Part shown: positions 1 through 52,535 of the stretch, piece by piece | Numbering within the stretch: position 1 is the stretch's first letter | How the letters are laid out: the number at the start of each line of letters is the position of its first letter | Notes under the pieces: generated by a model | Databases searched by the model: none | Seen by the model: only the letters and a program-made list of their open reading frames with translations | What the model was told of the DNA's origin: nothing | Made by a program: the position numbers and the translations under genes | From: a virus | Taxonomy: Duplodnaviria; Caudoviricetes | Reading direction: 5' to 3' (one strand) | Length of the DNA: 52,535 nt | Virus record (IMG/VR): IMGVR_UViG_3300047667_000935 | Span: 1 to 52,535 of that record

Positions 1-3000
1 ACCACCGGCAACAATGCTGTATACCAAAATGCATGGAAAAAAGCTGTAAAAAACAGCGAACAACTGGTTATTAGACAGTATAATGCTGACATTCAATTAA
101 ACAATTTTGTAGTTGATGTATTTGACAATAGCGGAACACTTACTGACCTTCGTGTAAAAGTGTATGTTAACAATGTTAGAAAGTTTGCTGGAAACGAATA
201 CACAATTGAAAATACAGGTGAACTTGCAACTGTTGTTTTTGCAAATGATGTAGCAGTAGACGATCTGGTTTTACTCAAATGTTTCAGCAAAGCACCCAAG
301 AACAGCAACGGCTTTTATGAAATTCCTATTAACTTTGATAAAAATCCACTTAACGAAAACATTACAGATTTTACACTAGGGCAAGTTAACGACCACCTTG
401 ATAGTATTGTAGAAGATTTATCAGGATTCTCTGGAACCTTTCCGGGATTTAGTAATCTACGGGACCTTGGCCCTGTTACAGAATATGGTAAAAAGTTTGT
501 GCAACACAGTGGCCCTGTAAATCTGGCACTATACCATATTACAGACAAGGATGCGAATGTAATCAAGTCTCTGAAATTTGCTAGACGAGAATATGCCAAA
601 TTCAAAAGAACATTTATCAATGAATCTTTAACAACTGGATTTGATGGAAATGTCAAAGATCATGTTGATTTAATTTTGTCAAAAATATTAAAAAATAAAA
701 CTCCGAGCATGCCATTCTTCTTTAGTGACATGATAGGCATTGGCGCAGCAACACAGACTATTCACTCAGTTGAATACGCTGGCCCTGCATACTTTGCACT
801 TTCTAACAACTTTACTCTAGAAACATTATCATCTCTTTCAGTAGGAGTCTATAATAACAATATTCAATTATTGCATGGAAGAGATTATACGTTTGCTGAT
901 GGATTTGTTTATATAATTTCTGAGCTAAAAGACGGCGACACAGTTGAAATATACGAATACGAATCAACTAATGGCTCGTATATCCCACCAACACCAACTA
1001 AGCTAGGTCTTTATCCTGCATACCAGCCTTCGGTGTACTTAGATTCAACATACGTTGAATCTAAGACAGTGATCCGTGGTCACGACGGAAGTCAAACAAT
1101 TGCATTCGATGACTACAGAGACGATCTTCTTGTAGAATTAGAAACACGTATTTACAACAATATCAAGTGTAATAACAACAAAGAGTTAATTGACATTCAT
1201 GATCTAGTAGGAGGATATGCAAGAGATACAGGGTATTCACAACAAAATATCAATACTGCAATTCTTGCAGACTTCGCTCAATGGGCGGAAATTTCAGGAT
1301 CAGTTGATTATTCAACTCATGACTTCTGGGACCCCGACAACACCTTTACTTATAATTATTCTAATACAAATGATTTAGATGGCATTCCGTTGGACGGCTT
1401 TTGGAGAAGCATTTATAAGAAGTATTACGACACAGATGCTCCTCATACTAGTCCGTGGGAGATGTTGGGATTTACTATTATGCCAACATGGTGGGAAACT
1501 GTATACGGCCCTGCTCCTTACACTAGCAACAACAGAATACTCTGGAATGATTTAAAAGAAGGTATTATCAGAGAACCTAATAAGTCAGTTATAAGAAATT
1601 CTAAATACAAAAGACCCGACTTAATAAAGTTTTTGCCAGTAGATGAATTTGGAAGACTATTAAGTCCAGTGGAATCTGGTCTTGCACAAAACTTTTCACT
1701 TGCTAACAGCAAGTCTAGTTTTAAGTTTGGCGACATGTCTCCTGTTGAAACAGCATGGAGAAGAACCAGCGAGTATCCATTTAGCTTAATAACTGCATGG
1801 GCAGTTCTTCAACCAACAAAGATAATCGGGCTAGGGTTTGATTGCAGCAGAACTCAGCGAGATATAACAGGTAATATTATCTATACAGATACTCAAAAAT
1901 CTATTAATCTCAGCAGCTTAGTATTACCGAGCACAACTACAAGTGGCACACCTGTGCTAACATCCGGATTGGTTAACTATGTTGCAGATTACATGGTTAC
2001 TAAAACTGAAATAAAGTACAATGACTATAAAGAAAAGCTGAGAAATCTCACCAACCAATTGTCAATTAAACTCGGCGGCTACGGAGATAAAACCAAATTA
2101 AAGCTGTTACTAGATAGTAGAAGCCCGCTAAACAAAACAAGTGTATTTGTTCCAAACGAAAATTATCAAATTGAATTTGCTACAAGTAATGCCCTTGATA
2201 TTGTTGTGCTTAGTGGTATAATTATTGAAAAGACAGAACTAGGATATATTATCTCTGGATACGATAAAGAAGATCCGGTATTTAATTTTAATAAACCTGT
2301 TGTACAAAATGTGGATCCTGCAATCACTGTTGGTGGCATATCCGAAACGTTTGTTAATTGGATAGAGAACAAAGTATATGCTATTGGTACAGTTGTTGAA
2401 TATTTAGGAAAATATTACAGAACAAAAATAACTCATACTAGCACATCTGCGTTCGATTCTGGTAAATTTGTTGTATTAGCAACTCTTCCAGTAATTGGCG
2501 GAATTACTGCTAACTTGCGTAGCACATACCAGGGTAACTTAACAAGTATGCCGTACGGCACACTTTTATCGAGCGTACAAGAAGTTGTTGACTTTATGGC
2601 AGGGTACGAAAATCATCTTATTAATCAAGGTTTTATATTTGATTTCTTTAATCAGGACACATCTGCTGTCGAAGATATGAAACTTTGCATTCAGGAATTT
2701 ATGTTTTGGGTAACTCAAAACTGGGACGTCGGAACAGTGTTAACAGTTAGCCCTGTTGCAAACAAAGCTTCTTTTGAAAGAGAATATTTTGTAGTTGATA
2801 ATATATACGACAGTTTCTATGATTATAATCTATTAACCGGCGACGGAAATCGCATTAGTAAAGAATTTACGAATATATTTAGAAGCAATGCTAATGAATT
2901 TGGCGTTAAGCCAGTTAATTCCAATGACGGTATCTTCTTGGTTAAATTGCCACTTGTGCAAAAAGAACACATTATATTAGTCGATAACACTACAGTTTTT

Positions 3001-6000
3001 AATGACACTATTTTTGACAAAAAAACAGGATATCGTCAGGAACGTATTAAAGTTGTTGGCTACCGAACTGCTGACTGGACAGGCGGAATGAATGCACCTG
3101 GATTTATATATGATACTGCAAAAGTTACACTTTGGAAAGAGTGGACAGATTATGCAATCGGCGATGTAGTTAAATATAAAGAATTTTTCTATGCATCCAA
3201 CCTAAAGCATACCGCTACAAATTTCTTTGATGCTAACCAATGGAATATTCTTGCAAAACGTCCCGAGCCGGAACTACTTCCTAACTGGGATTATAGAGTA
3301 AACCAATTCACAGACTTCTACAGTCTTGACACTGACAATTTTGATAGCGAGCAACAACGCCTTGGGCAACACCTAATTGGTTACCAAAAAAGAGAATACC
3401 TTGCTAATATTATTCCAGATAGTGTTAGCCAGTACAAGTTTTATCAAGGATTTATTCAAGACAAAGGAACTAAGAATGCGCTTACTAAGTTGTTTGATGC
3501 ACTAAGCTCTGCTAACAAAGACAGTCTTGAGTTTTTTGAAGAGTGGGCAATTAGATTAGGACAATACGGCGCAGTTGAAAATGTAACAGAAGTTGAATAC
3601 AACCTTGATGAAAGCAAATACAGATTAGAACCGCAATTGATAGATCTAGTAAACAGTATTTCGTCAACTAGAACTGACCTTGTTTATGAAATTGCTCCGT
3701 ACCAGACTTACCTCAAGCCAAATGATTACGATCATGCTAACTTATTTTCCGAACTATTGATAACAGAAAGCTATGCCAAGGACAGCGGCTATGTAAGAGA
3801 CAAAGATGTATCGTATCTTTCGGTTGGCAGAGATCAGATTCTCAACCTTTCAATTAACAACATACTAATCGGCGAATTTATCTGGGTCAAGGATGACAAA
3901 CAATCCTGGACAGTACTCCGTCATGTTAAGTCTGATTATCAAGTCAGTAATATTATTCCGGTAGTGCCAGATGACACTCCGCTTGACACACAAAATAGAA
4001 TTGGATTTACAATTTACTTTAATGATTATGTAGACTTTAACAAAGATGACATAATCGGAATCAGGTCTGGGATTGCGGATATTAACGGCTTCTTTAAGGT
4101 AGCATATTCGTCTCTTAATGAAGTAGTAATATTAACAGATGCTGCGCCAGCAATAACAGAATTTACAGACAGCACAACACTGGCTGTAACAAAGCTTGTT
4201 AAAAGGCGATTTAAAAACGCAGACATGGTTAACATGGATATTACAGACCTCAGAGTTGACTTAACAGATACAATTTGGATTGATGATGTAGAATCTGGAA
4301 AATGGGGAGTTTATAAAAACGATAATATTTTCTCATTGCAAAGCGAGTTAGTAAACCCTACTGGTACCGAAACAGGGTATGCATCTAGCTTTGCTGCTTC
4401 GGCATCTAACAACATACTTGTTATTGGATCGCCTAATCAAGTAGTTGATCCAGTTACCCGGATTTATAGAAGATTCTCAGAAAATTCTCCAAATATTTTG
4501 TTGCAAGGAATCACAGCAACTGATGAAATTTTATCAAATAGTCTATACGGATTTGATGTAGCAATTAGTGCAACAGCCGACCTTATTGCAGTCGGTGCCC
4601 CGGATGCAACAAGAATCGACGATTCGACGCAAGGACCCACTGCACAAGGCGCAGTATTCTTGTACAGCAGAATACAAGATGGCACTTATCGTAAAACTGC
4701 AACTATCTTTAGTCCACTGCCTGCAGAAAACGAACAATTTGGATATCAAGTCGAACTATCAAAAGACGAGAATGGAGTTACTAGATTATTTGTTGCCGCA
4801 CCTGGCAGCAGTGCAAGCAACGGCAAACTTTATGTTTTTGACGATTCAACAACGGATTGGATTTATAGTAATATTGCAATTAGCCCAGTTAAGAAATTTG
4901 CTGTAAACAAATTAGGCGATGTTATATTAACGTCGGCACCGGTTGACACTACAAACGAACTGTCAGTTTATAGAAAGCAAGCCGACGGCAGTTTTAATAA
5001 TTTGTCAATGCCTGTGATACGCGAGGAAGATTCATCCGAGGGATTTGGGTATGCTATTGCAATCAATGATAGCGGCGACCAAATTGCAATTTCCGCGCCC
5101 CGCAACGACGACAATGGAATCGATGCAGGTGCAGTTTATATTTACAATCAAGATAGTACATCTGGGTATGTGCAATCGCAAGTGTTAAACAGTCCGTTTG
5201 ACGAAAAGAATGAAGCGTTTGGAACAGGACTAGACTTTTCATTAAACAAGCTTGCTATTTCTGGAAAGAATACTGACACACGAACAACCACGTCTTTTGA
5301 CAATTACTTTACACTAATTAGCAAGTACCAAGTAGCTGGTACACAAGATGAACCTATATATTCGACCTATGTATTCGACCAAACATCTGCTAGTAATGAG
5401 TCTAGTACATCATTTGACGGTGGATCGACTAGATTTACAAATGTCAAAAACGACACAGGCAGAATTGCTGTATTCCAAAAAATTGGCAACTCTTTTATAT
5501 TCGGCGAAGATGTATCATACAACAGAAATACATTACCGGCAAATATTTCAAACTTTAAATTAGTTGACAACCACCTTTATATCGGATTTCCTAAACTAAA
5601 TCCAGGTACATTAGATCCTATTTTTGAAGGAAATTATATAGGCAACGAGTCAAGCACTGGCGTCTTTGTTGATCTGCGATCCGATAAAAATTCTGATAGT
5701 TGGAAACTTATTACACAAGAATCAGGCAAAGTTGATATTTCAAAAATACAACAATGTTTTGTATATTCAAAAGATAAAAATGATATTATCTCAACATTAG
5801 ATATAATTGATCCAAGACAAGGCAAGATTGCAGGCCCTGCAGAACAGGAATTAGAATTTAAAACATTTTACGATCCGGCAGTGTACTCAGTAAATACTAG
5901 CAATATTGACGGAATAGTTACAGACAGCACATCAAACTGGACTGAAAATTATGTAGGCAAATTGTGGTGGAACCTGAATTCAGTAAGCTGGTACAATCCG

Positions 6001-9000
6001 TACCAGGGCGATATACAATATAGATCAAATAACTGGAATAAAATCACAGCCGGCTCGTCAGTTGACGTATGTGAGTGGGTCGAGACTAACCTTATTCCGT
6101 CAGAATGGAATGCTATTACTGAAACAAGTCAAGGATTTGCACAAGGAGTTAGCGGAACATCCCTTTATGGAAACGATGTGTTTAGTTCAAAAAGAGTGTA
6201 CGACACTGTTTCGCGGTCGTTTACATTAAAGTATTTTTTCTGGGTTATAAACAATAGAATTGTTCCTAATTTATCATCAAGAAGACTTAGTGCGTTTGAT
6301 GTTGCAAATCTTATTAGAGATCCTGCATCGGCTGGTTATCGTTTTATAGCACCACTTGATACAAATAAATTTGCAATTTATAATTCAAAAAGTCTAGTCG
6401 AAGGATCCAACACTATATTACATTACAGCTTTGCAGCAGACCCTATGTTGCAAACTAATGTGCATAGAGAATATCAATTAATCACCGAAGGTCTTGATAC
6501 TAGTATAGTCAACAACGAAATAGAAACCAAGTGGTTCGACAGCTTAATTGGGTACGATCAAAATTCTAATTCAATTCCTGATCCTGCATTACCAATTAAG
6601 CAACGTTATGGAGTAATGAACTTTCCTCGCCAGGGAATGTTTGTCAACAGACTCGAAGCAGTCAAACAAGTAGTCGAAAGAGTAAACGAAGTATTAGAGG
6701 CCAATCAAGTTGTTGACGATACAGACTTTTCAACCTTATTATCAAAAGACGAGATACCACCCACTACTAGCGGAGTATACGATAACATTGTAGACACTGT
6801 TGATCAGTTGAGATTTGTTAGTGTTGCTAGAGCAGAACGAGCAGAACTTAATTTAATTATCAAAAATACTCGTGTAGTCGGTGTTGACATTATAAATCCT
6901 GGAAGAGGATATACTGTTGCACCGGAAATAGTAATCAGCGACCAAACTGGCACTGGCGCAACAGTTATAGTGGCTATTAACAACATTGGACAGATTGTTA
7001 GTGCTACTGTTAAATCACAAGGAAATAATTACTCAGATACTGCAATTATATTAGTTAGAAAGTTTAGTATATTAGTTAGTGCCGATGCAGACATTGGCAA
7101 CCGCTGGGCAATCTATTCGTGGGATAAAGCAAGTCAAACTTGGACAAGAATCAACAACCAGTCGTTTGATACAACTCGTTATTGGGACTATGTAGACTGG
7201 TATGCAGATGGGTATAACTCGTTAACACCGATTAACCGTGTTGTTTCTCAAACTTACAAACTACACGGCCTTGATACTGACATCAACGACATTATTAAAA
7301 TTGAAAATGTTGGCATTGGCGGATGGATAATTTTGAGGAAAACCAGCAATGTCTTTAGTCAAGATTTTACAGTTAACCATGAAACAATAGGCAGAGAAAA
7401 CGGTACTATACAATTTTCGACTAAAATTTACGACTATGCTTCTACTGTAAGTGGCTTTGATGCTGCTATTTACGATAACTCGTTCTATGACAGAGAACCA
7501 GTAGACGAATTAAGAAATATATTAACTACATTAAGAGATGACTTGTTTACTGCTAATTTAGCAGTTGAATGGAATAAATTATTCTTTGCAAGTATGCGAT
7601 ATGCATTCTCGGAACAATCAAATATTGACTGGGCATTCAAAACAAGTTTTGTCAGAGCAAAACACAATCTTGGCGAATTAACTCAAAAAGTTACCTTTCA
7701 GAATGACAACTTAGAAAATTATGAAGATTATGTAAACGAGGTAAAGCCTTACAGTACCAAAGTTAGAGAATATATCAGTTCTTATGAATATACAGAACCT
7801 ACGCAGTCGTTAACTACTGACTTTGATTTACCACCTGTGTATAATACAGCAACTAAACAAATAGAATCGAGTGCATCTACTCTTAACAGTGGTACAATTA
7901 GCAATCTTGTGTCGCAGTACTTCCAGCCTCCATTTGATCAATGGACAGAAAATAACGGCTACGAGATTATTAGAATTGATATAGTAAATGGCGGAAGTGG
8001 TTATAAAGAAACTCCTAGGGTTGAAATAGTCAACAATCAAGAAACTACAGCCTCTGCTTTCTTAAGTAGAGATTCTGTTAAATCTATTGTAATTGACAAC
8101 CATGGTAAAAAGTATTATACTACCCCAATTGTTAATATAGTTGGTAGTCGAGTTGCAGGAGGCACTCCTGCAAAAGCAGTTGCAATCATGGGCAATGGAA
8201 ACGTTCGTTCGTCTCATATGACTATTAAGTTTGATAGATTAAGCGGATCTTATGTGTTTACTGAGTTAAGTAAAACAGAAAACTTTGAAGGTAATATTTC
8301 TAAAGAAATATTTAACCTGCAATGGCCAATAAATGTTAATACTAATTCGCATACTGTTACGATTGATGGCATCGAGCAACTTGCAAGTTCCTTTGAAATA
8401 AGCAATAACTTAGATACATCAAAAGGTTACGATAGATATGTCGGCCGTGTAGATTTTGTTGATCCGCCCAAGTTGGATACTCAGATAGAAATTCGATATC
8501 AGAAAGATATTAATTTACTAGATGCTGCTGATAGAATCAATTTCTTTTATAATCCATCAACTGGTATGTTAGGCAACGACCTATCGCAACTAATGGATGG
8601 TGTTGAATATTCCGGAGTTACGCTCAACAGCTTTACGTTTGGCACTGATCAAGGATGGGATATTTCAGGATATGGATCATTACCGTGGGATACGTTTGAT
8701 GAATCTAACGAAGACGAAATCTTTATATTAGACGGAAGTACATCAGTATTTGAACTAAGTCAACTGTTAGAAGACGGTGTTGAATACAACTTTTATCTAA
8801 ACGGAACACGCATTGACGACCCAAATTACGGCACAGCAAATCCAGTAACAACAACTGGCGCTGTTATGCAAACAATCATTGGTGACGGCGTTACTACTAC
8901 TATTGTAATTGACGAAGAGCTAGTAACAACAATTGCAGGCGACAATGTGGTTATTAGAAAAAGTACCAGCGACGGCTCGACAACCTTTGCCAACTACGAC

Positions 9001-11373
9001 ACACAACTATCAGGCGGCAACCTTGGCTACACCACAGCAACAGGAATTGACAGCGGGGAAATCAATGTCGACGGCGACGGCTTTGTTACACCGACTACTT
9101 CAAAGGGTCCAGAAGAACTTGTTCCGGGAGAAATTAGAGATACATTGGATATTCGAGTGTATCACAGACCATCTGACGGAGTCGGAATTATCGGAACTGT
9201 TAACTACAAAATTGACGGAACAACTGTAGAATTTTTATTACCATCGATACCGCAAACCAACGACAGTGTTATTGTTAAGATAGATAATGTAATTATTAGC
9301 AACGATGTATACACTATTGATTATTCAAACCAGACAATCTATTTTGATGATAGTACATTACAAATTGGCACAAATTTAGCTATCACTGCTATTGGAACAA
9401 ACGGTATTAATTTAATCGATACAACTAATTTTTACTCCGATGGCATTATGACAAGTTTTGTAACGTCAGCAGCATGGAGTGATCAAGTATCGGCACTGAT
9501 CACGGTCAATGGTAACGTATTAACAGCTGGCACTGATTACATATTAGTAGAAACAACAGCAGATGACGAATTTACTGACAGAGTAAAGATTGAATTTTCT
9601 GACAGTACAATAGAAAACACTGATTTTGTTCAGTATAGTCTTTATAGCACGTTGATACAAACATATAGTCAGGTAACTGTTGACAAAACATTTATATCTA
9701 ACAACAGTAACAATTATCATACATTTAACGGAACAACTAATGCTGTGCCGTTTAACAATAAGCCTATATCTCATAACATACTTGTGAAAGCTGGCAACAA
9801 AATTTTAAACCCTGGGTATAGTGTTGTGTATACCACAACAGACTCAAGAGTTTATAATATCGAAGAATGGCAGTTTAGTGATAATTCTGTAACAGCAAGC
9901 GATGTATTTGTGTTTGCTGATCACCAACAGTTGGATTCCAACGAATATATCTATGATACAGTAAACGCAAGAATCAACCTGTTGACCGATCAAATAGCAC
10001 CAGCAGGCACTCGACTTGATATATATGTTATCAAGGATGCTGAATATTATTTTGTCGACACACAGATTACATTTGACAACGACATGACATCATTGGTTTC
10101 AACTGGCGATACTATAATAATGGAATCTGCAGGCGATAGTACTGTTTATACAGTAGTTGTTACTTCAGTTGACGCAAACAAGCTTACTATACAAAGTCAA
10201 CGTACAGAAATACAAGAGGCGTTCTTGGTAAACAATAACTTCGCTATTTCTATAAACGGTGGTGAATCAACTGATGTTGTTGTTACAACAGTATCATACG
10301 TTACAAGTGAAGGCATGACCTTTGTAACGCCACCGCAATCCAGTGAAGCTGTAGAGATATACCAGTTTAGCAATCACGATATTAATAACTTTGAAAGAAT
10401 TACATACAAGGTTATTACAGATTCAGATATAACTACTGACTCGTTTGATTATGCAACAAGAAACTTAATTGCAACAGGATTTGTTCCATTAAGAGGAACA
10501 ATACCAAATGCAAGTTACGCATGGATTGCAGTAAACGGCGAGCTTCTAACTCCTGAAGTTGACTATTCAATGAACTCTTCGGGTACTACTATAGAGCTAT
10601 ACCTGACCCCTACAGAAAATGATGTTATTGATGTAATACAATTTGGCGCAACTCCGGTTATTGCTAAATTTGGATACAGGATTTTTAAAGACATGTTAAA
10701 CCGAGTTCACTATAAGAGATTAAACCAGAACAACAGTTATGTGTTGTCAAATCCGCTAAATTACTATGACATCAGAATTTCGTTAGAGGATACAACCGGA
10801 ATGTTCCAGCCAAACAAGGCAAAAAATATACCCGGTGTGTTATTTGTTAACGGCGAAAGAATTGAATATTTTGAAATTAATGGTAACCAAGTAAAACAAC
10901 TCAGAAGAGGCACATTAGGAACCGGTGTTAAAGAAACGTACGAAGCCGGAATAAGAATATACGGCCAAGGACCAGACGAGACTATTAATTACACTGATAC
11001 AATTCTAAAGCAGTCAGAAATATCTGATGGAAGTACACCTTTTATTCTTGACTATACGCCGTCTAGTGTTAATGAGATTGAAGTTTTTGTTGCCGGTCAT
11101 AGACTTAGAAAAACTGCAATAGAAAAATACAGTCCGTTACTGCATCAAGATAGTCCAGAAGGCAACAACACAGTTGACGCAGAATTTACATTAAGCGGAA
11201 ATACTATTGTCTTTAATTTGGATAGAAGTAATCCGGAACCTGCTAACGGAGAAAGAGTCTCGGTTATTCAAAAAGTAGGCAAAGTTTGGAACGATGAAGG
11301 AAAATCGTTAGCAAATACAAATAATATCATAGGTAATTTCTTGCGAAACGCAACAATAGAGTTACCTAAATAA
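1..11373 (+). CDS. Giant virion structural protein (baseplate/tail-associated), 5' partial, >3790 aa
   Basis: The frame of ORF 160..11373 is open back to base 1 (TTGNNAVYQNAWKK...), so the true start lies outside the window. Contains CBM5/12-like W-x5-Y-x2-G-x-V-V-x-Y motifs, FG-GAP-like propeller repeats and GxGY-x3-P repeats, and sits directly upstream of tail genes. Confidence 0.75.
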   Translation, partial: TTGNNAVYQNAWKKAVKNSEQLVIRQYNADIQLNNFVVDVFDNSGTLTDLRVKVYVNNVRKFAGNEYTIENTGELATVVFANDVAVDDLVLLKCFSKAPKNSNGFYEIPINFDKNPLNENITDFTLGQVNDHLDSIVEDLSGFSGTFPGFSNLRDLGPVTEYGKKFVQHSGPVNLALYHITDKDANVIKSLKFARREYAKFKRTFINESLTTGFDGNVKDHVDLILSKILKNKTPSMPFFFSDMIGIGAATQTIHSVEYAGPAYFALSNNFTLETLSSLSVGVYNNNIQLLHGRDYTFADGFVYIISELKDGDTVEIYEYESTNGSYIPPTPTKLGLYPAYQPSVYLDSTYVESKTVIRGHDGSQTIAFDDYRDDLLVELETRIYNNIKCNNNKELIDIHDLVGGYARDTGYSQQNINTAILADFAQWAEISGSVDYSTHDFWDPDNTFTYNYSNTNDLDGIPLDGFWRSIYKKYYDTDAPHTSPWEMLGFTIMPTWWETVYGPAPYTSNNRILWNDLKEGIIREPNKSVIRNSKYKRPDLIKFLPVDEFGRLLSPVESGLAQNFSLANSKSSFKFGDMSPVETAWRRTSEYPFSLITAWAVLQPTKIIGLGFDCSRTQRDITGNIIYTDTQKSINLSSLVLPSTTTSGTPVLTSGLVNYVADYMVTKTEIKYNDYKEKLRNLTNQLSIKLGGYGDKTKLKLLLDSRSPLNKTSVFVPNENYQIEFATSNALDIVVLSGIIIEKTELGYIISGYDKEDPVFNFNKPVVQNVDPAITVGGISETFVNWIENKVYAIGTVVEYLGKYYRTKITHTSTSAFDSGKFVVLATLPVIGGITANLRSTYQGNLTSMPYGTLLSSVQEVVDFMAGYENHLINQGFIFDFFNQDTSAVEDMKLCIQEFMFWVTQNWDVGTVLTVSPVANKASFEREYFVVDNIYDSFYDYNLLTGDGNRISKEFTNIFRSNANEFGVKPVNSNDGIFLVKLPLVQKEHIILVDNTTVFNDTIFDKKTGYRQERIKVVGYRTADWTGGMNAPGFIYDTAKVTLWKEWTDYAIGDVVKYKEFFYASNLKHTATNFFDANQWNILAKRPEPELLPNWDYRVNQFTDFYSLDTDNFDSEQQRLGQHLIGYQKREYLANIIPDSVSQYKFYQGFIQDKGTKNALTKLFDALSSANKDSLEFFEEWAIRLGQYGAVENVTEVEYNLDESKYRLEPQLIDLVNSISSTRTDLVYEIAPYQTYLKPNDYDHANLFSELLITESYAKDSGYVRDKDVSYLSVGRDQILNLSINNILIGEFIWVKDDKQSWTVLRHVKSDYQVSNIIPVVPDDTPLDTQNRIGFTIYFNDYVDFNKDDIIGIRSGIADINGFFKVAYSSLNEVVILTDAAPAITEFTDSTTLAVTKLVKRRFKNADMVNMDITDLRVDLTDTIWIDDVESGKWGVYKNDNIFSLQSELVNPTGTETGYASSFAASASNNILVIGSPNQVVDPVTRIYRRFSENSPNILLQGITATDEILSNSLYGFDVAISATADLIAVGAPDATRIDDSTQGPTAQGAVFLYSRIQDGTYRKTATIFSPLPAENEQFGYQVELSKDENGVTRLFVAAPGSSASNGKLYVFDDSTTDWIYSNIAISPVKKFAVNKLGDVILTSAPVDTTNELSVYRKQADGSFNNLSMPVIREEDSSEGFGYAIAINDSGDQIAISAPRNDDNGIDAGAVYIYNQDSTSGYVQSQVLNSPFDEKNEAFGTGLDFSLNKLAISGKNTDTRTTTSFDNYFTLISKYQVAGTQDEPIYSTYVFDQTSASNESSTSFDGGSTRFTNVKNDTGRIAVFQKIGNSFIFGEDVSYNRNTLPANISNFKLVDNHLYIGFPKLNPGTLDPIFEGNYIGNESSTGVFVDLRSDKNSDSWKLITQESGKVDISKIQQCFVYSKDKNDIISTLDIIDPRQGKIAGPAEQELEFKTFYDPAVYSVNTSNIDGIVTDSTSNWTENYVGKLWWNLNSVSWYNPYQGDIQYRSNNWNKITAGSSVDVCEWVETNLIPSEWNAITETSQGFAQGVSGTSLYGNDVFSSKRVYDTVSRSFTLKYFFWVINNRIVPNLSSRRLSAFDVANLIRDPASAGYRFIAPLDTNKFAIYNSKSLVEGSNTILHYSFAADPMLQTNVHREYQLITEGLDTSIVNNEIETKWFDSLIGYDQNSNSIPDPALPIKQRYGVMNFPRQGMFVNRLEAVKQVVERVNEVLEANQVVDDTDFSTLLSKDEIPPTTSGVYDNIVDTVDQLRFVSVARAERAELNLIIKNTRVVGVDIINPGRGYTVAPEIVISDQTGTGATVIVAINNIGQIVSATVKSQGNNYSDTAIILVRKFSILVSADADIGNRWAIYSWDKASQTWTRINNQSFDTTRYWDYVDWYADGYNSLTPINRVVSQTYKLHGLDTDINDIIKIENVGIGGWIILRKTSNVFSQDFTVNHETIGRENGTIQFSTKIYDYASTVSGFDAAIYDNSFYDREPVDELRNILTTLRDDLFTANLAVEWNKLFFASMRYAFSEQSNIDWAFKTSFVRAKHNLGELTQKVTFQNDNLENYEDYVNEVKPYSTKVREYISSYEYTEPTQSLTTDFDLPPVYNTATKQIESSASTLNSGTISNLVSQYFQPPFDQWTENNGYEIIRIDIVNGGSGYKETPRVEIVNNQETTASAFLSRDSVKSIVIDNHGKKYYTTPIVNIVGSRVAGGTPAKAVAIMGNGNVRSSHMTIKFDRLSGSYVFTELSKTENFEGNISKEIFNLQWPINVNTNSHTVTIDGIEQLASSFEISNNLDTSKGYDRYVGRVDFVDPPKLDTQIEIRYQKDINLLDAADRINFFYNPSTGMLGNDLSQLMDGVEYSGVTLNSFTFGTDQGWDISGYGSLPWDTFDESNEDEIFILDGSTSVFELSQLLEDGVEYNFYLNGTRIDDPNYGTANPVTTTGAVMQTIIGDGVTTTIVIDEELVTTIAGDNVVIRKSTSDGSTTFANYDTQLSGGNLGYTTATGIDSGEINVDGDGFVTPTTSKGPEELVPGEIRDTLDIRVYHRPSDGVGIIGTVNYKIDGTTVEFLLPSIPQTNDSVIVKIDNVIISNDVYTIDYSNQTIYFDDSTLQIGTNLAITAIGTNGINLIDTTNFYSDGIMTSFVTSAAWSDQVSALITVNGNVLTAGTDYILVETTADDEFTDRVKIEFSDSTIENTDFVQYSLYSTLIQTYSQVTVDKTFISNNSNNYHTFNGTTNAVPFNNKPISHNILVKAGNKILNPGYSVVYTTTDSRVYNIEEWQFSDNSVTASDVFVFADHQQLDSNEYIYDTVNARINLLTDQIAPAGTRLDIYVIKDAEYYFVDTQITFDNDMTSLVSTGDTIIMESAGDSTVYTVVVTSVDANKLTIQSQRTEIQEAFLVNNNFAISINGGESTDVVVTTVSYVTSEGMTFVTPPQSSEAVEIYQFSNHDINNFERITYKVITDSDITTDSFDYATRNLIATGFVPLRGTIPNASYAWIAVNGELLTPEVDYSMNSSGTTIELYLTPTENDVIDVIQFGATPVIAKFGYRIFKDMLNRVHYKRLNQNNSYVLSNPLNYYDIRISLEDTTGMFQPNKAKNIPGVLFVNGERIEYFEINGNQVKQLRRGTLGTGVKETYEAGIRIYGQGPDETINYTDTILKQSEISDGSTPFILDYTPSSVNEIEVFVAGHRLRKTAIEKYSPLLHQDSPEGNNTVDAEFTLSGNTIVFNLDRSNPEPANGERVSVIQKVGKVWNDEGKSLANTNNIIGNFLRNATIELPK

Positions 11374-11376
11374 ATA
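11370..11376 (+). promoter_or_regulatory. Putative late promoter (ATAAATA, T4 gp55-type TATAAATA-like)
   Basis: ATAAATA overlaps the stop codon, 17 nt before the next ATG; the motif recurs at several gene junctions. Confidence 0.6.
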
Positions 11377-11393
11377 CAATACAGGTGGTATGA

Positions 11394-12005
11394 ATGACAA
11401 ATTTAAAAGAATATAGCGGTTTACACGTTGAAGGTCACATTAAGATATTTGATCCAGCATCCGGAGAAACCTTTATTAATAAACGAAATGCTATTAATTA
11501 TGAAAACATGAGTTTATCATTAGCAGAAAGCTTGGCCAACCAGGGCCAGGGCTTTATCTATGAAATGAGTTTTGGTAACGGCGGCACAAGCGTAGATCCA
11601 ACAGGTATTATTACCTACTTAACTCCAAACACAACAGGAACAAATGCTAGTTTGTATAATCAAACTTATACAAAAGTAATTGACGACCGCAGTGTTAACA
11701 ATGTAGATCCTACTAGAAACAAAACCGAAGTACGGCATGTTTCAGGAACCAACTACACTGATATCTTAGTTAGTTGTTTGTTGGACTACGGTGAACCAGA
11801 TGGACAAGATGCATTTGACACTAGTAGTAATAGCAACGGATTATATGTTTTTGATGAACTAGGATTAAAAGGTTTTAAATCGTCGAGCGCGGACAGACTG
11901 TTAACACATGTTATTTTTCACCCTGTTCAAAAAAGTTTAAACAGATTAATACAAATCGATTATACTGTTAGAGTACAGAGCCTTAGCGGCTTCAACGAGG
12001 GATAA
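11394..12005 (+). CDS. Putative baseplate/tail structural protein, 203 aa
   Basis: Lies between the giant structural gene and the tail fibres; the C-terminal FDELGL...HPVQKSLNRLIQIDYTVRV resembles phage tail-attachment proteins; AGGTGG SD-like motif upstream. Confidence 0.6.
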   Translation: MTNLKEYSGLHVEGHIKIFDPASGETFINKRNAINYENMSLSLAESLANQGQGFIYEMSFGNGGTSVDPTGIITYLTPNTTGTNASLYNQTYTKVIDDRSVNNVDPTRNKTEVRHVSGTNYTDILVSCLLDYGEPDGQDAFDTSSNSNGLYVFDELGLKGFKSSSADRLLTHVIFHPVQKSLNRLIQIDYTVRVQSLSGFNEG

Positions 12006-12007
12006 AA

Positions 12008-14083
12008 ATGGCATACAATGTAAAATTTACCGATAATGTTAACAAAGGATCGATAGTTGTTGAAGACAGCACCTTCAACAGCGAAACAAGCCTGTCACTT
12101 CCAGGAAGAGATCAGGGCGAATACGGAACAATTGTTGCAGAAAATTTCTTGCATTTATTGGAAAATTTTGCAAATACTAGTTCTCCCGAAAGACCGGTTG
12201 AAGGCCAGCTTTGGTACGACACAACTGATAATGCCAATCAATTAAAACTTTACGATGGAACCCAGTGGGTAAGTGCAGGCGGTCTAAAAAAAGCAGCAAC
12301 CGAACCTTCTGCAACTACAAGTACGCTAGGGGACTTGTGGATTAACACCTCGACACAGCAACTATATTTGTACAGCGGATCCGGATGGATACTTGTTGGC
12401 CCTTCAGATGCAGCAGGAACTGGCACAGGAACACTAACGCAAAGCATCAAAGACACCAACAACCAATTTAGAACTGTTATAGTTGATTATATTGAAAATA
12501 AAGTTATATCAGTAATTAGCGCAGATCAATTCACAGCCAAGAATCAAAGTGATCTCCCAGGTTTTTCAACCGGCGCAACTAACAATATAATTTATCCTGG
12601 TATTAATTTAAGTAAAACAATAACAGGAACAGGAAGTGATCTTGGCGGTATAACAACTCCTACAAAATATTACGGAGTTGCAGACCGTGCCGAGAACTTA
12701 ATCATCAACGGATCTCCGAGAGCTGCTGCCGAATTTGCAATACTTAGTTCTGCAAATACCTTTACTAAGTCGTTGACTGTTAACAGCAATGACGGAATAA
12801 CAGTCGGTGACGATACAAAGTTTAAGATGTCTGTTTCTGGTAGCAACGGCGAAATTAGAAACGGAGCATCAGATGGCAGCATTGACTTTAAAGTAAGAAA
12901 AGACGGAACATTAACAACTGCATTACGAGTATACCACGATGCAAGTGTAGTAATTGGTAGCCCGACTAGAATTCCAACAGCTACACTTGACGTACGAGGA
13001 GATATTAGAACAGCTGGCAATATCAACATTGGCACTGACGCTAACGCCGCAGCATCAAACTTAACTGTGAGTGGTAGCACTAGCGTAATCGGAAACCTAG
13101 TAGTTGACGGCACTGCAAGCGTGTTAGGAATTGTTAGTATTAATAATATTATAACAAGCGCAACGGACTTATCGAATATCGGAACCGCAATGGTACCATT
13201 TGCTAATATGTTCTCTAACAAATTTACCGGAGCCTTTGTTGGAGAGTTAACTGGTAATATAACAGGATCAGCTGGATCGTCAGCAAAGTTAATTAGTCCG
13301 ACTAGTTTTCAATTAGTCGGAGACGTTGTATCTAATATTGTCGAATTTGATGGACAAAGCGGCTCGTTGACAAAAGAGTTTGACACTACCTTAAGTGACA
13401 CATTCTTTACTGATAAGGATGCAGTAATAACATCACTAGCTACTGATCAAATTCTAGTTAACAGACCGGGTACCGGAATACGAGTAGTAGAACAGAGTAC
13501 ATTATTAGGGAAAATACCCAACGATTCGTTTGGCCCATTAGTTCCTATTGGGAGTATTTTGCCATTTGGTGGATCAATTGCTCCTACTGGATGGTTTATG
13601 TGCGACGGAACAGAGCGCAGCATTACTACATATGAATTACTGTACGAAGTTATCGGTGCAAGTTTTGGAGTGTCATCGTCGCCATCGACTGTATTTAAAT
13701 CTCCTGACATGCGCGGCCGCTCTTTGCTAGGACACCTTGACGGAGCGACCGGAAGTGCTCGTGTTGTCAACGACGGCGCTGCTAACACTGTTGGTAACTA
13801 TGGCGGATCCGATAGTGCCTTTATTGAGCAAGGGCAACTACCGGACCACAATCACAGCTTACGAGGCGATGCCGGCACACAATTCTATGCCACTAATAAT
13901 GATGTTACTAATCCAGCTGATTCGGCATCAGCAAGTACACTTCCGTCAGCAACAGGGCCCCTTACTGGGTCCGGAATAACAAGAACAGAAGGAATTGCCG
14001 ATCGTACATTGCCGCAAGAAGAATTTAAAACAGTTTCACCTTTTGCAACAGTTAACTTTATCATATACCACGGAGTCTTTTAA
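12008..14083 (+). CDS. Tail fibre protein with phage tail-collar domain, 691 aa
   Basis: PIGSILPFGGSIAPTGWFMCDG...LYEVIG..FG...PDMRGR is the tail-collar signature; C-terminal PFATVNFII; shares the ENF..LENFA...GQLWYD N-terminal domain with the next two genes. Confidence 0.85.
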   Translation: MAYNVKFTDNVNKGSIVVEDSTFNSETSLSLPGRDQGEYGTIVAENFLHLLENFANTSSPERPVEGQLWYDTTDNANQLKLYDGTQWVSAGGLKKAATEPSATTSTLGDLWINTSTQQLYLYSGSGWILVGPSDAAGTGTGTLTQSIKDTNNQFRTVIVDYIENKVISVISADQFTAKNQSDLPGFSTGATNNIIYPGINLSKTITGTGSDLGGITTPTKYYGVADRAENLIINGSPRAAAEFAILSSANTFTKSLTVNSNDGITVGDDTKFKMSVSGSNGEIRNGASDGSIDFKVRKDGTLTTALRVYHDASVVIGSPTRIPTATLDVRGDIRTAGNINIGTDANAAASNLTVSGSTSVIGNLVVDGTASVLGIVSINNIITSATDLSNIGTAMVPFANMFSNKFTGAFVGELTGNITGSAGSSAKLISPTSFQLVGDVVSNIVEFDGQSGSLTKEFDTTLSDTFFTDKDAVITSLATDQILVNRPGTGIRVVEQSTLLGKIPNDSFGPLVPIGSILPFGGSIAPTGWFMCDGTERSITTYELLYEVIGASFGVSSSPSTVFKSPDMRGRSLLGHLDGATGSARVVNDGAANTVGNYGGSDSAFIEQGQLPDHNHSLRGDAGTQFYATNNDVTNPADSASASTLPSATGPLTGSGITRTEGIADRTLPQEEFKTVSPFATVNFIIYHGVF

Positions 14084-15921
14084 TGAGTTATAAAATTAAT
14101 ACAACCAACGGCGCACTTTTAGTAGACTTAATCGACGGCAGGATTGACGACGAAACTACTGATTTAATTCTCATTGGAAGAAACTATACAGGATACGGCG
14201 AAGCGTTTAATGAAAATTTTGTTAAAGTTCTTGAAAACTTTGCAAATACTGCTGCACCGTCTAATCCACTTGTTGGGCAACTATGGTACGACACTAGCGA
14301 AGTAAGATTAAAAGTATATAACGGACAGTCATTTATAGCAACTGCTGCAACTATTGTTTCTTCTACTGCGCCGCTATCTTTAGCAGCCGGAGAACTTTGG
14401 GTAGATACTGCAAACAAACAATTAAAGTTCAGCGACGGTAGTAATACATTTCTTGCTGGCCCAATTTATACAGTTGCTCAAGGGAAATCAGGACTAGATG
14501 TCGAGACACTAGTCGACGAGTTTGGAAATTCAAAAGTTGTTGTACGATTGTTAATAGCTGCACAACCGGTTGCAATTATTAGTAGAGAATCGTTTAATAT
14601 GTCTACTGCTATACCCAACTTTGACACAGAAATCAAAGAAGGTATTAACATTAGTTCTTTGTATCCAGACTTTCTTTACCATGGAACTGCCGAATCTGCA
14701 TTATCGCTATCGGGGATATCAGCTACTGGATTTCTGCGAACTAATCCAGAAAGTGCAGTAGTCGGCAATACAACAACTGGCATACTAAAAATACAGACTA
14801 ATTTAGGATTAACAGTTGGCGACAACAATGACTTCAAATTACTTATATCAAATAATAATACTGTGCTGCGAAATCAAACAGGTAATGCAGGAATTAAATT
14901 TCAAGTTAATACAGGTCCAACAGTAAGTGAAGACTTTTTAACCGATTATTTAACTGTTAATACTATTGCAGGCAACGTAGGAATTTGGCAAGACAATCCA
15001 CAATACAACCTTGATGTATTTGGCGATATGGGCATAACAGGAAACCTTGTTGCATCCGGTGATGTAAGAATAACAGGAAGTCTTGTTGTCGAAGGCGCCA
15101 CAACAAGCATCGACGTTGCTACTCTGAGAGTAGAAGACAAAAATATCGAGTTAGGAATTACAAGCACTGGTGTGTTACTTACAGATGTACAAGCTGACGA
15201 AGGTGGTATACAACTAAAAGTTGACAGCAGTGACAAAGAATTTATTTGGCGCAATGCATCTAATTCGTGGACTAGTTCAACAAACATCGACCTTGCTGCC
15301 GGACTTTCATATAAAATTGGATCAAATGATGTGTTGTCGGATACTACACTAGCAGTATCAGTTGATAACGCACTTGGATTAACTCGTGTAGGCACACTAC
15401 AATATCTTGATGTTGACGATATTAGATTAAATGATTCTACTATATCGACAACGGCTAATCCGTTGTCGATAGTTAGTAATGGCGCAATATCGGTTAACAG
15501 TCAACGAATTATAGATATTGCAGATCCAATAGACCCACAGGATGTTGCAAGCAAGATTTACGTCGATACCAGAAGCGGAGTTTCGGCAATTGATATTGCT
15601 TTCTCACTTGATGTCACTGGATTAACTAATTCATCTATAGAAACTATAATCGAATCAATGGTATCGTCGACTACAAAAGACGACAACGTAGAAGCATTAA
15701 TACATTGTACTGAGTATAGCGGAACAAATACATATAATGCATCCGATGGAATTTCAAAAACATTTGTTACAGTCGACAAAGCTGGCACTGAAAATCAGTC
15801 GGTGTTGGTTGATATTTTATTTAACAATGCCACTAATACGTTGGCACTCACAGTTACACGCACGTTAAAGAGATTTAGAGTAGTTACTGGTTCATGGACA
15901 TACATCGAAGACGTAAGCTAA
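14083..15921 (+). CDS. Tail fibre-like structural protein, 612 aa
   Basis: Shared N-terminal domain (GRNYTGYGEAFNENFVKVLENFA...GQLWYD); IADPIDPQDVASKIYVD resembles a trimeric adhesin/fibre neck motif; TAATG overlap with the upstream gene. Confidence 0.7.
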   Translation: MSYKINTTNGALLVDLIDGRIDDETTDLILIGRNYTGYGEAFNENFVKVLENFANTAAPSNPLVGQLWYDTSEVRLKVYNGQSFIATAATIVSSTAPLSLAAGELWVDTANKQLKFSDGSNTFLAGPIYTVAQGKSGLDVETLVDEFGNSKVVVRLLIAAQPVAIISRESFNMSTAIPNFDTEIKEGINISSLYPDFLYHGTAESALSLSGISATGFLRTNPESAVVGNTTTGILKIQTNLGLTVGDNNDFKLLISNNNTVLRNQTGNAGIKFQVNTGPTVSEDFLTDYLTVNTIAGNVGIWQDNPQYNLDVFGDMGITGNLVASGDVRITGSLVVEGATTSIDVATLRVEDKNIELGITSTGVLLTDVQADEGGIQLKVDSSDKEFIWRNASNSWTSSTNIDLAAGLSYKIGSNDVLSDTTLAVSVDNALGLTRVGTLQYLDVDDIRLNDSTISTTANPLSIVSNGAISVNSQRIIDIADPIDPQDVASKIYVDTRSGVSAIDIAFSLDVTGLTNSSIETIIESMVSSTTKDDNVEALIHCTEYSGTNTYNASDGISKTFVTVDKAGTENQSVLVDILFNNATNTLALTVTRTLKRFRVVTGSWTYIEDVS

Positions 15922-15938
15922 GTTATAATGGTTAACTG

Positions 15939-15945
15939 ATAAATA
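15939..15945 (+). promoter_or_regulatory. Putative late promoter (ATAAATA)
   Basis: Intergenic GATAAATAC, followed by an AGGGG SD-like motif and the ATG at 15975. Confidence 0.6.
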
Positions 15946-15974
15946 CTATTAACGCAATAGGGGTTGAACCATAA

Positions 15975-17426
15975 ATGGCTTATATTATTAACAGATACAA
16001 CGGATCAGTCTTAACAACAGTTGAAGACGGCACGGTAAACCAAGCTACTGAATTAAAATTCATTGGCAAAAACTTTGCCGGTTACGGTGAAGCACAGAAC
16101 GAAAACTTTTTATTCCTTTTGGAAAACTTTGCCTCGTCAACAGCACCAACTAGACCGATTACTGGACAGCTTTGGTATGATAACAATATTTCAAAAATTA
16201 AAATATACAACGGATCGATATGGAAGATCGCCGGCGGCGCCGAAGCAAGTGCAACTGCTCCTGTTGGACTGTCTGAAGGCGAACTTTGGTGGAATAGTAA
16301 TACCGGCCAGCTTTATAGTCAAAATGCAGTAAATGAATGGGTTCTAGTAGGACCGCAGGGTGCAGGATCAGGACTTACTCAAATGCAATCGTTGACGCTA
16401 TTTGATACGGTTGGCAATCCGCATGCTGTTATTGCTGCTACAATCGAAGATGTTATTGTTTATATCACAAGTCAGTCTGCATTTACAATTTCGTCAGGCG
16501 ACGCAATAACAGGATTTGATGAAATTAAACAAGGTATTACACTTGTAAATACCCAAGCTGCTACCGCAGGTAACACCACAAGTGATCATGTTTTTTGGGG
16601 AACTGCAAGTAACGCACTAACACTAGATGGCCAGACAGCAGCAGAATTCCTTACAATTAGTAATGCAGCGTTTACTAGTGTTGTTAAGTTTGATGACCCG
16701 GGATTTACACTTGGTAATGACGACGACCTAGTTGTTAAAATTGCACCCGATACTATAACTCCTATAATACAACTTAAACGCGGTGTGCTTACAATCCAAG
16801 ATTCAGCAGATCAAGATATTATAAATATCACCGACACTGAAATTAACCCAGCAGTGACTGACACATATACTCTTGGCACAACAGCAAACCAATGGTCCAA
16901 CGTATATGCAACTACATTTACTGGCACCGCAACACAATCAAACGCATTAGCAGTAAGCGGAGTGTATAGAACAGCTACAACTACTGCCACTGCAAACACT
17001 ATTGCAGCAAGAGATGCATTAGGCGATATAGCCGCAGTAGTATTTCGCGGAATAGCAACTACTGCTCGATATGCCGACTTAGCAGAAAAATATTCAACCA
17101 ACGAAGAACTACTTCCTGGCACAGCAGTAGCAGTTTGTGATTGTATGGATCATGAAGTGGAACCTGCCAGAGCAAGCAGACATTGTATCGGGGTTATATC
17201 AACAGACCCTGCATACATGATGAACAGTGAAGCAGATGGGCAGTACGTCGGCTTAAAAGGCCGTCTTCCTGTTAGGGTACTAGGCCCGGTTAAAAAAGGC
17301 CAAGCAGTGTATGCAATGGACGCAGGGGTGTGTACTACAATTGCTACCACTGCATTAGTTGGCATATCGCTAGAGACAAACGACAGCAACGACGAAAAAC
17401 TAGTTGAGTGTGTGCTTAAGGTATAA
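15975..17426 (+). CDS. Tail fibre/spike protein with C-terminal intramolecular-chaperone (peptidase G2-like autocleavage) domain, 483 aa
   Basis: Shared N-terminal domain; the C-terminal YADLAEKY...GVISTDPAYMMN...VGLKGRLPVRV..VKKG pattern resembles autocleaving chaperone domains of phage appendage proteins. Confidence 0.7.
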   Translation: MAYIINRYNGSVLTTVEDGTVNQATELKFIGKNFAGYGEAQNENFLFLLENFASSTAPTRPITGQLWYDNNISKIKIYNGSIWKIAGGAEASATAPVGLSEGELWWNSNTGQLYSQNAVNEWVLVGPQGAGSGLTQMQSLTLFDTVGNPHAVIAATIEDVIVYITSQSAFTISSGDAITGFDEIKQGITLVNTQAATAGNTTSDHVFWGTASNALTLDGQTAAEFLTISNAAFTSVVKFDDPGFTLGNDDDLVVKIAPDTITPIIQLKRGVLTIQDSADQDIINITDTEINPAVTDTYTLGTTANQWSNVYATTFTGTATQSNALAVSGVYRTATTTATANTIAARDALGDIAAVVFRGIATTARYADLAEKYSTNEELLPGTAVAVCDCMDHEVEPARASRHCIGVISTDPAYMMNSEADGQYVGLKGRLPVRVLGPVKKGQAVYAMDAGVCTTIATTALVGISLETNDSNDEKLVECVLKV

Positions 17427-17429
17427 ATA
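17422..17429 (+). promoter_or_regulatory. Late promoter, perfect TATAAATA
   Basis: Exact T4 late consensus overlapping the stop codon, upstream of AGGA and the ATG at 17456. Confidence 0.7.
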
Positions 17430-17455
17430 AAACTAGTAGTTTATAGGAAAAATTA

Positions 17456-18343
17456 ATGGCTTCAGGCGATATAATCTCAGCAGCGCGGTATAATGCAATG
17501 CAAACAACAGTGGAACAGGTACTAGGCAACGGTGCAACTGACTTCGGATACGGTCAGCTATTGTCGAGTGCTGTTGTAGCATCGTCTGCTACAGTTAATG
17601 CTACTCATATGCAGCGACTCAAGACTGATCTTATTAATATTTTTGCTCATCAAAATGGTGCTATACCTACGTTGTTGTCAATCACAGCTAACAGTGATAT
17701 TACAGATAGCTCGTACGCCCAGTACGAATCTGTAACTTCCGGAATTACAGGTGCTGCCCGTTTTAATATTGACCCTGCAGAAGGCACAACTTCTGCATTA
17801 GCATCAAGTACTAGAAATACCAGCTGGAACGGTACAATTACACACGAGTTTAGCATAACGTTTGCATCTGCAGATGCACGCAGACACTTCTTTAACGCAG
17901 GTGGAGAAATACGATTCGGCGCACAGCTCTCGGCCCCGACTGATGCTAAATCATCAGCGTGGTCATCATTTTTATCTAGTATGCAATCTGTTATCTTTAA
18001 TCATACAACGGCATTATCAACAGCATCAATCACAACTGACACATCCGCAAGCATTGGCAATTTTGACTTGGTAAATAATGCAGCATATGTACAAATTTAT
18101 ACAAACTCAAAAACCACCGGATATTCGGATACTTTTTATAACATCAGTGCTAAAGCAACCGTTGATAAATTAACATTTTTAGTTGAATTTGTTGACGGCC
18201 CTGGAGCAACTGGCCCCGGAGGGTCAATTGACGAAAACGTTAGCGGTACTATTACAAGCTCAATTAATCAATTTAGAGCAACTGGTACATATGTTTCGGT
18301 GCCAAGTCCGGTGTTTTCAAACATTAGTGCTATTAGCACATAA
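17456..18343 (+). CDS. Ser/Thr/Ala-rich virion structural protein, paralogue 1, 295 aa
   Basis: G.IISA..YN N-terminus and TFASADARRHFFNAGGEIRF motif shared with the next gene; late-promoter motif upstream. Confidence 0.6.
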   Translation: MASGDIISAARYNAMQTTVEQVLGNGATDFGYGQLLSSAVVASSATVNATHMQRLKTDLINIFAHQNGAIPTLLSITANSDITDSSYAQYESVTSGITGAARFNIDPAEGTTSALASSTRNTSWNGTITHEFSITFASADARRHFFNAGGEIRFGAQLSAPTDAKSSAWSSFLSSMQSVIFNHTTALSTASITTDTSASIGNFDLVNNAAYVQIYTNSKTTGYSDTFYNISAKATVDKLTFLVEFVDGPGATGPGGSIDENVSGTITSSINQFRATGTYVSVPSPVFSNISAIST

Positions 18344-18347
18344 TGTA

Positions 18348-18354
18348 ATAAATA
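18348..18354 (+). promoter_or_regulatory. Putative late promoter (ATAAATA)
   Basis: Intergenic motif followed by GGAG SD and the ATG at 18376. Confidence 0.6.
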
Positions 18355-18375
18355 CACTGTTATCGGAGACTACAC

Positions 18376-19362
18376 ATGCCTGTAAGTATTGGCGGAATAA
18401 TATCTGCATCAGATTACAATAATATAAGAACCACATTATCATCTGTGTATAACACCACCTACGGACAAACACTACGATCATCACCTGTGGTTGTTGCATC
18501 TAGTAAAATCACGTCGTTGCAATTAGAAGAACTTTATCTCGATGCACAAGGATGTTTCGTGCATCAAGCTGGATCAATATCTTCTCTTATCAGTGTTCCT
18601 GCATTAGGGCAAACAGTCGGTGCCGATGCGTCGCAGACGTTTAATCAAACCACTGGAGAAAAAACAACAATTGCAACTAGTACAACATCAGGCATTAACG
18701 ATTACAATCAACTAGTTATTGATATTAGTAATTTTGATGGAAGCACATCTGGGTGGCCAGACAGCAGCTTTTCTCTTGGCACTGCAACTACAAGTGCAAG
18801 AAGTACATCATGGGGCAATTCTTCTAGTAACCGAACTATATATCATGTAGTCACTTTTACATTTTCTAGCCTAGCAGCACGAGATTATTATTTTGATACC
18901 GGCGGCGAACTAAGATTTTCTGCAAGCTTAACTAGTGGCTCTGGGTCAAAGGATACCGATTGGGCTAATATGCTAGCAGCAATAGGCACTGTAAAATTTG
19001 ACAAGTATCGAGTAACTGCTAATTCTGGAACAGTTTCTACTACAGGTTATGATGTGTTAACATCAACTTACCAATCATTTTACACCAAGTCTGGTTCTGG
19101 CGCCTACAGTAATAATGACTATACCATTGACGGACGTGTAGTTAGTGATACTGTTTTACGATTTAGAGTATCAATAGATGATGGAAGCACTGGCAACATT
19201 GATGAACCAGTTGGCGGAACAATCACTAGCATTGTTAACACATTCAGCCCCGACAGCAGCTTTGTATACAACGCCACAACATATACAGCAGTTAGTATTC
19301 CTGCACCGTCTATTGCATCAGCAGTTACATTATTATCAAACAACAGCTCTGCACCGGCATAA
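18376..19362 (+). CDS. Ser/Thr-rich virion structural protein, paralogue 2, 328 aa
   Basis: TFSSLAARDYYFDTGGELRF aligns with paralogue 1; IDE.V.GTITS C-terminal motif is shared. Confidence 0.6.
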   Translation: MPVSIGGIISASDYNNIRTTLSSVYNTTYGQTLRSSPVVVASSKITSLQLEELYLDAQGCFVHQAGSISSLISVPALGQTVGADASQTFNQTTGEKTTIATSTTSGINDYNQLVIDISNFDGSTSGWPDSSFSLGTATTSARSTSWGNSSSNRTIYHVVTFTFSSLAARDYYFDTGGELRFSASLTSGSGSKDTDWANMLAAIGTVKFDKYRVTANSGTVSTTGYDVLTSTYQSFYTKSGSGAYSNNDYTIDGRVVSDTVLRFRVSIDDGSTGNIDEPVGGTITSIVNTFSPDSSFVYNATTYTAVSIPAPSIASAVTLLSNNSSAPA

Positions 19363-19367
19363 AATAA

Positions 19368-19396
19368 TTGACAAACCGTAAAAAATGTTGTATTAT
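19368..19396 (+). promoter_or_regulatory. Sigma70-type promoter TTGACA-N17-TATTAT
   Basis: Perfect -35 at 19368-19373, 17-bp spacer, TATTAT at 19391-19396 (overlapping TATAAT at 19394-19399); AAGGA SD downstream. Confidence 0.7.
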
Positions 19397-19420
19397 AATA
19401 CAATATAATAAGGATTTCCA

Positions 19421-19765
19421 ATGGACGATAAATTAGCAGACGCACTTGATTTTAGTAACTATATGATTACACTTGACAATCAAAAAAGATTACTAAAAGA
19501 ACAATACAACAACGACATTATTTATTATCACAATGGCGGACAATTTACGCTAACTTACTCATTAATTAGCTTTTGTGCAACAATGACAATGACTGGGCAG
19601 CTTTCGTCGGTGTTAATCGATGACAATTCAACTCCGATACATATTGATCATCTACAGGAATTTGCAAATAACACACTGACAGCATACACTAAAGCAGGCA
19701 ACAAGTATTTAACAGAATTTTCTAAGTTAAAAAATAACCGCACAGTCGAAGGTATTATTGATTAA
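19421..19765 (+). CDS. Hypothetical protein, 114 aa
   Basis: ORF with SD and promoter; TAATG overlap with the next gene. Confidence 0.75.
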   Translation: MDDKLADALDFSNYMITLDNQKRLLKEQYNNDIIYYHNGGQFTLTYSLISFCATMTMTGQLSSVLIDDNSTPIHIDHLQEFANNTLTAYTKAGNKYLTEFSKLKNNRTVEGIID

Positions 19766-20607
19766 TGTCAAAAGGCGCCCTCCTAATAGCACGTAACAAC
19801 AGCGAAATTGACTATATTAAACAAGCTGTCTTTTGTGCAAACAGAATTAAAAAATATCAAGGAATCCCTGTAAGCATTATTACAGATTCAGTTGCCTACC
19901 TTGAGAAAATATATCCTGATCATCCTTTTGACAAAGTAATCAATGCAGATGTATCCAGTACTGATACATATAGAAAGTATCATGACGGTTCGTGGACTAG
20001 GAAAAGTTTACAGTTTAAAAACACTGACCGAAGCACTGCATACAACCTCACTCCGTACGACGAAACAATATTATTAGATACTGACTTTATTGTTGCAAAC
20101 GATGTACTAAATAGATGTTTTGATCAAGAACATAATTTGTTGATGTACAGCAACAATGCATTTGAGTTTTCTGGTTGGAGAGACTTGTCTGAGTTTAAAT
20201 TTATAAGTGATACTGGCCCGCATTTCTATTGGGCAACTTGTGTGTTCTTTAGAAAGACTAATCCAAACAAAATATTTTTTAATTTAGTTAGTCATATAAA
20301 CAAAAACTGGCACCATTACCGACATATGTACCAAATTACATCAGGTGTGTTTCGTAATGATTTTGCATTTAGCATCGCTGCTCACATAATGAACGGTCAC
20401 AGAGATGGAAATTTTGTTAAACCAATGCCGGGTACAAAATACTTTATCACAGACCGTGATTATGTTGAAGAAATTACAGATGATAAATTTATATTTTTAA
20501 TTGAAAAACAAGGAACTGCTGATTGTTTTGCAATTAAGTCAACTGGCAGTAACATTCATATTATGAACAAGTTTAGCCTTAATAGGATTATTGACAATGC
20601 CGATTAA
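19765..20607 (+). CDS. GT-A fold glycosyltransferase-like protein (GT8-like), 280 aa
   Basis: TPYDETILLDTDFIV DxD motif; RNDFAFS in the position of the GT8 DQ motif; C-terminal His motif. Confidence 0.65.
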   Translation: MSKGALLIARNNSEIDYIKQAVFCANRIKKYQGIPVSIITDSVAYLEKIYPDHPFDKVINADVSSTDTYRKYHDGSWTRKSLQFKNTDRSTAYNLTPYDETILLDTDFIVANDVLNRCFDQEHNLLMYSNNAFEFSGWRDLSEFKFISDTGPHFYWATCVFFRKTNPNKIFFNLVSHINKNWHHYRHMYQITSGVFRNDFAFSIAAHIMNGHRDGNFVKPMPGTKYFITDRDYVEEITDDKFIFLIEKQGTADCFAIKSTGSNIHIMNKFSLNRIIDNAD

Positions 20608-21424
20608 TTTTACATTACTAGCACAAAACAGCTCAGATGATTATATTAAACAAGCATACTTGTGTGCTCTTAGTATACGAGCAACTAACCCGGGTTCTAA
20701 AATAGCACTAATAACAAACGACGAATGCAAATATGATATCTTTGATGACGTAATTAAAATTCCGTGGGGCGACGCAGCAGAAAACTCGGAATGGAAAATT
20801 GAAAATCGTTGGAAAATATACCACACTACTCCTTATAATAAAACAATTGTATTGGATACCGATATGCTGGTGCTAGATAATATTGAGCATTGGTGGAATG
20901 CTATGCAAGACAAGAAAGTGTTTTACACAACCAATGTATTAACATACCGGGGCAAGCCACTTACTAGCACACATTATAGGAAGTCATTTATACAGAACAA
21001 TCTTCCAAGTTTGTACAGCGGATTTCATTATTTTGAGAAAGGCGATGATGCGCATTTATTTTATCAATGGCTCGAACTTGTTATGAAAAACTGGGAAGCT
21101 TTTTATGAACAGCATGCAACTGGGAAAACCATCCAGGCATTTCCAAGTGTGGACGTAAGTGCAGCTATTGTTACTAAAATACTAGGATGGGAAAAAATTG
21201 TTACTGATGAAAAAAGTTACCCAAATTTTGTTCACATGAAAGCTCATGCACAGGATTGGAAATTGCCAAATAATTCGTGGATTGATAATGTTAATATATC
21301 CTTTAACAAGTCTCTTAATTTGAAAATTGGAAATTATAGCCAGCAGGGCATCTTTCATTATACTGAAAAAAACTTTGCAACTAACACAATAATAAAAATT
21401 TATGAAGAATACTTAGGAATTTAA
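20597..21424 (+). CDS. GT-A fold glycosyltransferase-like protein (GT8-like), paralogue of the upstream gene
   Basis: TPYNKTIVLDTDMLV DxD motif, shared DYIKQA N-terminal motif, FVHMK; ATG 20597 preferred over TTG 20591 from AGGA spacing. Confidence 0.65.
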   Translation: MPINFTLLAQNSSDDYIKQAYLCALSIRATNPGSKIALITNDECKYDIFDDVIKIPWGDAAENSEWKIENRWKIYHTTPYNKTIVLDTDMLVLDNIEHWWNAMQDKKVFYTTNVLTYRGKPLTSTHYRKSFIQNNLPSLYSGFHYFEKGDDAHLFYQWLELVMKNWEAFYEQHATGKTIQAFPSVDVSAAIVTKILGWEKIVTDEKSYPNFVHMKAHAQDWKLPNNSWIDNVNISFNKSLNLKIGNYSQQGIFHYTEKNFATNTIIKIYEEYLGI

Positions 21425-22012
21425 ATGGAAGATTTAATCTACATACCCACAACTAGATTTGTATACTTTGACGATTCCGGAAGTATATTAAGTATTAGCA
21501 ACTCCAAGAGCGAAAATGGAAATTTTATTGAAGTGGACTATACTCAAGTTGAAAATTTAGTTAGCGGAAAAGAACAATTACACCAGTATTATATAACATT
21601 TGACACTACTATTAAGACTTACGTGCTAAAACATCAACTTACCGACAACATTGGTGATAGTATCAATCATCAGTTGCATTATATTAATCGTACAAGTAGT
21701 GAATTAATTCCAGACCTAACGATAACTCAACATATTTCTAAAAACGAGTGGGTAGTAACTTTAGCCAATTCTGTTAGAAAAAACTTTAGTGGAAAAAATA
21801 TTTCTGTTAATTTATCGTTGATGTTTAGCGTTACTGGATACAACGAGGTGCAATCTTTAGAAAGAGTGATCATTATTGAATTATCTAAATTAATATCAAA
21901 AGAATGTGTTAAAATTCCATTTACTAGTCAAATCGAGTCAAGTGAATCTGCATTAAGCGTATATACTATTAAGCAACTCGAATCATATCATCACAGGGTA
22001 ATTAATGACTAA
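21425..22012 (+). CDS. Hypothetical protein, 195 aa
   Basis: ORF abutting neighbours, AGGA SD; no motif recognised. Confidence 0.7.
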   Translation: MEDLIYIPTTRFVYFDDSGSILSISNSKSENGNFIEVDYTQVENLVSGKEQLHQYYITFDTTIKTYVLKHQLTDNIGDSINHQLHYINRTSSELIPDLTITQHISKNEWVVTLANSVRKNFSGKNISVNLSLMFSVTGYNEVQSLERVIIIELSKLISKECVKIPFTSQIESSESALSVYTIKQLESYHHRVIND

Positions 22013-22934
22013 CAAATTTAAAATATTAGACCACGACATTATCTACTTGTCATATGACGAGCCAAATGCAGAAAAAAATTATGCAGATTTGTGTAAAAAA
22101 ATTCCCTGGGCAAAAAGAGTACACGGTGTCGAAGGATCTGACGCAGCACATAAAGCTTGCGCAGCGTTAAGTGAAACTGATAGATTTGTTACAGTTGATG
22201 CTGACAATATAGTCAATACTGAATTTTTAACAAAGGAGTTTGATATAGATGCACACAAAGATTTAGATCAATGTGTGATTAGTTGGACAGCTAAAAATCA
22301 TATTAACGGTTTAACGTATGGAAACGGCGGCCTCAAATGCTGGCCCAAGGAGTATGTGCTCGGCATGCGCACACACGAAAATGCGCCAGCTGATAATCCG
22401 CATGCACAAGTCGACTTTTGTTGGGACATCGAATACATACAAATGAACGGCTGCTACAGTGAAATTTTTAACAACGAAAGTCCTCAACAAGCTTGGCGCG
22501 CCGGATTTAGAGAAGGTGTTAAAATGGCACTCGATCGTGGTGTAAAACCAACGCGAGAAGCATTTCAGAAGAATCATTGGAAAAATCTACACAGACTTTA
22601 CATATGGTTAATGGTTGGCGCAGATGTAAAGAACGGCTTGTGGGCAATCTATGGCGCAAGAGAAGGATTATATAATACCATGTGTACTGATTGGGATTAT
22701 ATACAAGTTCGCGACTTTGAATATCTAAATAATTACTGGGACAGATCTCCAAGCCAGTGCAATGAACAACAGTTGATGACTTACATACAATCAATGGGTG
22801 TAATGTTAATAGACGAGCTAGAGCTACCAATTGCAACAGATCCGTTTGATGCAGACCAGAGCAAGTTTTTTAAAACAGTATACCAAAATCCTGCTCGAAT
22901 AGCCGGACAACAATTTGTAGATAGAGAGACTTAA
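22005..22934 (+). CDS. GT-A-like (glycosyltransferase-like) protein, 309 aa
   Basis: DIIYLSYDEPNA...AHKACA...FVTVDADN DxD motif; homologous to the C-terminal domain of 23497..27249. Confidence 0.6.
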   Translation: MTNKFKILDHDIIYLSYDEPNAEKNYADLCKKIPWAKRVHGVEGSDAAHKACAALSETDRFVTVDADNIVNTEFLTKEFDIDAHKDLDQCVISWTAKNHINGLTYGNGGLKCWPKEYVLGMRTHENAPADNPHAQVDFCWDIEYIQMNGCYSEIFNNESPQQAWRAGFREGVKMALDRGVKPTREAFQKNHWKNLHRLYIWLMVGADVKNGLWAIYGAREGLYNTMCTDWDYIQVRDFEYLNNYWDRSPSQCNEQQLMTYIQSMGVMLIDELELPIATDPFDADQSKFFKTVYQNPARIAGQQFVDRET

Positions 22935-22943
22935 TATATTTCG

Positions 22944-23483
22944 ATGAGACTTGAATATGAAATTTCTCCAATCGGCCAACCGTTCCTTGACTTGGAATCA
23001 GTAAAAGAAAATATTTCAAAGTTTTTAGACAACCATGTGCAAGATGATAGTAACATTTTTAATATACTATTCACCGGACACGAAGCTACAGAATGGCCTG
23101 ACTTTTTGTTGTTATGCAAGTATCTCAAAGAGACTTATCTGTGTACGTTGGAAATTAATACAACTTCTGCTCCAGGAGTAATATGGTGGTCTGCTGCTGC
23201 AAGAGTATTGGATACAATTACTATTAGTGTATATCATGAAACTTTAAAAAAAGTAAAAACACGCAAGCTAGCTGATTATTTGTTTGATTTAGAAATCAAC
23301 ATAACCATTGATGTATTTATAGATCCCTTAGAATTTGAAAAATGTACCAATATTGTAGATTATTTAAAAGAAGGTCAGCGTAATTGGATTATTGTAGCAA
23401 AGCCGATATTAACCAACAATGAATTTATATATGACGAAAAACAACGAGCATATTTTGACAATCCGACTAAACAACCTATTTAA
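22944..23483 (+). CDS. Degenerate radical SAM-like protein lacking CxxxCxxC, 179 aa
   Basis: LFTGHEAT resembles SGGEPT; INTTS...WW...ITISVYHE...VAKPI parallels MTSNCS..WF...ITASLHTE...TLKPM of 43829..44938. Confidence 0.5.
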   Translation: MRLEYEISPIGQPFLDLESVKENISKFLDNHVQDDSNIFNILFTGHEATEWPDFLLLCKYLKETYLCTLEINTTSAPGVIWWSAAARVLDTITISVYHETLKKVKTRKLADYLFDLEINITIDVFIDPLEFEKCTNIVDYLKEGQRNWIIVAKPILTNNEFIYDEKQRAYFDNPTKQPI

Positions 23484-23496
23484 GGAATAACCGACT

Positions 23497-26400
23497 ATGT
23501 TTGATATAATTATTATACAACCAAATTTTCTTACCGATACAAGTCACCCTGGCATTGTACAACGTTTCCCTTTTGCCAAGCATGCTCACTCGGTTACCGA
23601 GGCACAGCAACAATCGTTAACAGAGTTCTTTTGGATAGTGCCCAGCGATGTTATTGTTAACGACACGTTTGACTTTGATTATGTACCCGACAGTGGGAGC
23701 CAGGATTATATACATGTATTTAAAAACGGCAACGAGCTATACGACGGAATTGCACTTATTCCAAAAACTGCTATATTAACTGCTGATAACATACAAATAA
23801 GATTTTCTCATAATACAAAAAACGTCGACATTGTTGCGTCAACTCCTTGTCCATACGACATATTTAATATTGATACATTTGAAGAATACACATATGCATT
23901 GGAAAATAGTACAACTGAAATGTTCTGGATGAGCACTTCTTCTATTGACATTGATTTATCCGTGGTAAATAATTTTTACATACCGCATACTGATATACAT
24001 TCTCGTAATAAATCTCATGCATTCTTACATTGCATTGCAGATACTCGGAATTATAACGGAATATTCCTGTGCAGTAAAAATACACCTCTTTCTAAAAGAG
24101 AAGTAACATACAGATTTCCAGTTAATCGAATAGAACACGATATAGTTGCATCTACGCCCAAGCCTTATGATGTATTTTACATCAACACCTATGCAGAATA
24201 CACTCAAGCATTGGAAAACAGCACTACTGAAATGTTTTTTGTTGTGCCGGGTGATGTAGTAGTTGCAGATGAATTCAAGTTTGACATAAATTTTACTTTT
24301 GACAACATCTATGACAGAAACATAAATCACGTGTATCTAAACGGCACTGAATATTCAGGCATAGTATTATACAGCAAAGCATCTAAAATTACAAAAACAG
24401 AATTCATCAACAAAGATATTGCTAATAAAAAGCAAGTTTCGATAGTTGCATCTACGCCCAAGCCGTATGATGTATTTTACATCAACACCTATGAAGAATA
24501 CACTCGAGCGTTTAAAACTAGCACCACTGAAATGTTCTTTGTTGTGCCCGACGATGTGGTAGTTGCCAATGAATTCAAGTTTGACATAAATTTTACTTTT
24601 GACAACATCTATGACAGAAACATAAATCATGTATATTTAAACGACATTGAATATTCAGGCATAGTATTATACAGCAAAGCATGTAAAATTACAAAAAAAG
24701 AATTCATCAACAAAGATATTGCCAATAAAAAACAAGTTGCAATAGTTGCATCTACACCCAGGCCATATGATGTATTTTACATCAACACCTATGCAGAATA
24801 CACTCAAGCATTGGAAAACAGCACCACTGAAATGTTCTTTGTTGTGCCCGACGATGTGGTAGTTGCAGATGAATTCAAGTTTGACATACATTTTACATTC
24901 GACAACATCTACGACAGAAACATAAATCATGTGTATCTAAATGGAACTGAATATTCAGGCATAATGTTGTGTAGTAAAAATACACCTCTTTCTAAAAGAG
25001 AAGTAACATACAGATTTCCAGTTAATCGAATAGAACATGATATAGTTGCATCTACACCCAGGCCATATGATGTATTTTACATCAACACCTATGAAGAATA
25101 CGCTCAAGCGTTTAAAACTAGCACCACTGAAATGTTCTTTGTTGTGCCCGACGATGTGGTAGTTGCAGATGAATTCAAGTTTGACATACATTTTACATTC
25201 GACAACATCTACGACAGAAACATAAATCATGTATATTTAAATGGAACTGTGTACAATGGCATAATGTTGTGTAGTAAAGCATCTAAAATTACAAAAACAG
25301 AATTCATCAACAAAGATATTGCCAATAAAAAACAAGTTGCAATAGTTGCATCTACGCCCAAGCCTTATGATGTATTTTACATCAACACCTATGCAGAATA
25401 CACTCAAGCATTGGAAAACAGCACAACTGAAATGTTTTTTGTTGTGCCAGGGGATGTAGTAGTTGCAGATGAATTCAAGTTTGACATAAATTTTACTTTT
25501 GACAACATCTATGACAGAAACATAAATCATGTGTATTTAAACGACACTGAATATTCAGGCATAATGTTGTGTAGTAAAGCATCTAAAATTACAAAAAAAG
25601 AATTCGTTAACAAAGACATTAAAAATAAAAAGCAAGTTGCAGTGGTAGCATCCATTCCTAGGCCATATGATGTATTTTACATCAACACCTATGAAGAATA
25701 TACTCAAGCATTGGAAAACAGCACAACTGAAATGTTTTTTGTTGTGCCCGACGATGTGGTAGTTGCCAATGAATTCAAGTTTGACATAAATTTTACATTT
25801 GACAACATCTATGACAGAAACATAAATCACGTGTATCTAAACGGCACTGAATATTCAGGCATAATGTTGTGCAGTAAAAATACACCTCTTTCTAAAAGAG
25901 AAGTAGCATACAGATTTCCAGTTAATCGAATAGAACACGATATAGTTGCATCTACACCCAAACTGTATGATGTATTTTACATCAATACCTATGCAGAATA
26001 CACTCAAGCGTTTAAAACTAGCACCACCGAAATGTTTTTTGTTGTGCCGGGTGATGTAATAGTTGCCAATGAATTCAAGTTTGACATACATTTTACATTC
26101 GACAACATCTACGACAGAAACATAAATCATGTATATTTAAACGACACTGAATATTCAGGCATAATGCTGTGCAGTAAAGCATCTAAAATTACAAAAAAAG
26201 AATTCATCAACAAAGACATTAAAAATAAAAAGCAAGTTGCAATAGTTGCATCTACACCCAAGCCGTATGATGTATTTTACATCAACACCTATGCAGAATA
26301 CACTCAAGCATTGAAAACTAGCACTACTGAAATGTTCTTTGTTGTGCCCAACGAAGTAGTAGTTGCAGATGAATTCAAGTTTGACGTACATTTTACATTC

Positions 26401-27249
26401 GACCACGTCTATGACAGAAACATAAATCATGTGTACTTAAATGGAACTGAATATTCAGGCATAATGTTGTGTAGTAAAGCATCTAAAATTACAAAAAAAG
26501 AATTCATCAGCAAAGACATTGACAATAAAAAGCAAGTTGCAATAGTTGCATCTACACCCAAGCCGTATGATATTGTATTTATAAGTTACGAAGAACCTAA
26601 TGCTGATAAAAATTATCAAGATTTGTTAAAAATTGCCCCGCGTGCTTTTCGAGTTCATGGCATTACAGGAATTCATAATGCACACATTGCTGCGGCCAAG
26701 CTGTGTAAATCTAAAATGTTTTGGGTAGTAGATGCCGATGCAACTATAATTAATAACTTTACATTTGATTTACAAGTACATGATAGTAATTTAACTAGTG
26801 TACACGTTTGGCGCAGTCAGAACCCCATCAACGAGCTTGTGTACGGCTATGGTGGCGTCAAATTACTACCCAGGGTGCTTACAGAAAACATGGACACTAG
26901 CAAGACGGATATGACCACTGGCATTAGTGACCAATTTAAGTTGATGCCCAAAATTAGTAATATTACTTCATTTAACACAGATCCGTACAGTACCTGGAAA
27001 AGTTCATTTAGGGAATGTGTTAAGTTGTCATCAAAACTTATCGACAGACAGAAAAACGTCGAAACTCAAAAAAGATTGCACATTTGGTGTACCGTAGGAG
27101 ATAATAAGTTGTATGGCAAACATGCAATAGCTGGCGCAAACGCCGGCGCAGCATACGGAAAAGCAAACAAAGGCAACTCTGCCGCACTAAAAAAGATAAA
27201 CGACTTTGATTGGTTAAAGGAACAATATGACAACAGTGGATATAAGTAA
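23497..27249 (+). CDS. Repeat-expanded glycosyltransferase-like protein, 1250 aa
   Basis: Eight near-identical 100-aa units plus two diverged N-terminal units; C-terminal domain YDIVFISYEEPNA...FWVVDADA...YGYGGVKLLP retains DxD; AAGGA SD. Confidence 0.75.
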   Translation: MFDIIIIQPNFLTDTSHPGIVQRFPFAKHAHSVTEAQQQSLTEFFWIVPSDVIVNDTFDFDYVPDSGSQDYIHVFKNGNELYDGIALIPKTAILTADNIQIRFSHNTKNVDIVASTPCPYDIFNIDTFEEYTYALENSTTEMFWMSTSSIDIDLSVVNNFYIPHTDIHSRNKSHAFLHCIADTRNYNGIFLCSKNTPLSKREVTYRFPVNRIEHDIVASTPKPYDVFYINTYAEYTQALENSTTEMFFVVPGDVVVADEFKFDINFTFDNIYDRNINHVYLNGTEYSGIVLYSKASKITKTEFINKDIANKKQVSIVASTPKPYDVFYINTYEEYTRAFKTSTTEMFFVVPDDVVVANEFKFDINFTFDNIYDRNINHVYLNDIEYSGIVLYSKACKITKKEFINKDIANKKQVAIVASTPRPYDVFYINTYAEYTQALENSTTEMFFVVPDDVVVADEFKFDIHFTFDNIYDRNINHVYLNGTEYSGIMLCSKNTPLSKREVTYRFPVNRIEHDIVASTPRPYDVFYINTYEEYAQAFKTSTTEMFFVVPDDVVVADEFKFDIHFTFDNIYDRNINHVYLNGTVYNGIMLCSKASKITKTEFINKDIANKKQVAIVASTPKPYDVFYINTYAEYTQALENSTTEMFFVVPGDVVVADEFKFDINFTFDNIYDRNINHVYLNDTEYSGIMLCSKASKITKKEFVNKDIKNKKQVAVVASIPRPYDVFYINTYEEYTQALENSTTEMFFVVPDDVVVANEFKFDINFTFDNIYDRNINHVYLNGTEYSGIMLCSKNTPLSKREVAYRFPVNRIEHDIVASTPKLYDVFYINTYAEYTQAFKTSTTEMFFVVPGDVIVANEFKFDIHFTFDNIYDRNINHVYLNDTEYSGIMLCSKASKITKKEFINKDIKNKKQVAIVASTPKPYDVFYINTYAEYTQALKTSTTEMFFVVPNEVVVADEFKFDVHFTFDHVYDRNINHVYLNGTEYSGIMLCSKASKITKKEFISKDIDNKKQVAIVASTPKPYDIVFISYEEPNADKNYQDLLKIAPRAFRVHGITGIHNAHIAAAKLCKSKMFWVVDADATIINNFTFDLQVHDSNLTSVHVWRSQNPINELVYGYGGVKLLPRVLTENMDTSKTDMTTGISDQFKLMPKISNITSFNTDPYSTWKSSFRECVKLSSKLIDRQKNVETQKRLHIWCTVGDNKLYGKHAIAGANAGAAYGKANKGNSAALKKINDFDWLKEQYDNSGYK
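24166..26565 (+). repeat. Intragenic tandem repeat, 8 x 300 bp
   Basis: tatgatgtattttacatcaa recurs at 24166, 24466, 24766, 25066, 25366, 25666, 25966 and 26266; a diverged 312-bp unit lies at 23854-24165. Confidence 0.97.
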
Positions 27250-27472
27250 TTTAAAACTAAGACAATTGCAAACAGAAAGTGCAAGAGCGCTTGCTACTAT
27301 GCAGGCAACTAGTAATAACATACATCAATTTAATAAACTGGCACATCATAATAGTCAAAATTGGTATCGCGCAGTTATCAATTGGTATGTAGAACAATAT
27401 GGCGGACTGCCTAGCAACGTAGGTCCGGGCAAAGATATAAAAATGTTGCACGAAATGCAGCCCCGAGTTTGA
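27227..27472 (+). CDS. Small hypothetical protein, 81 aa (3' end probably altered by a deletion junction)
   Basis: AAGGA SD at suitable spacing; overlaps the upstream gene; its last codons run into a radical SAM remnant in another frame. Confidence 0.65.
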   Translation: MTTVDISNLKLRQLQTESARALATMQATSNNIHQFNKLAHHNSQNWYRAVINWYVEQYGGLPSNVGPGKDIKMLHEMQPRV

Positions 27473-27497
27473 TCCGTTTGCTGCACAGTTTACATAA
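27444..27497 (+). pseudogene. 3'-terminal remnant of a radical SAM gene paralogous to 31934..33013
   Basis: Encodes CCTKCSPEFDPFAAQFT* versus CSTKCGIEFDPFGEQFK* at 32960-33013; 42/54 nt and 11/17 aa identical by hand count. Confidence 0.85.
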
Positions 27498-27505
27498 GTA
27501 TTAAT

Positions 27506-28732
27506 ATGACACAAATTCCTTTATACTATAGAACAGATCTACCGGATGATAAACATGTGTTCAAATACTGTAATGGTGTTCCTCTACAGTATTTAGACCA
27601 TCGGTATTTTATACCCGGCCACACTGACCCCAGAGCATATCTTGGGTTGTTTGGTGATCAGTTTGACTTTGTTTATAGAGACAAAGTCAAAAGTGATAAC
27701 ACATACTATTTTCCATTTATAGTGTCAATATCGGGCCTTATTGATGTAATAAACGAAGTAACTATTCCCAAATCGGTGATCGATGACATTAAAAATAGCA
27801 AGTGTAAAATCTTAGTTATTAATTCGTTTGAAGGATGGTCTTGGAAGTTTTGGAAAAAGCTAGTTTCACCTATAATGTCGCTGTACAATATCGGCTTTGA
27901 TAACTTTGTGTTTGTTTGCGCCAACCTTTCCACTGACACTGAGCTTAAAACAGTATATGATAACTTCTGGGAAAATCAAACTCATCACGATAATTTACAA
28001 TCTTTGCTAGACCGAGGAAATTCTAGTATACTGTTAAAAACGCCTAGAACAAAAAAGTTTATTTGTTTAAATCGCCGCCCGGGTGTAGCTAGATTTGCAG
28101 GAGTAACACTGTTGTATCCGTATATCAATTTAGGATATTTGTCATTGAGTATCAAAGGAGGAATTCCGAATCCGACATATGTTCAAAATCAAGTACACTT
28201 ATTCCAAGAAAACTTTCCAAAGATTTATAAAAAATATTTAAAATCAAACTTAAAAGATGATCTACCTCTTACCATTGATGATAATGTAAACGCTGCCGAA
28301 GAAAATCCAGTCAATGACCAGTCTACTGATAAATTTTACAATTCGTTCCTGCATATATGTGCAGAGACCTATCATGATTATAGACCGGATCGAATGTTCT
28401 TTAGTGAAAAGATTTTTAAGCCTATGCTGTATATGCAGCCATTTGTAATTTTGGGCCCACCAAACTCATTAAGTACATTACACAGTATGGGATACAAGAC
28501 ATTTGGAAATGTAATAGATGAAAGATATGATGGTATACAAGATAACGCCAAGAGACTACATGCTGCAACAAACTCTGCAATTAAATTCTTTGATAGGCCC
28601 AATGCTGATCTACACAACGACATGAATAAAATCAACAGCGTTTTATCGCACAACCTATTAACAGTGTCTTATAGGGAACATATGTCGGGTATATCATTAA
28701 AAGATTCGTTGCAGAAATATCTACATGAATAG
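27506..28732 (+). CDS. Putative glycosyltransferase-like protein (GT-B/GT10-like C-terminus), 408 aa
   Basis: KKFICLNRR and ICAET...FFSEKIFKPMLYMQPFVILG resemble the E...SEK donor-binding motif of GT10-type enzymes. Confidence 0.45.
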   Translation: MTQIPLYYRTDLPDDKHVFKYCNGVPLQYLDHRYFIPGHTDPRAYLGLFGDQFDFVYRDKVKSDNTYYFPFIVSISGLIDVINEVTIPKSVIDDIKNSKCKILVINSFEGWSWKFWKKLVSPIMSLYNIGFDNFVFVCANLSTDTELKTVYDNFWENQTHHDNLQSLLDRGNSSILLKTPRTKKFICLNRRPGVARFAGVTLLYPYINLGYLSLSIKGGIPNPTYVQNQVHLFQENFPKIYKKYLKSNLKDDLPLTIDDNVNAAEENPVNDQSTDKFYNSFLHICAETYHDYRPDRMFFSEKIFKPMLYMQPFVILGPPNSLSTLHSMGYKTFGNVIDERYDGIQDNAKRLHAATNSAIKFFDRPNADLHNDMNKINSVLSHNLLTVSYREHMSGISLKDSLQKYLHE

Positions 28733-29324
28733 AATAATAGCATTTGGATGTTCGTACACTTACGGACACGGTTTATCTGATTGTATACACACAGACGGCA
28801 TTGGCCCTGGCCGTCGTCCGAGTATACTGGGCTTTCCTAATATAGTAGCTACTCATTTAGCAAGTGAATTGGTTAACTTATCATTGCCGGGCATTGGCGA
28901 TAAACACATCATGCATACTGCTAATAATTTTATTTTTAAGCCGTCTGACATTTGTTTGATACAATGGAGCCACGGAGATCGTTATTGTATTATAAAACAA
29001 CAAGCAACTATCGATTTAGGTGCGTGGCAAAACACCAAACCTGCTAGATCGTATTATAAATTTATGTATGATCGATACGACACAGACACTATGCGAGATA
29101 TATACATTAATTATATTAACTTAAAATTACAATCTATCGGAGTTAAAACTTATAATATATTACCTATAGACGCACATCAAAATCAGCTGACTATTAATAA
29201 AGAAATTACAATGTCTGATAAAAACATATACAAATTTAAAGTTGATGTTGGATTAGACAACAGTCATCCTGGCCAGCAAACTCATAAACTTTTTGCAGAC
29301 TATTTAATAAACAAGTATTTTTAA
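28725..29324 (+). CDS. SGNH/GDSL hydrolase-like (acyl esterase or transferase), 199 aa
   Basis: N-terminal IAFGCSYTYG (block I) and C-terminal DNSHPG (block V). Confidence 0.7.
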   Translation: MNRIIAFGCSYTYGHGLSDCIHTDGIGPGRRPSILGFPNIVATHLASELVNLSLPGIGDKHIMHTANNFIFKPSDICLIQWSHGDRYCIIKQQATIDLGAWQNTKPARSYYKFMYDRYDTDTMRDIYINYINLKLQSIGVKTYNILPIDAHQNQLTINKEITMSDKNIYKFKVDVGLDNSHPGQQTHKLFADYLINKYF

Positions 29325-29362
29325 ATAGATATATTGTATAACTTACAACTTGGAGAACTATA

Positions 29363-30589
29363 ATGAATATCGGATTCATCGGAATAGGAAAATTAGGAAT
29401 GCCTTGCGCAGAAGCCATGGCCGCCTGCGGCCATGCAGTAACAGGGTACGATACTGAACCTCGTAACTCGAGCTTGATTACATTAACTGACACAATCGCA
29501 GAATGTGTACACGGTAAAGACATTGTGTTTATTGCAGTGCCGACGCCACATGACCTAGAATATGATGGTAGTGCTCCGACTGCACACCTTGCTCCTAAAG
29601 ACTTCAATTATGACATTGTCAAAGACGTTATGGCAGATGCCAACAAGCATATGACCAAAGATCAATTGCTAGTATTAATTAGCACAGTATTGCCAGGAAC
29701 CACTCGTGAACAGTTTATTCCACTTGTTACAAATACTCGTTTCATTTACAATCCATATTTAATTGCTATGGGCAGTGTTGCATGGGACATGGTCAATCCA
29801 GAGATGGTTATGATCGGCACAGAAGATGGTAGCACAACCGGTGACGCTAAAATGTTGGTTGATTTTTACAAAACAATTATGCAAAATGATCCACGATATG
29901 AAATTGGTACATGGGACGAATGCGAATGTATCAAGGTTTTCTACAATACGTTTATCAGTGCAAAGATTGGCATTGTCAATATGATCCAGGACGTTGCCGA
30001 AGCACAGGGTAATATCAACGTTGACGTGGTTACAAACGCGCTAGCAGCGTCAACGATGCGCATTACAGGGCCACAGTACATGCGAGCAGGCATGGGTGAC
30101 GGAGGGGGCTGTCACCCACGTGACAACATCGCGTTGCGACACATGGCAGAAAAGTTAAATTTGGGCTACGATATATTTGATGCTATTATGAACGCCCGTG
30201 ATATTCAAGCAAAAAATATTGCCAAACAATTGGTGTTTCAAAGTAAATTTCATAGTATGGATATTGTTATTCACGGCAAGGCATACAAGCCGGGCGTAGC
30301 TTACATAGATGGCAGTTACAGTTTATTAGTGGGACATTTTTGTGAAGAGCTCGGAATCAAACCTATCTATGTTGATCCGTTAACCGGAGATAATTATGCA
30401 CCAATTACTCCTTGTGTATTTTTAATGGCACATAATGCTGCTACAACTTACAGGTATTTGGGTACACCACAAATAGAACAACTGTATTGTCATATTCCGG
30501 ATGACAGCATTGTAGTCGATCCGTGGCGCACGTATGTGAATAAAGACGTTACTGTGATTCATTACGGTAATACTCGGAAATTTAAATAA
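29363..30589 (+). CDS. UDP-glucose/GDP-mannose dehydrogenase family protein, 408 aa
   Basis: GFIGIGKLG Rossmann motif, FIAVPTP, STVLPGTT, KVFYNTF, catalytic GGGCHPRD, GKAYKPG; GGAG SD. Confidence 0.92.
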   Translation: MNIGFIGIGKLGMPCAEAMAACGHAVTGYDTEPRNSSLITLTDTIAECVHGKDIVFIAVPTPHDLEYDGSAPTAHLAPKDFNYDIVKDVMADANKHMTKDQLLVLISTVLPGTTREQFIPLVTNTRFIYNPYLIAMGSVAWDMVNPEMVMIGTEDGSTTGDAKMLVDFYKTIMQNDPRYEIGTWDECECIKVFYNTFISAKIGIVNMIQDVAEAQGNINVDVVTNALAASTMRITGPQYMRAGMGDGGGCHPRDNIALRHMAEKLNLGYDIFDAIMNARDIQAKNIAKQLVFQSKFHSMDIVIHGKAYKPGVAYIDGSYSLLVGHFCEELGIKPIYVDPLTGDNYAPITPCVFLMAHNAATTYRYLGTPQIEQLYCHIPDDSIVVDPWRTYVNKDVTVIHYGNTRKFK

Positions 30590-30624
30590 TCGAGTTCGGT
30601 ATATTTAACAATGAAAACTATAAG

Positions 30625-30653
30625 TTGACTAATTGCAGAATAAGTGTTATAGT
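30625..30653 (+). promoter_or_regulatory. Sigma70-type promoter TTGACT-N17-TATAGT with extended -10 TG
   Basis: -35 at 30625-30630, TG at 30645-30646, -10 at 30648-30653, within an 87-bp intergenic gap. Confidence 0.65.
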
Positions 30654-30676
30654 ATTAATGTAAATTAGGATTTAAA

Positions 30677-31321
30677 ATGCTGCACAAGAGTAACTTTTTT
30701 GATAACATAGGGTCACTATTTAAAAAATATCCCACGGTTGATTTAACAGATCTGTTTTCAAAAGGTCAAATGGAATCAAAACGCTGGCTAGTAGACATGT
30801 TAGTTGAGTTAGATTTGCCACTCGGTACTGTGTTTATTTGTGCTGGCTGGTATGGAAGCTTGGCAACGTTTTTATTTGAATCTAATTTAAAAATTAACAA
30901 GATACGAAGTTTTGATATTGACCCAATTTGTGCAGATATTGCAGATACGTTTAATCGAAGTTGGGTAATGAACAATTGGCAATTTAAGGCTAGTACACTA
31001 GATATATCGGATATAGATTATCCTACGCAATATATTACACGTCGAGCAGATAATTCAACAGTTGAACTTGTAGAAACTCCGGACACGATTATAAATACAA
31101 GCTGTGAACATATTGAAAATTTTGCAGAATGGTATGCTAAAATACCCAACGGTAAATTAGTTGTATTACAAAGCAACAACTTTGTTGACGTTGACGAGCA
31201 TGTGAACTGTTCAAAAGATGCCGAATCCTTTAGTGTATCAGCTCCGATGGAAAATTGTTTGTTCTTAGGAGAGCTGGAACTAGAAAAGTATACCAGATTT
31301 ATGAAAATCGGATATAAATGA
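30677..31321 (+). CDS. Class I SAM-dependent methyltransferase-like protein, 214 aa
   Basis: VFICAGWYG motif I, IRSFDID motif II, DTIINTSCEH motif IV. Confidence 0.65.
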   Translation: MLHKSNFFDNIGSLFKKYPTVDLTDLFSKGQMESKRWLVDMLVELDLPLGTVFICAGWYGSLATFLFESNLKINKIRSFDIDPICADIADTFNRSWVMNNWQFKASTLDISDIDYPTQYITRRADNSTVELVETPDTIINTSCEHIENFAEWYAKIPNGKLVVLQSNNFVDVDEHVNCSKDAESFSVSAPMENCLFLGELELEKYTRFMKIGYK

Positions 31322-31941
31322 AGATACAAATAATTGCGTTGCCTAGATCAGGAAGTGCATATCTTCGTGGAATGATAGATCGTCAAATTAGCAGTAACAA
31401 CGATTACTTCACTATCAGTGAGCCTTTTAACGTTTCAAAAAATCATAAATTAAAAGAAGACGAAATATTATATTATATAAAAGAGAAAAAAAATGTTCTA
31501 GTAAAAAATATGATATTTGAATTAGATGATGTTGATTTAAGCAATTTATTTGACTATGTTATTTGCTTAACACGAAAAGATATGTTTGAAGCAACACTTA
31601 GCAGAGCAATTGCATTAACAACCAACAAGTGGAACCAGCCGCACGATGATAACTTAAAATTAACCATTGACTTTTCAAAATTTAAAATTCTTTTAGACGA
31701 AACAGTTCGGTGGAATAAAAAACTATTAAATATAAAAAACAACAAATTAATTTTTTATGAGGATTTGTCCTTTAATTCTTCAAGTGACTTACATTTGTTT
31801 GATGATTTATTAACTTATAAAAAACCTTTTGAAACTTTATTATTATACGACAAACAAAAATTAGTAACCAACTACTTTGAATTAAAAGAACAATCTAGAA
31901 TTTATTTAGATAATAAAAGCGAGTATATAAAGTATGTATAA
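31318..31941 (+). CDS. Sulfotransferase-like P-loop protein, 207 aa
   Basis: IIALPRSGSAYL (5'-PSB-like), SEPFN, LTRKD...LS (3'-PB-like), IFYEDL. Confidence 0.7.
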   Translation: MKIQIIALPRSGSAYLRGMIDRQISSNNDYFTISEPFNVSKNHKLKEDEILYYIKEKKNVLVKNMIFELDDVDLSNLFDYVICLTRKDMFEATLSRAIALTTNKWNQPHDDNLKLTIDFSKFKILLDETVRWNKKLLNIKNNKLIFYEDLSFNSSSDLHLFDDLLTYKKPFETLLLYDKQKLVTNYFELKEQSRIYLDNKSEYIKYV

Positions 31942-33013
31942 CTACGAAGACATTCGAGTAATTCATTTAGAGAATACACAAAATTGTCAAGCAGCTTGTC
32001 CTATGTGCGACAGAAATCAAAATGGCGGAGCAGTTAATCAGCATATTGATTTAAGTGAACTTACATTGGCTGATATTAAAGTTATGTTCAAGCCTGATTT
32101 TATCAAACAACTTAACACGTTATACATGTGCGGCAATTTAGGCGATCCGATTGTTGCTCGTGACACACTGGCAATCTTTGAATACTTTCGCAGTCACAAT
32201 GAAAAAATGTGGCTAAGTATGAATACAAATGCAGGAGCAAAGAATGCAGAATGGTGGACAAAACTCGCGCACGTTTTTGGCCGCATGGGCGCAGTCATTT
32301 TTAGTGTGGATGGTCTTGCTGATACCAACCATATTTATAGGCAAAATGTTAATTGGGACAACGTGCAGCGTTCAATGCAAGCATTTATTGCAGCAGGAGG
32401 CAGAGCACGATGGGACTTCCTTATATTTGAACATAACCAACATCAAGTAGAGGAAGCCGAAGCATTGAGCAAGCAAATGGGCTTTGAACGTTTTGTAGCA
32501 AAGAAGACTGGAAGATTTGTAACATCTACTACCGAGAAAAAAGAATCGCATCAAGCAGTTGATCGAAAAGGCAATGACACAACTGAACTTAAAAAGCCTG
32601 ACGTAAAGTATCAAAACTCGGCCCTTAAAAAACAGGATACTATTATTGACAAATACGGTAGCATGGATGCGTATTATGATGCTGCACCTATTAAGTGTAA
32701 AGTAAAGGATGAAGGAAACTTGTTCATCACAGCCGAAGGATTGGCAATGCCTTGCTGTTGGACAGCTGGCCGCATGTACAAGTGGTGGCACAAAGATCCT
32801 AAAGTAGAACAAGTATGGGACTTTATTGACAAAGCCGGCGGCAAAGATGCAGTTAACGCTAAAATACACGGACTAAAGGCAGTGTTTGACACTGGATTAT
32901 TTGATGCTATAGAAGAAAGTTGGAATAAGCCAAGTTGTGCATCCGGCAAACTAAAAGTATGTTCAACGAAATGCGGCATCGAGTTTGACCCGTTTGGAGA
33001 ACAATTTAAATGA
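31934..33013 (+). CDS. Radical SAM protein with C-terminal SPASM/twitch-like cysteines, 359 aa
   Basis: CQAACPMC; CGNLGDP; FSVDG; C-terminal IKC...EGLAMPCC...CSTKC. Confidence 0.9.
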   Translation: MYNYEDIRVIHLENTQNCQAACPMCDRNQNGGAVNQHIDLSELTLADIKVMFKPDFIKQLNTLYMCGNLGDPIVARDTLAIFEYFRSHNEKMWLSMNTNAGAKNAEWWTKLAHVFGRMGAVIFSVDGLADTNHIYRQNVNWDNVQRSMQAFIAAGGRARWDFLIFEHNQHQVEEAEALSKQMGFERFVAKKTGRFVTSTTEKKESHQAVDRKGNDTTELKKPDVKYQNSALKKQDTIIDKYGSMDAYYDAAPIKCKVKDEGNLFITAEGLAMPCCWTAGRMYKWWHKDPKVEQVWDFIDKAGGKDAVNAKIHGLKAVFDTGLFDAIEESWNKPSCASGKLKVCSTKCGIEFDPFGEQFK

Positions 33014-33046
33014 CACAGGTGTTATATAGATCTGAAAGAATACAAC

Positions 33047-33547
33047 ATGTTTAACTTTGCCCAGATTTCAGAAGAGTTTACTAGAATAAAAGCCAGTCCT
33101 CAGTGGCATGATTTAATAGACAAATTTAAAGATGCTACCGATATTGGATATATCGGCCACGGCGGCAATCTTGCTGTTGCAGATCATGCAGCAATTGACG
33201 CTTTACGCCTTGCTAACAAACGGACACACGCTCCTGGATCTGCGATTTGGTGTACTTCGTTAATAAACGAGTATGGCAGTATGTGGATGGCAGAATGGAT
33301 TAAGATTGTTAATTTAGATCTTGTAATAATGTTTACAGCTAGTGCAACTAGTACAGAGTTTGATAATGCAGTGAATATGTGCAATGACTTAGGAATTTCT
33401 TACTTTGTTATTACTGCTGTTTCTAAATATGATAGCGAAATCCATTTAAATTTAGATACTTATCACGAATATGAAGTTGCAGCAATGGCACTAACATATG
33501 ATATAGTCGAAGCCGGAGGCAGTATATGTCCACTAATACCAAAGTAG
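33047..33547 (+). CDS. SIS-domain sugar-phosphate isomerase-like protein (GmhA-like), 166 aa
   Basis: IGHGGNLAVADHAAID resembles GmhA GNGGSAADAQH; FTASATS resembles STSGNS. Confidence 0.6.
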   Translation: MFNFAQISEEFTRIKASPQWHDLIDKFKDATDIGYIGHGGNLAVADHAAIDALRLANKRTHAPGSAIWCTSLINEYGSMWMAEWIKIVNLDLVIMFTASATSTEFDNAVNMCNDLGISYFVITAVSKYDSEIHLNLDTYHEYEVAAMALTYDIVEAGGSICPLIPK

Positions 33548-34254
33548 TTGCGTTACAAACTGCAAGAGCAGGCAGCAAAAGCATTCCTAAGAAAAATTTA
33601 TTAGAAGTAGACGGTCATCCGTTGTTTGCACATAGTATTATTGCAGCAACCGGTAGTAATACTATACAGCGCGTCTATTGCAGCACAGATGATTCCGTTA
33701 TAATGGACTTTAGTAAACATTATAATTTTAATGTTATTAAGCGCCCGCCCGAATTGTGTTTAGATAACTGTAGTCATTTAGCTGCTATTAGGCACGGTGT
33801 AAATGAAATTGAAAAAGAATTAGGCAAACAAGATATTGTAGTTTTATTACTAGGAAACGTCACCGGAATTGATGCAAATGCATTAGATGAGGCAATTGAC
33901 ATGTTGGGCGATAATGACAGTGTAGTAAGTGTTAGTGAAATGAATATGTACAATCCATTTAGAGCACATAAGATTGTTAATGGTTTACTAGAAACTTGGA
34001 TAACTCAGGACTTGATACGCAGTGATACATTAGTTAATGATAAGGATAGTGCAGGCAGCATATATTATTGTAACGGTAATTTTTGGGTAATGCGCAGGGA
34101 TGCATTGTTCGAAGATGAGAATAACTTGCCATTTGAATGGCTAGGAAAAAATATAGTTCCTTATATACAAAATGTGTTTCAGGAGTTAGATGCACCGTGG
34201 CAACTTGGTTACGTAGAACAGAGCGTTAACTACTTTAAAGGTCGAATAAAGTAA
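33526..34254 (+). CDS. Acylneuraminate/CMP-sugar cytidylyltransferase (NeuA-like), 242 aa
   Basis: ARAGSKSIPKKN, VYCSTDD, KRPPEL, YYCNG motifs. Confidence 0.88.
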   Translation: MSTNTKVVALQTARAGSKSIPKKNLLEVDGHPLFAHSIIAATGSNTIQRVYCSTDDSVIMDFSKHYNFNVIKRPPELCLDNCSHLAAIRHGVNEIEKELGKQDIVVLLLGNVTGIDANALDEAIDMLGDNDSVVSVSEMNMYNPFRAHKIVNGLLETWITQDLIRSDTLVNDKDSAGSIYYCNGNFWVMRRDALFEDENNLPFEWLGKNIVPYIQNVFQELDAPWQLGYVEQSVNYFKGRIK

Positions 34255-35180
34255 TGAATATCTGGGAGCAAGGTGCTGTATTAGGAGTTAACAACAACGA
34301 ATCTAATAAGTTGTATGGCAAAAAACAATGGCGTAAGTTTATAAAAACTCATAGATATCATTTTGTAGAGTTTAATAAATCAATAAAGTCGTCAATGACT
34401 CCGATGGGATATTTTCAAAAACCTGAAGAAAACAAGTACCTAAAGTATCAGCGTAAATTTGAATACACTGAGTCTTATTTTAAATTTAAAAAGTCGTGTC
34501 GAAAAATAGATAGTGTTCTTAGCAAGTTCGACTTTAACTTTTTTAAAATTAGACACGATCCTGTATTTAAAGCTAAGGAGTTTGGGCAATTTTGTATACT
34601 AATAAAGGAACTATATCAATATGGCGCTTATAATTACCCGTGTTGGCGTGTTAACAACAATTTTACTATAGCGTCACACCCAGGGCAACACCTAAACTTT
34701 GCTAGAACATATTTAGGATTACCGCTAAGGGGATTTATTAGTGCATTAAACACTGACGTACATGCACTTGATTTTATTAAATCAAACGCTCAGATAATAA
34801 AGCATATCAAGTCCGACAGCGACATTATTGAGATATTAGGAACAGACACAATAGCTGCTAGTATACAGAAGTATGGCAACCAATTAGTGCCGTCATTGTA
34901 CCCAACTATTCCCCGGCCAGTTTGGTCAGGTTATGATAATAATGGAAACACTGATTGGCCCTGGGAAGATTCTATTAACTTTTATGACTACTTAGAAAGC
35001 ACTAGGTATATAACCATTATTGATGAAGTAATAAATTCACGTAACTTTACAAAGACAATCAAGAAGTATGCAACTATTTGTAACAACTTTGGTAATGAAG
35101 AGTTGTTAGTAAATAACTTTATAGCATTTTTACTAACCGAACACCCCAGCGACTTAAACTTTGAATTAATCGAGAGATAA
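34254..35180 (+). CDS. Hypothetical protein, 308 aa
   Basis: Long ORF with TAATG coupling; no firm motif. Confidence 0.75.
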   Translation: MNIWEQGAVLGVNNNESNKLYGKKQWRKFIKTHRYHFVEFNKSIKSSMTPMGYFQKPEENKYLKYQRKFEYTESYFKFKKSCRKIDSVLSKFDFNFFKIRHDPVFKAKEFGQFCILIKELYQYGAYNYPCWRVNNNFTIASHPGQHLNFARTYLGLPLRGFISALNTDVHALDFIKSNAQIIKHIKSDSDIIEILGTDTIAASIQKYGNQLVPSLYPTIPRPVWSGYDNNGNTDWPWEDSINFYDYLESTRYITIIDEVINSRNFTKTIKKYATICNNFGNEELLVNNFIAFLLTEHPSDLNFELIER

Positions 35181-35183
35181 ATA
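35177..35183 (+). promoter_or_regulatory. Putative late promoter (ATAAATA)
   Basis: GATAAATAC overlapping the stop codon, 12 nt before ATG 35196; no SD in between. Confidence 0.55.
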
Positions 35184-35195
35184 CGTACATAAACA

Positions 35196-36035
35196 ATGAA
35201 ATTTGATTTTAAAAAACATATATTATATAGATCCGAAAGGATGCAACATATCAGGCTCGATAATAAAAATTTATTAGGGCTTGCTACCGTTGAAATTAAT
35301 CCTACTGAGTTATGCAATCGTACATGCAGCTTTTGTCCAAGGCACGATCCTCAAATATATCCTAATAGGAATTTAAATATGACTGTTGGCACTGCTGCTA
35401 AATTATGTGAGCAGCTTCTTGATTCGGGATATAACGGCGACATTAACATAACAGGATTTGGTGAGCCTTTATTAAACAAAGATATTATTAAAATATGTAA
35501 TATATTTTCAAAACACTTTCATACAGAATTAATCACTAATGGAGACAGCATACTCAATAATAAAATTTCAATTGACAATTTTGAAGAACTGTCTTTATTG
35601 ATAATAGATTGCTACGACGGCGACAATCAAATAGAATCATTTAATACAATGCTTAAAGATAGCAAAGTCAATTATATGTTAAGAAATCATTACGATTCCA
35701 ATAATAAAGATTTAATATCAACATATGGATTTAACAATCGTGGCGGCGCAATGTACAATGCAGAGTTATCAAACAAGCCTTGCTTTCTTCCTTCGTACAA
35801 AGCGTTTATTGATTGGAACGGTGATGTAAGATTGTGCTGCAATGATTGGTTTAGATTGCAAGATAGCTTTGGTAACGTTAACTCGGAAAGCTTTTCTGAT
35901 ATTTGGATGTCGCAAAAGTTTACAAAGGTACGAGTTGATCTAATTAACGGCCTGCGCAATAAATATAAACCATGCCAGAACTGCGATGTGAACGGAACGT
36001 TAGTTGGCCAAGGAAGTGCAAATTTGTGGCGTTAA
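35196..36035 (+). CDS. Radical SAM protein with C-terminal SPASM/twitch domain, 279 aa
   Basis: CNRTCSFC, GFGEPLL, ITNG; NNRGG...CFLP...IDWNGDVRLCC...FGNV...CQNC. Confidence 0.92.
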   Translation: MKFDFKKHILYRSERMQHIRLDNKNLLGLATVEINPTELCNRTCSFCPRHDPQIYPNRNLNMTVGTAAKLCEQLLDSGYNGDINITGFGEPLLNKDIIKICNIFSKHFHTELITNGDSILNNKISIDNFEELSLLIIDCYDGDNQIESFNTMLKDSKVNYMLRNHYDSNNKDLISTYGFNNRGGAMYNAELSNKPCFLPSYKAFIDWNGDVRLCCNDWFRLQDSFGNVNSESFSDIWMSQKFTKVRVDLINGLRNKYKPCQNCDVNGTLVGQGSANLWR

Positions 36036-36106
36036 ACAAAAAACAATTTGTGCTTGATTATAATAATTATATTTCTTGAAATGTTCAAATGGGGAAGTAC
36101 AAATTT

Positions 36107-36751
36107 ATGATATGGTTAAGTGGTGACAGTTGGCTTGATTGGCGATCGCTCATTAAGTCAAATTTAAGATTTGAAGATACCCTCGAAGGATTGTTACAGG
36201 AAACGCATCCTACTTTATGCTTTGCAAGAGGCGGTTCTGGCAACATACGTCAGTTAGAGTTAATTCGACAGTATTCTACATTTGGTGTTTTGTCTCCGCA
36301 ATATTGGATACATTCTTGGACGGAAGTCGGAAGAGATACTAGAAATAGAAAGTACACTACTAATTGCATAACTGACATGTCTAAAAATATTGCTAACTCT
36401 ATTGTAGAAATTGAACGTGATTTGAAATGCAAAGTTTTAGTGTTTGGAGGACAAGCGGAAATTCCACAAGTTGCTCAAGAAATTCTAAAGGAAAGAGTTA
36501 TAACTCCTGATTGGAAGGCAGACTTACTAGGCAGCAGTGATTATGGTTCGTCTCAGTATTTTAGTGTAATTACCGACGGGGCAACACACAATCTTCCTAG
36601 ACAAAAATTAAAGAAACATGCATTGCTATCGCATAAACAGTTAGCTACCTTAACTGCCTCTGAACGTTTTCCAGATAATGCCCATCCTGGAGTTAACGAA
36701 TACAAAGATTTATATAATAAAATAAAGGCTAATATCGATGCTAGAATCTAA
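36107..36751 (+). CDS. SGNH/GDSL hydrolase-like protein
   Basis: MIWLSGDSW block I, GGSGN block II, DNAHPG block V; start 36107 preferred because GGGGAAG lies upstream. Confidence 0.65.
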   Translation: MIWLSGDSWLDWRSLIKSNLRFEDTLEGLLQETHPTLCFARGGSGNIRQLELIRQYSTFGVLSPQYWIHSWTEVGRDTRNRKYTTNCITDMSKNIANSIVEIERDLKCKVLVFGGQAEIPQVAQEILKERVITPDWKADLLGSSDYGSSQYFSVITDGATHNLPRQKLKKHALLSHKQLATLTASERFPDNAHPGVNEYKDLYNKIKANIDARI

Positions 36752-36878
36752 TCCGTTTCCACATTTTATACATGATGACTTTTTTAAAGAAGAATTACTG
36801 TCGTATATATACAACAAATACAAAGACCGGGATCACGGCGATAAGTGGTTAACTGCTGATAAGAGGTATTATAGATAA
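36738..36878 (+). pseudogene. 46-codon ORF, probable N-terminal fragment of a 2OG-Fe(II) oxygenase
   Basis: Hand translation MLESNPFPHFIHDDFFKEELLSYIYNKYKDRDHGDKWLTADKRYYR*; PFPH..xDDF is a common 2OG-oxygenase N-terminus; no HxD...H core. Confidence 0.5.
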
Positions 36879-36880
36879 CG

Positions 36881-38152
36881 GTGTGTGGATTTTATTTTAG
36901 TAACAGACCAATCGTTACAGAATGGACGTTTGATGATGTTAAGCAGCGTGGCGTTGATTACAAAGTATTTGCAAGTGATGATTATTTTGCAATACAATCA
37001 GTGTTACCGTGTGTAAGCGATATTAATTTTAACCTTTATAATACAGATGAATTTCTGTTTTTGTATTCTGGTGAAATTTACAATTACGATAGAAAATATT
37101 CTTCAGACACCGAAATGGTATTTGACGATATAACTAACAATCGGACTATTGATCATTACAATGGCATGTATGCATTTCTGTTATATAACAAACAAACCAA
37201 GCAGCTTGTTTACAAACGAGACAAAACAGGGCAAATACCTTTGTTTATTTATAGCAAAGGCGGCCACGTGATTATATCAACTACTATCAAAAGTATAGTA
37301 AAAACCACTAACACACTGGTTAACAATAACAGTTTAAATTTATGGAAGCAATCCAAGCATTTTATATTTAACGAAACACCGTGGTGTAACATCAACAGCG
37401 TAACTCCGAGCAGCACAGAACCAACCTACGCCGATATGCCTGTGCATGACGTCTTTGCTAGCATAAAAAATGATTACAATTCTAAGCTAGCAAGTGCAAG
37501 TATTAACAGTGGTGGCATAGATAGCGGAATTGTTAGTAAATGGTTTGGCGAGTTTCAAGTTGCTATTAATCATGTAGGCAAAGACTTTGTAAGTAATAAT
37601 TTAGAGTTTGCATATGATATAACTGAAGACGAATGGCGCGACTATGTCGACGAGTTTATCGAAGCTACTTACTTATTTCCGTATACATGGAGTTGGGTAG
37701 GATATTACATAATAGGAAAACGTTTACAAGACAAGGTCAACATTTTGTATACCGGCGAAGGCGCTGATGAAATATTTGGTGGATACCCAGGTTATAAACA
37801 GGGTATTCGAACACCGTATTCCCTGCCATTTGAAATTGACGAGTCGGACTTTTTAATTAACAATAAATTGTGTGATCAAAAGTACTTTATACCAACAGCA
37901 GCAATGGGTGCAAATCTTGCTCTTGGATGTTTTACAATCGAAGCTAGATCCCCGTTTCTAGATAGGAGATTTATGAATAACACAGTAAATCTGTCCAATA
38001 ACGATAAAAAATCTCTTTCGGACTACTATATACTGTTGTATAATCAAACCCCGTATACAAAGCAAGGCTTTGGCGGGTTCCCGGACGAGTATGGAAAGGG
38101 TTCTACTTGGAAAGATGCTTGCTTTCAAAAAATGAAAGATACACAAAAATAA
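36881..38152 (+). CDS. Asparagine synthetase B-like glutamine amidotransferase, 423 aa
   Basis: N-terminal MCG (Ntn Cys), GEIYNY, NGMYAF, RDKTGQIPLF, SGGIDS, TGEGADEIFGGY, EARSPFLD. Confidence 0.9.
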   Translation: MCGFYFSNRPIVTEWTFDDVKQRGVDYKVFASDDYFAIQSVLPCVSDINFNLYNTDEFLFLYSGEIYNYDRKYSSDTEMVFDDITNNRTIDHYNGMYAFLLYNKQTKQLVYKRDKTGQIPLFIYSKGGHVIISTTIKSIVKTTNTLVNNNSLNLWKQSKHFIFNETPWCNINSVTPSSTEPTYADMPVHDVFASIKNDYNSKLASASINSGGIDSGIVSKWFGEFQVAINHVGKDFVSNNLEFAYDITEDEWRDYVDEFIEATYLFPYTWSWVGYYIIGKRLQDKVNILYTGEGADEIFGGYPGYKQGIRTPYSLPFEIDESDFLINNKLCDQKYFIPTAAMGANLALGCFTIEARSPFLDRRFMNNTVNLSNNDKKSLSDYYILLYNQTPYTKQGFGGFPDEYGKGSTWKDACFQKMKDTQK

Positions 38153-38173
38153 CAAATAACAGAGGATGGTATT

Positions 38174-38893
38174 TTGACAGTTCATCAAAATTATAAACTA
38201 AAATCATATAAGCACTTTGCAAAAACATGTAACAGGATTGATAAAAGAATCAATGTTACAACTTATATTTTTCAAGGCACGCTAAGAACTATGAATACAG
38301 AGTTTTTTAAAAGAGATCATAATAACGGTATTAATAAGATGCTTTCGTTGGTATTTGCTGATAGCAATGAACTTATTAGCAACCAGCTAGGCCCAACCGC
38401 TACTCGTGATTTAGCAAAGTTAAATATGCTATACACTATTTTAACTGATTTAAAAAGAGGAACAGGAATTAAACATCCGCTGAGTTTAAATTATTTTAAA
38501 AATAAGCAGTGGGGAGCCTTCCCTGGAAATAGCAGGTTGTATTTTGAAAGTTATTATACTCCTGAGGTAACTGCTATGATAACCGATCATACCGGCACTT
38601 TGAAGAAACGCTATCCAAAATTAGAGTTCAAAAGTTTAAAAGATGGTTACTTTGATGTTACGGACTTAACTCTTGGTTTTAGCTCTACAAATAGCGCAGG
38701 ACCCAACAGCCTAATAAAACCATCGGGCATTAAGATTATGGAATTTAAACAACTATACGTAAGCCCTGCCCCTGATCTCAGCAATCCTGCATTTTACAAT
38801 CCGCCGCGCAGTTATAGGTTAGACGGAGATAAATTTTACGTATGCGACGAATTATTTCTTATAAAAAGCAACAACATTTGGGAATTTGCGTGA
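38174..38893 (+). CDS. Hypothetical protein, 239 aa
   Basis: TTG start with GAGGA SD; no firm motif. Confidence 0.7.
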   Translation: MTVHQNYKLKSYKHFAKTCNRIDKRINVTTYIFQGTLRTMNTEFFKRDHNNGINKMLSLVFADSNELISNQLGPTATRDLAKLNMLYTILTDLKRGTGIKHPLSLNYFKNKQWGAFPGNSRLYFESYYTPEVTAMITDHTGTLKKRYPKLEFKSLKDGYFDVTDLTLGFSSTNSAGPNSLIKPSGIKIMEFKQLYVSPAPDLSNPAFYNPPRSYRLDGDKFYVCDELFLIKSNNIWEFA

Positions 38894-38992
38894 ATTATTT
38901 AAAAATCATTTAAACGGTTGAACAGTTTATATACACTAAACAGCACTTGTCTATTTTGGCAACTTAACTTTTGAGTAAGGATAACTACTAGT

Positions 38993-40417
38993 ATGATGAA
39001 AAACAATAGCGATAATCCAGTAGTGCCACCATCAGAAACATTTTGCTTATTACCATGGGTCCATCTTAGTACAAGGCCCGACGGTAGTATGCGGGTATGT
39101 TGCACTGCAAATGCTAGTAGCGTCGGCCCTACTAACGACAAAGAGCACGGCGGACAAGTCGGCATTCTAAAGGACGACAAAGGACGACCAAACAATCTTA
39201 ATGTAAGCGACTTCCAGACTGCTTGGAACAGCAACTACATGAAGAATGTTCGCAAGCAGATGCTTGCGGGCGAAAAGCCGCCTAGTTGTTTAAAATGCTT
39301 CAAAGAAGAAGCAGCTGGCCATCGCAGCAAGCGTCAGTGGGAAACTGCCTACTGGAGCAAGCGCGTTGATCTTGACAAAATACTTGCAGATACACAACCA
39401 GATGGCGAAGTGCCTCCGAATCTTGCATACATTGATTTGCGTTTTGGTACCAAGTGTCAACTTGCTTGTGTTATGTGCAGTCCTCATGACAGTAGTGGAT
39501 GGATCAAAGACTATAAATCTATTTTTCCTGACGTGAAAAACGAATCACTTAAAGAGATTATGCAATGGGAAGACAAGGGTAGCACCAACGGCAGCAGCTA
39601 CAACTGGCATAAGCAAAATCCTACATTCTGGAAACAGTTTTACGATCAGATGCCGAGTATGCAGCAGATTTACTTTGCTGGAGGCGAAAGTCTTATTATT
39701 GAGGAACACTATGAAATTCTTGAGTACGCAATTAAAATGGGTTATGCAAAAGACCTTGAACTTCGTTATAACTCAAATGGAGTTGAATGGAGACCTGACC
39801 TATTTGACTTATGGAAAGAATTTAAACTTGTACGTTTTCATTACTCGATAGACAGTATAAAAGAAATGAATGACTACATTCGTTTTCCTAGCAAGTGGTC
39901 TCGTCAAGAAGAAGTGTTCCACATACTCGATAACGAGACAAGTGACAACGTAGAAGTTACTATTGCTTGTGCAGTACAGGCACTTAACATTTATTACATA
40001 CCCGATTTTATACAATGGAAGTTAGAGCAAGGATTTAAAAAGATCAACATGTGGCCATTTGGTGCAGGCGGCATTGGTCAGCATCTTGTATACTGGCCTG
40101 CACATCTAAACGTCAAGAGCTTGCCCGCCGACTTCAAAGCTAAATGTAGAGCAAAGTACGAAGCATGGTATCCATGGTGGGAAAACAATTGGGAATTGGG
40201 TGTGCCGAGGTGGTGTACAGGAAAAGTTGATTACGAACAATGGCGCACTGCTGAATACGGAATCAAACGACTAAACGGCATGTTGCAGTTTATGGAAAGC
40301 GAAGACTGGAGTCAACGCTTGCCAGAAATGCAAGAGTTTCTGAGTCTTTGCGACAAACAGCGCGGTAATAAATTTGCAGAAACATTTCCGGAAATGAAAG
40401 ACATTTTTAAAAAATGA
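38993..40417 (+). CDS. Radical SAM protein with N-terminal twitch/SPASM-like domain, 474 aa
   Basis: FCLLPW...DGSMRVCC...CLKC precede CQLACVMC; AGGES, YNSNG, YSID. Confidence 0.9.
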   Translation: MMKNNSDNPVVPPSETFCLLPWVHLSTRPDGSMRVCCTANASSVGPTNDKEHGGQVGILKDDKGRPNNLNVSDFQTAWNSNYMKNVRKQMLAGEKPPSCLKCFKEEAAGHRSKRQWETAYWSKRVDLDKILADTQPDGEVPPNLAYIDLRFGTKCQLACVMCSPHDSSGWIKDYKSIFPDVKNESLKEIMQWEDKGSTNGSSYNWHKQNPTFWKQFYDQMPSMQQIYFAGGESLIIEEHYEILEYAIKMGYAKDLELRYNSNGVEWRPDLFDLWKEFKLVRFHYSIDSIKEMNDYIRFPSKWSRQEEVFHILDNETSDNVEVTIACAVQALNIYYIPDFIQWKLEQGFKKINMWPFGAGGIGQHLVYWPAHLNVKSLPADFKAKCRAKYEAWYPWWENNWELGVPRWCTGKVDYEQWRTAEYGIKRLNGMLQFMESEDWSQRLPEMQEFLSLCDKQRGNKFAETFPEMKDIFKK

Positions 40418-41628
40418 AAAAAATTTCAACTACAACAATTTGTCCAGCAGTGTGGGATCATCTGTGCATTAACACAAACGGAAAGAATAGGTTATGTTGT
40501 AACTCTTATACACAACCCAACGACACGTTTTTAGATAACTTTGACAATCATTGGATTGAATACAGGGATAACATAAAAGAAGAGATGCTCAAAGGCAATA
40601 AACCCAAGGAGTGCAATAGCTGTTGGAAAAAAGAAGAGTTGGGCATAAGTAGTTTAAGACAAGGATTTATACATAAGTACGAACAGCGCGGAGAATGGGA
40701 TAACTTTATTAATAGTGTACACGAGACCAAGCAGTATCCTACGCAGTTAGATCTAAAATTAGGAAACTTTTGTAATTTGAGTTGTAGAATGTGTAGCAGT
40801 TACAGTAGTAGTAAATACGCATCTGAGTTTAAAAAAATAATTAAAGACACTGGCGTCGATTACGGTATTAACGAACACGAAAAAAACTATGTTCAAAATG
40901 ATTGGTATGATACTGAGCAGTTCTTTCAAGAGTTTGCCAACATGGTTGATCACGGTTTGCAAGATATCAAGTTTACTGGTGGCGAACCATTAATTGTTCC
41001 TAACGTAAGTAAGATATTAAATTATTGTTTCGACAACGACAAAGCTAAGGATATGAACTTAACAGTAATTACAAATGCTACAAAAATTAATACATCATGG
41101 ATTGACACCTTTTTAAAATTTATGCACACAAATGTTATTGTTAGCATCGATGGTGTTGAAGACATCTACGAATATATTCGCTATCCTGCAGACTGGAATG
41201 ACGTGTACAATAAGTTGAAGTTACTTTCAGAACACACACAATGGAAACTTACTGGTACACTTACTTTTACATTACAAATTTATAATATGTTACAAGCAGA
41301 GAAGATGATTGAGTTAAAGAGAGAATTAGGATTTAATATTAACGCAATTCCTTTAGATACTCCGAGTTATCTCGATGTCAGGAATGCACCAGCGGCATTA
41401 AAAGAAGATGCGTTAAAAATAGTTAATAAGGTTACTCCTATCGACGAACAAGAGAAATCTTTCTTAACAACTTTTAAAAATACAATAATGCAACCTGCTC
41501 TTGATGATGCAACTTTGCTGCAAGAGAAGTTTGTTGAAATATCTTTATTAAAAGATCCGTACAGAAAACAAGATTTAACTAAGACAGAAATTTGGAAATA
41601 TTATGAAATGCTTTGCAACAACAAATAG
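40414..41628 (+). CDS. Radical SAM protein with N-terminal twitch domain, 404 aa
   Basis: CPAVW...NGKNRLCC...CNSC; CNLSCRMC; TGGEPL; SIDG; YIRYP. Confidence 0.9.
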   Translation: MKKISTTTICPAVWDHLCINTNGKNRLCCNSYTQPNDTFLDNFDNHWIEYRDNIKEEMLKGNKPKECNSCWKKEELGISSLRQGFIHKYEQRGEWDNFINSVHETKQYPTQLDLKLGNFCNLSCRMCSSYSSSKYASEFKKIIKDTGVDYGINEHEKNYVQNDWYDTEQFFQEFANMVDHGLQDIKFTGGEPLIVPNVSKILNYCFDNDKAKDMNLTVITNATKINTSWIDTFLKFMHTNVIVSIDGVEDIYEYIRYPADWNDVYNKLKLLSEHTQWKLTGTLTFTLQIYNMLQAEKMIELKRELGFNINAIPLDTPSYLDVRNAPAALKEDALKIVNKVTPIDEQEKSFLTTFKNTIMQPALDDATLLQEKFVEISLLKDPYRKQDLTKTEIWKYYEMLCNNK

Positions 41629-42682
41629 CATCACTATTGACACACTAGGTGATATTAATCCTTGTTGTAAGTATCGTGGTAGTTATGGAAAATTAGACAC
41701 TTATAAAAATATAAGTGATATAAATTTCGACGACCTGACTAATGAATTAGCACAAGGCCAGTGGCGCCCGGAATGTAAATCGTGCAAGTTCGACGAAGGT
41801 ACCGGCGTGCGAAGTAGACGACAACGCTACGAAACACAATTTACCGATGATGATTTTTTATTAGATCTAAGTTTAGGAAACTTTTGTAATTTAAAATGTA
41901 GAATGTGCAGTCATGATAGCAGCACAAGTTGGTTTAGCGATAGCATTGCTTTAGGAATACCTAAAAAAGACCTAGTTGGCTTTCGGATAAGCAAATCACA
42001 AATTGATTCGTTAATTGCATTTTTGTCTACACTCGATAAGCGTATTGAAATCGAATTAAAAGGCGGTGAGCCATTAATGCATCCTAATTCGGAGTATTTC
42101 TTCCAGCAATTGATGGAGTTGTCAAAAACAAAAACAATCAAAATTAACTGTATTACCAATGGTACATTAGTTCCGGATTGGTTTGCAGATGCTATTGCTA
42201 ATATCGAAGTCGACCTTCAAATAAGCATTGACGGAGTGTACGATACTTACGAATATGTTCGAGGAGACAATACGCAGTCCTGGAATCAATGTTTGGAAAA
42301 AGTAGAACAATTTAGATCATTGCCAAACATAAAATTATCTTACAATTATGTTGTACAGAATACCACAGTTCATCATGTAGTACAATTTGCAAAATTGTTT
42401 AATGAAAGAATAAATTGGATTGTTCTCAACAGTCCGCGCTACATGGCAGTTAACGTTATGCCCGAATCTAGTAAGCAGAATATCATGGATCAGTTAAGTA
42501 CACTCAATGATGATAAAATTAATACTGTTATCAATTTAATGAAGACTCCGGTTGATCCTAAATTGTATGAACAGTTTATAACATACAGTGCTAAATTAGA
42601 CAAACTAAGAAATCAAGATTTAAAAACAGTGCTTCCGCACTTATTAGACAATACTGGAATTAAAATATATGACGCAATCTAA
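41603..42682 (+). CDS. Radical SAM protein with N-terminal twitch domain, 359 aa
   Basis: MKC...GDINPCC...CKSC; CNLKCRMC; GGEPL; ITNGT; SIDG. Confidence 0.9.
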   Translation: MKCFATTNSITIDTLGDINPCCKYRGSYGKLDTYKNISDINFDDLTNELAQGQWRPECKSCKFDEGTGVRSRRQRYETQFTDDDFLLDLSLGNFCNLKCRMCSHDSSTSWFSDSIALGIPKKDLVGFRISKSQIDSLIAFLSTLDKRIEIELKGGEPLMHPNSEYFFQQLMELSKTKTIKINCITNGTLVPDWFADAIANIEVDLQISIDGVYDTYEYVRGDNTQSWNQCLEKVEQFRSLPNIKLSYNYVVQNTTVHHVVQFAKLFNERINWIVLNSPRYMAVNVMPESSKQNIMDQLSTLNDDKINTVINLMKTPVDPKLYEQFITYSAKLDKLRNQDLKTVLPHLLDNTGIKIYDAI

Positions 42683-43832
42683 AACATTTTGTATTCTACC
42701 ATGGATGCATCTTGCAACAACAGCAAGCGGAAACTTGCGAGTATGTTGCAACAGTACTCCGAAAAAAAACGTTATTACCAAAGAAGATGGGTCGCCTTAC
42801 AAATTGCACGAAGACGATTTAGAAGAAGCGTGGAACAGCGAAGTATATACTACCATTCGTAAGCAAATGATCAATGGCGACCGCCCAGAAATGTGTCAAC
42901 GTTGTTTTGGAGAAGAAGACGTCGGCATAAAAAGTACCAGACAAAGCTGGAACAAAAAATGGCAAGAAGATGGTGAATACACAGTTGATGCTCCATTTGA
43001 CATAAAATATGTTGATCTGCGATTAGGTAATTTATGCAACTTGAAATGTCGCATGTGCAATCCATATTCGAGTAACATGTGGGTCAAAGAATGGCATTTG
43101 ATCGACGATGCACTAACTGAAAGCGAATACAAAAGACTTAGTAATATGAATTGGCCCGAAAAAGAAAAGACGTGGGAAAACTTGTTTAGCATTGCACACA
43201 CTGTAGATGAAATATATCTAACAGGCGGCGAACCTACAGTTATTAAAGAACAACAACGATTATTAGATTATTTCATCAACAATGGTACTGCAAAAGATAT
43301 TCGGTTAAAATACAATACTAATTTGGTTAAACTGCCGCCGTGGCTACTTGAACGCTGGACCCACTTTAAGCGAGTTCAACTTAACTGTTCGATAGACGCC
43401 ACTGGCGCATTAGACCATTATATTAGATACCCGAGCAACTGGGACACAATTGTAAAGAACTTTGAAAAAATTAGAGAACTACCTAACGCAGGAATCGAAA
43501 TACATTGTACAGTTCAGATGTATAATATTTTACGATTGCCCGAATTAATCAATTGGGCCGAGCCGTATGGACATAAAATATACTTTAACATTTTAAATCA
43601 TCCAGCTGAGTTAAATATCAGGGTATTGCCAGGCCATTTAAAAGATCAAGCAGCAGCACAGCTACAACCATACTTACATTTAGAAAAAGTGCAAGGTATC
43701 ATTGATTATATGTATGCCGAAGACTGGAATGACAAGTATGATAAATTTTTATCGTATACTTCTGCATTGGATAAAAGTAGAGATGAAAAATTAATTGACA
43801 TTATTCCGGAATTAGTGTATAATAAAGTATGA
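42669..43832 (+). CDS. Radical SAM protein with N-terminal twitch domain, 387 aa
   Basis: FCILPW...GNLRVCC...CQRC; CNLKCRMC; TGGEPT; SID; YIRYP. Confidence 0.9.
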   Translation: MTQSKTFCILPWMHLATTASGNLRVCCNSTPKKNVITKEDGSPYKLHEDDLEEAWNSEVYTTIRKQMINGDRPEMCQRCFGEEDVGIKSTRQSWNKKWQEDGEYTVDAPFDIKYVDLRLGNLCNLKCRMCNPYSSNMWVKEWHLIDDALTESEYKRLSNMNWPEKEKTWENLFSIAHTVDEIYLTGGEPTVIKEQQRLLDYFINNGTAKDIRLKYNTNLVKLPPWLLERWTHFKRVQLNCSIDATGALDHYIRYPSNWDTIVKNFEKIRELPNAGIEIHCTVQMYNILRLPELINWAEPYGHKIYFNILNHPAELNIRVLPGHLKDQAAAQLQPYLHLEKVQGIIDYMYAEDWNDKYDKFLSYTSALDKSRDEKLIDIIPELVYNKV

Positions 43833-44938
43833 ATCAAGATTTAAAATGGAGCGAGTACGACTTTACAAAGATACCGCTTGACGATATTGTACAAGTAGGA
43901 CAGCGATCCCTTCTTTATAAAGATGTGTTTACAGTTTCTTGGTTACTGGGAAGATTTTGTAATTACAAATGTAGCTACTGTTGGCCATATGCCCGTAGTA
44001 ATACCAAGGATCACCGGCCCACTGATGTTTGTTTGAGCACCATTGACGAAATAAAACGTCAAGCTAGAAAAAACGGATTCAACAGCTTTCACTTCAGCTT
44101 GAGCGGAGGCGAGCCTACGTTCCATCCAGGGTACCTTGCTATGCTCAAACACCTTGCTGCTGACGTCGAGAACACAAATTATACATCCGTACACATGACT
44201 AGTAATTGCAGTCGTACTATGCGGTGGTTTGAGGAGTATGCAGAAATTGCAAAATCCTTCCATCGTGCTAGCATTACTGCAAGTTTGCACACAGAACATC
44301 TAAACACAACAGAAAAGCTGCAAGACTTTGCAGACAAATTGATTTATTGTCAAGAGCACGATATACAAGTTACTATTAACATGGTCATGGTTCCTGAATG
44401 GTTTGACAATGATTGGAACAATGCATTATTCTTCCATAACCAAGGAATTAACGTTACTCTCAAGCCAATGAGTGACCCAACTGCTTCGCGAATTGTAGAC
44501 GGGTACACTGAAGAAATGCTCAAGGCATTGTATAACGGAATGCCTCAACGAGCGTATACAGAAGCCAGGCGTGTTTGGAAAGACCGCCCTACTGCAACCT
44601 TTGAAATGCCAAAGGAAATTATCAGGGCAAACGATGCAAGCGTACCGTCTCATATGCAAATAGAACTAGAAGACAAAGACGGCAAAAAATGGTATATGGA
44701 TCAGGCAGAACGGTTTAATGCATTTAATTTTAATAAGTTTAAAGGATGGAGTTGCAATGCTGGATATCAAGGAATTATTATACGCGAGCCTGATGGAAGT
44801 GTCAAGCGTTCCTATTCTTGTCAAGATGTACCTCTTGGTAATATAGAAACAGGTTTCGAACTGTTTAACAAACCGATGCCTTGTATAACGGATAGTTGTG
44901 TAAGCAGCGCCGATTCAAAGATCCCTAAGAGGAAATAA
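43829..44938 (+). CDS. Radical SAM protein with short C-terminal Cys cluster, 369 aa
   Basis: CNYKCSYC; SGGEPT; C-terminal WSCNAG...DGSV...C...LGNI...C...C. Confidence 0.9.
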   Translation: MNQDLKWSEYDFTKIPLDDIVQVGQRSLLYKDVFTVSWLLGRFCNYKCSYCWPYARSNTKDHRPTDVCLSTIDEIKRQARKNGFNSFHFSLSGGEPTFHPGYLAMLKHLAADVENTNYTSVHMTSNCSRTMRWFEEYAEIAKSFHRASITASLHTEHLNTTEKLQDFADKLIYCQEHDIQVTINMVMVPEWFDNDWNNALFFHNQGINVTLKPMSDPTASRIVDGYTEEMLKALYNGMPQRAYTEARRVWKDRPTATFEMPKEIIRANDASVPSHMQIELEDKDGKKWYMDQAERFNAFNFNKFKGWSCNAGYQGIIIREPDGSVKRSYSCQDVPLGNIETGFELFNKPMPCITDSCVSSADSKIPKRK

Positions 44939-44947
44939 CGGAAATAG

Positions 44948-45508
44948 ATGAAATATTTTAATAAAATTAACTTGCCAACTTTTTTAAATGCACAAAAAGA
45001 TCTCGACTCTCTTATAGATAATAAAATAATAAAATGGCATCATAAACAAATTTGTTTAAATTGCATAGGCAGTACAGATGATCCGTATCTAGGCACCGGT
45101 AGTCTATACTACGATTGGGATAAAATCGATATTTCTTTGATAAACTCAAAAAATGATGTGCCTGTAAAAGATGTAATATACAACGAAGAAGATTTTACAG
45201 AGTTGTGTACTAAATTTAAAAATACAGTGTTTGAAGAGATGTATCTTTTGTTAAAAACAAATTATAAATTAGGCAGGGTAAGACTTATGAAGAGCATGCC
45301 CAAGACTTGTTTATCATGGCACGTCGATGACAGTAAACGATTACATTATCCAATTATAACAAACGATGGATGTTTTATGATAATTAAGGACGAGACATTA
45401 CATTTAGAATCCAACAATTGGTATCTTACTAATACAACAGTAGAACATACTGCACTAAACGCTTCGTTTTCTCCTAGGGTGCATTTAGTTGCAACAATAT
45501 TGGATTAA
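44948..45508 (+). CDS. 2OG-Fe(II)/cupin oxygenase (Asp/Asn beta-hydroxylase-like), 186 aa
   Basis: RVRLM...WHVD...RLHYPIITN...NTTVEHTALN...RVHLV (HxD...H...R). Confidence 0.75.
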   Translation: MKYFNKINLPTFLNAQKDLDSLIDNKIIKWHHKQICLNCIGSTDDPYLGTGSLYYDWDKIDISLINSKNDVPVKDVIYNEEDFTELCTKFKNTVFEEMYLLLKTNYKLGRVRLMKSMPKTCLSWHVDDSKRLHYPIITNDGCFMIIKDETLHLESNNWYLTNTTVEHTALNASFSPRVHLVATILD

Positions 45509-45510
45509 CT

Positions 45511-46569
45511 ATGATTTATACAGAATGGGGAAGATTAAAAGAAGTTATTGTAGGGAAAGTTTATGATCCTTCGATGGTCGAATTTATGGAAAACGGTAAT
45601 TATAAAAGTATGCTTCAGCAAGTGTTACACGAAACTGAGGAAGATTTTCAAAAATTAGTTAAAATTTTTAAAGACTTTAATGTTATAGTACACAGGCCCA
45701 ACAATGTAAATCTTAAAACAATACAAACGACACAGTGGACTAGTAAATATCCACTCCCGGCTATATGTCCTAGAGATTTTCATATTGCGTACGGCGATAC
45801 TATTATTAATACTATAGGAGGCGATCCTAATAGATTTTTTGAAAGTTTATACTTTCATGATATAATGTTAGATAAAATGAGTCAAGGATCTAATTTTATT
45901 AGTATGCCAAAGCCATTACTTCCGTCTTACTACGAAAACTATGCTATGCAAGAACAATTAATTTTATATCATAGTGCTAATATTATTAAATGTGGTGATA
46001 GCTTGCTGCATACAAGACCGTATGATGACCAGGAATATCCTGAGCGCCGCATTAATCAAAAAGGCAGAGGTACATACACTGGCTTAAACTGGCTAAAACA
46101 TAATTTGCCCAATGAAACTAAATGGATAGAAGTACCTGCTGCTGGCCACGTCGATGGAAAAATCGCATTATTAAGACCTGGTCTTTTAATGGTGCATGAT
46201 GAAAAAATTATTCCAAATGAATTGCAACATTGGGATAGAGTTATTGTAGAAAAGCATGAGTTACCAGATAATATTCAGAGCAGAATTAAGCAAGAATTTT
46301 ATAATGATTTTGTAATGAATAACATTCCACACTGGGTAGGATTTGAAGACTTACCAGGAGAAACTATTTTTGATGTAAATGTAATTAGTATAGATGAAAA
46401 TACTGTAATTACTAATTGTTATAATGAACATGTTTTTAAAGAATGTGCAAAAAGAGGAATTGAATGCATCCCGTTTGATTTTAGGCACAGATTTTTTTGG
46501 GATTGTGGTATACATTGTATTACTTTAGATTTAGTAAGAGATGATAAAAAAGAAGATTATATAAAATGA
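45511..46569 (+). CDS. Amidinotransferase family protein (glycine/inosamine-phosphate amidinotransferase-like), copy 1, 352 aa
   Basis: TEWGRLKEVIVG, VHRP, CPRD, GLNWL, HVDG, LRPGL, NVISID, GIHCITLD. Confidence 0.85.
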   Translation: MIYTEWGRLKEVIVGKVYDPSMVEFMENGNYKSMLQQVLHETEEDFQKLVKIFKDFNVIVHRPNNVNLKTIQTTQWTSKYPLPAICPRDFHIAYGDTIINTIGGDPNRFFESLYFHDIMLDKMSQGSNFISMPKPLLPSYYENYAMQEQLILYHSANIIKCGDSLLHTRPYDDQEYPERRINQKGRGTYTGLNWLKHNLPNETKWIEVPAAGHVDGKIALLRPGLLMVHDEKIIPNELQHWDRVIVEKHELPDNIQSRIKQEFYNDFVMNNIPHWVGFEDLPGETIFDVNVISIDENTVITNCYNEHVFKECAKRGIECIPFDFRHRFFWDCGIHCITLDLVRDDKKEDYIK

Positions 46570-47771
46570 AGCAAGATTTAGTTATATTTATAAACTGTGC
46601 CAGAGACCATTATGATGTTTGCAAAGAAGTTAGAAACACTTTTCCTAATGTAGTTATATCAATAGTGTGGACCGACGAAAACACAAAGAATTTAATTTAT
46701 AATTTACATAAAAGTGATACACACAGTTATAATTTTGAAGAAGTTTATACAGAAGATCTTATACGGCACTATATTAAAAATTACAATATACTAGCAGTTG
46801 TGCCTGGCGGCGACGACAGTGTTGATTTAGCATTAAGGCTACAAAATAGACTAACCCCTAACACGTCAAATTCTCTACAGACAATAGGAATCATTGCAGA
46901 CAAGAATTGCTATTTAGATTTGTTAAATTCTCACGGAATAGTAAAAACTAAACAATATAAACTAGATAGTATAGAATCATTTCCGGTTGTTATAAAACCT
47001 AAATTTAGTAAGGGCGGCAGCGAAAATGTCTGGATAGTTGAAAACACCGATCAGATTCCTAACAATATTAATTATGACGACTTTGTAGCACAAGAATATA
47101 TTAACGGAACAGAATACACTATTGATATGGCGTCAATAAATGGCGAGCATCATTTACTGTTAGCATCAAAGTACGATAAATTTAAAGATGAATTATGGCA
47201 ATATAAAGAAAGTATTGTCGATTATCCCAAAGAATGTTACTTAATTCGAGATATTTTTGAATATCTATCTCAGTGTTTAGATGCCCTTGATTGGAAATTT
47301 GGAATTACTTGTGCGCAAGTAATTGTCGGAAAGTCAATAGACTTGGTTGAAATTAATTTTAGAAAACATGGACATATAAATGACAATGCTGTTAAAAAAT
47401 CCACAGGTATAAAATTATCTACACATATGTCTAATATATACTTGACTCCGGAGGTCTTTAAAAACAGAATTCCTATGTATGATTACTATCAACCTTATGA
47501 TAGATTTTGGGTTAACATAGAAAAAGAGACTTATATAGAAACCCTTGATTGGAGTAAAGTAGAAACTTTAGATAGTTATGTTGGTAAAATAGATCATTCT
47601 ATACTCTTTAGTTTTCCTGGAACAATAAAGAAGTCAACAAGTATGCTTTCAAGTTTTGGAATGGTTTCGATGTCTCATCATAATAAAGATATTTACAAAA
47701 AAGATGTTGACACTTATTTTGAATGGTGGAAAAAGGCCACAAACAATTTACAGGAGCAATTGCAACCATAA
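46566..47771 (+). CDS. ATP-grasp domain protein, 401 aa
   Basis: ADK, FPVVIKP..SKGGSENV, VAQEYINGTEYTID, LVEINFR. Confidence 0.85.
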   Translation: MKQDLVIFINCARDHYDVCKEVRNTFPNVVISIVWTDENTKNLIYNLHKSDTHSYNFEEVYTEDLIRHYIKNYNILAVVPGGDDSVDLALRLQNRLTPNTSNSLQTIGIIADKNCYLDLLNSHGIVKTKQYKLDSIESFPVVIKPKFSKGGSENVWIVENTDQIPNNINYDDFVAQEYINGTEYTIDMASINGEHHLLLASKYDKFKDELWQYKESIVDYPKECYLIRDIFEYLSQCLDALDWKFGITCAQVIVGKSIDLVEINFRKHGHINDNAVKKSTGIKLSTHMSNIYLTPEVFKNRIPMYDYYQPYDRFWVNIEKETYIETLDWSKVETLDSYVGKIDHSILFSFPGTIKKSTSMLSSFGMVSMSHHNKDIYKKDVDTYFEWWKKATNNLQEQLQP

Positions 47772-47774
47772 ATA
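47768..47774 (+). promoter_or_regulatory. Putative late promoter (ATAAATA)
   Basis: Overlaps the ATP-grasp stop codon; 5 nt before the in-frame ATG at 47780. Confidence 0.55.
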
Positions 47775-47779
47775 CTGTT

Positions 47780-48223
47780 ATGCTATTATTTAATGATTTT
47801 AAAAAAGCATTCTTAAGTTGGAGTGAAACGTTAATTGAATCTAAACAGGAATCGGGCTCTCCGATTTGTCCATACGCACGCAAAGCAAGACTGCAAAATA
47901 AAATACAGTTTATAGATGCTCGTGAATCTTTATTAGAACTTAATAATTTTGAACGAGATACTTTTGAAATTGGCATTGCATGGCTAGGTGACATAGATAA
48001 CATTGCACCTGTAGAAAAATTTTGCGAGGAATCTATGATTGCTAATCCTGATCTACTGTATTTTACCAGTACAAGAAGCAGTGGACACTTTGCAAAGAAC
48101 TTTACAGATTGTGTGTTTATTCAATTAAAAGATGATATACTTACAAAACGCAAGCACTTAAAAAGTACTGGATATTATGATAATTGGCCAGAGAATTATT
48201 ATAACAAAATTATGGAAAGTTAA
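47780..48223 (+). CDS. Hypothetical protein with CPYA motif (DUF1415-like), 147 aa
   Basis: W...LIE......PICPYARKA and C-terminal GYYDNW; start moved from 47723 to remove a long overlap. Confidence 0.6.
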   Translation: MLLFNDFKKAFLSWSETLIESKQESGSPICPYARKARLQNKIQFIDARESLLELNNFERDTFEIGIAWLGDIDNIAPVEKFCEESMIANPDLLYFTSTRSSGHFAKNFTDCVFIQLKDDILTKRKHLKSTGYYDNWPENYYNKIMES

Positions 48224-48224
48224 T

Positions 48225-48851
48225 ATGACAACTACTAATCTTTTTTCAACACCTATAATGAAAAAAAATCTTAATTCGTTAAACTTAGACAAGTTCAGAG
48301 AGCGTATCATTACACTGATAGACACTGATGATTACGGAGATCATATATCTGTAAAGGGAATGGCTGCTGCAAAAGTTATTAATACGTTTGGCATTGAAAA
48401 AGCAATGCATTTGTGGCCCGAAACAGAGGAATTAGTAGAAAATGTTAACCAATCACTTAAAGAATACTGGAAAATTTTAAATTATCACCCTGCCCTAAAA
48501 CCGTTTATTAATGAAATGTGGGCAACAATATCTTTTAAAGAAGGGTATGTACCGAGTCACTTTCATGGACCATCGCCAATAAATGCAATATTCTACTTAG
48601 ATAAAACTGAATATGCTGGTAATTTAGTATTCCAGAATCCTTTAGAACTTGTATTAGGATCTCAACCGATAAACTTTCCGTTTGACGAATTTGCACATGT
48701 TGAAAATTTAACACAAGGAGACTTAATTTTGTTTCCTGGGTACATCAGGCATTCGACAGAAGTAAACTATGCTGATGGTTATAGAATTAGCATAGGAATG
48801 AACATAGGGTCAACTGGTAAGTATATTACATCTCAGTGGATTAATAAATGA
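48225..48851 (+). CDS. Putative 2OG-Fe(II) oxygenase (TIGR02466-like)
   Basis: LFSTPI, EMWA, SHFH, FYL, GNLVFQNP, GDLILFPGYIRH, RISIGMN; ATG 48225 follows the upstream stop. Confidence 0.8.
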   Translation: MTTTNLFSTPIMKKNLNSLNLDKFRERIITLIDTDDYGDHISVKGMAAAKVINTFGIEKAMHLWPETEELVENVNQSLKEYWKILNYHPALKPFINEMWATISFKEGYVPSHFHGPSPINAIFYLDKTEYAGNLVFQNPLELVLGSQPINFPFDEFAHVENLTQGDLILFPGYIRHSTEVNYADGYRISIGMNIGSTGKYITSQWINK

Positions 48852-49870
48852 TATACACCGAATGGGATAAACTTACAGAAGTAATTGTAGGATCGGCATA
48901 TAACTTAGAGTCTTTGAATCAATTCGACGATAATGAGTTTGTCGACGGAATGAGCAAGATTCTTACCGAGACGGAAGAAGATTTTCAAAAGCTAACAATG
49001 CTTTTTCAAAGCCATGGGGTCGATGTGCATCGACCCAAGCAGTTACCTTTATTAGAAGAAAAGACCAGAAATTGGTCCTCGCTATTTCCGTACCCTGCAA
49101 TATGCCCTAGGGACTTTCATATTGCATACGGTAGTCAAATACTTTCGACTATAGGCGGCGATTGTAATAGGTACACTGAAAGTGATTATTTTTTAGAAAT
49201 AATGTTAGAAAAATATGCACAAGGCAGAAATTATATTAGCATGCCTAAGCCGTTACTGAGTAATGATTATTGGGAATACGAAAAGTTAGAAGGACAGATA
49301 CTGTTTCATGCTGCAAATATTATCAAGTGCGGCGACGCCCTGTTACATACACAACCTTATGCGCCAGGGCAACACGGCAGAGGAACAAAGGCTGGCCTAG
49401 AATGGATAAAACGTAATATCGGATATGATGTTAAATGGATAGAAATTCCAAGAACGGGGCATATTGATGGGAAAATTGCACTATTAAAACCTGGCCTATT
49501 GCTTTGTTGGGACTCGGCTGCAATTCCTGAAGAATTAAAAAGTTGGGATTACATTAAAATAGAAAGAACCCCTTTGCCAAATTATTTTAATGAAATCAAA
49601 ATAAGACATTTCTACAAGGATAAAGTTACAAATTGGTTAAATCACTGGATAGGATATGTAGACGAAACTGTGTTTGATCTTAATGTTATAAGTATAGACC
49701 AGAACACAGTTATAACAAATGGATACGATCCTAAAATAGAACGTACTCTTAAAAAGCACGGCATTGAAATGATACCTTTTGATTTTAGACACAAATATTT
49801 TTGGGATAGCGGGTTACATTGTGTAACACTTGATTTAAGTAGAGAAGGTGAAAAACAGACATATGTATAA
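48848..49870 (+). CDS. Amidinotransferase family protein, copy 2, 340 aa
   Basis: TEWDKLTEVIVG, CPRD, HIDG, GLHCVTLD; collinear with copy 1. Confidence 0.85.
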   Translation: MIYTEWDKLTEVIVGSAYNLESLNQFDDNEFVDGMSKILTETEEDFQKLTMLFQSHGVDVHRPKQLPLLEEKTRNWSSLFPYPAICPRDFHIAYGSQILSTIGGDCNRYTESDYFLEIMLEKYAQGRNYISMPKPLLSNDYWEYEKLEGQILFHAANIIKCGDALLHTQPYAPGQHGRGTKAGLEWIKRNIGYDVKWIEIPRTGHIDGKIALLKPGLLLCWDSAAIPEELKSWDYIKIERTPLPNYFNEIKIRHFYKDKVTNWLNHWIGYVDETVFDLNVISIDQNTVITNGYDPKIERTLKKHGIEMIPFDFRHKYFWDSGLHCVTLDLSREGEKQTYV

Positions 49871-50582
49871 TATTATTATGAATACACCCGAAGCATTAGT
49901 GATAGATGACTTTTTGCCTCAAGACATCTGGAATAGAATATGGAATCAAGTTCAGATTGATAAATGGACTCAAACAGGAGCCGATGATAAGTTTTGGCAT
50001 TATACCGATGGCGCCAACTATAAAAATCAAAAAAGATGGCTAACAGAGGGGCCGTTTAACGATAATAGCGATTTATGGTTTGATCATTTTACAAAATTTT
50101 TAGATACTTGTCCCGAAGCTAAACCTTTTGCAAAGGACTATATTGAAATAGCTATGCGATGTCATACTTATCCAGCAGGAAGTAAAAATCCCTGGCACAA
50201 CGATTTAGGTTTTACTACCTACACATATTACTTGCATAAACATTGGCAAATTAATTGGGATAGTACATTGCTAATAGTTCCACTTGATATTATAGATTAC
50301 CAACAATTGTTAACTTTAGAAAACGGTTCCGTGCATCATGACGGTTACACTAGCACAAACAGCCCTATGGAAATGTTTCAACAAAAAGAAAAATATCAGT
50401 CAATTATTGATCATGGCATTGGCTTTTTTGTAAGTCCTAAGCCTAATAGATTAATATTAATAAACAAAAAAGTAGTTCATGGTATAACAGCAGTTGATAA
50501 AGATGCTGGAGAAAATATGAGGGTGTCTCTTACTGGCATGATTATGGAAAGTGATTGGAAAGAAACAAATGATCTATTTTAA
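49863..50582 (+). CDS. 2OG-Fe(II) oxygenase (prolyl-hydroxylase-like)
   Basis: VIDDFLP, WHND, YYLHKHW..NW, PKPNRLI, HGI, RVSL. Confidence 0.8.
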   Translation: MYNIIMNTPEALVIDDFLPQDIWNRIWNQVQIDKWTQTGADDKFWHYTDGANYKNQKRWLTEGPFNDNSDLWFDHFTKFLDTCPEAKPFAKDYIEIAMRCHTYPAGSKNPWHNDLGFTTYTYYLHKHWQINWDSTLLIVPLDIIDYQQLLTLENGSVHHDGYTSTNSPMEMFQQKEKYQSIIDHGIGFFVSPKPNRLILINKKVVHGITAVDKDAGENMRVSLTGMIMESDWKETNDLF

Positions 50583-51132
50583 AGAATTTCCTAAACTAGA
50601 ATGGTCTCCTAAATTAGGACAGCAATATCTTTTAGATAACTTGCCAGATCCGTTTAATACTAATTTACCAAAAGTAGATGACATAATGGAAGCTAATAAC
50701 GGCTGGTTTCATATAGGCCCGGGAGGATTACATATGTACTACTGTGGCGCAACTGATCCTAAATTTCAACATTTTAAGCCTATTACAGATAAACTAAGTA
50801 TTATGCCCGAGTATGCGGCATTTATTAAAAGTGAAGCAGGCACAGGGCCTATACATGTTGATATTGAGTCTAGAGTAAGTGCATTAAACTTTCCAGTATA
50901 CGGAGAGTGGGACAACAGCTATACTAAGTTTTGGGATTCAGAAGAAGGAAATTATGAAGTAAGCGAGAGATGGTATCCTAGTACAACCTGCGGCGCCCTG
51001 TTTAGAGCTACAGAATGGCATCAAGTTGTAAACAAAAATTCAGGAGCAAGAATTGTGTTAAGCTTTCACTGGAATGCAAGTTATAGCTTTGAATATCTTT
51101 GTGATAATTTACTTAGGAAAGATTTACTATGA
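50569..51132 (+). CDS. Putative 2OG-Fe(II)/cupin oxygenase
   Basis: IHVD...ALNFPV...WHQVVN...RIVLS. Confidence 0.65.
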   Translation: MIYFKEFPKLEWSPKLGQQYLLDNLPDPFNTNLPKVDDIMEANNGWFHIGPGGLHMYYCGATDPKFQHFKPITDKLSIMPEYAAFIKSEAGTGPIHVDIESRVSALNFPVYGEWDNSYTKFWDSEEGNYEVSERWYPSTTCGALFRATEWHQVVNKNSGARIVLSFHWNASYSFEYLCDNLLRKDLL

Positions 51133-51968
51133 GAATTAAATTAATCACAGATGTGATAGTGCCGTTTAGGCCACCTGAGTTCCACAATGACATAATTAAT
51201 TTTCCTATGGAGCAATATTTTTATTTTGATCAAGATTGGGATATAAACAAGCGATTTGAAGCAATAGACGATTTCTATAGCACGTTTGAATCCTGGGTCA
51301 ACATTACACTACCGGCATGGGAGAAGTATGCTGTAAACGGCAGTACAGAAGCTATAACACAGTGTTTAATAGCGTTATCTCATACAACTAAAAAACTTGC
51401 AATGGTAGAAAACGAATATAGATGGTATCCATTTATTGCAAGCAAGTATGGCATTGATGTGGTATGGGTTAACGACATTAATGACTTAACTAATGACTGT
51501 GTATTTGTAACTAGTGTACCGTTTTGCCGTGATGGCAAAGTACACGATTTACAACAACAATTACTAGACAAATGCCATAAAGAAGGAATTGAATGTTGGC
51601 TAGATTGTGCATACTACGGAGCAAGTAAACCAGTTGAGTTTAAAATTCCTAAAAGTACAACTAATATCTTTTTTAGCTTTTCTAAGAATTTCGGATTAGC
51701 ACTAAATCGACTTGGTCTTTGGTATGCCAAAGATTACATTGCAGACAAGGCTCTGTTAAATGATGTTGCATACTTGCCTATTGGTAATATGGCGTTGGTA
51801 GCAATGCTAATGAAAAAATATCCTAATGATTATCTTTGGAATAATTATAGAGATGTACAATTACAGTGTACAGATTCTCCTACTGATTTAATTTTCATGG
51901 GCAGCAACGGAGAATGCCTTAGTGGTAAGATGACTGCGATTGTAAGGGAAAATTATCAAGGTCTTTAA
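51129..51968 (+). CDS. PLP-dependent enzyme (class I/II aminotransferase-like, short), 279 aa
   Basis: NGSTEAI, LDCAY, SFSKNFGL...RLG with the Schiff-base Lys. Confidence 0.75.
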   Translation: MRIKLITDVIVPFRPPEFHNDIINFPMEQYFYFDQDWDINKRFEAIDDFYSTFESWVNITLPAWEKYAVNGSTEAITQCLIALSHTTKKLAMVENEYRWYPFIASKYGIDVVWVNDINDLTNDCVFVTSVPFCRDGKVHDLQQQLLDKCHKEGIECWLDCAYYGASKPVEFKIPKSTTNIFFSFSKNFGLALNRLGLWYAKDYIADKALLNDVAYLPIGNMALVAMLMKKYPNDYLWNNYRDVQLQCTDSPTDLIFMGSNGECLSGKMTAIVRENYQGL

Positions 51969-52485
51969 ATTTAGTCCATGCTATATTTTGCCAGCAAGTA
52001 CTATTAGGTTTTGGATCGTTACAAACTAAATATCGATCTGTTTCGTATTTCCATGTAGAATCTAAAAAGTTATTAGCATCTTTTGCAAATCTCTTACAGA
52101 ATCGATGTGTATTATATTGCCTACTAATAAATGCAAAATTGAAATGTTCTTTAGCAAATTCTATTTGACTTGCTAACATAGTTAATGTAGTCTCGGGAAT
52201 ACATGGCGATGTGCTTCTTTCTCGCAATAAAGGACTAACCATAAGCCTGTTTAAAACACGACATCCTCCCTGAAACATGTCTCTAGAAATAATAGTACTT
52301 ACTTCAAACGGTTGATTATTTTTGTAAATTATACTAATAAATACCGGCCCGTCTTTAAAAAAGTTTTCTGTAGTATAGTTTTCTGATAATTTGTCATGTT
52401 TCATTTGTAACATTAAGGATTCTACATCATCTTTGATTTGATAGTATTGATCTATATGTACATTTTTAAAGCGATATTCTTTCAT
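51919..52485 (-). CDS. Hypothetical protein, possibly GNAT-fold acyltransferase, 188 aa
   Basis: RVLNRLMVSPLLR resembles GNAT motif A, followed by helix-AKEH-strand; only convincing full-length minus-strand gene. Confidence 0.55.
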   Translation of the reverse strand: MKEYRFKNVHIDQYYQIKDDVESLMLQMKHDKLSENYTTENFFKDGPVFISIIYKNNQPFEVSTIISRDMFQGGCRVLNRLMVSPLLRERSTSPCIPETTLTMLASQIEFAKEHFNFAFISRQYNTHRFCKRFAKDANNFLDSTWKYETDRYLVCNDPKPNSTCWQNIAWTKFKDLDNFPLQSQSSYH

Positions 52486-52535
52486 AGATAGATTTTACTT
52501 GTCTTGGGATATGTTGTAAAATTATGAGCCTTGTC
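52482..52535 (-). CDS. Possible 3' end of an upstream minus-strand gene (partial)
   Basis: Open frame DKAHNFTTYPKTSKIYL* ending in an ATGA overlap with the 52485 start; too short to be certain. Confidence 0.35.
   Translation of the reverse strand, partial: DKAHNFTTYPKTSKIYL

Follow-up and report, generated by a model that had tools for sequence, protein, structure and literature searches.

In a jumbo myophage, a phage-borne cluster of soluble enzymes was found directly 3′ of the genes for baseplate and fibres; judged from its gene content, it most likely forms a cytoplasmic glycoconjugate pathway with an unusual, decorated glycan as product. The window (the whole 52,535-nucleotide stretch analysed) is a fragment of an uncultivated, aquatic phage (CheckV: 14% complete). 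The island (19421-51968, 32,548 bp; Table 1) comprises 35 plus-strand ORFs, with 20 of 34 junctions overlapping, six showing gaps of 0-20 bp and four gaps of >50 bp, in agreement with a first-pass annotation that described about 35 co-oriented genes straight after the tail genes. Pfam matches (E<=0.01) were obtained for 15 of 36 island proteins and none for the other 21; with further family searches included, about half have no family assigned. TM-like segments were absent from 35 of the 36 proteins (Kyte-Doolittle, 19-residue window, >=1.6), and the one marginal hydrophobic segment (1.68) lies inside a Rossmann-like glycine motif. This is consistent with the earlier statement that no flippase, polymerase or exporter was recognised.

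Table 1. Features of the window and the evidence for each.
Position	Strand	Feature	Evidence
1-11373	+	giant virion (baseplate-associated) protein	open at window 5′ end; 3790 aa visible
11394-12005	+	conserved 203-aa structural protein	matches in 93 phage records
12008-14083, 14083-15921, 15975-17426	+	three fibre-like proteins	N-terminal domain common to all
17456-18343, 18376-19362	+	two small fibre-like paralogues	Ser+Thr 27-30%
19368-19396	+	sigma-70-like promoter TTGACA-17-TATTAT	in 58-bp gap before first island gene
19421-19765	+	first island gene, 114 aa, core	no Pfam or PHROG match
19765-20607	+	GT8-like glycosyltransferase a, core	paralogue of 20591-21424
20591-21424	+	GT8-like glycosyltransferase b, core	family profile matches glycogenin (GT8)
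21425-22012	+	195-aa fast-evolving protein, core by position	no family match
22005-22934	+	GT-A fold glycosyltransferase	most conserved gene of island
22944-23483	+	179-aa protein	no family match; homologues in 26/82 loci
23497-27249	+	1250-aa protein	~100-aa tandem repeats, then C-terminal GT-A domain
24142-26571	+	tandem array of a 300-bp repeat, 8.1 copies	Tandem Repeats Finder: 84% matches, score 3349
27227-27472	+	81-aa conserved small protein	homologues in 18/82 loci, 68-79% identity
27506-28732	+	408-aa protein, possible GT10-like (lead only)	Atlas Glyco_transf_10 0.78-0.79
28725-29324	+	199-aa protein	no Pfam match even at E 5
29363-30589	+	UDP-sugar/GDP-mannose 6-dehydrogenase family	UDPG_MGDP_dh_N E 3e-17, UDPG_MGDP_dh E 4e-16
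30677-31321	+	214-aa protein, methyltransferase-like unconfirmed	no Pfam or PDB match
31318-31941	+	207-aa protein	no family match; homologues in 0/82 loci
31934-33013	+	radical SAM, semi-core	Pfam Radical_SAM E 2.4e-5; CxxxCxxC at residue 18
33047-33547	+	166-aa protein	only DUF2529, E 0.068
33526-34254	+	CMP-sugar-type cytidylyltransferase	Pfam CTP_transf_3 E 1.2e-13
34254-35180	+	308-aa protein	no family match; homologues in 0/82 loci
35196-36035	+	radical SAM with C-terminal SPASM	SPASM E 4.6e-15, Radical_SAM E 5.9e-8
36089-36751	+	220-aa protein	no family match
36881-38152	+	AsnB-like glutamine amidotransferase / PP-loop enzyme	GATase_7 E 1e-13, Asn_synthase E 2.7e-11
38174-38893	+	239-aa protein	no family match
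38993-40417, 40414-41628, 41603-42682, 42669-43832	+	four N-terminal-twitch radical SAM paralogues	NF033640
43829-44938	+	radical SAM, kernel member	Pfam Radical_SAM E 1.8e-15
44948-45508	+	Asp/Arg beta-hydroxylase-like cupin oxygenase, first gene of distal cassette	Asp_Arg_Hydrox E 2e-10
45511-46569	+	amidinotransferase 1	PDB sequence search: StrB1 E 2.4e-19, full length
46566-47771	+	ATP-grasp ligase	Pfam ATP-grasp_3 E 3.9e-9
47723-48223	+	166-aa protein	no family match; kept with cassette in L003, L004
48177-48851	+	2OG-Fe(II) oxygenase	Pfam 2OG-FeII_Oxy_5 E 1.5e-12
48848-49870	+	amidinotransferase 2	52% identity to 45511-46569
49848-50582	+	possible 2OG-Fe(II) oxygenase (weak)	2OG-FeII_Oxy_3 E 0.01; no PDB match
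50551-51132	+	193-aa protein	no family match
51129-51968	+	weak candidate fold-I PLP aminotransferase; final plus-strand gene	Aminotran_1_2 E 0.0066
51919-52485	-	188-aa ORF, convergent, ends island block	no family match

The virion genes upstream relate the fragment to known jumbo phages. The giant protein shares 28% identity (tblastn, E 2e-128) with a 4555-aa ‘virion structural protein’ of Phosso, whose gene is placed after baseplate wedge genes, and its residues 2-3521 share 42.5% with the complete relative G001. Best matches of the 203-aa protein are Phosso (52%), Atu_ph07 (50%) and Rak2-like jumbo phages (~45%), with a structural or baseplate annotation in some of the matching records. 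The N-termini of the three fibre-like proteins all match one single Phosso gene, and 12008-14083 contains a Pfam Collar (tail) domain (E 2e-16). Homologues of these three occur in 60-64 of 82 related loci, those of the small fibre-like paralogues in 72-73 and in RsoM2USA; the gene immediately 5′ of the island is always of the small type.

G001 (381,886 bp, CheckV 100% complete) has the same layout as the window, and its island (35 ORFs, 10 Pfam families) holds 13 radical SAM genes and no transporter or polymerase family. Since the layout recurs in this complete genome and in the cultured Ralstonia phage RsoM2USA, a cellular polysaccharide locus, which the first-pass annotation had named as an alternative, was rejected. 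Modification of DNA, also named there, found no support in the relatives.

The island opens with a conserved core of a small ORF, two GT8-like genes, a gene of unnamed family, a GT-A gene and an N-twitch radical SAM gene; at least 253 IMG/VR contigs carry this core at the same position. The order of fibre genes, 114-aa ORF, both GT8-like genes, 195-aa gene, GT-A and N-twitch radical SAM was stable across the loci examined and is kept in RsoM2USA at 35-46% identity. The 114-aa gene has homologues in 76 of the 82 loci and in RsoM2USA, with an Atlas lead only (DUF4376 at 0.88); the 195-aa protein has them in 66 (24-67% identity). Each GT8-like protein has homologues in 79 loci and two invariant aspartates (D105 and D107 in a, D89 and D91 in b). 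Compared with the family of b, a gave an hhalign probability of 99.2 (E 1e-19). The family profile of b matched 19 glycogenin chains in its N-terminal 100 residues (best E 7e-5), and the own profile of a had no match among PDB sequences. The GT-A protein, with at least 253 IMG/VR relatives, shows a mean column identity of 78% and an invariant D65xD67 (DxD). With its AF2 model (mean pLDDT 75.8), Foldseek found SunS/ThuS (E 2e-5) and the PBCV-1 capsid glycosyltransferase (E 3.5e-4), and VIA gave Z 10.7 to B4GALNT1 and 10.3 to STIV A197. A second GT-A domain (residues 1024-1201 of the 1250-aa protein; 36% identity to the first, E 3e-29) stands alone in RsoM2USA, L003 and L094. In total, four of the about five GT-like proteins reported earlier are supported, two GT8-like and two GT-A, whereas the fifth, the 408-aa protein, is a weak candidate with its GT10 lead and no Pfam, PHROG or PDB sequence match.

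The earlier count of seven radical SAM proteins was reproduced, all seven carrying CxxxCxxC. The semi-core enzyme has orthologues with 66-88% identity in relatives; in bacterial L094 the value is 48%. For the kernel member, G001 and G002 hold orthologues at 80-87%, and those of bacterial L094 and L095 are at 63%. The N-twitch paralogues scored 420, 286, 204 and 402 bits against NF033640 (cut-off 170), with C8/C26/C76/C79 and C123/C127/C130 invariant; the folds nearest to the AF2 model (pLDDT 90.1) are SkfB, BlsE, CteB, SuiB, viperin and MoaA.

For sugar activation, the UDP-sugar dehydrogenase (homologues in 24 of 82 loci) and the cytidylyltransferase hold by Pfam, whereas the supposed SIS isomerase (33047-33547) received no Pfam, NCBIfam or PDB support. 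Among the tailoring enzymes, the AsnB-like protein, the ATP-grasp and both amidinotransferases were recovered. Amidinotransferase 1 further matches HsvA (3.9e-18), SxtG (6.6e-14) and AGAT (1.7e-10) in the PDB, and amidinotransferase 2 shares 45% identity with a gene of the G005 island, which is bacterial, and 25-26% with proteins annotated as amidinotransferases in Campylobacter phages and in cyanophage S-SCSM2R. Two of four proposed oxygenases stood (Asp_Arg_Hydrox, a family that the G001 island also has and that of G005 has twice, and 2OG-FeII_Oxy_5), a third is weak and no tool returned the fourth. The PLP enzyme is likewise weak, with HisC matching the same region at E 0.71; the Pfam scores of both weak genes were treated as below the cut-off. 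Nor did any tool return the proposed methyltransferase (30677-31321), sulfotransferase (31318-31941), either SGNH protein (28725-29324, 36089-36751) or the GNAT; about half of the individual family calls were left unconfirmed. The 199-aa protein matched one PHROG of unannotated function (E 1e-4). The 214-aa protein is a recurrent kernel partner with homologues in RsoM2USA, G001 and bacterial L095 and L102, and the 81-aa gene lies in relatives between this gene and the semi-core radical SAM gene. The convergent ORF accompanies the distal cassette in relatives; L003 and L004 each have it at the corresponding place (79% identity).

The promoter ahead of the island is the top-scoring site (11/12) in the range scanned (17000-36999). 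Of 42 distinct sequences taken from upstream of homologues, 35 contain TTGAC-N17-19-TAnnnT ahead of the island, against 26 out of 2000 random 90-mers; in the regions upstream of fibre genes it was found in 0/59, 0/76 and 0/74. With a conserved promoter of its own that the fibre genes lack, the island would be a separate, possibly early transcription unit and not simply part of a late fibre operon.

The earlier label of an undescribed system is overstated, as the architecture as such is already in print for other phages in the available parts of two papers. In pelagimyophages and cyanomyophages, hypervariable regions linked to the fibres hold GT8 transferases, UDP-glucose 6-dehydrogenase and cassettes of radical SAM genes (PMC7029224). 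The architecture of this ‘host recognition cluster’, whose function is putative, parallels that of the island, which may by analogy, and quite tentatively, be its jumbo-phage counterpart. A further parallel of putative function is the module of five radical SAM proteins and an amidinotransferase in Campylobacter phages CP220 and CPt10 (PMC2853527). In CP220 it sits between baseplate and tail-fibre genes, beside two genes annotated in the record as nucleotide-diphospho-sugar transferases. Phosso has a cupin and four radical SAM-like genes immediately 3′ of its fibre gene.

As a modular accessory operon with its own sigma-70-type promoter, the island would act wholly inside the infected cell, in its cytoplasm. 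The dehydrogenase and the cytidylyltransferase would supply activated uronic and CMP-linked sugars; radical SAM enzymes, oxygenases, amidotransferase and amidinotransferases may oxidise, epimerise or deoxygenate these sugars and equip them with amino and amidino/guanidino groups. The core transferases could then place a short glycan straight onto a soluble acceptor, with no lipid carrier, flippase or polymerase. This acceptor might be the phage's own fibre proteins, in particular the Ser/Thr-rich small ones immediately upstream, an assignment that we consider possible yet doubtful. The conserved position beside the fibre genes and the analogous fibre- or baseplate-adjacent arrangements in Phosso and CP220 argue for it. 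The core GT-A (median 71%) is also conserved far above the neighbouring fibre proteins (medians 37-52%), a pattern more in keeping with a conserved acceptor, universal or supplied by the phage, than with one specific to the host. Weaker points in its favour are the peptide/protein glycosyltransferases SunS/ThuS and the PBCV-1 capsid enzyme among the GT-A neighbours, and an amidinotransferase and a prolyl-hydroxylase-like protein detected in the S-SCSM2R virion proteome (available part of PMC12801897). However, the island's promoter does not favour the virion, and the small fibre protein's C-terminal domain recurs in PA5oct-like phages, where the transferases are missing. The predicted N-twitch fold neighbours leave sugar and peptide substrates unseparated, about half of the island proteins are without family, and the available part of the RsoM2USA paper identifies only 10 gel bands and leaves the core module unannotated (PMC8504454). 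Modification of the host envelope is considered somewhat less likely than that of the virion fibres; the analogous pelagimyophage region was read in print as modifying the host O-chain (PMC7029224, available part). The earlier interpretation is partly supported, namely for a soluble, phage-borne cluster of nucleotide-sugar, glycosyltransferase and tailoring enzymes beside the fibre genes. If the fibres are glycosylated, their sugar coat would be lineage-specific and set by the cassettes in each island.

Bacterial counterparts bear on the same question. The GT-A/radical SAM kernel was also found in Bdellovibrionia-type MAG chromosomes between housekeeping genes (GT-A 37-41% identity, a second GT-A, radical SAMs 48-63%), and no copy of the phage 203-aa structural protein was found in these genomes. 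Bacterial G005 combines ~14 N-twitch radical SAMs, the amidinotransferase, two Asp/Arg hydroxylases and a UDP-sugar pyrophosphorylase in an array adjoining dnaG and rpoD-type genes. These bacterial sets indicate, at the level of gene content, that such chemistry can exist apart from phage fibres, which speaks against fibres as acceptor. The ten ORFs flanking the L094 kernel include no polysaccharide export gene, and a cytoplasmic acceptor would fit there too, in modest support of the fibre assignment.

Pfam matches on the repeats of the 1250-aa protein were dismissed as artefacts, no single stretch being significant. Within the underlying array, minus-strand ORFs of 87-101 aa recur at the same period as the repeats.

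The record is linear and was rated 14% complete by CheckV, which corresponds to a genome of about 350–380 kb; the GC content ranges from 0.32 to 0.43 and no tRNA genes were found. Its first 19.4 kb encode virion parts, the giant ORF first, then the gene of a 203-aa structural protein and a set of five fibre-like genes, and are followed by the island (see table). The giant ORF matches a 4555-aa virion protein of Sinorhizobium phage Phosso. For the 203-aa protein 93 phage records match, headed by Phosso (52%) and Agrobacterium phage Atu_ph07 (50%) and continued by Rak2-like jumbo phages (~45%); the Phosso homologue comes after two baseplate wedge genes and the 4555-aa protein. The cultured relatives nearest to the lineage are jumbo phages of 340–490 kb. 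From the Phosso-type virion gene order and these matches we conclude that the window represents part of the genome of an uncultivated jumbo myophage and not a cellular polysaccharide locus, in line with the first-pass annotation, which had taken the cluster for a phage one. The fibre-like protein starting at 15975 shows a weak C-terminal match to Peptidase_G2 and intramolecular chaperones (E 0.0028) and aligns there with the C-terminus of the fibre gene of Phosso, a hint at a fibre chaperone domain that cleaves itself. When the Phosso locus was compared with all 43 window proteins (tblastn), only the giant and the 203-aa proteins matched, apart from the N-termini of the fibres. The radical SAM cluster of Phosso was therefore rejected as a homologue of the island and is regarded as analogous only. 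A megablast search with positions 19421–44000 against 50,697 phage records gave no match.

Features of the window with their positions (nt) and strand
Feature	Positions	Strand	Remarks
Giant ORF	1–11373	+	5'-open, 3790 aa seen, no start; 42.5% identity to the metagenomic relative G001 over residues 2–3521
Three large fibre-like proteins			common N-terminus; tail Collar domain in one (E 2e-16)
Two small fibre-like paralogues			Ser/Thr-rich (27–30%)
Fibre-like protein with Peptidase_G2 match	15975–17426
Sigma-70-type promoter match	19368–19396		TTGACA-17-TATTAT, in the intergenic 58 bp that precede the first island gene
Island	19421–51968	+	35 ORFs in 32,548 bp
Core, first ORF	19421–19765	+	114 aa
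Core, GT8-like a	19765–20607	+
Core, GT8-like b	20591–21424	+
Core, fourth ORF	21425–22012	+	195 aa
Core, GT-A	22005–22934	+
ORFs opposite the repeat of the 1250-aa gene	24025–26430	-	eight ORFs of 87–101 aa, recurring at the 300-bp repeat period
Recurrent kernel partner	30677–31321	+	214 aa
Small ORF	36738–36878		46 aa, ATG start
Largest intergenic gap of the island	36751–36881		129 bp
Four consecutive N-twitch radical SAM genes	38993–43832	+	NF033640 bits: 38993, 420.3; 40414, 285.5; 41603, 204.0; 42669, 401.6
Distal cassette	44948–52485		hydroxylase, two amidinotransferases, ATP-grasp, oxygenases, possible aminotransferase
Closing ORF	51919–52485	-	convergent; no family match

The island is a real, well-delimited feature. 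Its ORFs overlap at 20 of the 34 junctions and are 0–20 bp apart at 6 of them, confirming the earlier description of about 35 co-oriented, mostly overlapping genes after the tail genes. The small ORF starting at 36738 is located inside the largest intergenic gap. With Pfam (E ≤ 0.01), 15 of the 36 proteins, counting the closing ORF, gave a match and 21 did not. A UDP-sugar/GDP-mannose dehydrogenase, a CTP_transf_3 cytidylyltransferase, an AsnB-like amidotransferase, an Asp/Arg-hydroxylase-like cupin and a 2OG-Fe(II) oxygenase are supported in this way, as are the ATP-grasp enzyme and all seven radical SAM proteins announced before, each with a CxxxCxxC motif. Overall, about half of the family inventory of the first-pass annotation was borne out. 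Besides the Pfam-supported enzymes, two amidinotransferases stood up to closer comparison (see below). The SIS isomerase as well as the methyl-, sulfo-, SGNH and GNAT families were unsupported in every family or sequence search of island proteins, and a third oxygenase (gene 49848) and the PLP enzyme (51129) gave matches below threshold. PDB sequence searches with the proteins 27506, 33047, 30677, 51129 and 49848 returned nothing significant. For ten uncharacterised island proteins PHROGs gave two weak matches, both to families of unknown function, and Pfam at E up to 5 yielded sub-threshold leads only. The proteins 34254 and 38174 were compared as potential paralogues and rejected as such.

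Roughly five proteins had been described as glycosyltransferase-like. Four of these are supported, two GT8-like and two GT-A, whereas for the fifth (27506) a weak GT10 lead was all that was obtained. Both GT8-like proteins are without a Pfam match at E 0.01, and their DxD motif is invariant in the family alignments. The profile of the GT8-like b family matches glycogenin (GT8) with E 7e-5, a similarity confined to the N-terminal 100 residues. The GT8-like a family is its paralogue (hhalign probability 99.2), and its own profile found nothing significant among PDB sequences. The core GT-A protein likewise has no match by sequence when its profile is searched against the PDB; its model (AF2, mean pLDDT 75.8) shows a GT-A fold (Foldseek probability 1.0, E 2e-5 to SunS/ThuS), and the PBCV-1 capsid glycosyltransferase is found with E 3.5e-4 at 12% identity. 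With VIA, Z scores of 10.7 to B4GALNT1 (rmsd 3.0, 135 residues) and 10.3 to STIV A197 were obtained; since nucleotidyltransferases of GT-A-like fold (MobA, IspD) also reach Z ~9, transferase activity is putative. The D65xD67 motif is invariant in 24 sequences. The second GT-A domain forms the C-terminus of a 1250-aa protein, where it is 36% identical to the core GT-A; the remainder of this protein is encoded by a 300-bp tandem repeat of 8.1 copies. The minus-strand ORFs opposite the repeat look like by-products of it and not like genes. The repeat number varies among relatives, whose matches start at residues 613–815 of the window protein.

Parts of a Wzx/Wzy- or ABC-type locus (initiating transferase, flippase, polymerase, exporter) are absent from the Pfam matches of the window and from the island of G001. 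Together with the finding that none of the 36 island proteins contains a clear hydrophobic 19-mer, i.e. a convincing membrane segment, this agrees with the earlier statement that no flippase, polymerase or exporter is present. Most likely, the island encodes a cytoplasmic glycoconjugate pathway. Activated sugars (UDP-uronic, CMP-linked) would feed a soluble pathway, the many tailoring enzymes of redox, amino and amidino type would modify them, and four or five transferases would act without lipid-carrier initiation, flipping, polymerisation or export. The interpretation given in the first-pass annotation, a modified glycan or other adduct on virion proteins or an altered host receptor, is plausible.

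No base-modifying entry enzyme was recognised in the window, as had been noted before, but this means little because the window covers only 14% of the genome. Campylobacter phages of the CP220 type have unusual DNA bases and carry an analogous module, and Ralstonia jumbo phage RsoM2USA contains a second, weak thymidylate-synthase-like gene (85 bits). These cases, as well as the ability of phage transferases to hypermodify DNA with glycans (Pyle 2024, cited in PMC12619734), would fit a pathway in which transferases and tailoring enzymes decorate modified phage bases and thereby evade restriction. We regard such a DNA hypermodification as highly improbable. The metagenomic relatives G001–G003 have one thymidylate synthase match of canonical strength each, which in G001 is a single strong match of 338 bits, as for a true ThyA. 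TGT/DpdA was found in none of four records, QueC is not above the cut-off in G001–G003, and a QueD-like gene (three of five records) lies far from the island, which itself is placed in the structural and not in the nucleotide-metabolism region. The weakly matching RsoM2USA gene (7739–8398 of that record; main thymidylate synthase match 242 bits) could encode a dNMP hydroxymethylase.

Of the core GT-A, at least 253 relatives are present in IMG/VR, of which the 80 kept are 69–87% identical. Among the 50,697 deposited phage records a tblastn search revealed a single one, in RsoM2USA (46%). Over 82 fetched loci the gene order is constant, with fibre genes, 114-aa ORF, GT8-like a, GT8-like b, 195-aa ORF, GT-A and, next to it, N-twitch radical SAM genes (NCBIfam NF033640), one to four in number, beyond which the content is variable. 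In this order the core genes were matched in 76, 79, 79, 66 and 82 of the loci and the N-twitch gene in 75; the 195-aa ORF is fast-evolving. The synteny comparison across related large phages, suggested as a check of the first reading, thus showed that core order and fibre adjacency are kept in the 82 loci and in RsoM2USA. Outside the core, content and order differ even where the core GT-A is 85% identical, and the island size ranges from ~8 kb in RsoM2USA over 23 kb in G002 and 32.5 kb in the window to ~36 kb in G001. G002, the closest large relative, has only some cassettes in common with the window. In G001 (381,886 bp, rated 100% complete) the island comprises 35 ORFs with 13 radical SAM proteins, eight of them over the NF033640 cut-off and one with a B12-binding domain. 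It also contains a UDP-sugar dehydrogenase, a DegT-type sugar aminotransferase and an Asp/Arg hydroxylase, and no transporter family occurs among its Pfam families. RsoM2USA carries a minimal module (ORFs 354–345) of small ORF, both GT8-like genes, an uncharacterised gene, GT-A and one N-twitch radical SAM gene, further a stand-alone second GT-A domain and a homologue of gene 30677, all annotated as hypothetical. The paper on this phage reports only 10 virion bands confirmed by mass spectrometry and gives the module no annotation (PMC8504454).

Regarding the acceptor, virion fibre proteins are our tentative suggestion. The position beside the fibre genes is kept from marine contigs to RsoM2USA, and analogous modules adjoin baseplate or fibre genes in CP220 and Phosso. 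The core is conserved beside divergent fibres, with a median identity of 71% for the core GT-A in comparison to 37–52% for the adjacent fibre proteins, and no export genes are found near the bacterial counterpart of the GT-A and radical SAM gene set, in the following called kernel.

The promoter match before the first island gene is the best of sigma-70 type in the region 17000–36999. Upstream of homologues of this gene the motif TTGAC-N17-19-TAnnnT was found in 35 of 42 distinct regions. In comparison, it occurs in 0/59, 0/76 and 0/74 regions upstream of the three large fibre genes, in 2/35 and 3/48 upstream of the two small ones and in 26 of 2000 random 90-mers of the same loci. The motif appears to be under selection, since the surrounding intergenic sequence is not conserved. 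With its own conserved promoter the island would form a separate transcription unit, which is probably transcribed by the host RNA polymerase. In 16 of 35 distinct relatives (loci L010–L084) the motif also occurs upstream of the core GT-A, within the 3'-terminal part of the gene ahead of it, suggesting an internal promoter in part of the lineage; at this place the window has no match to a stricter form of the motif. The T4 late-promoter motif TATAAATA was observed 8 times versus 9.1 expected and is thus not enriched. In the high-GC phage RsoM2USA the boundary gap between the fibre-like ORF355 and ORF354, with which the module starts (17297–17372 of the fetched locus L085), holds a stem-loop instead of a TTGAC-type motif. 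This perfect hairpin with an 8-bp stem is a possible terminator or processing site.

A conserved promoter apart from the fibre genes would permit early expression by the host RNA polymerase, and this would suit a remodelling of the host envelope. Modified nucleotide sugars and peripheral transferases would then feed the lipid-carrier pathway of the host and change its LPS O-chain or capsule, with the benefit of shutting out competing phages or of sparing the progeny a loss on debris. Many O-antigen transferases are devoid of membrane segments, so the lack of such segments in the island does not speak against this explanation. The fast turnover of cassettes between close relatives, as in O-antigen loci, and the homologous genes in bacterial chromosomes also fit, and a host-directed function is the published reading of analogous pelagimyophage and cyanophage regions (PMC7029224, PMC7824862), the GT8 family being rich in LPS transferases (PMC7029224). 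Overall, we consider envelope remodelling somewhat unlikely. Neither the window nor the Pfam families of the G001 island include an initiating phosphoglycosyl transferase, flippase, polymerase, ligase or exporter, and the bacterial kernel at locus L094 is without a polysaccharide locus in its 10 flanking ORFs. Marine and freshwater contigs share the core transferases and their order with a phage of Ralstonia, which is hard to fit with host-specific acceptors, and the strict adjacency to fibre genes is left unexplained.

A described counterpart is known from pelagimyophages and cyanomyophages as the host recognition cluster (HRC), a hypervariable region of 34–45 kb on average that lies in the structural module after the giant baseplate protein VrlC (Zaragoza-Solas et al. 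2020, PMC7029224). Besides the fibres it carries GT8 transferases, a UDP-glucose 6-dehydrogenase and cassettes of radical SAM genes, which vary among closely related phages; an Asp/Asn beta-hydroxylase is often present in HRC-bearing phages, and modification of the host O-chain was proposed as the role of the HRC (PMC7029224). Similar to the HRC, the island is hypervariable between related phages, is located in the structural module with fibre genes, and has GT8-like transferases, a UDP-sugar dehydrogenase and radical SAM cassettes. It also follows a giant baseplate-type ORF, a likeness that is positional (3790-aa ORF versus VrlC). The giant ORF of the window holds the place taken by VrlC in T4-like marine phages. 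In contrast, HRCs belong to T4-like (Tevenvirinae-type) genomes of 132–164 kb and are bounded by VrlC and gp14, whereas the island lineage has genomes of ~350–380 kb and is related to Atu_ph07, Phosso, Rak2 and RsoM2USA. The five-gene core, the own promoter, the N-twitch arrays (up to 8 plus 5 other radical SAM proteins per island) and the bacterial counterpart are not described for the HRC.

The proposal of an undescribed system does therefore not hold for the architecture, which is already in print for the HRC (PMC7029224) and for CP220/CPt10 (PMC2853527). In the main texts of the literature searched we did not find the five-gene core with its promoter, the N-twitch arrays, the bacterial kernel or such an island in the Rak2/Atu_ph07-related jumbo lineage or RsoM2USA. 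Fibre-linked sugar islands are among the largest unexplained gene blocks of abundant marine phages, and their usual reading, a change of the host O-antigen, is a proposal. The island adds testability by a small conserved core that is separable from variable cassettes, a conserved promoter defining the transcription unit, cultured carriers of the core (RsoM2USA) or of analogous modules (CP220, S-SCSM2R), and a bacterial counterpart of the kernel. If its product coats virions, this bears on host range, phage decay and phage recognition; if it remodels the host, on phage–phage competition in the sea.

The two amidinotransferases were missed by Pfam and NCBIfam at the thresholds used. The first one matches the inosamine-phosphate amidinotransferase StrB1 over its full length (residues 3–347, E 2.4e-19), with HsvA, SxtG and AGAT matching as well, and the second is its 52%-identical paralogue. 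Pairwise alignment shows an H-C pair near the C-terminus kept in both, the Cys of which may be the catalytic one. The distal cassette that contains them recurs as a block in two further contigs, L003 and L004 (45–85% identity), there beside a UDP-sugar dehydrogenase and a GT-A domain. These enzymes could also point to a soluble specialised metabolite, a guanidino- or amino-sugar or aminocyclitol-like compound comparable to aminoglycoside or nucleoside antibiotics, which would be glycosylated by the transferases and act on host or competitors. Besides the StrB1-like pair and the mobility of the cassette, the UDP-sugar dehydrogenase, the ATP-grasp ligase and the possible aminotransferase would suit such a product, as would BlsE, a structural neighbour of the twitch radical SAM enzyme that acts on a nucleoside glucuronate; the bacterial island has the same families and no exporter nearby. 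The likeness to StrB1 and BlsE, i.e. to aminoglycoside and nucleoside-antibiotic tailoring, is one of single enzymes and not of pathways, as neither an aminocyclitol synthase nor a kinase nor a resistance gene was recognised. Export or regulatory genes were not recognised either, four or five transferases and a core tied to fibre genes in at least 253 contigs would be unexpected for a diffusible product, and the gain for a lytic phage with a single short infection cycle is not evident. A metabolite is thus unlikely in our view.

Similar readings have been put forward for other phages. In cyanophage S-SCSM2R, trios of amidinotransferase, radical SAM and aminotransferase were termed 'antibiotic synthesis genes', and an amidinotransferase was found in the virion proteome (PMC12801897). 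In this phage we observed an amidinotransferase gene that adjoins GT2, radical SAM and sugar-type aminotransferase genes. For the cyanophages P-SSM2 and S-SSM6a, 'LPS' and sugar/amino-acid tailoring clusters were described, with superinfection exclusion or, for another cluster, a secondary metabolite as proposed roles (Iyer et al. 2021, PMC7824862). These clusters resemble the island in nucleotide-sugar enzymes, several transferase families, 2OG/cupin hydroxylases, methylases and the lack of dedicated export genes. They belong to another phage lineage, and neither radical SAM arrays nor an island-type core are reported for them; the phrase 'radical SAM' is absent from the main text of PMC7824862. 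In CP220 and CPt10, 10–12 genes form an interchangeable cluster that includes five radical SAM proteins and an amidinotransferase, putatively of glycine/inosamine type (Timms et al. 2010, PMC2853527). According to the CP220 annotation, two nucleotide-diphospho-sugar transferases adjoin this module, between baseplate (gp5/PAAR) and tail-fibre genes. The CP220 amidinotransferase is 26–29% identical to those of the window, and homologues of the core GT8-like and GT-A genes are lacking. The module resembles the island in composition and position and not by common descent as a whole. As N-twitch members the CP220 radical SAM proteins were rejected, with 0 of 7 over the cut-off. Glycosylation of virions is exemplified by the PBCV-1 capsid glycosyltransferase, a soluble viral GT-A enzyme acting in the cytoplasm with no lipid-linked machinery, to which the likeness of the island is at fold level only, and by mycobacteriophage capsid and tail glycans (Freeman 2023, cited in PMC12619734). 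Moraphages, which we considered as a candidate for the same lineage, have four core glycosyltransferase orthogroups and differ, by their description, from the window lineage in size (up to 307 kb) and in kinship to ERM sediment phages (PMC12619734).

Four of the seven radical SAM proteins are members of NF033640 over the full model (cut-off 170; bits in the table), and the other three, at 39–44 bits, are non-members. In an alignment of 28 sequences C123/C127/C130 and the N-terminal C8/C26/C76/C79 are invariant. Nearest folds to the N-twitch model (pLDDT 90.1) are SkfB, BlsE, CteB, SuiB, viperin, MoaA and anSME; BlsE, which decarboxylates a nucleoside glucuronate, is the second Foldseek match with E 1.7e-6 and rmsd 4.4 Å over 229 columns. 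As peptide maturases and sugar or nucleotide enzymes are interleaved among the top matches, the fold was rejected as a guide to the substrate. The Asp_Arg_Hydrox family, which is present in the island, is best known as a protein hydroxylase family. Taken with the nearest folds, which include anSME, an enzyme that modifies proteins, and SkfB, CteB and SuiB, which mature peptides, it could indicate a direct, non-glycan editing of fibre or other proteins, in which radical SAM, cupin and 2OG enzymes cross-link, epimerise and hydroxylate and the sugar genes are a separate add-on. A comparable case is Phosso, where cupin and radical SAM-like genes follow a fibre gene and no transferase was recognisable in the 10 proteins scanned. 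We hold such protein editing to be decidedly unlikely. In a non-systematic inspection neither a precursor peptide nor a leader-recognition (RRE) domain nor a protease became apparent, and the window proteins gave no Pfam match to RRE or PqqD. Moreover, arrays of N-twitch genes sit with UDP-sugar enzymes consistently, in phages (UDP-sugar dehydrogenase and DegT aminotransferase) and in a bacterium (UDP-sugar pyrophosphorylase), so sugar chemistry is favoured.

NF033640 is without assigned function, and a literature search for its name gave no paper whose title or opening lines of the abstract concern the family; N-twitch paralogues in tandem arrays of 4 to ~14, as present in phage islands and a Bdellovibrionia MAG, were likewise not found in the literature searched. 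One member has 4480 homologues at E ≤ 1e-10 in metagenome proteins. The island provides a context for the family, namely arrays accompanied by UDP-sugar enzymes, amidinotransferases and Asp/Arg-hydroxylase-like cupins. In Vibrio phages of the KVP40 group, 40 records contain one to five places similar to the N-twitch radical SAM protein (20–26% identity), annotated as moaA/nifB/pqqE family or radical SAM.

To search for bacterial homologues, species-representative genomes were scanned with one N-twitch protein, yielding 13 loci, all in MAG bins. One bin (G004) carries the phage 203-aa structural gene on small contigs and thus contains mis-binned phage DNA. The gene is absent from G005, the Bdellovibrionia MAG, and from G006, and usable bacterial context was taken from these two only. 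Within 30 kb of a 916,837-bp contig of G005 (C1:745000–775000; loci L102 and L103), ~14 N-twitch genes are found on both strands, 13 of the 47 ORFs scanned there having a Radical_SAM match. Neighbours are two Asp/Arg hydroxylases, a UDP-sugar pyrophosphorylase, a methyltransferase, a homologue of 30677 and an amidinotransferase 45% identical to that of the window, and the flanks contain primase (dnaG), sigma-70 (rpoD-like), enoyl-CoA hydratase and carboxyltransferase genes. The whole bin (4.5 Mb) has 33 matches to the NF033640 model. Five island genes, the core GT-A (41% identity), the second GT-A domain (44%), 38993 (59%), 31934 (48%) and 43829 (63%), have their homologues packed into a 6.6-kb cluster on a second G005 contig of 493,600 bp, between MoxR/DUF58, SppA, DedA-like, T2SSE ATPase and PHP-domain genes. 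The kernel is consequently also a bacterial gene set for which phage fibres are not required.

These findings allow a more far-reaching, rather unlikely idea, in which the conserved kernel (GT-As, N-twitch and two other radical SAM proteins), with its radical SAM genes expanded to as many as 13 per array, would be a new, lipid-carrier-free combinatorial glycan editor. Each twitch paralogue would rewrite a different sugar or glycan position on a soluble acceptor, giving giant aquatic phages a lineage-specific exotic fibre coat (amidino/guanidino, uronic and deoxy sugars) and modifying an own protein in Bdellovibrionia-type bacteria. Contigs of the loci L089–L099, with 53–91% identity to a radical SAM gene of the window, are assigned to MAGs of Crocinitomicaceae, Arcticimaribacter, Neisseriaceae, Planctomycetota, Dojkabacteria and Bdellovibrionia. 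For the Crocinitomicaceae bin at least, the phage structural gene on small contigs reveals mis-binned phage DNA.
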